From NCBI GenBank assembly GCA_965113315.1, contig OZ220372.1: a DNA stretch of 64,000 nucleotides. One strand, written 5' to 3'. Positions 1 through 64,000 of the stretch are shown piece by piece; within the stretch, counting starts at the first letter, position 1; each line of letters opens with the position of its first letter. The position numbers and the translations under genes are program-made. The notes below the pieces were generated by a model that made no database searches, was not told the DNA's origin, and saw only the letters and a list, made by a program, of their open reading frames with translations. The stretch comes from Podarcis vaucheri. Taxonomy: Eukaryota.

Positions 1-147
1 AGGGTGATCTGCTCAAGAATCTCCCCCCCCAAAAAAAATTATGGAACCAACTCACAAGTTTGTTGTGGGAATTAAATGAGGAGGGGGAGAACCACTTAGC
101 TTTCTTGAAGGAAAAGGTGAGGTATAGATGCAATAAAACAAATAAAC
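1..147 (+). mobile_element. 3' part of tRNA-derived/L2-tailed SINE (Squam3/MIR-like)
   Basis: Similar to the tail of the copy at 45398-45610; A-rich end. Confidence 0.5.
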
Positions 148-202
148 CTCTCAGGAGTTGCCAACATGGTGCATGCAGAGGCCTTCCCTGGAGCCCATAG
201 AT

Positions 203-880
203 CATGGGGAGGCAAACTAAGGCCCGGGGGCCAGATCTGGCCCAATCGCCTTCTAAATCCGGCCCGCAGATGCCCCCGGAATCAGCGTGTTTTTACATGA
301 GTAGAATGTGTCCTTTTATTTAAAATGCATCTCTGGGTTATTTGTGGGCCTGTCTGGTGTTTTTACATGAGTAGAATGTGTCCTTTTACAGTGGTGCCCC
401 GCAAGACGAATGCCTCGCAAGACGAAAAACTCGCTAGACGAAAGGGTTTTGCGGTTTTTGAGCTGCTTCGCAAGACGAATTTCCCTATGGGCTTGCTTTG
501 CAAGATGAAAACGTCTTGCTTTTTTTGCAAGTTTGTTTCCTTTTTCTTAACACCGTTAATACAGTTGCGACTTGACTTTGAGGAGCAACTCATAGAACGC
601 AGTGTGGTAGCCTTTTTTGAGGTTTTTGGTGATTTTTGAAGCTTTTCCAAAACTTTTCCAACACAGTGCTTCGCAAGATGAAAAATTCGCTAGACGAAAA
701 AACTTGCGGAATGAATTAATTTCGTCTTGTGAGGCACCACTGTATTTAAAATGCATCTCTGGGTTATTTGTGGGGCATAGGAATTGGTTCATCCCCCCCC
801 CACCTAAATATAGTCCGGCCCCCCACAAAGTCTGAGGGACAGTGGACCGGCCCCCTGCTGAAAAAGACTGCTGACCCCTG
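203..880. mobile_element. hAT (OposCharlie1/OC1-like) MITE, interrupted by a Tigger-like MITE
   Basis: Ends catggggaggcaaact / gctgacccctg. Perfect 8-bp TSD CCATAGAT (195-202, 881-888). Homologous to 16629-16878. Confidence 0.85.
389..742. mobile_element. Tc1/mariner-pogo (Tigger-like) MITE
   Basis: TIR cagtggtgccccgcaagacgaa / ttcgtcttgtgaggcaccactg with TA TSD. Near-identical inverted copy at 35224-35568. Confidence 0.9.
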
Positions 881-1798
881 CCATAGATTCTTCTCTGCCC
901 CACTTCTTTCTGAAATTAGGCTTGAAAGAAGCCTTCAGCTGTAGCCAATAGAACAGAGCGTACCAAGTGTTTGGTTGAGGGGTGTGTGCGTGCCCACAAC
1001 AGTTTGTCCAGTTTGCAGATTTACCCACAGACCTCAAAAGATTGGTGACCCCCTGTATGTTACTGCACTGACTACCTACCATATGTCCAAAGAGCCCCAC
1101 AGTAAATAGGACTCTGTGCTTCACTCTATTTGGTTTTTAAAGTTTTCCCTTTCTTCCTGATTTTGCAAAGTTTAAATTAGTACACCTGAGCTTTGTCTCA
1201 TTTTGAAGGTTGCTGTCCTTTATGTTTGAGCGGCAGCAATATTTCATTTTGCTATGCATCATGCACAATTTCTTGTTACAAAGTATAGTTCAGAAGCCCG
1301 CCAGTTTCTGGGATTTAATCCAATTGTTTATTTGCTCTTTGGGGATCACTTAATACGTTGCAAGGGATTTCTCTCTGAAGTCTGTGTTTCTCTTTTGATG
1401 TTCACTTTGGAATTGCATCCGTGTCCTTGCAGAAATCCAATGTCCCGACTAATACAGAACAGATATGTGGGAAGTGGTGAAAATGAAAAATAAGCTGTTA
1501 ATAGTGAAAGATGTAATAATACTTCATTGGCATTGGTGGAACTGTCCTGTTCTCTGCGACTTCTTCTGGGAAGACTATAAACTGATTCTCAAGACAGCTG
1601 CATAATATGTTTCAGTGTCTTTTTCAGATTTTATCTGTGCTCACTTTTTTTTAAAAAAGCAAACTTTAAAGATATGGGGACAGTAATTATTGTGTGAGAT
1701 TTTTCAAGGCATGTGGCTGACAACAATGGGAAGCACCATATAGATCTTTAGCCTGATCTGGCACAGTTCAGAGATCTTCGTATGCAACAATGAGCACC

Positions 1799-2030
1799 CG
1801 GGGCAGAGGAAGGGGGGGCGGTGGGGGCGGTCCGCCCCAGGTGTCACCACTAAAGAAGGGGTGACAAAATGCCAGGTGGCACTCACTACGGGGCCTGCAG
1901 CCTGCCTGAGCCACACATCTCTCCTGGGAGTGACACGGTGGCTTGGGTGCCCGCAGGCTCCGTGCTGCCCCAGATGGTCTGCCCACCACCTCCCCCTCAG
2001 CTGTAGGGCGACTGAGTGGGAGGAGGGTAT
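1799..2030. mobile_element. GC-rich hAT-like non-autonomous fragment
   Basis: Abrupt GC-rich block with the gcggtccgccccaggtgtcacc...ggggtgacaaaatg pattern typical of reptile hAT MITEs. Confidence 0.35.
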
Positions 2031-2049
2031 GGAGTTATCCAAACCCTAA

Positions 2050-2164
2050 GTCATCTGAAGGCAGCCCTGTATAGGTAAGTCTTTTAATGTTTAATGTTTT
2101 GTTATTATTTTTATACGTTGGAAGCTGCCTGGAGTGGCTGGGTCAACCAAAAAAGATGGGCGTG

Positions 2165-2210
<46 letters not shown>

Positions 2211-2242
2211 TACTACTACTACTAATACTGCTATTATAATTA
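2050..2242 (+). mobile_element. L2-type 3' tail ending in (TAT)n/(TAC)n microsatellite
   Basis: catctgaaggcagccctgtatagg...gaagctgcctggagtggctgg...tattattat. Confidence 0.6.
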
Positions 2243-2973
2243 TTTTTTCAGATGATCTTTATTAAATTTTTAGTTACATACTGTACATACACATACATTA
2301 TATTTCACATTTGTTCTTGCTCTCTCGAGCTGACTTCCCTCCTTCCTTCTTCTGGCTTTTTTATGTCCTCTTTGACTTTTCGTATTGTCTTTGTCCATTT
2401 TCAATAAGATTGTTCTTCTTCATTTTTTCCATTAAATGTCTGTAAACAAATAAACCTTTCTATATATACACAAGTTCTTGTTGTCTGTCTATATTCATTT
2501 ACAAATATTGTTCAAAAATAGTCCTAATATACATTTTTAATTCATTTTGATATTATTATCCAGTAAATTTCTTGTATTTTCCCGTTATGAGATATTATTT
2601 TAATTCTACTGGTTCCCTATTTCACATCATCTTCTCTCTATATAACATAATTTCCCCCCATTCTTTTTGATATGTTTCATCCCCCTGATGTCAAATTTTT
2701 ACTGTTAATTTGGCTATTTTTGCAAACTCCATAACCTTGTACTGCCATTCTTCTATTGTAGGAAATTTTTGCTGTTTCCATACCTGAGCCAGCAATAACC
2801 TCGCCGCTGTTGTTGCGTATAAGAACAGTTTCTGGTCATTCTTGTCAATGTCTTCTCCCACCATTCCCAACAGGAAGGACTCTGTTTTTTTCAAAAACGT
2901 ATACCTAAAAATCTTCTTTAATTTATTATATATATTTTCCCAATACGTTTTCACTATATCACAAGTCCACCAC
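2243..2973 (-). mobile_element. 5'-truncated L1-clade LINE (ORF2 C-terminus + 3'UTR)
   Basis: ORF 2691-2954 region reads WWTC..KTYWENIY..FLLGM..YATTAARLLLAQVWK..PTIEEW, typical of the squamate L1 ORF2 end. Confidence 0.8.
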
Positions 2974-5900
2974 TACTACTATTAAATACAATGCCCCTAT
3001 TTTCATCGGAGAAATGTTGGAAGGGATGGAACTGGAAGATGATATTGCAGTGCAGGGAGAGAGAGAGGTATGATTTTCTACCACTTATACAACAGGTGAC
3101 AAACTTATTTTGCAGCAAATCCTCTGCATGTCTGCTCAGAACTAAGTCCCGGGAAAGTGGATATTGGATCGCAGCCCAAATTTCTTTATTTATTTCCTCA
3201 GCTTTCTTTGAAGTTTCAGAGCTGCTAACAGAGTCACTAAAAACATATTTAGATCATTTTTGCAGGGGCATGGGGGACGGTAAAGTAATACAAAAACACC
3301 AGCAGCTAAATAAAACCTCATCCATAGGATGTAAAAAGCATAGAATGCTTACAGCATCCTCAATAAATCAACAGCCGGGCTATGTTATAAATGCAGAAGC
3401 GTTGGCAAAAGAGATTAAAACAAGTCCGGCAAATATTTCATTGCAAAGCCTTTCTAAGAAGAAAAGTTTCCCCCATACAGTCCATGAGAGAAAGACCAGC
3501 CTTCCTTGGGAAGATTTTCCCAAGTTTACAGACTCCTCCCCCTTCCACAATTCAGCAAAAAAGCTACTTCTTTAACTCAGTCCTTGAATATATTGTTTTA
3601 CCTACATCTTTAGCTCATAAACCATTCTTGTGTCCTTAGCGAGCTAATTTATATGTTAATACACAGCCAAAAGCTTTTGCAGCAGTATAAAATTGATCTT
3701 CTGATTATTAGGTCTCCCCCTTTTATTGCTCTGTTCTGCCAAATGTTATTTGCAAATAAAATTGGTTAATGCATCCTGCTCCAGACAGATAGATACATTT
3801 ACCCCACGGCCTGCTAATAAGAGCTGTTTTTAAGCCAGCAACTTAAGGAAACCCATTTATACACACAGGAGAGGCATCGCTGCTTAGGCAAAGGATGTGC
3901 CTTCATTAAAATGAAAAATGGTTGGATGCCAGCTTAAAAGATGCTCTATAATGTTCACATTTTCCGTACTGTGACTTTAGACGGCTTCAGTAAGAGCTTT
4001 GGTATGACCTTTGATGCAAAATATAAAGTAAACTTAGTGAATTGAATATTTTTTTAAGGTTGCTGGTGTGGTGCAGTGTAGTGGTTAGAGAGTTGGGCTA
4101 GAACATTGGTGAGGAACCTACAGTCCATGGTGCTGACTAGACCCATATATGACAGGTGTAGGGCAGGTAAAGACATGACTGGGACAAAAAGTGGTTTGTA
4201 GGAAACTGCAACACCCTGTGCCCTCTGCAAGTCCCTACAATCAGCTAACCACTGGTGCTTGCAGACATCCATGTGTGGCACTATGAAGCCCCAATGATCA
4301 GCTGGTTGTTGGGGCTTCAAAGTGCCATGGAGACAAAATGGGTGTCACTGTGATATCAACGGTTTGGCAGCCCCACCCACCTGCCCTACTAGGCTCACGG
4401 GGTGGGGGATAAAGATTGAAATCTTCACTCAGTTGCAAAATTCACTTCGTACTTTCCAACATTTCGTCCTATTACATACATCATCATATTACTATTTCTA
4501 GGGCTGCCGTACGTTCAGATTTTCCTGGACATTACGGGGATTTCAAAGGTGGAACTGACATCCGGGGGGAATTGCCGATAGGCAGCACTTTGTCCTTGAT
4601 GTTAGGCAAGTCAATTGAAAAATCAATGATTTGGGGGTCTTCGAAAAACCCCTCAACAATTCGTATCCCATAATCAAAACTTCCCTATACAGGGCTGCCT
4701 TCAGATGACTCAGGGATTGGATAACTGGATGAGTTTCTTGGTCAATCACACTCTCACACAAGTGTGTTGTGGGGATAAAGGGAGTGAGGGTACTACAGCA
4801 ACAGCCCCCTGGAGCTCCTCAGAGGAAGGGCAGACTGTACAGCAGGGATGGAAACATCTGTGAAGTTCCAGATGTTGCTGGATTTCAGCTTCCCTCACCC
4901 CTGACAATTGGCCACGTTGAGCAGATGTTTATAGGACTGCACTGTAAGATAGCAAAATATTAAATGGTGGAGAGATTTCTTCTGGAACTCTGTCAGCTTT
5001 GAAACATATATATTCTGCATGGCGCTTCTCTCCATTCCCTGTTTATAGGTTGAGGTTTCAGTAATTTGCAATGACTCTGCTTGGCTGTTTTAATCTCCCA
5101 TCACAATAGCATCATCAGGGGGCCTTTTATGGCCATGCAAGTTGGGCTATTGCAACCACTGCTATTGTTGTTTCCCCCGTTGTAATGGGTTTTGTCAAAG
5201 GGCTTAATTTCTAAATTTAAGCGAACATGCTTATGGCAGAACTAGGCAATCCTTCCAGATTCTGAAATGCTTTGCCATGCTAAAAATTCTCAGGACAATG
5301 GTGATATGCATGTATGCATGTATATCTTAACTGTAGATGATTCCTGATTCTTCTCTTGGGTTGCAAAACATATTGGCGGGGTGGCTATGTCATTTATTAT
5401 TAGGCTCCCGATGTGCTTAGCATTACCAGGATACACTGGAAACATGTCTTCTCCTTCCAATTTTTTTTTTTTAATTCCTAATCAAAACAAACCCCAGAGG
5501 TTGAATGATAATTTCTAGAGCCCCAAAGCACCCCCCCAGCCCTGGTAAGATTCCTTATGGTGCTTTAGGGTTGACATTTAGGGATTTGGCTAAATCATAC
5601 ACTTCTCATTAATTTCTGAAGATATGAACCCAAGCCGCTGCCCCCCGTTGTTTAACACAACTATAAACATTACATTTTATAGATTTCATATATCTGGAGG
5701 TGCTTTTACAGCAGAGTAGATTGCAGTCCTGAGGCAATAAAGGCAAATGGCATTGTGGCAAAATAAGTCACACCAAGCTATTGGCATTGAGGCTAGAAGC
5801 ACCTTCACTCTCCTTTTGCTGCAGTCTCTTCACACAGCAGGCCAGATCCTGCAACTGCCATTATCCCTGACTAGGGATGGGTGAATGTGTCAATTCTGGT

Positions 5901-6389
5901 TTCTTTACGCAAGCCCTAGACACCACACTTGACCTGTATCTACGCTTAAACCCACCAAGGCAGGAATCATTTTGGCATTATACCATTATTACAATAACTA
6001 TTTAAAAGTGAAACCTGTTTTATTGTTTTCTATTGTTGGCTGAAAAGGTGTCTTCTAAAACTGCAAGATGTAGGGATGTAACTACATTTGCAATCAAGGG
6101 AAAACTCCAGACATTCTAGATTATTTATTCTGAGCGGGAGTTGCTTTGGCAAATGCCTGATTGTGATGGGACATAATCGTAATTGGTTGCTTTGTTCCTC
6201 AGTGCACAACACAAGGACATGAGAACATTTGATTAAATTAAAGGGCAGTAAATTTTCAAATGCTGCTTTGAGCTTCAGACAGCAACACTCCTGATACTTT
6301 CTATGATGAGAGGCTCCTGAGACCTGGCAGTGAAGCTGTGGCTTAAAGAAGTCGAGAATATTATAATAGCAAGAAAAGGCTGGTTGGCT

Positions 6390-7062
6390 GAAATTGTGCC
6401 TTAAATGGCTCAGGACTGCAATACCCCAAGGACTGCCTCGCCCCTTATGAACCAACCTGGACCCTGTGGTCATCATTGGAGGCCCTGTTTCGTGTGCCTC
6501 CTCCATAAGAGGTCCGGAGAGTGGCAACACAAGAACAGTTCTTTGCTGTGGTGGCTTCCCGTGTATGGAAATGCTCTCCCCAGGGAGGCTCGCCTGATTC
6601 CTTCATCGTGCACCTTTAGGTGTCAGGCAAAAACATTTCTCTTTAATCAGGCATTTGACTGATTAGCAGTCTATGACCTTTTCAATATGTATTGATTTGT
6701 TTCTGTTTTTATTATGTACAGTCGTACCTTGGATCCCGAATGCTGTGCGAGTCAAAGATTTTGGCTCCCTAACACCGCAAACCTGGAGGTGAGTGTTCCG
6801 GTTTGTGAACGTTTTAGGAACCCGAACGTCTGACGTGGATTCTGCAGATTCCGATTGGCTGCAGGAGTTTCCTGCAGCCAATTAGAAGCCACACCTTAGT
6901 TTCTGAACGTTTTGGAAGTCGAACAGAGTTCCAGAACGGATTCCATTCGACTTCCGGTGTAGCACTGTATTTTGTGTTCTTATTTTGTATTTTTCTGTTG
7001 TGAACAGCTTTGTGATCTTCAGATGAAGGGTGGTAAACCAATTTAATAAATATTAATAATAA
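6390..7062 (+). mobile_element. L2 LINE 3' fragment interrupted by a MITE
   Basis: L2 terminal motifs (tatggaaatgctctccccagggaggctcgcctg; gtgaacagctttgtgatcttcagatgaagggtgg) with A/T-rich tail. Confidence 0.7.
6719..6967. mobile_element. Tigger-like MITE
   Basis: ta|cagtcgtaccttgg ... gtagcactg|ta; related to 13348-13597. Confidence 0.7.
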
Positions 7063-7413
7063 TTGTGAGGTGGGTGGCCCAGGACGTCCAAGTCCTGTCC
7101 CACTCCAGACCCCCGATCTCCTGCCTAGGTGGGTTGAGCTAGTGACATAGTTTAATTTTTACCCTTCTCTCAAAAACATGTTTTTGTTTTACTTTGGTGG
7201 CAGGGCGGCTAGGTGCACTGCCAAGTGCCAAGTGCATTACTGGCAGATCCCACTCTGGATTTGCTCATCCTATGTATATCAATCAGCACATGCAAATTTG
7301 TGGCATAGGCCTGTCCCCCAAGTCCTTTAAGAACTTGGCAACACTTTTGCAGATAGAGCTAGAGGCCAGCTGCCCATGCTCCCTTTTTTCTCCCCAAATC
7401 CATAGCACTGCTC

Positions 7414-7634
7414 TTTATTTATTGTCTCGATGTCCCACGTTCCTTCCAAGGGGCTCAATGGGGCATACCTGGCTCTCCACCCTCCCCATTTTATCCTCAA
7501 CAATCCTGTGAGGTCGTTTAGGCTGAGAGACAGAGACTGACCCAAGGTCATTCACTCAGTCTGAGTGAGGATTCAAACCCTGGTCTCCCAGGTCCTAGTC
7601 TGACATTCTAACCTCTACACCACACTGGCTCCCA
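7414..7634 (-). mobile_element. tRNA-derived SINE (Squam3/MIR-like)
   Basis: Reverse strand begins gggagccagtgtggtgtagaggttagaatg (A box) with B-box-like ggtttgaatcc. Confidence 0.7.
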
Positions 7635-9074
7635 GATGGTAGTGGTAGCCATTGCCCTATTCATGCCAATGCCATTGTGGCTATTTCTATCTGCTGCTTT
7701 TGCAGCCAGGACTTCAAATTTGCCTTAGGATCTCTAAGAATGTATTGGGGTAGAAAGTGCTTGCAGCTGACCTCCTTCATCTGGAACGAGTTCAAGCGTC
7801 CAAACCCCCATCAACTCGATACAAATGACTGTAGGAGGTATTGGGAGAAAGACACCCAGCTCCAGTAAAGGTAGGGGGACTCTTAAATGTTAAAGCATTA
7901 AATGCTGAACATATACTTTGATTAATATCTCCCCTTCCCCAGTAATGAATCAGCAACACTTCCTCACTCCAACAGCAGCTGAGTGATGATGACAGCAGCC
8001 ACTGATTTCATGAACGGACAAAGACTAAACTATTCCACTGCCTTGTTTGAAACCTGACGGTAATTTGAAGATGGAGATAAAACAGGCAATGGGCCAAAAT
8101 ATCCATTTGTGATGCCCCTGTGCACTAGCCTTGCCCAGCTATGGTACCATTTATATCCTTTTTTAAAAAATTCAAAATATTTAATGTGGCTGCTAAACTA
8201 TCTTGCATGCACTTAATGAGGAAGCCCTGTGGTGGGCATGAAAGATGATAAAACGAGAAAGGTAACTTAAGGAGGTAATAGCAAGCTTTATTGGCTCTTT
8301 ATAACTGGCAACGGACCTTAAAAGCTTCTAGGATAAAGAGGGGGAAACACATTTTTCAGAAGGATTCCAGTGTCTTCTCCTAAGATTCCGTTCTATCGAT
8401 TAATCTGACGGTATGAATGAAGCTGTGATTGCCCCAACAGATGCTGCTATGACTACGAGACCTTAAGGCCTAAAATGTACACTGTCTATTTTGTGCAGAA
8501 AGTTTGGCATGTTTACAGCTAAAACTACCTCCAGCTGTGGATCTTTTATTTCTCTCTAAAAAAAACACCGCATACCCTGCATTTCACCACATTGGTGAGT
8601 CAATGCATCTTACAAAATAAAATTACAAGATTGAAAACAGGGCCTCGGATATTAATGAACCAAAGCAATAGAACAGCATTAGTGGCGCAAAGGTCTCCTG
8701 AAGTGAAACAGTTTTAACCAGGTGTCTGAAGCTCAGCAGGGGCAGTGCCTGTCTGGTTTTGTTTTGGTTTTAATTATATTTTATTGAAAATTTTCAGTAG
8801 AGAGGTAGAGTGAAAAGGGTGGTTTTCACTGCCTGATTGTTAATGGGAGGGAGTGCCATAGTTAGTTGGTTTTTGCAGGGGTCCCCAACCTTTCTAGGCT
8901 CGTGGGTATATTTGCAAATGGGAGAAACTGTTGTGGGCACCAAGAACACACTGCGACCACAACACTCACTCTCCCCTTGCCAGCATTTAGGCTTGGAATA
9001 AAGCTTTCTGTTGGCTGCAATGGAAGGCTTTGTTTAAGTTGAAGCAAGGAAACAGAGGCAAGGTAACCATCCAG

Positions 9075-9325
9075 AGAGCCAGCGTGGTGTAGTGGTTAAG
9101 AGGGGTGGACTCGTAATCTGGGGAACCGGGTTTGCATCTCCGCTCCTCCACATGCAGCTGCTGGATGACCTTGGGCCAGTCACGCATCTCTGAAGTCTCT
9201 CAGCCTCACTCACCTCAGAGTGTTTATTGTGGGGGAGGAAGGGAAAGGAGATGTTAGCCGCTTTGAGACTTCTTAAGGGGGGTGAAAGGCGGGATATCAA
9301 GTTCCAACTCCTCCTCCTCCTCCTC
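9075..9325 (+). mobile_element. tRNA-derived SINE (Squam3-like)
   Basis: gagccagcgtggtgtagtggttaag A box, gggtttgcatctcc B-box region, L2-like tail, (CTC)n end. Confidence 0.75.
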
Positions 9326-10116
9326 TTTCCTAGGGGCATTGGGGAAGGCTTTTGTGGTTGCATCTCTTCCCATGGCTGCCATGTTGCAACCAGTTTGGGG
9401 CTGTGCAGTTTCACCAGTGGGACTGTTGAGCTGCTCATCAGGCAGTCCTACAGGTCTTCCTGTGCTCCCCAAACATTGGTGCTGCCTCGTCTAGGGAAGC
9501 AGTAGTGTTGTTGGTGTTGGGAAGGTGCTCTGGGGCTCTACTCTAAATGCACCAAACATGCCATTACTGGTATCTATGGTGTGGTAAATTGAAAAGTCTT
9601 TGTCAATAAAACAGTATTGTAGACCAGTGATGCCACTGTGACACCCTTGGGTTTCAGTAGGAGCTAGGAAGATAGGACAATGGTGGTTTGGTGTGTTGAC
9701 AACTATGCATAAACCAATATATCTGCAAAGGTATTTGCCTCTCAAGAAGAGATGGCATCATGACCCATCTTGTCACATAACACGATGGATAAATATAGTT
9801 GTTTTCAACAGGACATGTTGGAACTATTCATACAAGCTATTGGGTATCTGCGGAAGCTGGCTCCCCAAAGTGCTAATTAGAGCTGCTTGCAATGTCAAAC
9901 AATTTCTGCAATAAGCCAGAGACAGACAGGAAGTTGTTGCTCGCTTCACTGATTACGAGTTACAACATCATATATTTTTTTAGAAATTAAAGGACTGGGT
10001 TGAGGCAGAACTCCAGATTTTTACAAAAAGTTTTGTTCTGTAAAATGTAGCATGATCATTCCAAAGTAAGAATGAAATGAACACACCTGCTCACCTGCTC
10101 TACACAGACATCCAAT

Positions 10117-10550
10117 CACAGCTCGCCCCTATACACGAAGCCAAGCCAGAGCACAACTAAATGCAGCACAGCCATCTTCTCAGAAAAACTCTTCACAAGC
10201 TCAAGAGGTCAAGACACGAAAGCTTTAGCAACTAATCTACACTTAATGACCCACCCAGTGGTATTCAGAATATCACTCATGAAATCACTCAAGATATCCC
10301 TCAAGTAATTAAGGAACAAAAGAAGAAAAGGCACACTAATCTAGGAACTTCCTCTCTGCCTAGAACGTTGGAGGCTATACACCACACCCCTCAACAGTAT
10401 TTATAGGAACTCAAACACCAGATTCTGCTCTGTTCCAGTAACAAGAAGCCGAAAACACCAGCCTGAAGATGACGAGTGAGACCTCGTCGAAACGTCGCCC
10501 AGACACCCCGACTCTTACACGGGAAGACACCCGAAGACACCAAAACCTGC
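10117..10550 (+). mobile_element. Penelope-like element 3' fragment (pseudo-LTR) containing a hammerhead motif
   Basis: Flanked by direct repeat ACATCCAAT (10108-10116, 10551-10559). Contains ctgaagatgacgagtgagacctcgtcgaaacgtc. Confidence 0.7.
10461..10498 (+). ncRNA. Minimal type I hammerhead ribozyme motif
   Basis: CUGAAGA (10463-9), extra U, stem II GACGAG/CUCGUC with 6-nt loop, GAAAC, then GUC cleavage triplet (10494-6). Helix I has only 2 bp. Confidence 0.65.
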
Positions 10551-10603
10551 ACATCCAATGATTATGTCAATAAGCCAGAAACAGCCCAATTTTGCATCTT
10601 CAT

Positions 10604-10755
10604 CCTGGATAGCTCAGCTGGTTAGAGCATGGTGCTGATAATGCCAAGGTTGCAAGTTCAATTCCCATATGGGAAAGCTGCATAGTCCTCTATTGCAAGG
10701 GGTTGGACTAGATGATCATCAGGGTCCCTTCCTACTCTACAATTCCATGATTCTA
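10604..10755 (+). mobile_element. tRNA-Ile-derived SINE with CR1 tail (Squam1-like)
   Basis: tRNA-Ile-like head followed by CR1 3' end gggttggactagatgatc...ccatgattcta. Confidence 0.8.
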
Positions 10756-10937
10756 AAGATCCCTCACATATTATGAGCTGAATTAAATTTAATCCCTTGG
10801 CCTCAATGATGAGAACTGAAGGTGGACTTTCACCATCCCAAAGCATGAAGCTGAAGGAGCAATCAGGAGCAGCACAATTCCTTACAAGCCTGAATTGCAA
10901 TGCTTGTGATCTATGGTGGGTCATGAATGGAGTAGGT

Positions 10938-11230
10938 CAGGGGTGGGGAACTCATGTCCCAGGGGCAAATGCAATCTTCTCTCTCCTGGCTGCATTCTCA
11001 CATTTTCCTTGAGTACTTTTGCCTGCCTGGAATATGCCTGATAATGGACTCTGATAACGCCCCTTGCTTGCCTGGATGGAGGACAGAGACGGGGAGGCGA
11101 GAGTGTGTAGAAACTAGTCTACCACACAAAGGGAAAATACACATTTGTAGCTCTGCCTACCGCTGGCATCCCAGAAGGATGTGCAGAAGGCAATGCAGCC
11201 TTTGAACTGAAAAAGATTCCCTACTCCTTG
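10938..11230. mobile_element. hAT-like MITE (relatives at ~11830-12010 and ~42840-43250)
   Basis: caggggtggggaac ... gattccctactccttg. Internal cttgcttgcctggatggaggacagag is shared among the three loci. Confidence 0.55.
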
Positions 11231-11559
11231 TGTATATAGTCTAAAAGTTTGTGGCCATGTCTGTCTTATGTCTGAGTTCAGAAGGATCATCACAAAAAGG
11301 TTGGAAGAGGAATAGAGAAGAGTCTGGATGGAGATGAGTTTTACACTAGAGTTGGAGCGCTTCGGGCTCAAGGACTGACCGCAACCCTCCAGTCCTCTCT
11401 TTCTGGTCCATGGGACCCTCTGTAGCCACACCACTTTGTCCAGGCCACACCAGGCCTTCTTCACAGCCTCCTATAATTCCATCAACGATGTCTCTGAAAA
11501 ATTTGACACATCACTTGGGAAGACAGGTGAACTAATGTTAGTGTACTGGAAGAAGCAAA

Positions 11560-11815
11560 GATCACCATGAAGCAATGATTCTTCAACATCAACTTTGTTG
11601 GACTGGTCATGATGCCTGATTATCGTCTTCCAAAGCAACTACTTATTCCAAACTTAAAACCCTCACCATGATCCGTTCCTGCCCAGAAACCTATGTCCCC
11701 ACTGTGGAAGGACATGTGGATCCAGAATTGGCCTCCACAGTTACTTATGGACTCACTGTTAAAACCGTGTTCATGGAAGACAATCTTACTTGGCTATGAG
11801 GGATCGCCAAAGAAA
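11560..11815 (+). mobile_element. RTE-clade LINE 3' fragment (internally deleted)
   Basis: Degenerate QHQL.WTGH..MPDYRLPKQLL and C-terminal CPHCGRTCGSRIGLHS.L.TH zinc-finger motif. Confidence 0.65.
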
Positions 11816-13347
11816 AAGGAGACATAGCCTCCTTGATTTCTTTTGGCCTGGCTGGAATGTATCCTTGAATTCTGATAATGCCTCTTGCTTGCCTGAATGG
11901 GGGACAGAGAGGGTGTAAAAAGGGGGAGGAACTACAACCATTGCTGTGCTCACTTTTACCTCAGGCCCCATCCTCTACTGGCATATGGTCCCTAAGGGAA
12001 TGTGGCCCTTGTTTTAAGCAATCCATGGTTCCTTGTGCACTTGGCAAAATCCAGCCCCATTGACATGACTGCGGTTGAGAAAGGATTGTGCCTGCTGCCG
12101 TCCTCCAGGACCTCCACACAATAATTGACATGCCTGAGAAAGGCATACATTATGTCCAAACTGTGCAGTGGGGGAGGGACTCAAGGTTGCGCACTTCTGA
12201 TCATTCGCTGAGTGCAAGCATTTCTGCTAGCCAGTTCCCCTTCTCCTCCTCTTGCTCACTGTTCTGGGGGTTCTTCCGACACTCCAGAGTGGATTTAAGG
12301 GAAGGGGGACACATGAGGGGAGGAGAGAAAGCCCAATGGCATTAGCGGGAGCCGTTGCACTGGCTTCCACTGGCACGGTGGGTTAGTTGAAACTGGACCA
12401 TAATCTGTATCCTGGGGATGCACAGCCTCTGTGTGGACATCAGAGACAGGACCAGGAAGTACCATTTCAAGCCGTCTCTCCCCCACCCCCATCCATTGTA
12501 CACACCATGTTCTGTGCACATGCTGTGTTTTAAGACACTGAGCAGCTGTTTGGTTTGATAATGGCTGTGTAAAATCATGTAGTAATTGCTTTTTTTTGTT
12601 CTTTTGACATTGCTGTGGTACAAGATCGCTCATAAGAAACAAAACCTCCCTGCTCAGCTGAGGCTACTGCTGTTTCCCTCCCCCCCTCCCTTTAGCGTCC
12701 CCATTTAGAGCAGAAGAAAAACAGAGACATCTGCAACTCTTGAAGGATCAAAGGCGAGGAAGAGGATTGAAGGTATATGAGAAGTATAAATTTCACCTTT
12801 TTGTTTTATCCTGTGCTAATTAAGGGCTGGGGATCCAAGCCTCGTCTGGTGCCATGAAAGGCTCTTACGTGTGTAACTAGGATACATGCTACTGCGTGAT
12901 TATACATATATCAAATTGGGGTGGGGAATTTATTCTTTGGTGATTAATGCTGTTATCTGTAGAATGCACGGTCGACAAATCTGGTGCAGACGGCCTATTA
13001 CTCAAAATATGACTTCGTTCAACTAAGAAGGTGCTGTGAAACATGAAACAGTTTCCTGCAGTGGTGCCATCAGGTGTAGGATTCTGGGGCACAAGCTGAC
13101 TAGAATGAGCAGGAAGGTGCCCCCCCAATGCATTGGGGTGGCATACTACATTTTGAAATAAGTGGAAGCTGTAAGAACATAAGGTATAGTCTAAAATTAT
13201 GTAAAAATGCCCCTGGTTTCAAAGAGCACCATCAAGCAGCTGCCCAAACTATGCTTTGGAAGAAATGAAACTCACACTTCTTCTTACAATAGAGATTATC
13301 TCAGAAAGAAAAGGGGGGGATGCATGAAATGGCCCGTATTGGCTGTA

Positions 13348-13597
13348 CAGTCGTACCTTGGTTGTTGAACGGAATCCATTCCAGAATCTGTTCAACTTCT
13401 GAAAACGTTCAGAAACCAAGGCAAGGCTTCCAATTGGCTCCAGGAGCTTCAGGCACTCAATCGGAAGCCACGGAAGCTGTGTCAGACGTTTGGCTTCCAA
13501 AGAACATTCACAAACCGGAACACTCAATTCCAGGTTTGTGGCGTTCAGGAGCCAAAACGGATAAGTACCAAGGCGTTTGACAACTAAGGTGTGACTC
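13348..13597. mobile_element. Tigger-like MITE
   Basis: ta|cagtcgtaccttggttg ... caactaaggtgtgactc|ta. Confidence 0.75.
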
Positions 13598-13601
13598 TAC
13601 A

Positions 13602-14253
13602 TGTTATTTGACTTATGCTGGTGAAAGTAAAGATCAGGCATGGATGTGATCTGTGTAGAAAAGTATGGCTAAGTATGAATCTTTAATTCAGTGGCTTTCT
13701 GGTTACACAGTTAGAGTTTTGAGGAGGGAGCGTTAAGTAGTATGCCAGACCCCTCTAATCCCTGGATCCAGCAAGTGTTAACAGCTAATCAAGACTTCTA
13801 ATTCCTGGAATAGTCAAGCTAGTTTACCGGTGAGGTAATGGGGAATTAAGGGGCTCTGTGTGAGATGAAGAATGGGTGGGGCCCCCTCCCTTAACAGACA
13901 AAGTCTGTTTTCTCCAAAGTTGGAGAAAAGAGTTGCAGTGATGTAGGACAGATGTAAAACAGCAAGCTGGGAGAAGGCAGAGAGACAGAGCAATGTTTGA
14001 TGTCTGTTTGAATCCAAGGCTGCAGCTATGGGAGAAATAAGATGCATTTGGGGTGTTGATGTTTGTGAACCCCTCCATCGTAGGCTCAGGTTTTATATGT
14101 GTGTAAATAAGCCATATATCATAAAGACACCACAGTCTCTGCTGTGCCTCATTCCAAAATGGAGCATGAACTCTGGAATCTCATATCACTTGGAAACTGG
14201 AGTGGTGTCAGATACTAAAATCCACATGTCCCCCACCCAGCTGGTTGGCTACA
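13602..14253 (+). mobile_element. Possible degraded solo LTR
   Basis: TG...CA bounded, with a U5-like block taaataagccatatatcataaagacaccacagtctc. No TSD found. Confidence 0.3.
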
Positions 14254-14659
14254 TCAATAAAGCTGCAATTCTATGCACGTTTACCTGGGAGCAAGCCTCA
14301 TAGAACTCAATAGGAATTACTTCCAAATAGCTTTTCTGCTGCAAATGTGTTTTCTGCATATGAGCACAATGAACACTGTAACTTTCGAAAGGCCCATGTG
14401 CATCTATAAATATACTTGTATTAAGATACGAATAGCATACTCTTGAATAGGAAATATACACCTGTAAAACACAGCCCAGTTTCTGATGCAAATTAACGTC
14501 TCTCCCCTTTGAATGTTGCCACCATATCTGTGGTTTGGCAAGCACACTGCAAACATATTTGCCATCTAAACTGAGTGTCCATGAAGTGTCTCTAGTATAA
14601 AAGGGAAGAGATGGTATAGAAATCTGAGAGAAGATCCCTTGTTCCTCCAGGCTGAGTTG

Positions 14660-15060
14660 GATTACTGAGATGTCATATGTGGGCCTGCTATTACAGACTG
14701 TTAACTAACCTGCACTTAGTTCAAAATATGACTGTCAGGCTGTTGTCAGGATCATATTTCACCTGTGCTGAATCAGCTTTATTAGCTCCCAGTCTGTTTT
14801 CAATTCAAACTACTGTGCTGATCTTACGATGTCTTGGATTCCTGAATGCCTCTGGGATGATTTTCACCTGCATCAGTCTGTTTGTCCAAAGATCATTATG
14901 TGAGGCTTTCATCCAGGTGCCTCCACCTTCTAAATTAAGTCTGCTAGTAATCCTAGAGAGAGAGTTTGGGGCTGTGGCACTTCACTTTTGAAATGCTTTT
15001 CCCAGGGAGGCCCACCTGGCACTAACGTTGTCATTTGGTACCAGGTAGGCAGAGCCAGAG
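14660..15060 (+). mobile_element. Old L2 LINE fragment
   Basis: Degenerate LVQN..VRLLSG and tgaaatgcttttcccagggaggcccacctggc terminal motifs. Confidence 0.55.
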
Positions 15061-15550
15061 ACAAAAGTGTTCTGAATTAACCAAAGAGGCATTAAGACTA
15101 CTCTACTGCCATTTTCACCATGGCTTCTGAGATTAGAATTCTCAGAATCCCCACTGGGATTGACAGGGCTGCTCTCAAATAAATACACAGTGGTGGTGTT
15201 GTTTTTAAAAAGTGCAACATACCAATACAGACAACCATTTTGGAAAGCAAGTGAAAACAATTCCTTTCTGACTGTAGCATGCCAGAGAGAAAGAGAAGTG
15301 TAACAATTTGTGCTCCTACAGCTGTAGGAAATGCTTGAACCTCAAACCTAGGAAAATGTTTTTTTTAAAAAAACAACAACATCAATTTATTTTAAATCAA
15401 ATAAAATATTGTCCCTTTCGGTTATTTTGAAACTGCACTGAAGTAGGGAGAAAAACTAAAACAATAATAATGAGGTGGAGAAACAAGCAGGAAGGGACTC
15501 TGATAGGATGGGGAAATGGGGCTTCATAAGGAGGCATAAGGAGTGGCATA

Positions 15551-16212
15551 CTACTACTACTACTAATAATAATATTATAATAATTTTTATTTATACCCCA
15601 CCCTCCGCAGCCAATGCCAGGCTTAGGGCGGCTAACAAGCAATAATAAAAACAAGTTGAATGAATACAACTTAAAAACAAGATTAAAATACAACATTAAA
15701 ATATTGAAACATTAAAATATTAAAATGTAGCCTCATTGCAGGAGAAGGAAAAGAAAAAAGAAAATGGGGGGGGGAGGGAATCAAATTGGCTCCAAGCCAA
15801 AGGCCAGGCGGAACAACTCTGTCTTACAGGCCCTGCAGAAAGAAATCAGATCCTGCAGGGCCCTGGTCTCATGAGACAGAGCGTTCCACCAGGCTGGAGC
15901 CAGTGTTGAAAAGGCCCTGGCTCTGGTTGAAGCTAATCTAACTTCCTTAGGGCCCGGGACCACTAGGGTGTTGCTATTTATGGACCTTGAGGCTCTCCGT
16001 GGGGCATACCGGGAGAGGCGGTCCCGTAGGTACAAGGGTCCTAGGCCATGAAGGGCTTTAAAGGTCAAAAGCAGCACCTTAAATCTGACCCTGTACTCCA
16101 CCGGGAGCCAGTGCAGCTGGAAAAGCACTGGGTGAATATGCTCCCATGGCAGAGATTCCGTGAGGAGCCTTGCTGCTGCATTCTGCACCCGCTGGAGTTT
16201 CTGGGACAGCTT
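15551..16212 (-). mobile_element. L2 LINE 3' fragment
   Basis: ORF 15781-16188 reads QNAAARLLT..HIHPVLFQLHWLPVEYRVRFKVLLLTFKALHGLGP, the L2 ORF2 C-terminus. Simple-repeat tail. Confidence 0.9.
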
Positions 16213-16628
16213 GTGGGCCCTATGTGGCCTTCAGAACTCAAGTTGCCCACCGATGAAGCAGGTATCACTCTGGAAGGTGCACCAATTGGCTGGCTCAGAA
16301 GCACCTTTATATTTTCATGCTTGGTCATATGTCTGCACTACCCCACCCAATTCTCAGTATACAGCCTGCAGCAGGTGTTACAAGATAGTGCAAATCTCCT
16401 GCACAGTGCATGGTGGCAGCAGAAAGGGAAACCCCCTTTCCCTCCCCTTTAGATCTTCCTCCTTACATTGTCTCAACGTGTTTACGGCTCATCTTGAGGA
16501 CATCTTTTGTAGACATGCCCTCCAGTCTGGCCTTTACATTTGCTGGGGTGAAGGACAAGGCCAACATGGCACCAAGATGCAGGTCTCCATCTCATGATGT
16601 TCCACTCAGCCTTTCTGATGATGTAGGA

Positions 16629-16878
16629 CATGGGTAGGCAAACTAAGGCCCGGGGGCCTGATCCGGTCCAATCGCCTTCTAAATCCGGCCCATGGACAGT
16701 CCAGGAATCAGCGTGTTTTTACATGAGTAGAATGTGTCCTTTTACTTAAAATGCATCTCTGGGTTATTTGTGGGGCATAGGAATTGGTTCATTTCCCCTC
16801 AAAAAATATAGTCCAGCCCCCCACAAGGTCTGAGGGACAGTGGACCGGCCCCCTGCTGAAAAAGTTTGCTTACCCCTG
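16629..16878. mobile_element. hAT (OC1-like) MITE, intact 250 bp
   Basis: TIR catgggtaggcaaact / agtttgcttacccctg. Perfect TSD ATGTAGGA (16621-8, 16879-86). Confidence 0.9.
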
Positions 16879-19321
16879 ATGTAGGATTATTGAAGTCATA
16901 TTGGAGTTTTGAATGCCAGCAGGGAAAAATATCCTTCCACAATTGATCTTTATTTGCAAAAGAAGTTAGTGCTATACAGTATTTCACCTTGAATTTAACC
17001 AGTGGTATAAAGTTATTTTTATTTGAAGCAAGCCCAGTGCAGATCAGTGGAGGAGAGATTAAACAGCTGAAATAATCTGATACTCTTTTCAGCATGCAAT
17101 TGGCAAAGCTCTTTTGCTTTGATTTTAATCTAAGCCTATACAGACCTATATTAAAACACAGGCATTAAATCAGCAAGCAGTTCAGAATTTGTGACTACGG
17201 CAAATATATTTACAAAAAAAAGAGTACAGCATTAGACATCACCATTAATAGCGGCAGTGAACATTTTATAGTAGTCATATAGAACCACCATTCTCCTTTC
17301 TCAACCTTCACTCTATATTAACTGGACAGCTTACTCAGGCTTTGCTTCTCTGAATGTTTAAGGCATGTGAGCTTTAGCACTCTGTGGACTCGGAACAGCT
17401 GTGGTGTGGTTTAATAGCTGCCCCACAGATACAAATCCCATTGACCTCAATAAAGTGAAACTTAAAGTCAAAGTTAACCATTAAATGCTATGGATCGAGC
17501 TGGTGCCACAAAAGTGTGTTTTTCGATGCATTTCTAGATTCTTAGCCTCAGCCCTTCCTTAAAGTTTCTTGAGTTGCAATCCCTAAGCACATTACTCAGA
17601 AGTAACAGAACACAGTGGGGGACTGAACACGCAGAGCACTGCACTGCTAGGCTGTGATTTTATGCACCTTTTTCTGCGGTAAGATCTGCTGAATGAAGTG
17701 AGACTTGACTTCCGAGTAAGCATGCATCATATTGCATTGTTTCTTTTTCTCTGGTTAGCTAAGCCTTATATCTAGGCTCCCTGGTTTCCAACATCCTCAG
17801 GTGTGTTGTTGTGTACAGTGTCTTTTCTCTCAGATAATTCTCCACATCTTTTCTAATCGCTCATCAGCTTCTCTCTCATCTGAAAAAAAAATGCAAGCAA
17901 CTAAATAAACGAATTAGCAGATGCCCTAACAATTTAAACATCTTCCTAGGGTGCTTCTAAACACAACAACTTTTAATTTTTATTGATGGCAATCCTTATG
18001 AACCTGTTGATGGTGCCTGATTTCGAATATACAAAAGCCACAGACAGTTGCAGACTTTGTTACCTTAGATTAGAATGACATCGCTGGGTTTAAGATTTGT
18101 TTATGGTCTGTGTGTGCATGTGAATACACTGGGGAAGAACGTTTAATCTTTACTGAAAAATATACTGATGAAAACATTCACTCCTGGTCAACGGAAAGAA
18201 AGAAAAGATTTCAAAGCAAGATCGTTGCCCTCCTCTAATATTGCATGCTTTTATTCTGGGCAAAAAGTATAAGCGATAATTCACCATAGAAGGCAATGGC
18301 CGAGGTCTTGTTTATACACTGTAGCTTTGATGTTGCTTGTGACAGTTTGTAAGGCTTGTGCTGTTGTTAATATCTGCTCAACCCCACTTAAAATTGCAGC
18401 CAGTGTATAAGCAAAGCCACTGCTTACACCGTGGTGGTCCTTGACAGAACAAAAGCAGATCATACCAGACATGCTTAATCTCTGACAAACTAATTGGCTT
18501 AGTAAAGATGTTGTCTTCTTGCATTATATCTTGGGTTTTCCACCATGCTCATCCACATTATTATAATGCTTTCGAATCGTTGATTTCAAGAAACTGCTAT
18601 AAGATTTGTGGCCCATTGGTGGGAAAGGTAAATGGCTTGAAATCAAATTAGAAAGTGTTATCCAATTACATTCCACTAGGCCCGTCTGAGTCAGTGCTAG
18701 GATTGCTTTTGTTCAGTGGTTTGGTTTTTTTTAATCAGCGATTTAGATTGCACTTGCCATAAAACTTTGGTATTGCAAAATAAAGAGATGCTTAAAACAG
18801 ACTGAGATCAGAGCTAAACACTGTTAAATGATTTCAGTAAATGGGTGAGCTGGGCAGCTCGCAGCAAAATGAAATTTCCACGCGAACTCTGACTTGTTGT
18901 ATACAAAAATAAAAGCATGTATGTTTTAGGTGATGATAACTGCCCGAGAAGCAGCATTTTCAAATTATCAAAAGGAGCAGTGCTCAAGCTATTTTTTTGT
19001 CACTAGTAAAATTGGAAAACCTTGTTAAAAGCTATTGACAAGCTGAAAATAGTTTCTTCTACCCAAATAATCACGTGGCTAAAGGAAAAATCCAATAGGA
19101 TTTCCAGGCTAAAGGAACTGAATGTGTTTTGCCTAGAGAAAAGAGAATGTGTGCTTTAGTGCTGATGGTGGAATGAGGGGCATGGGCAGAATATGCGGGC
19201 CAATATTTCAGGATTTGAAATAATGCATTTTTAAAAAGGATCCCAGGAAGAAGAGGGAGGAAACACTGGTTAATTTAACCTGATCACAAGGAATGAGACA
19301 AGGAATGGTTTAAGGCAGGTA

Positions 19322-19667
19322 AAGGTAAAGGTATCCCTGACCATTAGGTCCAGTCACAGACGACTCTGGGGTTGCAGCACTCATCACACTTTACTGGCCA
19401 AGGGAGCCGGCATACAGCTTCCGGGTCATGTGGCCAGCATGACTGAGCCGCTTCTGGTGAACCAGAGCAGCGCACAGAAACACATTTACCTTCCCGCTGG
19501 AGTGGTACCTATTTATCTACTTGCACTTTGACATGCTTTCAAACTACTAGGTTGGCAGGAGAAGGGACCAAGCAATGGGAGCTCACCTTGTCGCAGGGAT
19601 TCAAACCGCCGACCTTCTGATTGGCAAGTCCTAGGCTCTGTGGTTTAACCCACAGCGCCACCTGTGT
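19322..19667 (-). mobile_element. Sauria SINE
   Basis: tRNA-like head gtggcgctgtgggttaaacc, BovB-type tail (accttt)n, TSD GGCAGGTA. Sits within degraded CR1 sequence. Confidence 0.9.
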
Positions 19668-20578
19668 GGCAGGTAGGCTAGTTTAAATTACAGGTAAGAA
19701 GACCTTTGGGGACTTTAAGAGCAGTTTAAATTATCATTTAAAATTTAAAAAGAGCAGTGCAGCAATTTAACACACTGTTTAGGAGTGTGATGGGATCTAG
19801 TTCCTGATAGGTTTGAGGAAAATATTGAAGGTAGATTCCACTAGTCCTGTGACCTATATAAACAAAAAATTCTGGTACACGTACTCCCATAGATCTCCTG
19901 GTTGGGATGAAAGGGACTTCCGAGTAGTTGCACCCAGATTGTGGAACACATTGCCCTCTGAAGTGCAGCCAGCCATCTCTTGAAAGAATAATCTAGAGGA
20001 CTGCATTTAACCCTAGGCCTAAGGTTCATCACTCCTTGTATGTGGGGAAATCTGGCGGAATTTGGAGCATGGCAAGAGATGAGTGGGGCTCAGTTAAAAC
20101 GATAGTCTCTTGTGAATTAATCTCAAATGCTACACCCAGTTTAGTAAACAATTTGACCTTACACTGGATCCTTGTGCTCTTTTCAACATTTGTAAATTAC
20201 TTCTGGTTCACCTACCCTTTTCCCAGAAGACATCATCATATGGTATGTCATTTCCTCATTCTTCTTTGAGTTTCTATGCATCTCAGTACTTTGTTCTTGC
20301 TCATGGAATTAATTATGTGAATCTTTCCATGTCTTCTTTACTTGACACCTACCTCAGGTTACACTTCAGAGCAGGAAGCACTTTTGCTTTCAGCAGGAGA
20401 CTGGCAGCACTAATCCTATACATGTTGACTCAAAATAAGGTCTCACTAAGCTGAATGGAGTTTACTTGTGACTTCAGTATAGAGCTCCAGGAACACAAGG
20501 GACGAAGGACATTTGATCCAATGTCATAAAGAGACAAGAAAGAAGTAGACCGGTGTGACTAACCAGTAATCTCTAGAT

Positions 20579-20714
20579 CAGTGTTTCCCAATCTTGCACC
20601 TCCAGCTGTTTTCAGACTACAATTCTCATCATCCTTGACCACTGGTATTGCTAGCTAGAGATGATGGGAATTGTAGTCCAAAAACATCTGGAGACCCAAG
20701 TTTGAAAAATACTG
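20579..20714. mobile_element. Palindromic hAT MITE
   Basis: cagtgtttcccaatctt..gactacaattctcatc / gatgggaattgtagtcc..aagtttgaaaaatactg. Confidence 0.75.
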
Positions 20715-21745
20715 ATGTTGCTGGTCTAAGACTCCCATTATCTGTGACTACTGGAAATGCTGGTGGGAGCTGGATTCCAACACCATCCAGAGGGCCAATG
20801 GTTAGCTACTCCTGAAGCAGACCAAGACCACGCCAGAGGGCAATATATTACAGTGAGCAGCAGCCCACTGCAGCTAGTACCATCTGCCAGTTGTTGTGAA
20901 GTTATAATACGTTTTGTAGCTTCTTCCTCTGAACTGTAGTGGGTCAGGACTTGGGAAGCATAACTGTCAATCACATATAGTTGTTTCTGGGCTGAACAGC
21001 TGGTGAACTATTCCATGTTTGTCAAGGTTGTTCATACTGTCTGCGTAGTTACAGGAATATGTGCTTCACTGAATTGAGGTAATAGTGTTTCAAATTTAGT
21101 CAGTTTCTCTCAATATTTTATATCAAATTTCTACTCATGTCAACAAGCGGAGTACTGATGCCTTGATTTTGAACAGGAACTATTTTATACATTCTGCTAC
21201 ATAGTTACGGCATTGAATAGCAGTTGTTTTGTAAAACTGTATTTATTTTTGTACTTGTCAAACATACTAGAGATGTTAATGATTTTCTCATTATTCAGTT
21301 AATCTCACATTATATTCTGGTCAAATTACTTATTTTGATGGCTGGTGCCATGCTATTTTTATTGTATTTATTTGTATATTTTAAACTGATTTTATATATG
21401 TATATAGTTTTAATTTCATCAATATTTAATTGTTTTTAATGATTGTTTTTTCTGTGTTTTTACTAATTCTAGGTTTTATCTGGAAGATGCCTTGAGCCCC
21501 AACCGGGAAAAAGGTAGGGTATAGATAAGAATATAACAATAATAAATATTACTATGATTATTTAATGTAATAAGGTGATATAAAATAAGCAGAGTTCCAG
21601 ATGCTTTCTACAAGTGCAAAGATGGTTTAAAAAGAACAGGAAAACTCTAATAACTATTTCCAGAGGGCTAGCTGTGTAAGTTTCTTGCACCAACAACAAT
21701 CAGAGACTCTTGTGGCACCTTAAAAGACTAGTCTTGATAGTTCCT

Positions 21746-21793
21746 AAATAAATAAATAAATAAATAAATGAATGAATGAATGAATGAATGAAT
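21746..21793. repeat. (TAAA)n(TGAA)n microsatellite
   Basis: Directly visible. Confidence 0.9.
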
Positions 21794-22610
21794 GCAGTTG
21801 GTTTCATAATCCCACTGATTACAGTATGACTGATTTCACTTATGAATAGCTTCCTAGGAAATATCCTGAAGTGATTAACAATTAAAAACATATATAAATT
21901 CAATCTCAAGTCGATTGCAGTTAAAAACCAGGATAAAAACCTGTACTTATTTAAAAGGCTTGTGGGAAGGTCTTCATCAGGCACTGAAATATAATACAGA
22001 CTGCACCTGTCTGATAGGTAACAAGACAGAGTCCCAAAGAGCACACTAAAAGTCCAATTCCAACACAGTGTGCAACAGACCTGTTGATGCCCCTTTCCTA
22101 GAAACTTTTGAGCCACAAACATTTGCTCTGCAAAGCACAAACAGAGGTACTACTCTTCGGTCTGCTTCACAAGTAGCCAAATTCTTACACAAAAGGCACG
22201 TGTGCCACACAGTGGGAAGCCAGGTCTGTGTGCCATATGACAAGTGTGAAAGGCTATCAAACGTGACGATGTGCATTCAAATCCCTGCAGGGACGGTATA
22301 AATTCATCTAGGAATTTCATCACATCTGAGGAGCCCCATAACTTCTGGGGCAGGAACCTACTGGGAACTATTAAGGCCTCGGTCCTTGGGAAAAGAAAGG
22401 AGATTCTCCCCAGGTTCTACTGTATGGACTGGCCCAGAAAAGAGGACCAAAGTTGTATAATTCAGGTCAAATTCTCGCACAAGGTTCAGCTACTCTTCAC
22501 ATCTCTGACCAGCTTCTATTCAAGCTAGTCACTGTAAGACTCTAAGACCTGATGCCTCAGTTTGCTTTTACCCTCTTCTCTCCCCATCCCCCTTTCGTAT
22601 CGTGTCTTGT

Positions 22611-23103
22611 AGAGCAGAGACATCACCTTGCCAACAAAGGCCCGTATAGTCAAAGCTATGGTTTTCCCAGTAGTGATGTATGGAAGTGAGAGCTGGACCA
22701 TAAAGAAGGCTGATCGCCAAAGAATTGATGCTTTTGAATTATGGTGCTGGAGGAGACTCTTGAGAGTCCCATGGACTGCAAGAAGATCAAACCTATCCAT
22801 TCTGAAGGAAATCAGCCCTGAGTGCTCACTGGAAGGACAGATCGTGAAGCTGAGGCTCCAATACTTTGGCCACCTCATGAGAAGAGAAGACTCCCTGGAA
22901 AAGCCCCTGATGTTGGGAAAGATTGAGGGCACAAGGAGAAGGGGACGACAGAGGACGAGATGGTTGGACAGTGTTCTTGAAGCTACCAGCATGAGTTTGA
23001 CCAAACTGTGGGAGGCAGTGGAAGACAGGAGTGCCTGGCATGCTCTGGTCCATGGGGTCACGAAGAGTCGGACATGACTAAATGACTAAACAACAACAAC
23101 AAC
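22611..23103 (+). mobile_element. BovB (RTE) LINE, 5'-truncated
   Basis: ORF 22628-23077 reads VKAMVFPVVMYGSESWTIKKA..RIDAFELWCWRRLLRVPWTARRSN..LQYFGHLMRR; (CAA)n tail. Confidence 0.95.
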
Positions 23104-23149
23104 ACCACAGTGCAAGCCTACCAACTGTTTTCTTTGTTATTAGTAAGAT

Positions 23150-23430
23150 TGTAAGAATAGCACTACTGCATCTGGCCAGTAGTTCACCTAGTCCAGCATC
23201 CTGTTCTTACAGCAGCCAACCAGATGCCTATGCAAGCAGGATCTTAGTGCAACAGCCTTCTCCTCTGTTGTGGTTTCTAGCACCTGATGTTCAGAAGTAT
23301 GCTGCCTCCAACAGTGGTGGTAGAACATGCCCACCATGTCTAGTAGTCATCAATATGAATATCCTTCATAAATTTGTCTATCCCTCTTTTAAAGGCTTCC
23401 AGGTTTGTGGTCATCACTGCCACCATTTTG
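23150..23430 (-). mobile_element. CR1 LINE 3' fragment
   Basis: gtaagaatagc..ggccagtagttcacctagtccagcatcctg, the reverse CR1 terminus. Confidence 0.55.
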
Positions 23431-24044
23431 TTATCCTGTGTAAGTCTCTTTTGGGAGCCCATTCAGCTGAAGAGCAATGAAAAACGCTTTAAATAAATCC
23501 TGCTCTATTCAATGGGAATAAAGTAATATTTTAAAACATTAATAAATCACCTTACCTATTCTACAAAAGTTGGAGATGTCAGAGATTGAACCTAGGACCT
23601 TCTCCATGCAAAGCATGCCACTGAACTACAACCTCTCAGTTCTACATGTTTGGAAGGAAGTAAACAAAAATATTTCCAATGGCGTAGGTAAATCCTACTT
23701 AAATGCAGAACATGTGCTGAGCTAGTTACATTAAGACACTCTGCTATTTCTGGGTTCTTTAAATAGTGAAACTGTTATTGCTAAATTTCCAAATCCTACA
23801 CAAACCATCCCATTACACCCTACTGAAAAATAAAATCAATTAAGTGTTGCCATGGCACCCTTCAACCTGACAGCTCATACTGGGCTACTACAAATTACCA
23901 TATATGCATAGTGGAAATATTAAATACCATCTGATTTTACCAAGGTGTTAAGTCATGAATAGAGAGAAAGTTACTCTTTAATGGCAGCAATTGTGGGTAT
24001 GCTTGGTAGTGCCTACATCCAGTCTACCTGCTTGATAAATCTCT

Positions 24045-24147
24045 TTTTTGTTTGTTTAGTCGTGTCCGACTCTTCGTGACCCCATGGACCAGAGCACGCC
24101 AGGCACTCCTGTCTTCCACTGCTTCCCGCAGTTTGGTCAGACTCATG
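24045..24147 (-). mobile_element. Very short BovB 3' insertion
   Basis: Reverse complement of the BovB terminus. 13-bp TSD TTGATAAATCTCT (24032-44, 24148-60). Confidence 0.85.
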
Positions 24148-25779
24148 TTGATAAATCTCTAGATCAGCAGAAAATGTGGCTTTGCTGTATTATAAAATTA
24201 ACTCTGCCTATGGACCTAGGAACTCTTGCAAGTCATTAGCTGGAATAACCACACACTGCTATTGTCATGACAAGTTTTACAAAAGTTATATGATGCTGAA
24301 GTAGGGACACCGCATACACATACATGGTTAAACAGTTTTGGATGGCTGGACAAATCCAGATGGCCTGCAAAATTCTACCTAAATCACACATCTATAGTGC
24401 AATAATATTCTACAAAAGTCATGTTAGATTTGTTTCACAATTGTCATTGTAAGAAATGAATATCATTCTCATTTCTGGATGGGAAGGCAATAGTTGGAGA
24501 ACTTCCCCAAATGTCTAGGGCTGTAGTGGAGTTTCCCTGTATCACTATGCACCAGAGCTACTTCAAAAATCACATATTTCCTACATTGATAGCATTTATT
24601 GGCAGATCATGTGTTCCACAGCAAGAGAAGATGAAGCTGCAATTCAGCACCTGGCTGAGGCCTGCAGGGAATTTCCTACATGCAGGTGCTATCTGTATGT
24701 GTGACATGGCTTTTAATCAGATACAAAGGTTCTGATGTAAACATAATTATACCACTCAAACTCAAATAAATCACAAATCTAGACACAAACCTAAACACAC
24801 TTTTTACAGGGTACACGATCTCACTGAACTCAATAGGACTTCTTTCAAAGTATGTTTAGATCTTCTGCATGAACAGATTTAAGTTTTGTATTTTGCACTT
24901 TGTCACCTGTATTAGATCCTTCAGTAGTTAATTTATGCCCTGAAATGTGAAAATTAAATATGCTCCTGTTCTTTCTTTATAAATATGGATTTCACGTAAT
25001 TGTTTTGTTTTTTAAAAAAACAACCCCTTGAGACTATTTTTTATATATTACTCTTTAAAAGTTTATACAGAACAAGAGATGGAAAATACTATAAATGGTA
25101 GTTCAGGGCAACAAACTCTGGATTACAAAAGATTACCTCTGCCCCAATCTTTTTCAATGGATTTACCTTCATACTGGCTCCAAAATGCTGCACACACGAA
25201 CTTTCAGCCAGGTTTGTGGGAAAAGATGATTTGTTAATGTCTCCATTTCAAAATTTTGTTATTGGAACTTTCCTATATATTTTTCCACATGGGAAAATGA
25301 GAGAACTTTATCCTCTAAGAGGTGTCATGGTCTGTTACTCGCTACCGTTCTTTGCTCCACCTTTTCTCTGTAAGGGGGAACAAGGGTGTGTGTATGTCAA
25401 TTTAAACATGTTGGTAGATGACCAAGAACTTAGCCATCCGGTGTTACATGTATCTGTTGCCTCATATAACCTGGGGCACCAGGTGCTAGCACACCAGTTC
25501 CACAGACAAGGCGGTGCTGCACTCAAATGCTATCACTTTATGCACAGGGGCAAAGGACATAACAATGGCAGGGGAATACAATGCCTCATAGGCACATTGC
25601 TTTTGGTTTTTATAGTATCATGTGGAAACGGGCCATAAACTATTTCGGGAGGGTGGGGCTATGGTAGTTGAAAAATGTTGATTCTAACCCCACTTTGTCC
25701 TTACCCCTTCTCCCATGTAGCCACTGCTCACCACTCGCTTTTCTGTGTCACAAGTTATCCTAGGACTTATATCTTAGAC

Positions 25780-25986
25780 CAGGGTTTCCCAAACTTGGGT
25801 CTTCAGCTGTTTTCGGACAGCAATTCCCATCATACCTGACCACTGGTTCTGCTTTTGTACCATGTTTGTGCTAATACTTTAAATTGTGAACTGCCCTGAG
25901 ATCTATGGATGAAGGGCGGTCTACAAATTATAATAATGGGAGTTGTAGTCCAAAAACAGCTGGAGACGCTAATTTGAGAAACCCTG
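25780..25986. mobile_element. Palindromic hAT MITE (same family as 20579) with internal L2-tail insertion
   Basis: cagggtttcccaaactt ... aatttgagaaaccctg; internal gtgaactgccctgagatctatggatgaagggcgg. Confidence 0.7.
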
Positions 25987-26329
25987 TCTTTAAACCATTA
26001 AGAGAAGTGTCTTATCCCTTTCCTGGAAACTACTGAGGCGTTCCTCAATGAAGAAATGGGTACTACTCTTAGGCCTGCTTCCCAAGTGGTCAAATCCTTA
26101 CCCAAAAGACACCACACACGGGGAAGCCCTGTCTACGTGCCACACAGAACACGCGTGACAAGGCCATCCCACGTGACAAGGTGCATTCAAATCACTAGTT
26201 TCGTATAGGAATTTCATCATCTGGGGTGGGTGGGTGCGTGGGGGGCTGAGCGTAGCTTTTGGAATACGAATAAACCGGGGACTATCCTGGCCTCAGTGGT
26301 GGGGAGGAGAAAAGAGCCTCTTCCTCCCC

Positions 26330-27740
26330 TCCAGGCTCAGATGAAGGGGCTCTGGCGACCCCCCGCGCCACAACTCGCTCTCCCAAGGACGTGTGTAAAA
26401 GGTTCCCTCCCTCCCAGCGTGTAAATAACGGCTCCCCCGCCCGCCCGCCCCGCTTCCCCCGGATGTCTCGGGAGCTCTTCTTCTCCCACAAGGCCGCTCT
26501 CTCCACAGCGGGGCCTGGCGTCGCCGCCATCCTCCTCCTCCTCCTCCTCAGGCCCGCAAGCGCCTCCCGCCGACCGGGCTCCGCGAGACTCCTCCGCGCC
26601 CGCCCGAAGAAGCCAGGCCGCGTTTCTTCCCCCTCAGAGGCTCTGGCGGACGACAGGCGCCTGCAGGCCGGCACCGAGCGCTGGTCCCGCGGTTACTGCC
26701 GGGCGGCGGCGGCGGCGAGGTCACGACGGCAGCGGCGGGGTCAGAGGGTAAAGGTCGCTCCCCCAGCATCCTCCGTGCAGGGTGCTCAGCCATCTTGGAT
26801 CCTCGGGACAAGAAAATTCATGCGGTGAGTTCGGCCCGATTCTCCTTCCCCCCGCCGCCTCTCCCCCCCGCCGCGGCCCAGCTCGGCAGCTCCCGGGGGA
26901 GCTGGCGGGCGCCGGGGGAGGCCTTCCCGACGGCTCAGGCCCTCTTCGGGCTGGCCGAGGCCCGCTTCATCCCGCTCGGTTTCCGTTTGCTTTTGTCTCT
27001 CTCTCTCTCTCTCTGAGGGAGAGGAGCAGGGAGGGGGGGTGAGAAGAGATGCGTGAGGGGAAGAGGAGGAGGAGGGCGAGCGAGGCGACGCGCAGGCTCT
27101 GAGCAGGCAGCCCCGAGGCCCGGCCCGGAGCAAGGAGGGGGCGGGTGGGAAGCCCCGCCGCGGGAGGCGGCACCTCGGAGGCCCGTCAGGGCCGCGTCCT
27201 GCTTCTGCCCGGCCGCTCCTCCCCTGGGCCCGCTGCTTCCGTTCCCGCCGCCGGCCGACTCGGGTCCTGCCTGCGCCTCCCGCCCAGCCGCCGCTCGGCC
27301 TAGTCGCGGCCGCCTCCGCTCTCCTCCCTCTTTCCCGCGCTGCTGCTGCCCTTTAGGCCACCCGAGTGCGAGCGCCGCGTCCCCCCCGATGCCGGAGGCT
27401 CCGGGTAAGGAAGCGACAAAGCAGAGCTCTTTGCCCCTTCCCGCCGCCTCGCGTCTTTCTCGCCTCCCAAGCGGCCTGTTTATTAGGATGGAAGGCCCGG
27501 GATGGAGAAGGGGGGGGTCCCTTTGCATTTGCCTGGGGGGGTATGGGGGGTGTTTCGCCGCAGCCGTACGACCCAGCGGTTGCGAAGAGCCTCCTTCCGG
27601 CCCCCGACGAGGTTTGCAGAACAAACTTGCGAGTGAGCGGTTGCGCTCTCTCTTCCAGGACGAGGTCTTTCTTGCGTGGATGGGCTTGTTTTTGTTTTGC
27701 TCGCTCGGAAGCGTGCACTGCAGTTCCCCCGCGGTAAACT
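26330..27740. promoter_or_regulatory. CpG island / CNOT2 promoter
   Basis: Very GC- and CpG-rich against an AT-rich, CpG-depleted background. GC boxes ~26434-26453, YY1-type motifs GCCATCTTG (26789-26797) and GCCGCCATC (26523-26531), and an E-box CACGTG just upstream at ~26170. Confidence 0.9.
26650..26824 (+). other. CNOT2: CNOT2 non-coding exon 1 (5' boundary uncertain)
   Basis: Lies in the CpG island and ends GGACAAGAAAATTCATGCG|GTGAGT (consensus donor at 26825). This terminal sequence matches my recollection of the human CNOT2 5'UTR. Confidence 0.75.
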
Positions 27741-29368
27741 GATAACGTGTTTGTTTGTTTGTTTGTGTGTGTGTGTAAATAGTAACATTGCATTTGGGGG
27801 TGGGGTGGGGTGGAAAAGCAGCTCCCTGGAGGAAGTGGCAAGGCTGCCCTTTGTTCGCGTTGAAGCTGTGTGTAATAATGTGGCCGATCCTGTCAACGTT
27901 TAGTGAGCAGGAGTGAGGTTTTTGATGAGACTGAGATGGTTTGGGCCATTAAGGAGTTTTGATACCTGGCTGCTTTTTTTCCCTTTTAAGTTCGAAGTTG
28001 AGGCCTTGTATGTAGCACATCTTTCAGCCCTGGCAAACTGCAACTTGCAAAACTGATCATGTTAGAGCACAGTGGGTGCATTGGAGCTTCTCCTGCCTAG
28101 TCCCTGCTTTTTAAGCAAATATCATGGTGATTCTTACAATTGCATGGTGGTTCTTGAAGTAATATATGTTATGTGGCATTCCAGAGTACCATACTGTAGA
28201 CCTTAACATGCTCTTGTAAAGTTTATAGAGGAGTTGTAAGCATCGCAGGCAGCTGGTTGTTTTGGTCCTGTGTGGCCTGCTGGCATCTAGATTTTAGGTA
28301 TAGGCTGTAAGATTCAGAAACAGTTTTGTGAGTCTGCTGAGCTTTCTACTTGGAATTTGTGTATTGTTTCAATCCCTAATTTACAGTTTGTTTTTCAAAA
28401 AAACTTATGGTGGGAGTAATACTGAGCATTAATTACTTGTGAAATATTTGGGGAGGGGAGTGGAAAGTCAGTCTTCTTTTGCTGCTGGTAATTAATTTAA
28501 TCTGTGTATACACACACACACACACACACAGAGTAATCAACATTAAAAGACTACATAGAAGCTGTTTTGATATGATACACAAAATAATACATCTGATCAT
28601 AAAGCACAAATCATTTCTAAAAACAATGTTCACTTTGTTTACTATTTGGTGAAAGACAACAACAAACATTGGTGTTCCTAAAATAGAAACTTTCAGCTTT
28701 GATCTTAAAGATGTCATGAATGTGTGCAGGGAAATCTTTTACATACCATTGTTTAAGAAAAATCATTTTTAAGGGAAAGTTAATAAAGAGCAAATGTTAC
28801 TGATAAGGCTGGATAATGAAAATTGTATAACTAATGCCCACCAATAGATTTCTAATACAGTTTGATGTAAAATGTCAAGCAGGTTATACCTTTTTAAAAA
28901 AAAATAAATCAGAAATGGGTATTCAGCTCTTAATGAGATATGCATAGATTCTACCAAAGTCCATGTAGTGTAAGTTCTAAAAGCTACTCTGATAGTTTGT
29001 GAGGGTGAACTTCTACTTCAGTGACTTCAGAAAATTGTTACAGATCATGACTTTCTTCTTCCTGTTGATAAAATATTAGTGGTGTGGCTTTTTCAGAAAG
29101 AAATTGAATAGAATATTTTTTCTGGAATTTTTATGTGTGCAAATGGGGATAATTTCATCAGTAATTTTTCTGATGTCATAAAGTTTGATCTAATTACAGA
29201 CTGTTTATTTTACTTGTATTTAGTGAGAAAAGCTAAAAAGTTGCCTAATATTTTTTGCAGCTGGGATCCATATATTGTTGCTGATGGACTTCTTAAATGG
29301 GAAATTTTCCACAGAAAAACAAAGCACTGGAAATTTTTTCATCCATCACCATTAGTTATGCCTTAGAG

Positions 29369-29869
29369 TAAAGGTTTTCAACCTTTTTGAGTCCACAGCT
29401 CCTTTGACCTAGCTACATTCTTTCTGTGGGTCTTAGGAGCCCAGTTATGTCGTTATGTCACCCTTTGCCTGCAGAGTCAGCAGCCCCAAACCCCCTTTCA
29501 AACATGCTCCCTTGTGGAGTGTTCCCTCAGCCTCCTCTTCTCTCTCCTTTGGAGTCCTGGGCAGCTGCAGCTGCCGCCCCCATTCTCTGAGCTGCCCCTC
29601 CGCCCCAAAGAGAGGTGCCTTCTCACACTGCCCTGCAGGACTTGGGAAGCACCCCCTGGCCAGCCCCCGAGGCACCATTCCCCTGAGGAGCTTGTAGCCA
29701 GTGGTGCTGTAACAAACAGTTGTGTAAGTCTTTTGGAGGCAGAGGCGCAAGAGGGCATCAGAGGAGGGAAGAAAGGAAAGAGGGACAGAGGCCAGTGTTG
29801 CCTACAGCACCCCTGACTATCATTCAAGGCACCTCAGGGGAGCCATGGCACACTAGTTGAAAACCACTG
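29369..29869. mobile_element. hAT-Charlie-like non-autonomous element
   Basis: ggttttcaacc / agttgaaaaccactg. TSD CCTTAGAG / CCTTCGAG. Confidence 0.75.
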
Positions 29870-32800
29870 CCTTCGAGGTTTCTTCTCATTTTAAGCAAGA
29901 CATGATGTCTAGATTTATGTACTAAAGTAACTGCAGAAAATGGTTAGTAATTATCAGGAGTAGTTCTTAAGCTCAAAAAGTTGTACTTCAATGATGCTCC
30001 CTGAAAAGTTGTCAGATACTCATGTAACTGAAGCAGAGGTCTTCTGATGTCTCTGGTGGATATTTTTATACCGTAAAGTTAGGCTTTCCATGGTGATGAA
30101 GGAATGGGTGTATGGCTTGTGTATGGATTCACTGCACAAAATTTTGAACTGTTTAAAGACTGTAACCTTGAGTACAAACAACTTACCTGTTAAACTTGAG
30201 TAACTAAAAGTTGCATGGAGTAGGTGACATTTTCTGGAATTACTAATATATAACATAATGATTGATATTGTCCATCGTTATGCGTAGAGTTGGATTCAGA
30301 GCTGGCCTTTCTATAAATGGAAGGGACTGCAATCCATTGGAGGCTCCTGCTGATGGAACTGGGGAGCAGGCGGGTGGGAGGAGGCTGATTCTCAGTGCAG
30401 ACTCCCACACCACTTCACCGACTGTTCAGAAGGGTCTCTCAACCCTCTGGAACAGACTTTCCAGGAGAAGGATAGAATTCACAGAAAGCAAGAGGGCATC
30501 CTGTGAGCCCTGTTCCACTCAAGGGAACTCTGGATCCAATTATAAATTACTTGGAAATCATAAGTTGTGGCAGTTACTTCATTTGCAGAGCAGTCCGTGC
30601 ATGTTTACTCAAAACTAGTTCCACTGTTTCAGTAGTGCTTACTTCCATGTAAGTGTGCCACTTAAAGTGGCACATTACCATGTTCTACAATTTGCCATGG
30701 AGATACTTTCCTCTTTGCTTATTAAAACTGCAATTCTGTGTACATGTACCTGGAAGTAAACCTACTTTAATTCAGTTACACTTATTTCTGAGTAAACATG
30801 CAGAGAAGTGCATTCCATGTTCACTAGAGTATCTGAAATACAAAAATTAATGATATAAAATCAAGTTTCTTTCAAGGATTCAAAATAGATATTCACAAAG
30901 TTACCACACTGTGACCATCACTGTTTCTTTATTTCTTAAGTCCTTCATAAAATTGTTTGCAGTAGTTTCAGAGTAATGCAAGTGTGAGTTTCTTTCTCTC
31001 TTTTAAAAGGCTATTTAAGGCAACTTAAGATGAACATGTAATGGTTATTTATGATGAAATTAATATATTAGATAATTTGGTCTACTTATGTGATATTTAC
31101 AGGCAATAAAATTCCATGTACTGATTGACTGCAGTTTCCCAGAACATGTATATACAGTAGATGCTTTCACAATAATCAAATATTATTTCTGTACTACTTA
31201 AGTAACGTGTTGTTTACATGTTACTTTCACATGGAGTTGCTTTCTGTGTAGACAGTATATAATACTTGAGGCAGTCTTTGTCCTCTGAAACTCTCCTGCA
31301 CTTCCTGGTTTGTTAAGGTATCTCAGCACACGTTGTGACACACTAGACGTGAAATTTCATGAGGGTGAAGGCGATAACAGTTGTTTGTATAATGAGATGT
31401 CTTCATAGAATGAAGAAATAGTATTAGAATGTCAAAGAGGGTAGTGAATAGTCAAGTTAATATATTATGGAGATTCTACCCGTTTCTATATGTATGTTCA
31501 CCTGAGCATTTTTAATTTATCACTTTAGCTAGTTGCTTGCTTCTGTTTTTAGCAATTATGTGTGAAATACACTATTTATGCCTGCTCAGAAATGAACCCC
31601 ATTGAGTTCAGTGGTGTTACTCCCAGGTGAGTGGATATAGACTTGCAGCCTCGGGTATCGATCATAGTTGATACTGTTATTGAACAGTTTTAGTGATGAA
31701 ATTGAAATGCTTAACAAGTAGCCTGTGACATCATTAAACTTCTTGGCACATTTGAACTAGCTTTAAAAGTCAAAATTGTACTTTTACAGGTAATAGAAAG
31801 ATTTGCAACCTAATTCAATATTTTGCATAGGATTTGGCCTCCCTGCAGGTTCCTTGTGATAAAAAGCTTCTATTTATTTCCGAGTAGTGGACAATGCAAA
31901 GCTCTGACGTCCACAAGTAGTAGTCTTGTGTGTTGGGACTCAGATATGTCTGCCATTTAAACTTGCCCTTTTAGCATACACATACCGTTAAAAACTTGTT
32001 TACATTTGACTGGTAATACTTTTGTATATTAAGTACTTCAAATTAGGTTATTGAAAAGCTAAACTAGTAAATTTATTCATTTAGATTTAAAAACATTACA
32101 GAACATCCTGTTTAACTTTATGTATTCAGGGTTGTATCTAACTAAGCCATATTCTGACTAGATCCACTGAAATAAATGAGCTTAAGGTAGCCATAGTTTT
32201 GAATGGGTGTGGTTAAGCCACACTTGTTTGGATACCACCCTTGGTTCTAAAATCAACTTTGGGGCTTCCTGTGATTTTATTTATTACAATAATTTATATC
32301 CCATCTTTCTATGGAAACTGTGTGCCGTTTAGTTGTTACAAATAACAGGACAGACTTCCTGATCAGAAAATATCTGACTGTGTTCTGCCAGGTGATTATA
32401 AGCTACATGCTTCCTTCAAACAGTTGTGGTTTGTGAGGAGTTGATTTAAGGGTTGGACCTCTTCTCTGGATAAAATTGTATATTAGAATTCTGTTTTCAT
32501 TTTAAAAAATATTCATCCTCAAACTAAATAAATCTGCAGGCCTTGAATGCAACTGAGTTGGCGAGCCTCTGTCCATAGCTCATACAATTTCCTTGTCTTG
32601 GCAGAGGGACTGTAATTAATGATTTTTAAAACAGTTATTTGGGTTATGAAGTATACAAATGCTAGGAGGCTCTTTTGAACTAAAGAATGTAAAAACAGAA
32701 TCTGTTTATAATGCTGCCAGGTAGCCAAATGAACCTCTGCCTGGCCTACTAGTGTGCTTTTGGTATGCAATATGCAGATACACCTTTTCATAGTATAGAG

Positions 32801-33073
32801 GTAGATGTTGTCACCTGCTCATGCCTGCACATCCAGTTTCTGTTAGAGGTACAGAAAATGGACAGCCCTGTGTTATCACTGTACATTAAAAGGTAATTTT
32901 GAAGATGGCAGGTTTTTATATTTTATGTGACCTTGAAATTGGTTGGCATTGTTAAGTTGCACAAGAATAAAAGGAATGGACTCTCTAGGTACCAGGGAGA
33001 GAGTAGTGCAGAGTGTGTAAAGTAAAATTTAACAAGAGACATTAGTTTTTAGTATCTTGGAAAGCTTTAAGTC

Positions 33074-33526
33074 CAGGGTTCAAAATTAGCAGGGCACCAG
33101 GTGAATTTTGCATCTAAAGATTCTCCCATTTGCGAGAACCTAAAAAAGTCTGGGTGCTATTTTTTGCACCTGGCTGACATTCAAGGATTACTGAAATGCA
33201 TGTGATTTAAACCTCAAAGTATATGTTAAGGCTAGACAATATGTCAAAGAGTTTAACAATAAAGAGTAGAGTGTTTGGAAAAAATGAAGTATGGTACCAA
33301 TATTTTTATGGTAAACACCAAATTAAACATGTATTAACAATTTCTGCTAAAAACTGATATTAACAATGTGTCACTTATGTGAATTGCGTATTAGTTCACG
33401 CTTATCAAAATAAATAGGGTTGCCGACACCCCCCCAATGGTGACTAGACATTCTGTTTTGACTCTCACAAGCTAGGTCCCAAAAGCCATTTGACTCCTAG
33501 CTTTTCTATCCCACTTTCTAACACTG
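33074..33526. mobile_element. Old hAT-like element
   Basis: cagggttcaaaatt / actttctaacactg with degenerate 8-bp TSD tttaagtc / ttcaagcc. Confidence 0.45.
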
Positions 33527-34423
33527 TTCAAGCCCATTAGGATTTGAAATATATTTGTTCTTATTTGAAATAAATTAATTAGGAATGTGTATTTGGATTT
33601 CATTAATGAAATCAATCTGATATGAAAACACTTTCATCTTCCTAGAATAATAGTATAAAGATGATATTGGAACTTAAAATATGAACATTGCCTTCCTAGA
33701 GCACATTACCGAACATTCAAAAAGGAGAGATAAAGTAATCATGGGATACCTCAGCTCCCCTGAAATCTGTTGGAACTCAATCTCAGCCAAGAATGTAAAG
33801 TCCAACAAATTCCTCACTTTCTTCGCTGACAATAATTTCATTTCCCAGAAGCTTGAAGAAGCAATAAGGGGATCGCTGACAATAATTTCATTTCCCAGAA
33901 GCTTGAAGAAGCAATAAGGGGATCGTGTGTCTTGAACCTAATGGTGGAAGTACTGGGAACCTTGAGAGGAAGTGATCATGTCCTCCTGGGTTTCATGATA
34001 GAGGTAAGGGAAAGCTGAATGTAGTTGGACATGCACCCTGGACTTTAAGAAGGCAGATTTCAAAATGCTTAAGTAACTTCTGGGTGAGATCCAATGGTCA
34101 GAAATATTCGAAGAGAAGGGAGTCCAAGAGGAATGGGAGTTACTTAAAGGAGAAATATTGAAGGTCCAAATGCAGACAGTTCCAACAAGAAAGGAAAGTG
34201 GGAGGCATCTAAATAAACTAGTGTGGCTACAGATGAGCTGAGATTTAACAACGACATGTATAAGAAATGGAAGAAAGGGGAAATCACAAAGTAAGAATAT
34301 ACATGAGCAGCCAACAAATGCCGGGAGAAGGTCAAGCAGACCAGAGCTCAGAAATTAGCTCAGGCCTTCAAGAGAGGTTAAAAATAATTTTTAAAGCTTT
34401 CCTCAACCATGTTTGAAAAAGCG

Positions 34424-34424
34424 A

Positions 34425-34456
<32 letters not shown>

Positions 34457-34457
34457 A
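34424..34457. repeat. (GAAA)n microsatellite
   Basis: Directly visible. Confidence 0.9.
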
Positions 34458-35223
34458 TGTATTAGGTCTTCTGCATGGAGAAATACTCTTCGGTGGCAGA
34501 GAGAAGGTGGAACTACTCAACATGTACTTTACCATTGTCTTCACTTAAAAGGAAAGCAGTGCCCAACCTGGTGATAACATGATGCAAGGAGAGAGCTTCA
34601 ACCCAATATAGGAAAAGAGGTGGTAAGGGAACACCTAACTACTTTAAATGAATTCAAATCTCCAGGACGTGATGAGCTGCATCCAAGGGTACTAAAGGAG
34701 CTTGTGGATGTAATCTGTCTATAATCGTTGAGAATTCTTGGAGACAGGTGAGGTCCCTGCAGATTGGAGGCAGGCAAATGTTGTCTGCATCTCCATAAAG
34801 GGGGAAAAAGTAGACCTATGTAACTACTGACTGGTCAGTTTGACATCTGCACTAGGCAAGGTCCTAGAACAGATAATTAAATGGTCTATGAGCACTTAGA
34901 AAAGTTGTGATTACTAAGACGCAAGCATGGGTTTCTCAGAAACAAGTCATGACAGAGTCCTCCATGATATTCTTGCAGAGAAGCTGGTAAAATGGGGGCT
35001 GGACAAAGTTACTGTTAGGTGGATTGGTAGCTGGTTGACTTACCAAACCCAAAGAGTGCTCACTAATGGTTTCGTGTCATCCTGGATAAAAGTGAAAAGT
35101 GGGGTACTGCAGGGTTTTGTCCTGGGCCCATTGTTCAACATCTTTATAAATTACTTGGATGAAGGAATTGAGGGGATGCTCAGCAAATTTGCAGAAGACA
35201 CCATTCTGGGAGGGTGTAGAATA

Positions 35224-35568
35224 CAGTGGTGCCTCGCAAGACGAAATTAATTCGTTCCGCGAGTTTTTTCGTCTTGCGGTTTTTTCGTCTTGCGAAGCAC
35301 AGTGTCGGAAAAGTTTTGGAAAAGCTTCAAAAATCACCAAAAACCTCAAAAAAGGCTACCACACCGCGTTCTATGAGTTGCTCCTTGAAGTCAAGTCGCA
35401 ACTGTATTAACGGTGTTAAGAAAAAGGAAACAAACTTGCAAGACATTTTCGTCTTGCGAAGCAAGCCCATAGGGAAATTCGTCTTGCGAAGCAGCTCAAA
35501 AACCGCAAAACCCTTTCGTCTAGCGAGTTTTTCATCTTGCGAGGCATTCGTCTTGCGGGGCACCACTG
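35224..35568. mobile_element. Tigger-like MITE nested in CR1
   Basis: TA TSD and TIRs; near-identical reverse complement of 389-742. Confidence 0.9.
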
Positions 35569-37541
35569 TACATAATCAAGGATTCAAGATGAGCTTAATA
35601 GATTGGAGAACTGGACCAAAACTAACAAAATGAATTTCAGTAGGGATAAATGCATGATTCTACACTTGGCAGGAAGAACCAGCTGTACAAATATAAGATG
35701 GGGGAAACTTGGCTTGCTAGTAGTATGTGTGAAAAGGATTGTGGAATTTTAGGTAGGCCACAAGCTAAACAAGAGCTAAACGTGAGTGTGATGCAGCAGC
35801 AAAAAAAGCTAATGCTAGTCCAGGCTGTACCAACAGAAGTCTAGTGTCCTGCCTGTTCAAGGGAAGTAATGGTCTCTCTGTATTCTGCCTTGGCCAGCCC
35901 ACATCTGTAGTACTGTGTCCAGTTTTGGCCACCAGAATTTAAGGATGTTGACAAGAAGCTACAAGAGAGGAGATTCAGACTAAGCATCAAAAAGAACCTT
36001 CTGACAGTAAGAGCTGCTTGACGGTGGATTGGGAGCCCCTTGGAAGGTGGAAGTTTTTAAGCAGAGTTTGGATGGCCATCTGTGATGGATGCTTTAGATG
36101 AGATTCCTTCATTGCACAGCGTTGGACTAGACTAGATTCATAAATATGTGCAAAGAGTTGAGAAGCTGCTTTCATTTCATTCAGACCTTCCATTTTCTGA
36201 AGACCTTGAGGCTTGCCATAAAAATTCAGAATAGGAAGCAATTGGTCTTTCAGACACTAATACTGTTTAGATAAATAGAAGAAGTTATACTGTTGTTTTA
36301 AGAAAAAATACATTTACTGGGATTGGAATAGAATTAATCATCATTTACTCAAGTTACGTTGATGCTTGCTATGTGAAGTAACAGTGGGTAGAATTATAAA
36401 GTGTATTTGATATTCAAATTTATTGCAACTTCCTAATTACATTGTGGTGGTGTTTATATCTTTGAGCCTTTTCTCCAGAAATTATTTTTTTATGTTTATG
36501 TGTGAAAATGCTTCTAAGCTCAGATAACATAACTTACTTTTTGTTTGTTACAATGTTGATCTTTTCTGTTATCTTTTCTTTTTTTGTTTCCTAATTGTCA
36601 AATATATATATGTACCAGGGGTTGTAACAACTTACATCTTCATCTTTGGGTAGTTGTTGTTTCAATAAAACAAAGGCGAGTTATATTTTCACAAATTTAC
36701 CATACTTAACCACTTTTATCAGCTGTTATACGTAATAGGTTATACCAAACTAGAATGCTCAGGAGTTCCACTGAAATCAGTAGGATTGATTTTTGGTGAG
36801 TCAGTTCTGAGTATGACTAACAGTGGATATCACCCAATATATTTCATGTTCTTGAAGTACCAGAAGAAACTTAGCTACAACTCTAGTTGGAACAGGCACA
36901 CTTTAAAGGTGAAGCTGGCCACATTCCCACTGAATTTTTTGGGCAGATTGTGTCAAAGAAGGAAATACCATCTAGTACATATACCTTTGGGAGATGCTAA
37001 ACTTTTGAGTTTGAATTTTATGAGCAGAGTGTTTACCTGGAAATAAGTTATTAGAGCAGTTTGTACAACAGTTGTTCGTATGCTGTATTGAAAATAGTGC
37101 AAAATATAAAAACCACTGTTTTACTCATTACTCCTTACCCCAATAACTTAAAGTGGTTTGGTCTTTGCAATCTACCACATTTCTTAGCTTCTCTTCCCAT
37201 GTGATGTGAGAGGGCGCTTTTATAGAATAAAAACTAAAATTTACCTGCTTTTGTACAGTTGTACCATTTTTCAGCCAAGAAAATACATGTGCAGAATAAA
37301 GAGGAAAGGAAACAAGCATTGAGAAGTAGTGTATAGATGTACTGGGTTATTTCATTCTTTGTGTCCCTGATCTTTACAATGGACTAAGGGCTGTACTGCT
37401 AGGTTATTTGTTCTGCCTGTATAAAATGGTAGCTTACAGGTTTTTTTTTTACCATGAAAACTAGCCTGGAAGAGTTTATCAGTGGGCCAGTGGACTGTAC
37501 AAATGGTGGACTGTACACATTTTCTTTTTGTTTTGTTTCAG

Positions 37542-37649
37542 ACGGCTCAAATCATATGCAGCAAAAATTTCTCCTTTGATCAGACAGTTTAGACATGTAG
37601 TATTCAGCTGGTGGGTTGGGACTCATTGCTGGACATAGTCCGATCAAAG
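37542..37649 (+). other. Candidate 5'UTR cassette exon of CNOT2 (108 nt)
   Basis: Long polypyrimidine tract ttttctttttgttttgtttcag| and donor AAG|gtaggt. Confidence 0.45.
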
Positions 37650-38639
37650 GTAGGTTACAACAGCAGCACTACTACAAATGATAAAGAAATTAAGAAATGG
37701 ATCCTCAGATGGATGTCTGGGTAAAGGTGGAGCCTGGGTTTGAAAAAAGTTGAAGACTTCGGCCATAAGGATTCAGATGATCTGAGTTGTTTTGGTGGCA
37801 AGCTGATTGTAGAGCCTTACATGACTGTCTACAGTTATCTTCTTTCCAGAGTGCACCATGGGTTGGATGAAAGTTGTAGCATCCCTTTCTGTATCAGAAT
37901 TCAAGGTTTTGTTATTTCCAAGAGTTGAAAATAGGTCAAGCATATCAATCCTAAGAACTTTCCTGAAGAGAACTTGTTTTGAGGCTCTGTAAAGTAGCGT
38001 GTGTTTGCAGTACTTGTTAGAACACGTTTGAGAGAGGCTGGAATTCAAATTTTGTGCATGATCTTCCTTATGCTGATGAACCTGTTGAATATCTGCTTGA
38101 ACCAATCTGCTTTTTGACGGTTCAAGTGAGGTCATAGACCATCATTATGAGTGTGTCTGTATCATTTGAATTGATATTGACTGCACCACCAGCAAGAAAT
38201 GTATGAAACACCACCTGAGCATCCCCCCTCTCATGTTTACAGCTCAAGATCACTTTTATATCTTCCCCTACAGTTACGTTGAAAGCTTTTGGTAGTTGAT
38301 TGTATATAAGGTGAATGAGGCTGAACTACATGTACACTTATGATCAGCCCAGATTGATCAAGTGAGTCTGCCTTGGAATCTATTCCTCTTCTATTCCTAG
38401 TCTTGATAACATTTACAGCTGCTTCCTTTTAAGTCCAGTGCCATTAAGGGACAGCTTATGGAGTTGCATAGAACAATCATAGTGTCAGCCTTCTGCTGCA
38501 AGGTTTGCTACACCTTCTGATTCTACTCCAGGTTGAACACACCATTCTAGTTCCATGAGTCCACATTGCTCACGAAGAAGCATTTAACCACATCATAATA
38601 ATGTGGAAATCATCCACATCCGTAACTTGAATATGGCTT

Positions 38640-40350
38640 ATTTTTCGAGCAATTTGGCTCCTAGCTTTTATATCTCACTTTCTAACACTGGTTCCAAACT
38701 GTGAGTGTTGCCACAGGGAAGCCCTACATAGAGTGCATTGCAGTAATCTAATGATGTAGTACCAATGCAGGAGTAAGGTCACATTCCCCTTGTTCCACTC
38801 TCTGGAAGGGTAATCTGTCAGGGCGACCAAGACAGACTCAATCCCATGGCTTGGCCTGAACCCAGATTGGAACTGATCTAAAGAATTTGTGTCATCCAAG
38901 AATGCCTGCAGCTGTCCCACTACAATCCTGTCTGCCACCTCCCCCAAGAAGGGATATTTAGTACAGTGGTACCTCTAGTTACGAACTTAATTAATTCCAG
39001 AGGTACGTTCTTAACCTTAAACTGTTCTTAACTAGAGGCATGCTTTCGCTAATGGAGCCTCTTGCTGCTGCTGCCCCGAGGCACACGATTTCTGTTCTCA
39101 TCCTGGGGCAAAGTTCTCAACTCGAGGTAACTCTTCCAGGTTAGTGGTGTTTGTAACCTGAGGCGCTTGTAACTTGAGGTGCCACTGTAATTATTCCAGT
39201 CCAAGGGGTCCAGAGCTGGGGTTTTTAAGGAGAGGCTGCACCATGGGAAGTGTTAACCATGCTTTGGAGCTAAGCAGTCAAGCCTTAGATTTAATAAGCC
39301 AGTTGGGGACAGGGTTAGACGGCATATGGTTGGATGTATTACTGCCAGCACTTTGTCCACATCAGTTGCCTGTACAAGCTGAAACCAATCCCACAGCACA
39401 CCACCAACTCTGGTTTTGGATACTTCATCTGGAACTACAATAATTGAAGAGTCAAGGTCACTGGGAAGTCAAGCAACCCTATCCTCAAATTGTGTAGCCA
39501 GTTGGTCACAGCAGGTCCTTGAATGCACCAAAGTTCCCACCTCTAGAGTGGGAGTCAGTAACCTCCAGACTGTGAAATAATTTTGCCAGCTTGCTATTAG
39601 AAGAAGCAATCCAAGCTGTGATATGAGCCTTCTTTGCAGCCTGTACTGCACCATGGTAGACAAGATTATGCCCACTGACAAGCGTTCAATCTGCTTCAGA
39701 GTCAGACTTGAAGCATTTGCGCTTTAGTCTTCATCTAGTTTGCTTCATGGTACGAAGCTCTTCAGAATACAAAAGAGCCACTGGGGCTCCACAACGGCAG
39801 TGAGGACACTTAGTGGTGATCATGTCAATCACTCATTTCAGCTCACTATTTCATAGTGAAACTGGAGCTTTGACAAGATTATCAGCTTTCTCTTCTGAAA
39901 GATCCCCAGTTCAGATTCAGGAACCCCTCACATTCCATCAATCCCTGAGGATAGACCATTCAAAAAGGCCCATGACCTTTCGGGGGAATAGCAGTAATTA
40001 GTCTAATCTTCACCAGGTAATGATCCAACTAGAACAAGGAACTGCATTGCGCCCTGTCACAACTTTGTTTCACTGCTCATCACTTGGAGTAAAGACTACA
40101 TTGAGGGTGTGCACTGCTCATTTTGTTGGACTGATGACTGAGACAGCCCCATGGTTGTCATGAAGACTATAAAGTGCTGAGCAGGCCTAACATCAGTTTC
40201 TGCATGGATACTGAAGTCCTCCAACACCATGCGAGATACAATTTTGGCCAGCTTAGTCAGGGGTGCATTTGGGCAACAGGGGGCTTGATAGACCACCAGC
40301 ACCTTCAGTCTTCCCAACACCAGGCTGAGACCCTCTAAGAGAATACCAAC
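38640..40350 (-). mobile_element. Fragmented L2 LINE (RT piece ~38640-39290; endonuclease piece ~40000-40350)
   Basis: QLQAFLDDTNSLDQFQSGFRPSHGIESVLVAL and LVVYQAPCCP..EDFSIHAE remnants. The intervening sequence is unassigned. Confidence 0.6.
38964..39187. mobile_element. Tigger-like MITE nested in L2
   Basis: ta|cagtggtacctc ... gaggtgccactg|ta; family of 45711 and 49155. Confidence 0.85.
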
Positions 40351-41443
40351 ATGAAACTTACTCAGGTTTGTAATTATTCTAATGAAGGAGCTCTCACCCG
40401 GTTATTGAACCCCTGTAAAGCATTTCTATTTTATAGTTTAGCAATAGTAGAGCACCAAAGCTACCATCGAAGCAGACAATGCCAAACTCACAAGAATGCT
40501 GCTTCTTTTTAGAATGTGTCAATAAAGCAAATTTAGTTTTCCTCCTTGCCCTTTCTTCATCCATTAAAAATTTATCCCTGAGCCACATTCTAGTCTCCAA
40601 AGTTGAGGATGCCTAGAGTGGAGTGGAATAGATGGTCTTGTGTCACAACTGTATGTTAAAATCACTCCTGTTGTTATTGTTTTTCAAAACAATGTTGTAA
40701 GAAGTCTGCTCCCAACCACACTGCAGGAAGAGAGAGGATGGTCTTACAGAGTTCATGCAACCGACTTCCTGGTTTTTTGTGCCAGATCATTGCTTTTCGG
40801 CATGGAAGCTGATTTTCTTCCCTTGCTTCTGTTCAACATCTTTCCACTCTTTGATATATCTATTGCAGCTGTTTGCACTGCTAAAAAGAGGCAGACTGCT
40901 TTAAGGTTAAATTTTAAAAGTTGAAATAGATAAGGAGTTTCCATCTTTAGAACAAAGTTTTAAGAAACCTTTGGCTCTTCGGGTATTCTCTCTATATTGC
41001 AATTGTCTTAAAAGATAGCTAGAAGTACAACATTGAGTACCGGTACTTGGTCTCTGGGCTATTGTGTAGATCACTGAAATGACACAAAGTTTTTAAAATA
41101 TATATAAAAAATAGAATGTAGAACTACGGTAATGTAGAACTGCTTCATGGAATATCACAAATATAGTTTCTATATTCTTTGGAATCTAAGATGATGTCTG
41201 TATGTATTCTATCTCGTCTTCTGAAGTCATTCATATTTTTCCCCATTACAGTGATACTGTTCCATTCTCATTCATCTAGGAGGAAGTAAGGAGTTTAGAT
41301 ACTAACAGAATATATCTAACACCTTCTGACAGCAAGAGAAATTCATAAGATATTAATCCTGCTGCACTTGTGTATCAGCACTAATGTTTTTGTTTTTTTA
41401 AAAAAAGTTTGGTTAGTTTGGAGGTTAAAAGTTGGCTCTCCAG

Positions 41444-41512
41444 AAAATTGGTTTGGATGAGAATGAGGCGGCACTCGAATGTCCGTGAGATTATAGAAAT
41501 TGAAACTGGGAG
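41444..41512 (+). other. Candidate 5'UTR cassette exon of CNOT2 (69 nt)
   Basis: ggctctccag| ... GAG|gtaacc. Purine-rich, CpG-retaining block in AT-rich intron. Confidence 0.35.
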
Positions 41513-44500
41513 GTAACCACTTAAAAACACAGAAGTAGATTTTATACTGGAAGTGCTGATAAATTTAGGTACGTGTATTGAAGTTGGCTTCCTTTTTGAA
41601 AGGTCTAGCTTTATTGGAAAGTTATCTTTCTAAAATGTATGCTTATAGTTTTGTTTATAAAAATACACACAAATTTGAAAAGTGTCCATAACTTGAGATA
41701 CATATCAAATAAAATGTTGTTTTTAAAAAGTTGTCTTCTGTTTACTATTGGCAAGGGTTTCCCTTATTTCTAAATGTTAAGAGACAAAGATTAATTACTG
41801 GTAATTAGCTTCTGCAAAACTCCTGTTGACAGGATGGCTTGGAGAAGAATTTCTCCTAGGTTGAATTTTCTGTATTGCTGTCTTCTATTTACTTTATTAG
41901 GAAAGTAAATTACATTTTAATTCTTTGTTGTGTGGACAGTAGGGACATTTCTCTTTTTTCCATTGTCTTGTTCCAGACATCTATTCAAAATGGAATCAGT
42001 TAGCCCCATCAGTTTAAAACAGTTGCATGTTTTTGAAACCCCATTTTACTTTAATTGTCATAAGTGCACATATTGTTTAGCTGCAGTGTTTCATGATTGT
42101 TAATATTTCTAAGGAAAATACCCAAAACTCTTGAAAACACTTTGAAATATCTGAAGGTAAACTAGTGTTATAATTGTAGGCAGTGACTTAAACTTGAAAA
42201 CTACAAAATAATTTAATTATAATTAATCTTTCAAAAATACGTATTTTAAAATGGCTTTCAAATAGCACTGCTACACTCATTAAGTTCCACTGATAAGACA
42301 AGTTTGAGTTAAGTGTGTGCCAGATTATGACAAATAAGCTCTACTTTTTTATTAACAATTTTTAATTAAATTTTAACAATGAAAAGCAAAGAACAAAATT
42401 ATTGTTAATTACAACGATAAATAACTCTTAAACCTCTTACCTTAGTGTGGGTTGTAATGAACCCTAGCTACCTTACTGGTGTTGCTGTGCACTCCAGCGG
42501 CTTTTGGAAATACTTTTGAGCAAACATGAACCATCATATATTCCACGTTCTCTTCACAATTGTGGGACCAATTGTCCTGCGGTGTTTCACCTCCCACCGC
42601 CATTTACAATTTCTTATAATTTACATTAACTTACTAAGCTGCTTTACTGCTTTTGAAACGAATGGGAAAGGGAAGCTCTGAAATGCCAAAGGTAACTGGG
42701 GTCTGTTCTATTCCCATCAACTTCTCAAAATAGGATAGAGAAAACAACAGCATTCCAGCTGTAGAATAAATTCCCCCTTTTTTTGTAATACCACTTAACG
42801 GATACTGGAGGGTTTTTGGGGGGCTGCTGGTGGTGGAGGGAATTAGATCTGTACAGTCCTGTATCAGAAAACAGAGAAACCCCAATACAAAGCATTGCAG
42901 GAGTCTGTGGTGTTGAATCTCAGGCCTCCCCGTGCTTGGAACTCTTCCCTAGGAAACACACCCTCACTTCCCATGCACATCTCTCAACAGCCATGCTTCA
43001 CACACCCCTTGAATGTTTTTGCCTAGTTGGAATGCTTCCTTGAACTCTTGTTGCTGCCTGTTGCTTGCCTGGATGGAGGATAGAGAAGTGTATGTGAGCG
43101 TATATAGAAACTAACTTACTCTACGGAGGTAAATTTTACTTTTATTGCTCTGTCCACTTTTGCCCCTGGCTCCGCCTACCACTTGCATGTGACTCTCAGA
43201 AGGTTGCTATGAAGGCACTTGGGCTGAAAATTTTTCCTCTCTTCTGCCCTTTGGGACTAATCCTACTCCTAGTTGGGCTTTTCTGGACGTAAGCATTAAC
43301 ACTCTCATAAGGAAATCAGTTATAACCTTTATTTCTAGCTAGAACTTTAATGGGATCTTTGGACCCCAATATCAGATTGTTACCATTAAAAAATAAAAGT
43401 GTTGAAGGGTTAAAATTGCATGGCATCATTACGCAGCTTGAAGTGACGCTTGTTTTTTGGTTGCAGTTAACACAGATAAGAAGTACTTCCAAGTAACTCA
43501 CTGCATTTCTGTAAAAAGCGCATATAGGTGATAATTTAGCCATAGCTTAACTTCTGAAATAGAATTGCAAGAGTTATATTGACATTAAAGAACAAAAAAA
43601 CTTCCAAGAAAGTATTTCATGATTCCTGAATTGCAGGATGGTGGTGTAGATGACCCTCATGGTCCTTCCAACTCTACAATTTATAATTCTAGTCTGTCAT
43701 TCTGTGTATAGCTGAGGGTATATAAATCCATTTTCTGAAAACTGCTGTGTATCGCACTGTTCGAAAAAGTCATCCAAGCCTCTGGAGCAGATTTAGAGAA
43801 CAAAGGGCACTGCATAGGAAAGTGAAATCACCTCCTTTCCATCAATGAAAACTTCTACTGGATCAACTATCCTGCTAAAATCTGAGATATTGTTCACAGT
43901 AGCATAACTGATGCTGGAATCTGGTCCCACTATCTGGAAGCACGTCCCACTTAACACAACTAGGCTTACTATTGAGTAATCACTCATCCTTGGGACAGAA
44001 GTTAAGGACTTATTGCCCATCTTTTCTAAGTGAATAATATTGAAGTTAATATTAAACCCTACAGTTCATTCTTTAGACTGAAGTAACTGTTTACATGAAC
44101 ATAGATAGTGTCATCAGAAAATAGATATATGCTGAAAGCTAAAATGTGTTTCCCATTCAATCGATTTTGCAGTCTGGTAAATGTCTACTCAGAAGTAAAA
44201 CTTGTGGAGTTCATTTGAGCTTGCTATTAAATAATTAGGTATAGGACTGCAGGCTTTGTGGTACAACTCTCAACTTCTTAGCAGAACAGTGCAAAGTATT
44301 TTATCATTGATGAGGACAAATCTGCTTGCAGCAGAGGAAGTGATGGAAAGGAGAGGCACTCCATTAGCTTCTCTCCCTGAACTCCGATTTCAGTTGATCA
44401 TTAGAAGAACTATGAAAAACTATTTGTACCCAAGTTAGCTTGTTTTTCCTCTTTCCTCCTCATCACTTTTTCCTTTTGTGTCACATGTTTTAGAATGATT

Positions 44501-45397
44501 GTGAGTCTGCAGGCAGGGGCTACCTTGCTATTTGGTTTGAGCTTATGTGGGCCCCTCAAGGGGCAAGAAGCAAGAAAAAAGCATCTTAAGATACATAAAA
44601 ACTATGCCAAGTAAGTAGCTTTATTGAGTATCTTTGGAAAAGCAAACATGTTGAGGGCAATTGCTTATCAGTGAGGTTTACCAAATAGCTCATACAATAG
44701 TAAGCAATGATTTTGGATTATGAGAATAAACTTTGGTAAGCCTCAGCTTTTCTCCCTTCCCATTTCCCTTTCTTTGCATGTGAGCGTAGAGATAAAGAGC
44801 TTCCACTTTCTGTTTCAAATAACCTGCAGCTTCCCATTATGTCTGAACTTTGCAAGCGACAATTAATTCTAACTGGTTTGTTCAGGGAAACCAGGATTTA
44901 AGTGTGTCTTCAGATGCTGATTTCTTTGAACTTTGGGCAGGGTTCAATGGTAGAGCATCAGGTTTGCATGCAAAATGATGCAGATTCAACCCCCAGCTTC
45001 TCCAAATAGGGCTACTAAAGATTCCTGCCTAAAACCAGGCATAGACAATACTGGGCTGGATGGGACAGTGATCTCATATGGTGGAAGGCAGCTTCCCATG
45101 TTTCTATCAGTCTTAGAAACTCAAATGTGTAAGCTAATCACCAAATGCCAGCTTAAACCTCGGTTACTGTCACCGTCATGTAATGTCTAGGCACCATCCC
45201 CCCCATACAATTTATTTTCATTTTTATTTCTATGCCGCTTCATATTTTAAATCTCACAGCAGTTGACAACTTCCAGAATAAAATATATCCAAGCTTCAAG
45301 GAAAAGATTTCAGATCCTTCTCTAAGGTACATTTTGCTTTCCCCGTATTGATTAACCAATTCAATTTATAGAACTGCCCCATAGCAGAAGGACAGTA

Positions 45398-45610
45398 GGA
45401 AGCCAGGGTGGTTTAGTGGTTGGAGTGTTGGACTAGGACCTGGGAGATTAGGGTTCAAATCCCTATTCAGTCATGAAGCTCACAAGGTGACCTAGGAGTT
45501 GATCGCAACATCTTCACCTGCCTTGCAGGGTCGTCGTAGGCATTAACTGATGAGGGTGTGTGTGAACAATGTCCTTAGAGCAATAGGTAGGAGATAAATG
45601 CAATAAATAA
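45398..45610 (+). mobile_element. tRNA-derived SINE (Squam3/MIR-like)
   Basis: ggaagccagggtggtttagtggttggag A box, ggttcaaatccc B box, A-rich tail. Confidence 0.7.
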
Positions 45611-45710
45611 GCTTTTCTGCTGACCTGCTTAAGAAAGCTGAAGATGGAGGTGTCTGTCATCAACCAACATCTGTACTAACCAGATGAACTGTTTTCCTGA
45701 CTGGTTAATA

Positions 45711-45955
45711 CAGTGGTACCTCGGGTTAAGTACTTAATTCGTTCCGGAGGTCTGTACTTAACCTGAAACTGTTCTTAACCTGAAGCACCACTTTAGCTAA
45801 TAATGGGGCCTCCTGCTGCTGCCGCGCCGCCGGAGCATGATTTCTGTTTTCATCCTGAAGCAAAGTTCTTAACATGAAGCGCTATTTCTGGCTTAGCGGA
45901 GTCTGTAACCTGAAGCGTATGTAACCTGAAGCATATGTAACCCGAGGTACCACTG
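45711..45955. mobile_element. Tigger-like MITE
   Basis: Perfect TIR cagtggtacctcgggtta / taacccgaggtaccactg; TA TSD. Confidence 0.9.
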
Positions 45956-46749
45956 TAATGTGATTTCTGTCCCCTATAACATAGGGTTCTATCGTAGCTC
46001 AGAATGCACTGCTCGCTAGCATTCAGTGCTCCCTTTTCATTTTATTTTAGAGAGAATCCCTCCTAGAGCTTGTTTTGCTTTATAACTTTGCAGTCCACTA
46101 GCTCAGACTTGTCTTTAATCACTAACTTGGAAGCCATAGGTAACCAGGAATCCATTCAGCTGAGTGAGCAGGCTGGTGGAGGAGGGAAGAAGTGCCTGGT
46201 CCCTTCTTCATGCTCAGCTCAGAAAGTAGTGAGCTGGAGAAGTCCCCTCCTCTGTGTCCGGCATTCAAATGGATTAGGCTGCAGGACAGAGTTCTCAGCC
46301 TGCTGAGAGCTGGCAGACCTTTTTTTGAAGGCCAGCAACTTTTGTGGCCTTATTAATAGAAATCTCATACTTTTATTAATATATCTCAGTGGAGACAGAG
46401 GGGGAAGGAAAGGTGACACTGTTTCATTGAATCTATTGCCACATCTATTTCCTCACATGTCTACTGTACCTTCTGTGACCCATTATGTTGTAGTCAAAAG
46501 GAACGGACACAATATAGCTTGTTTAATTGTAATTTGAGAAGCCACTGGTAGAAACGCCAGGTGTTCAGTGAACACATCACTGAGTTAACAGTATTTCTTT
46601 TGAATATTAGTACTCTATAGTGAATGTGCCTTTTCGTGGAAATGCCTGGATCCTTTCTGTATATGCATCCTTGCTTTGATCTTATATATAAATGATCTAC
46701 GTGAGATTAATACAATATATAAAGTGGGGTGAAAATTATTTTAACAGGC

Positions 46750-47730
46750 CTCTTTAGGGTTTGACAAATGGCCAAAGAACAGCAAGCAGAGAGGAAGGAG
46801 AAATGGACAATTATCACAATGGAGAGATGTAAAAAGTGATGTCCTCAAGGATTTGTATTGGGACCCCTTTAACTTGTTGATAAATTACCTGCTTTGCTGG
46901 TGACACCAAGTCATTTGGGGTGATAAAATAAAAGGGATTTCAAGGCATTCCAAAAGGTTCACTCTAAACTGGGTGAATTGGTATTTAAATGGTAATTGTG
47001 GTTCAGTCAAATAAGTGTAAAGTGTAAGTGTTGGGGCTTTCACTCACAGTGAAAGGGATCCTGATCTTGTCATAGATAGCTCAAGGAAACAGTTGGCCCT
47101 CTTTTTCAGCATTTGTGAAAAGGACAAAGTCTATGGCTGAGGATCATTAGGAAAGGGGTGGAAAATACAGTGCTGCCCCGCAAGACGAATGCCTCACAAG
47201 ACGGAAAACTCGCTAGACGAAAGAGTTTTCCGTTTTGGAGGTGCTTCGCAAAACGAATCTCCTATGGGCTTGCTTCGCAAGATGACAATGTCTTGCGAGT
47301 TCCTGCTGGTTTTTCCCCCCTCCCCCCTTTTTCTAAGCCGCTAAGCCACTTATCAGCTGATCCGATCAGCAGATAAGCCGCTAAAAGCCTCTAAAAGCCG
47401 CTAATAGCTCTAATCCGCTAATCCTTCAATGGGCTTGCTTCGGAAGACAAAAAAAAACCGCTAGACGAAGAGAATCACAGAACGAATTCTTTTCGTCTTG
47501 CGAGGCACCACTGTAAAACTGCCAATATTGCAATTCCTTTATAAAAATATATGGTGCACCCAAAGTTGGAGTACTGTAAATAGGTCTAGTTGCTGCATCT
47601 TGAAAAGAATAATACAGAGCTAGAAAAGGACCACCAGAATTATTGGGGTGTGTGTGTGTGGAGCAACTATCCTCTAAGGAAAGAGCTACAGCATTTGGGT
47701 TTTGTTTTTTTAGTTTAGGGAAAAAAGTGA
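46750..47730 (+). mobile_element. Old CR1 fragment interrupted by a MITE
   Basis: aaaagtgatgtcctcaaggatttgtattgggacc and ggatcattaggaaagggg..gaaaata|aaactgcc CR1 RT motifs. Confidence 0.7.
47168..47513. mobile_element. Tigger-like MITE (subfamily of 389/35224)
   Basis: ta|cagtgctgccccgcaagacg ... cgaggcaccactg|ta; different central region with aagccgcta repeats. Confidence 0.85.
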
Positions 47731-49154
47731 AGGGGGCCATAACTAACATTGTGTACCCTGCCACAGCCCATATCCTCTGGCATTCACAGATGACTTTGAG
47801 GGGAGCTCAGGTTCACTTCTGAACTTGCACTGGGATTTGCAGGTGTTTCTGCCTGCAAAGGTACGGTAAGTGAAGAACTCACTTTGTGCTGTGTTTTGAA
47901 GACCCTCAAAGGCAGTGAGAGGCTTCTTTCAAGTGTAGGAGGCTACCACCTTAAAAGTCTTCTGTAGGTTTCTCTCTTTGGGGAATGTACATATGATAAG
48001 ACAGTCATGCAAAAAATGAATTTAAAAAGCAGTGTTAGGATGAATCTTTGGCATGTTTAACAAGGAAATAATATCTCTTGTTAATGAACTAGACAAAATT
48101 GTTGTTGATGCAGACTATTCTGTTCTTAAGTGGCAGTCCTAAAATTCTATTTTCATCAGAATTTGAATTGACTGTTAGTTGTACTTCATTTCTTTTATTG
48201 CTGTAGGGAGCCACGGTAGAAATTGTTTCATAACTTTGCTGCAGCATCAGTTAAAATGTTTATTCTGAAATCTGCTATATTATTTGTATTTAATTTAGTA
48301 TCAGCACAAATTGATTCATCCAGATTTTGTAGTAATGGGAGAGAAATCCGGAAAGCAGTTTCCCATTCACCCCTTTTTATAATTTAACACATTTTGACGT
48401 CCTAATGTTCTATTGGGATTGCTACATTACATTACATTATTAATTGTGTCAGAATAACAATACAATTTTCTCTAGTTTGTCTTCCCATTGGCCCCCTGAG
48501 TGGCAAGTTGACAGCAAAGGCAATGGCAAGCCACAAATACTCCTTCTAGGCTGATTATTTTAAGCTTGCTTGCTGATTCTAGCCACATAGGCAGCTTTTC
48601 AAATGAGTTTAGCTATTCCAAAAGCTGATCAGAAATCCGTGTTAAAATTCTTTCTCACGGATCACCTATTGTAACCAATGGCTTTGCAACATACTTAAGC
48701 CACCTTGGGTCATCTCAGGGTGGAAAATTAAAAAATGAAAATATTGAATATTGTTTTTCATATGTGCTGCATGTGAGTTGAGTAAATATTACTCCTTTCT
48801 TTATTTCATTTATTTGATTTGGTTCGCCTATTCTAACCTGCCCAGGTAGGAGTAAATGCCTTCCTCTGGAATGTAATTGATTTCCTCTTGTTGCTATCCT
48901 GGATGTGAAAAGCCAATTCAGAAAAGTTACCTGGGTGTGAAAAGTTCATTTTCAAATAAATGAAATAATTGTCTGATCCTTCCACTTCCACTTGATGCAG
49001 CCTAACATAATAAAAAGTTGTCAAAATAACACATTCAAATACCATCTCTAGCATGGAATGTTTTGTCATATTGTATTCTGGGTCTAAATACTTTATTTTT
49101 TTTAAGGGGGTTTGTACGTGAACAAGTTGCATAGATTTCTGCAAACATTGTATA

Positions 49155-49380
49155 CAGTGGTACCTCGGGTTACAGCCGCTTCAGGTTACAGACTCCGCTA
49201 ACCCAGAAATAGTGTTTCAGGTTAAGAACTTTGCTTCAGGATGAGAGCAGAAATCGTTCAGCAGCGGTGTGGCAGCAGCGGGAGGCCCCATTAGCTAAAG
49301 TGGTGCTTCAGATTAAGAACAGTTTCAGGTTAAGAATGGACCTCCGGAACGAATTAAGGACTTAACCCGAGGTACCACTG
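49155..49380. mobile_element. Tigger-like MITE (inverted relative to 45711)
   Basis: Perfect TIRs; TA TSD. Confidence 0.9.
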
Positions 49381-49604
49381 TATTTCAGGTTTTTGTCATT
49401 GTGCAAGGAAGAGGAGGGGCATGCTGCCAAACTCCATCCCACTCCAGTGCAACACTTTTTTATTCTTTTCTGCCCTCCATGTGTTGGGTGGTCACGTTCT
49501 GAAACAAGGAGTGTCCTATAATCTTGGAAGGGGGAAAGTGATGCGCTGGAGGGGGTGGAGCGTGGCAGGGTGCCCCTGCTGTCCTTTGCTCAGTATAAGC
49601 CACA

Positions 49605-49734
49605 TAGGGCTGCCATACGTCCGGAATTTCCTGGACATATCTGGGATCCGTCCGTCAAAAACAGCCAGTCCGTTGAAATTCGTCCAGGCAGAATTTCCTA
49701 TGGCTGATTAAAACCCCGGGTATATGGCAGTCTA
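49605..49734. mobile_element. hAT-like MITE (relative at ~4499-4680)
   Basis: tagggctgccata ... tatggcagtcta inverted ends. Confidence 0.5.
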
Positions 49735-50390
49735 TATCGGAAGTGTTGATTTTTTTTGGTGATTTTCATTATATAAAAAAACGCTCAAAAGCTTCATTGA
49801 GTGGGGGCTCAACAAAACTCAACAACTTTTCTAAAAAAAGCCTGATGTTGTGTACAAAAATTGTATGTGTTCATTCAAGTGTTTAGTTATATGTGAGAGA
49901 CTTCAGGCATCTTCTTGTGTTGAGCAGTGCTTCATTTCTGTATGTGGCATGTCCATACTAGTTTCAACTCTTTCACCCCTGCGTGCATGGAAGTAGAGAG
50001 AGACAAGAGTTGGAGCTGTGTAAGCTCATGGCCCAGGCTTTTCCTAGCTGGCTAAAAATGGTGCCTTATCATCCTATCCCCATCCATTAGTGCATTCTTC
50101 TGTGTTAATTGAGAGGACTGTGGTCTTTATGTCCTGCTTGGGAGTTTGCCAAAAGCATCTGCCTGGCAACTGTGGGAAATGGGATGCAGGATGCTGGATC
50201 CAGTAGGGAGCAATTTAAAAGACAGTTGGTTCACAAAAACAAAAGCTAATGTTAGATCACATAGGTAATTTTGCTGAGAGAAGGCTATGGTCTTGAATAT
50301 AGAGATTATTTCATTCCTGATGGATGGGGGACACGAGATATCCAGAGTTTAAAGATAGGAAAAGATGTTGTCATTGAACTCTGAATTGTA

Positions 50391-50835
50391 TTTTTTTTTT
50401 AAAAAATGATATTTATTAAAAGTTTAACAATTACAAAAAAGCAAAAAAGAGACAATAAAAGTTACAATACATCAAAAAAAATAAAAAACAGAATAAAAAA
50501 GGAATTCAACAATATAAGTCAATAAAAAGTAAAAAGGAAAAAACAAAACACACACTACAACAAAACCAAAAACAAAAGCAGACAAAAAAATTTAAAAACT
50601 AAATCCGATATTCCCAAATCTTTATCTTTCATTAACTTGTTTCATCGACCTCCTCACGCCTCCCTTTTTTGTATTCTAGTTATTAATTATCTCAGCAAAC
50701 CCTTTCCATCTTTCACTATATTCTGTCATTAATTTACCTTAATTTATTTTAACCTTATCTTACCATAAAAAGCCCTAAAGCTTAAAACTTAAAACTTATT
50801 TATACGTAATTCCTTAAAGCATTTCGACTAAAGCC
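50391..50835 (-). mobile_element. L1-type 3'UTR insertion
   Basis: Poly-T start (poly-A on minus strand). Perfect TSD GAACTCTGAATTGTA (50376-90, 50836-50). Confidence 0.8.
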
Positions 50836-52278
50836 GAACTCTGAATTGTATTTTCATATTGCTCAGTTTTGTATTTCCAGCGTTGGAAAAATATTTCACT
50901 TTCTTCTTTGAGCCCTGCACTGGGATTAAAATCTTTCAAATTCCTGGGTTTCAGAATAAAAATTTCCTCGGTAGCCATGCTCGGCAGTGTTTTGCTCAGT
51001 GTTCGAAACTCCCATTGTTTTAGGTGCACTTTGTGACAGGGAATTTCATTAGTGCAAGCAGCTTCTGAGCTCTGGGTACAGTACTGCACCTAAGATTTCA
51101 GATTAAAACTGCAGAGTGGTAGGAAAGGAGGACATTTTTCTGCCTTCCCACTTCCAGCTGCTACTCTTTGAAGACTGGAGAAGAGATTCTGTTAGGAATA
51201 TTAGGGGAGTGGGCAGGGGCAGGACTAGACTATGTGGAAAATGAACATAATATTTTAGCTGCAGTTCATTCATTTTCAGTTGTGTATTCTTGTTATGAAA
51301 AAGCGAGACTAGACATTACATTGTTGTGCCCATAACCTCTGTTTAAGGTGCGATTTAGCTCCTAGTTTTCATATCTCAATTTCTAATACTTGTTTTGCTA
51401 TATTTTAATATCCCCATTTTATAGCATAATCTGTGTTTATAAATGCAAATATACACCATCTATAATTCCTGGGTGTGGGAAAATGATAAGAAATAAGTGA
51501 TGGAACCGCTGTCTGTTGTGTAGGTGGCTCAGTTTTAATAGTTACCAGAACTCATTAGAGAAACTAAGCAATGATAGAACACAACTTATGTAACGTTATA
51601 GCTTTGCTGTATTTTGTAGTGTGGTTTGTGTACCTTTTGACTTTTTTTGAGAGATGTACTATCAAGCTAAAGAGAGGTTTTAAAAATAAACTTGAGTTAC
51701 TGTAATATTTCTCTATAATTTATTCTTTATCTCAGTATGCGGTCTTAAAAGGCCGTTTACAAACGGTACAACATAAAAACAGTCTTCAATAATAAAAGTT
51801 TCTAATTAATTGAAAATGCAGTCATTAAACTGTAATGGAGTCAAGTCTTTTGTTTCCTTATTTCATTAGTTTTTATCTGGCTTGGGCACAATCTGTAGTT
51901 TGCAATCCATGGTTTGCTTGTCATTCTTTCTGTAGCTGGCTGCTCTGAATGTCATAGCTCATCATTCCCAGCAGTTACCTCCTGCATGGGTATGGTGGGA
52001 AAAAATGATGTGGGGGCAAATCCGTGCGGTGCCAATGTCTCACTCTTTCTCCTTCCCCTTGGAAATGCGGGTGCTGCTAAATTAATGAACGATCCCACTT
52101 CTCGTTTCCTGTCCTTAAACAGTGGGGTTAAGGAAGCCATATAATGAATGGCAGTTTTTGTCTCTGCAGTAGCCATAGAAAGAACAAAGAGTTCTTAAAT
52201 GTAAGAGATGGTTTGAATTCTCCCCCCGCCCTTTTTTGTATATCTTATTTTTGTAGTATTGGACTGGGGCTATATATG

Positions 52279-52533
52279 GAGCTGGTACCTCTGGATGCGA
52301 ACGGGATCTGTTCCAGAGCCCTGCTCGCATCCAGAAGCGAACGTAACCCGCATCTGTGCGTGCACGGGTCGCGATTCACCGCTTCTGCGTATGTGTGTGA
52401 CATCATTTTGACCATCTGCGCATGCGCGAGCAGCGAAACCCAGAAGTAACGCGCTCGATGTTACTTCTGGGTCGCCGCAGCATGCAACCCGAAAACACTT
52501 ATGCTGAAGCTACTTCAACCCGAGGTATGACTG
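52279..52533. mobile_element. Tigger-like MITE
   Basis: ggtacctctggatgcg ... cccgaggtatgactg|ta; CpG-rich internal palindromes. Confidence 0.7.
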
Positions 52534-53605
52534 TATTGCAAGAAGAAGGGGACTGAGGATGGAGCTGCTCTTGGTTTTTAGGATAGCTACATTGATGAAA
52601 CTCCTTTAGCACCCTTGACCAGTTCTGCACAAGCGGCTTGAAATGAAAGACTGCAGCTTAACAACTTTTTTAGTTTAAAGCTTATACACTTTAGTGTATA
52701 AAGTAACTGCTATTGAGGCCTCAATCCCTATGCGCACTTAACAGAGAATAAGGCCCTTTGAATTTAATGGGGCATCCGTCTAAGTGAAGATGCATGCATA
52801 GCATCAAAGCGTGCCCTTTTTTCAGTTAAATTTTACACATTGTTTGTGGCTTCTCTCTGTATCCTGTTAAGATCCATATTCCTGGGCTGCCTATGATGTG
52901 TTATGCCCTCTGTATGCTGTTAGAGAAGGACAGATTAAAGGAAGTGAATCTGGGTCACTTGCTTATCATAAAGGAAGGCTCAGCCCTTTAGCAACTGTAC
53001 TGAGTCAGAGTTCTTTTCATGTGCTAGAGAAAGTAGTAATTCCCTTGAATTGTTGCATTAAGAGTACATTTCACCTTAACATTTTATTCTTATGGACTGG
53101 CCCTATCGAGGAGAAGCTCGTGAGGCAAACAAGCGGTCATGGAACACTCTTCTGTATCCACAGTCTTCAAAATTTAGGGAGGCAAAGGAAAAAAACAACC
53201 AGTGGGAAACTAAATTATAACTGTAAAATACTGCATAACATTTTAATGTGTTTCAGTAACATTTACATCTATATCAACGTAGTACTTTCCAGTTCACAAA
53301 AAGCAACTTGACAGTATCTGCGTGCCTTTTAGTTGATTTATAAACAGAAGTGACTACTGTGGGAATGAGTTCCACTGTCTTTTTATGTGCTGTGTGAAGG
53401 AGACGAAAGAAAGTACTACTCCACACAGCGCATAGTTAAACTATGCCATGGAATTTGCTTCCATGGGAGGTAGTGATGGTGACCAACTTGGATGGCTTTA
53501 AAAGGAGATTAGACATTTGTTGTTGTTGTTGTTGTTGTTGTGTTTCTGATTCATTTCAACAGAAGAAAAAAACCTGAAAGTAAAAAAGAAAAGGAAAAAG
53601 AATTA

Positions 53606-53774
53606 CTGTATTTTTTGCACCATAACACTCACTTTTTTCCTCCTAAAAAGTAAGGGGAAATGTCTGTGTGTGTTATGGAGGGCATGCCTACGGGTGGCAT
53701 GCCTACGGATTTTCCTCCTCTATAAACTACATGCGTGTTATGGTCGGGTGCGTGTTATAGAGCGAAAAATACGG
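53606..53774. mobile_element. Mariner/pogo-type MITE nested in an L1-like tail
   Basis: ta|ctgtattttttgcaccataacac ... gtgttatagagcgaaaaatacgg|ta. Confidence 0.75.
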
Positions 53775-54899
53775 TACATATTACATAATATATTACATTA
53801 AAAAATACAATCATTGATGGACTTCCTTCCTCTCCTTTCTTGGTTTCTTGTATATTCCACTTCCTCTCACTTTTTCTTCGTTTTCCCAGTCTTTCTCTCC
53901 TCCTCCCATTAATTCTAGTTCTAACTTAACACTTCTGAACATACTAAGATGAGACAAATTCATTGTTCTAGGCGCATTTTGCAACAGGGAATTTCATTAA
54001 TGCGAGCAGCTTCTGAGGTCTGGGCTCAGTACTGCATCTAAGATTTCAGATTAAAACTGCCACTGCTGGAAGGAACCTTTTTCTGCCTCCCCACTGCCAG
54101 CCATTCTGAAGACTGAAGAAGGGACCCTCATAAGAATATTAGGGGGGTGGGCAGGGGAAGTATTTTTTTAATATATTTTTTTGCAGCCTTCAGATGAGGA
54201 CTGGACTATGTGATTTTACCAGTTTTTGAGGAGCAGGCTGCAGTTTATTCATTTTCGACTTTGCATTCTTGTTATAAAAAAGTGTGCCTAGACAGTACTT
54301 TGTGGCACCTATAACCTAGGTTTAAGGTGCCATTTAGTTCCTAGCTTTCATATCTTAGTTGCTAACACTGATGCCCATATTAACTGGCAATATTTCAGTG
54401 GCTGGGTGGTTGTTGTTTTGGTTACCATTTGGCACACTAAAAAACAAAAACAAACCCAGAATACCACCTCCATCCATGCCCATGCTTGAGATTTGTATTG
54501 GCACTTGGTGGGATACTGTTGGAGACAGTGTTCTGGACTCGGTGGACCCTTGACCTGGTCAATGTATTTGGTATGTTCCCAGTAAGTAAATAAGAAGCAT
54601 ATAAGTAGAAGACTTGTAGCTAATTTTTGATATCCCTTTTTTAATCCTGTAAAACATTAATTAACATTGGCAATAATACCTTGCCGTTAAATAATTCATA
54701 TATTGTTTATGTTGTACCACATTTCATAATGGCAAGGTCAATGCTTTTGAAGATCCTTTCAGTTCTGTAAGTAACATATAAATTAGCCTTTGACTTTACA
54801 ATATGATTTTTCATTTTATAGTGAAATAAAACCTGTTGTGTTTGCTAAAGTTGTTGATTCCCTCAACTTTTCTAATAACTTAATCTACTTCATTTACAG

Positions 54900-54969
54900 G
54901 AAGTGTCCATCAAAGCTTGCTTGCTTCAACAGACACAAAAAAGTTAATGGGCAAAAGTACAGTTTTTAG
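54900..54969 (+). other. Candidate 5'UTR cassette exon of CNOT2 (70 nt)
   Basis: Branch-like ctaat/ttaat, acceptor ctacttcatttacag|, donor TAG|gtaggt. Confidence 0.45.
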
Positions 54970-57551
54970 GTAGGTAGATATTTTCTTAGTGTGTGTTAGG
55001 TTTTCTAGGAAAGATTTTCTAGTAATATTTGTAAACAGATAATAAATAAAGTTCTTCACTGATAAATATTTGATCCAGTCCCGGATAGAAAAGTAACCTG
55101 GATGTTTGTAGGCAATTTTGCAATCTTTTATTTTAATTTATTTTTTGTTGAACTTTGCATATAATGGCAATTCAGTATTGTGGAGGGTTTGTAAGGTGAG
55201 TGTTTTTCTTGAGAAAACATTTTGGAATACTTGGGAGGGGGGAAATGCCCAAATGGGAAGTTTGCTTCCAATATTATAGGTCTAATAAGGCAAATTGCTC
55301 CTTTTAAACTGAGTTGGTAACACTTTGTTGTGGTTGAATTACCGTTTTACTTAGTCATAACTGAAGTGTACCCTGTGTACATTTTTGTACATTATTTTAG
55401 TGGTTTTGTCATTGGCATTTTTAAAGCCACCTTGAGTGCCCATTGGGCCTTTTGTTAAAAGGTATGTTTATTCAATGTATTTATTTGAACCTTAATATTA
55501 AAGTGTTTATTCAGTTCCTCTCACTGATCCAACATTTGAGACTGCATTCACATAACTCTTCAGGGAAAAGCACTGCTCAGCTGTTTGGAAGTAGGAGTAG
55601 GCAATTGTTTTCAGTTCCTTGCTTTTCCATCCTGTTCCAGCCAAGCAGTTGAACAGCTGGATTTTAAGATTTTTGGAAGGGGCTTTCCACACGAAGCTCT
55701 GATTGATGCACATGTGTTCCTTCTTTGAGATTGGGATACTGTCTGGTATTTGTGCTAACATATTGTAATGGAAAACCTGTTCAGCCTTAAGAACCCTCTT
55801 GACCTTAACAGTCCTATGTATTGTTTACACAGGAGTAAATCCCACTGTGCTTGCTTACTTCCTGATAAGCATGCATAGGATTGAAGACTTAGAGCAGGAT
55901 TCAGTGAAGACTTTTGCTAGGGCAGCAGGGATTTCTCCCTTCCCCGTCCCCTGTGTATTACCCAAATTGGGCTCTGGTGGGGCTGGGAGAACCAGAAGGA
56001 CAATATGCGAACAGGAGGGGGGGTGGAGATGTTCCATCTGGCAAGTTGAAAAGCTTGTTGTGCTGGAATGATTGCCACAGAGCTGCATTGAATCCCAGCA
56101 AGTTCAAAACCTCATGAGTTCTGCAAACTTGAGGGAAATCGCTTCCATATGTACCTGCATATCTCCTTTGATCTCTTTCGGAAGTGGTACACCGTATGCC
56201 ACCACTATTGGAATATTTTAAAGCTATGTCCTAATATCTTTGATTAAAGAGTTATTCAGGAAAATGTCTCCAGAGAGTTGTAGGTGGTAGACCTCCCTTT
56301 TATAAGCATAAGAGAGCAAAGTTTTGATGAGAAGACTCTCCCTCGGAGGAAAAATATTTCAAATTCCTAAGCGTCTGCATCATGTACTAAGGACAGTACC
56401 CTGAGCAAACTTGAGGGAGAGCAAGAATGCCAAATTGTTTGGTGTCAGAAGCAAATGTTAAGCTGTTTGGAGGAAACGTACAGAATTCCCGCCCGCCCTC
56501 CCAGCTCCAATCTATAATTAATCAGACATGATTTGAATTAAATATCTTCAAAGAGGAGTCTTACAGTTTGTAACCTTAAACACTAGATATCTAAAATCTG
56601 AATATGATTTTTGCCTTCCCTTAAAGAGCTTGTTATTCTTACAAAATCTGTTCTGCCCTTTTATTACTTCTCAGACAAGATGTAAACTACTGTTGAACAG
56701 ATCATATACTAACTACCCCATTATGACAACATCTTTCTCTTAGCTGCTGTTACCACAGCCATGTGGCTATTTGTATGCCTATACTAGGGAATGCAAATCC
56801 CTTGTCTTGGCTGGGGAAGGGTACTCAAGTTAATGTTTTCCCTTGCCACTTAGAGATGCTTCAGGTTTCACTCTTTCTTCCCTTGTGGGAGTGCACATGG
56901 AGGCAATTCTCGTGATGAAAATAAAAATGATGAGAGTGCCTAAACCACACTGGCTTGTGGTACAGACCTAGTTTTTCCAAGAATTCCAGAAGTAGGTTCA
57001 TATATCTCGTTTATACTTGTGAATAGACTCCAGTATAAGTTATTGCTAATAATACCTATTTCAAAAGCTGTGCTTGTTAAGAAGTAGCCATCGGTAGATG
57101 GAGTATGGGTGAGGAATTACCACAATTTCTTAGTTTTGGTGGAATGAGTAAAGATTTATAGTTCTTTGAATTTAAGAAAATCTTACAATTTAAATCCTTT
57201 AAAAACAGCCATAGAAGAATACAGTATAGGAAAACTAGGAGGCTAGAACTAATTATCACTGGAGAAAGAAAGTGCTTTGATCTTTGAGACTGAGACTAGG
57301 AAGGTAAAAATCATGCCTAATGGAAGATTCTTCAAAGAGAGCAAGCATTAGCGTAACATGTGCGAAATGACAATGCTATTATTGCTCCACTCCCTGCTCC
57401 AAAAAGGAGGAAATTATATTTTCCTTTGGCTAAATATGGCAACTCTGCTCAGGAGATGGGTGGACTATCATTGTCTCTATAGTTGATGTGCAAATGGGGA
57501 AACATCCCATGAAAGTTCCTTATGTTTACTAGGCAACCTTGGCATTATCGG

Positions 57552-57694
57552 ATCATAGAGTTGGAAGGGACCCTGAGGATCATCTTAGTCCAACCCCTTG
57601 CAATGCGGGACTATGCAGCTGCCCAATATGGGAATCAAACTTGCAGTCTTGGCATTATTAGCACCACACTCTAACCAACTGAGCTATCCAGGCC
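57552..57694 (-). mobile_element. tRNA-Ile-derived SINE with CR1 tail (Squam1-like)
   Basis: Reverse-complement homologue of 10604-10755. Confidence 0.8.
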
Positions 57695-60150
57695 TGGGTG
57701 ATGTATCGATACGTCGCTCAGAACCGGTTTGAGGGGCAGAGCATGATGGTGCCTTCACCTGGCAATATATTGCAGGTGAGGCTTGCTTGGGCCTCCTTAC
57801 TCCCTGCACCAAAGGTACAGCGCAAACTTTTCTGAGGAACAAGATCAAACTTAAATCTGCTATGGGTACTGATTTATGTCTTTCTGCTGGCAGTTTGTAA
57901 CTTTAAGTGCAAGTATTGATAACTACAAAGCAATTCTGCCTCCCCCCTTTTTTTCTTTAGTGAGGGCAATGCAATGGTAGTAATAGTAGGGTAGGGTAGT
58001 GTTATAATGAGAAGGGAGTAAGTTGGCAAATAACATTCTTTCTGGCTTCACAGCATGCAAGATTACCTTGGTTGACTCTACTCTTCTTCACCCTTGCTAG
58101 GAGCAGCAGCTGCCACCAACAATTTCTCAGCTCATCATCACTTTGCTCAGCTAGAGTAAAAGAGGAGATAATCCCCTTAGCCTGTTAAATACTGCATTCC
58201 ATTTTGTAGGTGATTTGTGAGCCAGTTGTGAAGTGAGAGAGCTACCTAAGTGTATTGGGAAAACCTGGAATTTACTTTTGTGTGAAATAAAAATTAGAGG
58301 AGTGAAGGGGGAACTGTGGATTCCATCCTGCTCACCCCCCAAAAGGCTTTCTTGTTTGTTTTCAGGGGGGGAAATGGATTATGGAATATTTTCTTTTAGA
58401 ATGATGGGAAAAAAATGTTTAAGCCAAGGTGTTCATATATTTATTCCCCTGAAATGATTTCTAAAAGCTATGTAACACAAAGGCTTTCTGTAAGACTATG
58501 TATAGTGTCAGATCATTGCAGCTCTTGTGCACTGAGGACAAACAAGCCCTGAGTTGTAAACAGAGACTACTACTATCAACCTTAAGAGCAAGATGCATTT
58601 GTGCCTCTAGGGGCACTGCCATTGTCACAGGAGGAAGGAAGGTTTCAGTGCCTCTTGTTGGCATAGTTGGTGCATCTGTTTCTGTCCTTCACTGGGCCTC
58701 AAAGGACTGGAGCATAGTACAGGGCAACAAAAAAGAGCTGAAAGTGTACTTAACTTACCTGTACGGTATATTTATTGAGTCTTTGTTGCCTAGTCCCCAC
58801 CTTTTCTCTGCTGTTTTTATGGAAATAAGTGTTTTATGTCTGCTTGACACTGTGAAGTACTGTAGGATACATAATAATTTTCTTTGTTTTACTAATGTTG
58901 TTTTGTTTCTTCTGTTTTTATCGGTTTTTGCCTGCTCCTCATAAACTAGCAGAACCAAAGAGGTTCCTTATAGCTCAGGTTCCTTACAGTTCAGCAGTTT
59001 GTAGCTCAGTTTGTAACAAACAAAATAAAAAGTAACTTCAATTTCGTCTTATTGTCTGACTAAACTGTTCTTTTCATATACCAAACATATATACCAAGAT
59101 ATAAATAATACAGTCTGTGTTCCTAATGTATGGAAATTGCTTTTAATCTGTAAAGGGTGAGAGAGAGAGCGCGAGAGCGCGCGCGCAATAACTTTCACTG
59201 AACATTAGTGGCTGGATATAAAAGAAGCTGGCCTAAGGAGGACATCATCATATATGACTTTGTTTTATCACTGTCTGGGCCCTTCATTGCTACAGTACTC
59301 CAAACACACATCCCTGTTGGTAAAGAATTAAGAATGTTACGACTAAGCAGAGATTTGTATTGTATGCATTTCTTAGCTTCCACTGCCCATTAACAAAGTA
59401 GGTATAATAGTTGCCTACTTCATGGTGTTATTGTGAGGACATACAAGTAGTAAATTAATTTGTGCATTTTTAGGAACACAAGGCAATTGATTATTTAATA
59501 GTAGTGTGTACAAATGAGTGGTGTAGACTGCAGTCCTATATCCACTTGGGAGTAACTCCCATTGAACTTCTGAGTAGGCATGTATAGATCAAACTTAACC
59601 ATCAATAGCTAGGGAACTGGTTTGCTGTTTGGCACTGTAGAATTTTGGTTTGAGAGAAGCTATACATTGTGCTGGGTTTAACACGTTTTGTTTTGTGGAG
59701 CTGGAGCTGCTACATAAGAATGAGTATGATTAGGTTCAGATATGTAACACTAAACTATGGCTTCGATGCTTCTGCTCCCTTCTTTGTCACAGCCACAAGA
59801 AGATTGGAAACTTTCATTTCTGTTTTCAGCTAACTGGTGATCATTTTAGCCAAACCCAGAAATGTGGTTAACTTCAACTGTGGTTTAGGGAAACAAATCC
59901 TGGTTTAAGTTCGGTTCATTCCCCAAATGAGAGATTCAAATATAATGAGTAACTTTGGTTTTCAACAAACAAATAGAAGCAAATGCTTCCTCTTGCCTGT
60001 GGTAGAGGTGTATTACAGTAAACCATAGTTTAGCAAATTGTTAGAACTGGAGTATGTATGTGTGTTTTTAAGCATCATTAAATTCAGGAATTGCTTTACT
60101 TTTGTTCCAGAGATTAATGCCATATTCTTATAATGCAGGTGACAAACAGC

Positions 60151-60261
60151 ATGTTTGGTGCTTCAAGAAAGAAGTTTGTAGAGGGAGTCGACAGTGACTA
60201 CCACGATGAAAACATGTACTACGGCCAGCCTTCGATGTTCCCACATCGATCAGAAAAAGAT
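60151..60261 (+). CDS. CNOT2: CNOT2 first coding exon (exon 60139-60261, 123 nt; likely start ATG at 60151)
   Basis: AG at 60137-8 and GTAAGT at 60262. The exon reads VTNS-MFGASRKKFVEGVDSDYHDENMYYGQPSMFPHRSEKD, near-identical to the recalled human CNOT2 sequence. The ATG has A at -3. Phase-0 end. Confidence 0.95.
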
Positions 60262-62409
60262 GTAAGTTTTTATTAACATTAACTTATTTTTTCCCATTTT
60301 TTAAACTGGTTAAAACTACATGATTTTGTAATCAGGGATACCAGAGTTAATTGGCTTGAATTACCATACATGCTGCACAGAATGTGCATAAGTGTTCACA
60401 CTTGCGATAGATTGGAAAGCTCAAGTCCTCAAGTGTAGATCTAACCATTAACTGGAAAAATTGGCATTCGTGGCTAGCATTTAACATATTTAGTGCTATA
60501 ATCACATTTCTAGGCACCACCTTATTTATTTATGTAAGCATTTTTGCTCCAACTTTCCGATATGTATGTATTACTCAAGGGAGCTTTTGCAGATTAAAAT
60601 TCACAATAAAATAGTAATATGAAAGAAAACACAACAAAAGCAGGCACAGTAGGCAAAATCTCTTGAATAAACAACTGGAAAATATTTGATATCATGTTTA
60701 GGTGCACACATGGTGTTTGCAAGCTCCATGTTTGTGTCACACAGACCTGTGGCAATGCATGCCCTTCAGCTAACTAGGAACTATAAAATGGGTAGGTTGG
60801 TCTTGTGCCAGACCTGAGTGCCTTGTGAAGCTATCACACAGGACATGAAGGAAATGATCTTCTCCAGTTATTCAGAATATGAAGTTTATTGCTCTGCTGC
60901 CTGTAAATATGGAGGCCCCATTTTGCCTCCAGTCATTCCTGAAAGCTTTTATAATGCACCTATTCATAGTCCAGTGGCTCTTTTGCACTAAATGCAAACT
61001 AGGGATCACTCCAAACATTCCAGTGTTCAGTTTTTCAGAGAGATAGAAATGCTATTTATGCTCATGGAGCTTTTCATTGGCATATGGCTGTGTGGTTGAT
61101 CATCCTTGATAAGAAGTCCATCCAGTCTCTCTCCCCCCTCCCCCGGGTTCTTTGTCCTATTCCCCATGCTTCAAACATTCTTGAGGCATTTCTTATACAT
61201 CAGTGGCCTGAGAGAGGAAAAATAAAATCACTTTTCCAATTTCCAAAAAGCTTTTCTGCTTAATTACTTCGTGGTGACCTGCCTACTGGTGACAAAGTTC
61301 TCAGTGGGCTAGTTTTCAGTGAGGTGGCAAGCCACTTCAGACTACAGGTGGAAGAAAGTTCATATGACTGAAATACCCCTCTGTTTTGAAGAAATAAATA
61401 AATCTGGAAAGCTAAACTAGAACACTCTGCCATACAGTTATCTATGTAGAGAGATGCTTTATGTACAGGAGCGAAACAGCTCAGACTGAGAACTAGGTCA
61501 GTGATACTTAGTGAGTCAGATAATCTCTGTTAGGTTTATTGTGCTGATAACAAGTCAAAATGTGTGCATATTACTGCACATATGTAATAGAACCATTTTT
61601 CTCTGTGAGTTTTGAATAATAATTTTGGATGTTAGAAATTTATGGTGAATCGAGAGTATTACTAAATCATGGATAGCCTTGCATTCTGAGTGTCACATTG
61701 AGAAATTTCCCCCCTTTCATGTCAAATTGTTTTATTAAATGTGATGAGTTTGAATTAGAGCCTGAATAGTTTATTAGTATTTTTTCCTCTTTTGGTACTA
61801 TTTCTCATCTAACTATTCCTATTTCCATCTGTGTTTTTGGAGCTTTCCAACCTCCCCCTTCCTCCTGCAACTCCCTGTGGTGCCTTGGGAGCTTCTCAGC
61901 CTTTCTCAACCTCCATCTTTTAGAGCATATTTTGTAGGAGAGGGGCTTGTATACAACTTCAGATACTTCCTGCACGTTCCATTATCTGTTCTGTTAGTGG
62001 TGTTCACTAGCTTAGAGAACCTTCCTAATCTCAGTTTACTAAAACTGAGTCCTTGTACGCAGCTCCGTATAGCAAAATGTAACTAACAATAGTCCTATTT
62101 AGGCAAAAGCTTGTGGATATAAAGTGGGGAGGGCACATGCACACAGGGCTGCACTCCCAGTGACTGCTGGTTCTGTTTCCAAACTTATGGTGTTTAATGC
62201 AAGATCAAAAGAAGGGCGCTTCTAAGCTGAACATGCTTAGAAGCCTCTTCTTAGCCAAGAACCCTGCGTTATTACATTTACACATCTTCATATGAGCACG
62301 CTTAGAACTCCACCTCAGACCTATGCACCCAACACACAAAGAAAGTTCGAAGGGTGCTAGAGTTCACTGGGAGGTTGGGAGCAGGGCCTTCTCTGCACAC
62401 TGCCTTTAG

Positions 62410-62753
62410 TAAAGGTAAAGGGACCCCTGACCATTAGGTCCAGTCGTGGCGTACTCTGAGGTTGTGGTGCTCATCTTGCTTTATTGGCTGAGGGAGCCGG
62501 CGTACAGCTTCCGGGTTATGTGGCCAGCATGACTAAGCCGCTTCTGGCGAACCAGAGCAGCGCACGAAAACGCGTTTACCTTCCCGCCGGAGTGGTACCT
62601 ATTTATCTTCTTGCACTTTGACGTGCTTTCGAACTGCTAGATTGGCAGGAGCAGGGAGCGGGCAACAGGAGCTCACCCCGTCTTTGAACCACCGACCTTC
62701 TGATCAGCAAGCCCTAGGCTCTGTGGTTTAACCCACAGCGCCACCTGCGTCCC
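62410..62753 (-). mobile_element. Sauria SINE, full length
   Basis: Head gggacgcaggtggcgctgtggg on the minus strand. 13-bp TSD ACACTGCCTTTAG (62397-409, 62754-66). Confidence 0.92.
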
Positions 62754-62924
62754 ACACTGCCTTTAGCTCCCTTCACATGCTTGCCCCAAACACATGAATT
62801 GCAGTTAAAACGTGCCTGCAGTAGATGATTTCACAACTGCCTTCATTAATTTTCTTAAAGAGTTTAATATTGTTGAAATACTTTATTATCCTATCCTTGA
62901 CCGACTCTTTGTTTACCATTTTAG

Positions 62925-62991
62925 ATGCTGGCATCACCTTCAACATCAGGTCAGCTGTCTCAGTTTGGGGCAAGTTTATACGGGCATCAAA
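62925..62991 (+). CDS. CNOT2: CNOT2 second coding exon (67 nt)
   Basis: ccattttag|ATG...CAAA|gtaagt. Reads MLASPSTSGQLSQFGASLYGHQ(S), in frame with the previous exon and matching CNOT2. Confidence 0.95.
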
Positions 62992-63260
62992 GTAAGTATT
63001 CTATTCTAAGTTATATGTGAATGTACAGGCTTGTATAAGTTGTTTTGCAAACATGCAAAATGGCTTAATGTTGCCTTTTCTTTGCCTACCACTGTGATTT
63101 CAGTCTATCTTTAGAATCTTGTTTTTTTTAACCTACCCCTGAAAAGTCAACGGAGTGCAAAATACATTTCTAGTGGCCTACCTTCTGTCTAATAGGGAGG
63201 TTTTCCTAGGTTATAAGAGGATGAATATCCTCAATGGGGCAGTGGATTTTTTCTCTCATA

Positions 63261-63685
63261 GGCCTAGTTCACACACCACATTAAACCATAGTTAAAATAA
63301 ACTATGGTTTAATGTGAACAAGCATAGTCCTGGTTCATGCTGCTGAAATTGCATCTTTTCCATTCTTGTTGCTGCTGTCTTGCCTGGAAATAGGGCATTT
63401 AGCTTATATTATCTGAACCTGGCCTCGTGGTTTATTTCTCTGTGAACAAACCATGATCAGAAACCAGCTTGGCTTACCACTTGTGGTTTGTTGGGAGGAA
63501 ACAGAATCATGTGGTTTGTTTCAGAAACATACAGGACCATACTACGACTTGCTTCCTGGCAGTGTGGCAAGAGTGAGAGAAGAAGGAAGTGCTTGCAATT
63601 TCAGCACTGTACAACAAGCACATTGCTCGATCACATTAAACAATAGTCTGTTTTAACTATGGTTTGATGTGAAGTGCAAATCAGG
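63261..63685. mobile_element. Palindromic MITE (possibly PIF/Harbinger; similar class at ~59730-60050)
   Basis: Long imperfect inverted ends cacattaaaccatagttaaaa..ctatggtttaatgtga / tcacattaaacaatag..ttttaactatggtttgatgtg. Confidence 0.55.
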
Positions 63686-64000
63686 TTATATAGCTATTAA
63701 GTACAGCTGATTTTTCATGACTTTTGGGGTGGGCAACCTCTCCTTGACTCTAAAATGAAAAACAGCTGGGCTGAATTTATTAGTTTAGCGGATATCTGGA
63801 AATAATTCAGTAGGTCAGGATTATTTCCAAGTCTGGATAAACTGCCAACAGGAATTAAAAGTGAAAGTAGACAAAAGCAACTCCTTTGCCTTACAAGACT
63901 GTCTAGGAATTTATCTTCATTTCAGCAGGCAAATGTAAAAATCTCTTAACTGCCCACAAGAAATTCTCCCCGTGGTGCAACAATGTGCTAATACTTCCCC

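Follow-up and report, generated by a model that had tools for sequence, protein, structure and literature searches.

Can an upstream start codon that ends an exon be given a different reading frame by whatever exon is spliced behind it? The question is raised by a 64,000-nucleotide stretch of Podarcis vaucheri DNA (here called the window). The initial annotation assigned the gene to CNOT2 and proposed that three cassette exons switch the upstream frame between a short and several longer versions. The gene identity is borne out, as tblastn with P0037, P0044 and P0031 recovers the CNOT2 coding exons as a collinear series that runs through the window and loci L002-L003. PF04153 is present in CNOT2 homologs, and the coding exons are orthologous through the NOT-box, which places the gene in the NOT2-3-5 family. 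The 5' part of the gene contains the following features.

26400..27700, no strand assigned: CpG island that spans exon 1 and the putative CNOT2 promoter region (GC 0.64-0.77 and CpG observed/expected 0.73-0.99 in 200-nt bins over 26400-27599)
26463..26465, plus strand: distant upstream ATG sharing the frame of the exon-end ATG, with 121 open codons before the same stop
26820..26824, plus strand: exon-1 terminal ATG-CG in weak context, then a strong GT donor (9.7 bits); Met-Arg counterpart in newt model P0196
60139..60261, plus strand: first coding exon of CNOT2, with the uORF stop at 60140-60142, the main ATG at 60151-60153 (A at -3) and further in-frame ATGs at 60214 and 60235
62925..62991, plus strand: second coding exon of CNOT2 by tblastn; the remaining exons lie past the window in L002-L003

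The ATG at 26463 is relevant only with a transcription start upstream of 26463. None of five long upstream frames matches Pfam, and an Rfam scan of 27000-60100 gave no match at the gathering score.

The exon-1 end reads on the sequence as the initial annotation had described it. ATG-CG at 26820-26824 is followed directly by the GT donor, and the context of the ATG is weak (T at -3, C at +4). Direct splicing to 60139 produces Met-Arg-stop, with the stop ending 8 nt upstream of the main ATG, and the unspliced junction is also read as Met-Arg-stop. On the direct splice this is a 9-nt uORF (u9), composed of an AUG, one sense codon and a stop upstream of the main AUG. The direct exon-1 junction is annotated in lizard, two bird, dog and frog models (P0037/P0131, P0027, P0034/P0208, P0186, P0201). 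Such three-codon elements are known as 9-nt uTranslons or start-stop elements (PMC13338717), the main text of which does not name CNOT2. They are enriched in regulatory genes and are reported to repress initiation at the main ORF, more strongly close to the main start. The CNOT2 element differs from these in that a 33-kb intron interrupts it behind the fifth base, and the spliced-in sequence thereby sets its frame.

The Met-Arg-stop frame had been called reinitiation-permissive, which is doubtful. Only 8 nt separate it from the main ATG, against an optimum of 80-90 nt reported in PMC6614817, where reinitiation is also efficient at 42 nt. At so short a spacing, the frame more probably acts as a brake than allows reinitiation. 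We favor, with a probability of roughly 0.55, an old, weak-context exon-end ATG that forms a 9-nt uORF on the likely default splice and is likely a mild brake on CNOT2 output, the three intron blocks being likely pseudo-exons or rare splicing noise. The weak exon-end ATG would be passed over by most ribosomes, which would go on to the main ATG with its A at -3. Those that take the exon-end ATG would terminate too near the main start for good reinitiation. In therian mammal and newt gene models, protein records show the same ATG re-framed into an N-terminal extension by an inserted exon; an exon matching those of other lineages was not found in this intron.

The age of the ATG is judged from protein records of other vertebrates. 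All 17 types of read-through extension, from sturgeon to dog, are compatible with an exon-end ATG, as their last two residues are [H/N/D]-[A/V], which corresponds to xAY-G in the DNA. In 17/17 types the A and the G hold, while the base preceding the ATG varies (C/A/G). In most fish, ATG and ACG are indistinguishable from protein records, and Pygocentrus P0172 implies a probable ACG. By these records, the exon-1 terminal ATG is old. Newt P0196 is read in the upstream frame as far as F-M-R, in agreement with the window. Further newt records (P0190/92/93, P0197) begin at the counterpart Met. Splice-dependent re-framing in other lineages' gene models follows from therian mammal and newt models in which an inserted exon gives an N-terminally longer CNOT2 starting from the exon-end ATG. 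These longer isoforms (550-aa mammalian, e.g. P0024 XP_055252205.1 and P0129; newt XP_069084434.1, P0190) share the same downstream exon. One DNA, read in two frames, yields both the post-exon-1 peptide of rodent P0046 and the beginning of mammalian P0024 (compatible shuffles 0/2000). Judging only by an M-R start, the ATG is probably re-framed into an extension in a tailed frog and in a lungfish-like record as well. The M-R starts of Alosa (P0168/74/77) were dropped as evidence because the read-through there ends in D-V, which is incompatible with M-R, and that of Acipenser sinensis P0057 because it has no link to exon 1.

The claim that cassette choice re-frames the upstream ATG thus stands in part. 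The exon-end ATG exists and is old, and therian and newt models re-frame it through an inserted exon; the outcome there is an in-frame N-terminal extension, not a longer inhibitory uORF. Among 47 named reptile and bird proteins, 15 carry some extension and none starts it with M-R. When mammalian, newt, frog and lungfish-like cassettes were sought in the intron by tblastn, only noise was found among the matches listed. Intron blocks of length 3n+1 that are open in frame number 9 of 66 on the sense strand and 15 of 57 on the antisense strand, and their best likeness to the cassettes (22 versus 19) amounts to none. A choice between uORF and N-terminal extension by 5'UTR splicing is an already known mechanism class. 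Upstream AUGs in dosage-sensitive genes are sorted into uORFs, overlapping ORFs and N-terminal extensions in PMC11057154, and the one CNOT2 uAUG likewise falls into a different class per isoform. That paper uses one transcript per gene and does not assess alternative 5'UTR splicing from one start site; it does not mention CNOT2. A CNOT2 uORF is absent from the supplements of PMC10032668 (one file in part), PMC11057154 and PMC6392083.

The 3' end of exon 1 could also be conserved as DNA or RNA, as a promoter-proximal motif plus donor, with the weak ATG having no measurable effect. The reading frame of the conserved exon-1 core differs among tetrapods, fishes and newt, so the conservation is one of nucleotides; the motif at its end is presumably YY1-like. 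Conservation extends over the entire exon end, and the ATG may therefore simply be carried along as a passenger; its weak context and the probable Pygocentrus ACG are consistent with this. Manual curation of human Ribo-seq data lists a TTG uORF for CNOT2 and, in S1, no ATG uORF (PMC9943669), so the exon-end ATG may be little used. Against a passenger stands the variable base before an otherwise kept A and G in 17/17 types. Upstream AUGs are also generally depleted and conserved according to PMC11057154, and the mammalian and newt extension models start at the ATG, though predictors pick any first in-frame ATG. We consider this reading possible but unlikely.

A second start codon, absent from the initial annotation, lies in the same exon end.

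26795..26797, plus strand: TTG with a strong context (A at -3, G at +4), located 30 nt upstream of the donor; on the direct splice it is in the main-ORF frame and would add 14 residues

The same TTG-to-donor spacing can be deduced for bird, lizard, dog, frog and newt from their records, and in ray-finned fishes the spacing places the TTG out of the main frame. Starts at TTG are usually weak. A human TTG appears to be the counterpart of the 26795 codon, a match that depends on the exon-1 end coordinate. This human codon opens a two-exon CNOT2 uORF curated from Ribo-seq initiation peaks (chr12:70243451-70278191, S2 of PMC9943669). Using the exon start coordinate in PMC6396421, 60 nt of it lie in exon 2, and its exon-1 part is therefore a multiple of three. 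The human TTG uORF is missing from the high-confidence list of PMC9943669.

A broader and rather unlikely reading joins the two codons. The last 30 bases of exon 1 would form a switch with two starts that dates back to the bony vertebrates, with TTG and ATG in different frames and the phase of the next exon deciding between uORF and N-terminal extension. The ATG would be brought into frame by exons in mammals, newts, the tailed frog and a lungfish-like lineage. Rare cassettes in this lineage (blocks A and C below) would be off states, and leader splicing would set both dose and N-terminus of a deadenylase subunit that is dosage-sensitive.

The initial annotation had named three exon-like blocks in the intron.

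37542..37649, plus strand: block A, putative, 108 nt (8.9/10.1 bits), with its 3' half and donor within a repeat
41444..41512, plus strand: block B, 69 nt (6.7/7.0 bits), with no read or contig over it
54900..54969, plus strand: block C, 70 nt (8.7/8.8 bits), of length 3n+1, so that the exon-end ATG enters the main frame, but the block ends on a stop

Their coordinates, AG..GT bounds and translations are correct, and the resulting uORFs have 33, 25 and 24 residues. In this species, they were held to be regulated cassettes that convert the minimal uORF into inhibitory or NMD-triggering uORFs of 24-33 codons. The summed splice scores of A (19.0 bits, 5th of 46) and C (17.5) exceed the median of 13 real internal exons, while B scores 13.7. 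Models of other lineages have cassettes at the same position, and a rare extra human exon has been sequenced between exons 2 and 3 (PMC6396421). The inserted exon on which the longer mammalian and newt isoforms depend must be open in frame, whereas block C has the right phase but ends on a stop.

This pattern of blocks is expected by chance. Splice sites were scored with a consensus matrix, and donor-anchored blocks of 40-250 nt were collected over 26900-60100 (acceptor at least 5 bits, donor at least 7 bits). The thresholds were passed by 46 sense and 31 antisense blocks (85 versus 61 when looser, 25 versus 16 when stricter), and the donor of block B just missed the set. AG and GT sites of usable strength are present in A, B and C and likewise in dozens of other intron blocks. 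A uORF of at least 22 codons, or one still open, arises in 16 of the 46 sense blocks, and a random intron piece of equal length is open as far with a probability of 0.18-0.29 per block. None of 12 comparisons of the A, B and C peptides with four cassette peptides of other lineages passes correction (best p 0.04). With such open-frame odds and no significant peptide likeness, the longer uORFs do not qualify as conserved-peptide uORFs or micropeptides. An NMD switch by uORF length is doubtful, as mean mRNA half-life does not differ by uORF length in PMC10187673.

Block A overlaps two further features.

37590..37760, no strand assigned: old dispersed element of ~170 nt with inverted ends, the source of the donor of A (23 other genomic matches at 71-81%; 5 aligned)
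37573..37650, plus strand: imperfect hairpin in block A that pairs the exon side of the donor (-31.9 kcal/mol, z -3.86)

We take the element to be MITE-like. Transposon-derived cryptic 5'UTR exons are a known class, and the donor of candidate block A likewise comes from an old dispersed repeat. Other genomic matches of B or C were not found in a search that skips common words. A z of -3.5 or below occurs in 14 of 716 intron windows, and no known miRNA or snoRNA family matches block A in Rfam at E<=1 (scan of 27000-60100).

RNA mapping covered 36900-42300, a region with blocks A and B and no constitutive exon, in 4 of 24 runs; roughly 12% of each raw run was used, and inclusion rates have no denominator. 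Five raw RNA runs from 2026 were assigned by species label, 19 others have no RNA on record, and reads were possibly filtered. A faint signal lies within block A in 3 of 4 runs. In both raw RNA runs it is the sole signal on unique sequence across 5.4 kb. If footprints are equal, it fits only 37572-37641 or 37598-37632, neither of which reaches the splice sites at the ends of A. Run X22 totals below one read spanning A, and run X23 at most one. Depth over block B is 0 in 4/4 runs, a weak test. No joint or loose end falls at A or B among those listed (274 loose ends, 1 joint, 986 pieces outside the list). Cross-mapping from a repeat copy was considered as the source of the signal, and no second copy was found within 3 mismatches without gaps. 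Because no other genomic copy within that limit accounts for the signal, block A may be used at a low level. As cassettes, A, B and C are unsupported: the pattern is at chance level, the peptides show no likeness, the donor of A is repeat-derived and the listed junctions include none at A or B. They are probably not functional, and regulated switching among them is improbable. That the TTG at 26795 is a working start, giving the 14-residue extension on the direct splice and a uORF with inserted exons, is improbable: its strong context, frame, shared spacing and curated human initiation peaks are set against a human match that depends on the exon-1 end coordinate, a human uORF outside the high-confidence list, the frame in ray-finned fishes and the usual weakness of such starts.

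For CNOT2, the favored reading, a brake at the exon-1 end, concerns an exon-end codon common to fishes through mammals. Human CNOT2 is haploinsufficient (PMC9939052), and non-coding variants or altered splicing could therefore have consequences at a leader element controlling CNOT2 output.

The gene was identified as CNOT2, a deadenylase-complex subunit, through its first coding exon (60139..60261). Used as a protein query, this exon matched 73 proteins (93-95% identity in the closest), and almost every one that has a name is called CNOT2. The other CNOT2 coding exons lie in order in the adjoining genome. Exon 1 ends in ATG-CG at 26820-26824, and M-R-stop follows both from direct splicing to 60139 and from the unspliced reading. 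In the spliced form, 8 nt separate the stop from the main ATG, which is at 60151. The context of this upstream ATG (uATG) is weak, as the initial annotation had described, and that of the main start is adequate (A at -3). Another ATG, at 26463-26465, lies in the uORF frame with 121 codons open to the same stop, and matters only if the start site is upstream of 26463.

Judged from homologous CNOT2 protein records, the exon-end ATG is old. Where a model continues through exon 1 in the main frame, the residues just ahead of the shared exon are [H/N/D]-[A/V]; this holds for all 17 distinct types, which span sturgeon, bowfin, teleosts, frog, birds, a lizard, and dog. This pattern fixes xAY-G, with the first base free and T and C not distinguished by protein records. 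Three further read-through types that enter another exon or frame were left out of this count; one of them, Metynnis P0167, points to ATG, and another, Pygocentrus P0172, to ACG. Newt model P0196, in the uATG frame, ends exon 1 in F-M-R, identical to the window. The direct exon 1 junction is annotated in sauropsids (lizard and bird models).

Splice re-framing of the exon-end ATG exists in other lineages at the level of gene models. Newt models P0190, P0192, P0193, and P0197 begin at the exon-end Met and are in frame with the shared exon after 28 residues. In eutherian and marsupial models, represented by 11 proteins of a single type and some variants, M-R opens the protein ten residues before the usual 540-aa start. 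The same DNA, read in two frames, encodes the peptide after exon 1 in rodent P0046 and the beginning of P0024 (0 of 2000 shuffles), and this links the mammalian M-R with the end of exon 1. Tailed frog records P0141, P0143, and P0151 and the lungfish-clustering record P0059 also begin M-R, and we infer that these starts are linked to exon 1 as well. The mammalian (P0024) and lungfish-cluster (P0059/P0137) cassette peptides resemble each other over a short C-terminal stretch (p 0.001 by shuffling, in one of 21 comparisons), so some cassettes may be ancestral. The M-R extension occurs in 0 of 47 named reptile and bird proteins among the cluster members listed (up to 15 per cluster). The likeness of the mammalian and lungfish-cluster peptides hints at an ancient origin of the mammalian first coding exon, with a later loss in reptiles and birds.

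In the window, three exon-like intron blocks had been proposed as 5'UTR cassettes:
37542-37649: block A, uORF of 33 residues
41444-41512: block B, uORF of 25 residues
54900-54969: block C, uORF of 24 residues

All coordinates and translations are correct, and the block pattern is no more than chance. Splice sites were scored with a consensus matrix (acceptor at least 5 bits, donor at least 7 bits). Exon-like blocks passing these cut-offs number 46 in the 33-kb intron versus 31 on the antisense strand, and in 16 of the 46 the uORF reaches at least 22 codons or remains open. A random intron piece is as open as A, B, or C with a probability of 0.18-0.29. By score, block A ranks fifth of 46 and block C is mid-table; the donor of block B falls narrowly below the cut-off. 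Block C is in the right phase to extend the N-terminus from the uATG, yet terminates on a stop. The 3' half and donor of block A lie within an old dispersed element with inverted ends and 23 other matches at 71-81%; blocks B and C are single-copy within reach of the search. In 12 comparisons, the three peptides showed no likeness to four cassette peptides from other lineages; the lowest p, before correction, was 0.04. Chance-level open frames and peptides without such likeness argue against both cassettes and micropeptides, and the repeat-derived donor of block A counts further against the former. Of the proposal that splicing re-frames the exon-end ATG, the old ATG and its re-framing in newt and mammal gene models stand, and this species' three cassettes and the micropeptides are unsupported.

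RNA coverage was examined over 36900-42300, which contains no constitutive exon and so offers no denominator. The data comprised ~12% of each of two raw RNA runs, amounting to 12.8 and 12.6 million records, together with two contig sets that may be RNA; reads resembling human DNA had been removed. Intron pieces of the RNA-source organism differ from the window by 0-3 letters in 126-271, indicating the same species or a very close one. Depth in the bin holding block B was 0 in 4/4 runs, a weak test. In the two bins on block A, it was, run by run, 0.29/0.10, 0.57/0.20, 0.70/0.24, and 0/0, the only signal outside repeat bins in both raw runs over this region; a search for a second genomic copy within 3 mismatches as its source found none. 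A single shared footprint, if assumed, would be 37572-37641 or 37598-37632, neither at the block A splice sites. The total in run X22 is too small for one read spanning block A, and X23 could contain one. None of the joints and loose ends listed falls at block A or B, a weak test either way. The 70-nt footprint begins at the base of a hairpin at 37573-37650 (z -3.86; z of -3.5 or lower in 14 of 716 windows). This hairpin (78 nt, in 37572-37650) pairs unique DNA with a repeat end, and the faint RNA of 3/4 runs begins at its base.

Other features were seen in the intron and CpG island:
27288-27404: exon-like block with a high score, inside the CpG island or adjacent to it, followed by a donor that could belong to an alternative first exon
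26939-27038: the same kind of block, open from the exon-end ATG into the main ORF
27659-27804: a third such block
57620-57693, minus strand: tRNA-like Rfam match inside a repeat (28.7 versus a gathering score of 29 bits), probably a SINE head

A strongly expressed repeat family occupies 38900-39250, with thousands of cross-mapping reads, fold-back joints, and related copies at 45705 and 49153. The strongest intron hairpins are at 48635-48724 (z about -9) and 52415-52504 (z about -7), both on 15 shuffles; the latter has a weak match to mir-127, well below the Rfam gathering score.

A second candidate start, TTG at 26795-26797, has a strong context and is in the main frame on direct splicing. 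Its frame is open for 132 codons and holds more strong-context near-cognates (CTG 26681, ACG 26726). This TTG may be the counterpart of the start of the human CNOT2 TTG uORF, judged by the exon-end coordinate. That two-exon uORF appears in supplement S2 and is absent from the high-confidence list, and no ATG uORF of human CNOT2 is listed there (PMC9943669).

Most ribosomes would scan past the weak exon-end ATG. Those initiating there would terminate 8 nt short of the main start, and most would not reinitiate at it, which speaks against the suggested reinitiation-permissive two-codon uORF; a fraction may reinitiate at codon 22 or 29. The result would be a modest drop in CNOT2 output. Such 9-nt uORFs are reported to reduce main-ORF initiation, with an effect ~50% larger close to the main start and no particular dependence on UPF1 (PMC13338717). 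For reinitiation, 80-90 nt is cited as optimal, yet it was shown at 42 nt (PMC6614817). Reinitiation gave no robust protection from NMD, and half-lives were not separated by uORF length (PMC10187673). Classes of uAUG are defined in PMC11057154.

No report of a CNOT2 uORF or such a splice switch was found in open-access papers, including the available parts of the supplements of PMC10032668 and PMC6392083. Human CNOT2 haploinsufficiency is established (PMC9939052), CNOT1 isoforms are discussed with uncharacterised subunit variants deemed possible (PMC12746107), and a rare extra human exon is shown between exons 2 and 3 (PMC6396421). On comparative sequence grounds, the minimal uORF opened by the exon-end ATG is real and deeply conserved, with a frame that depends on splicing. 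Such uORFs are already known as a class, and CNOT2 adds an example.
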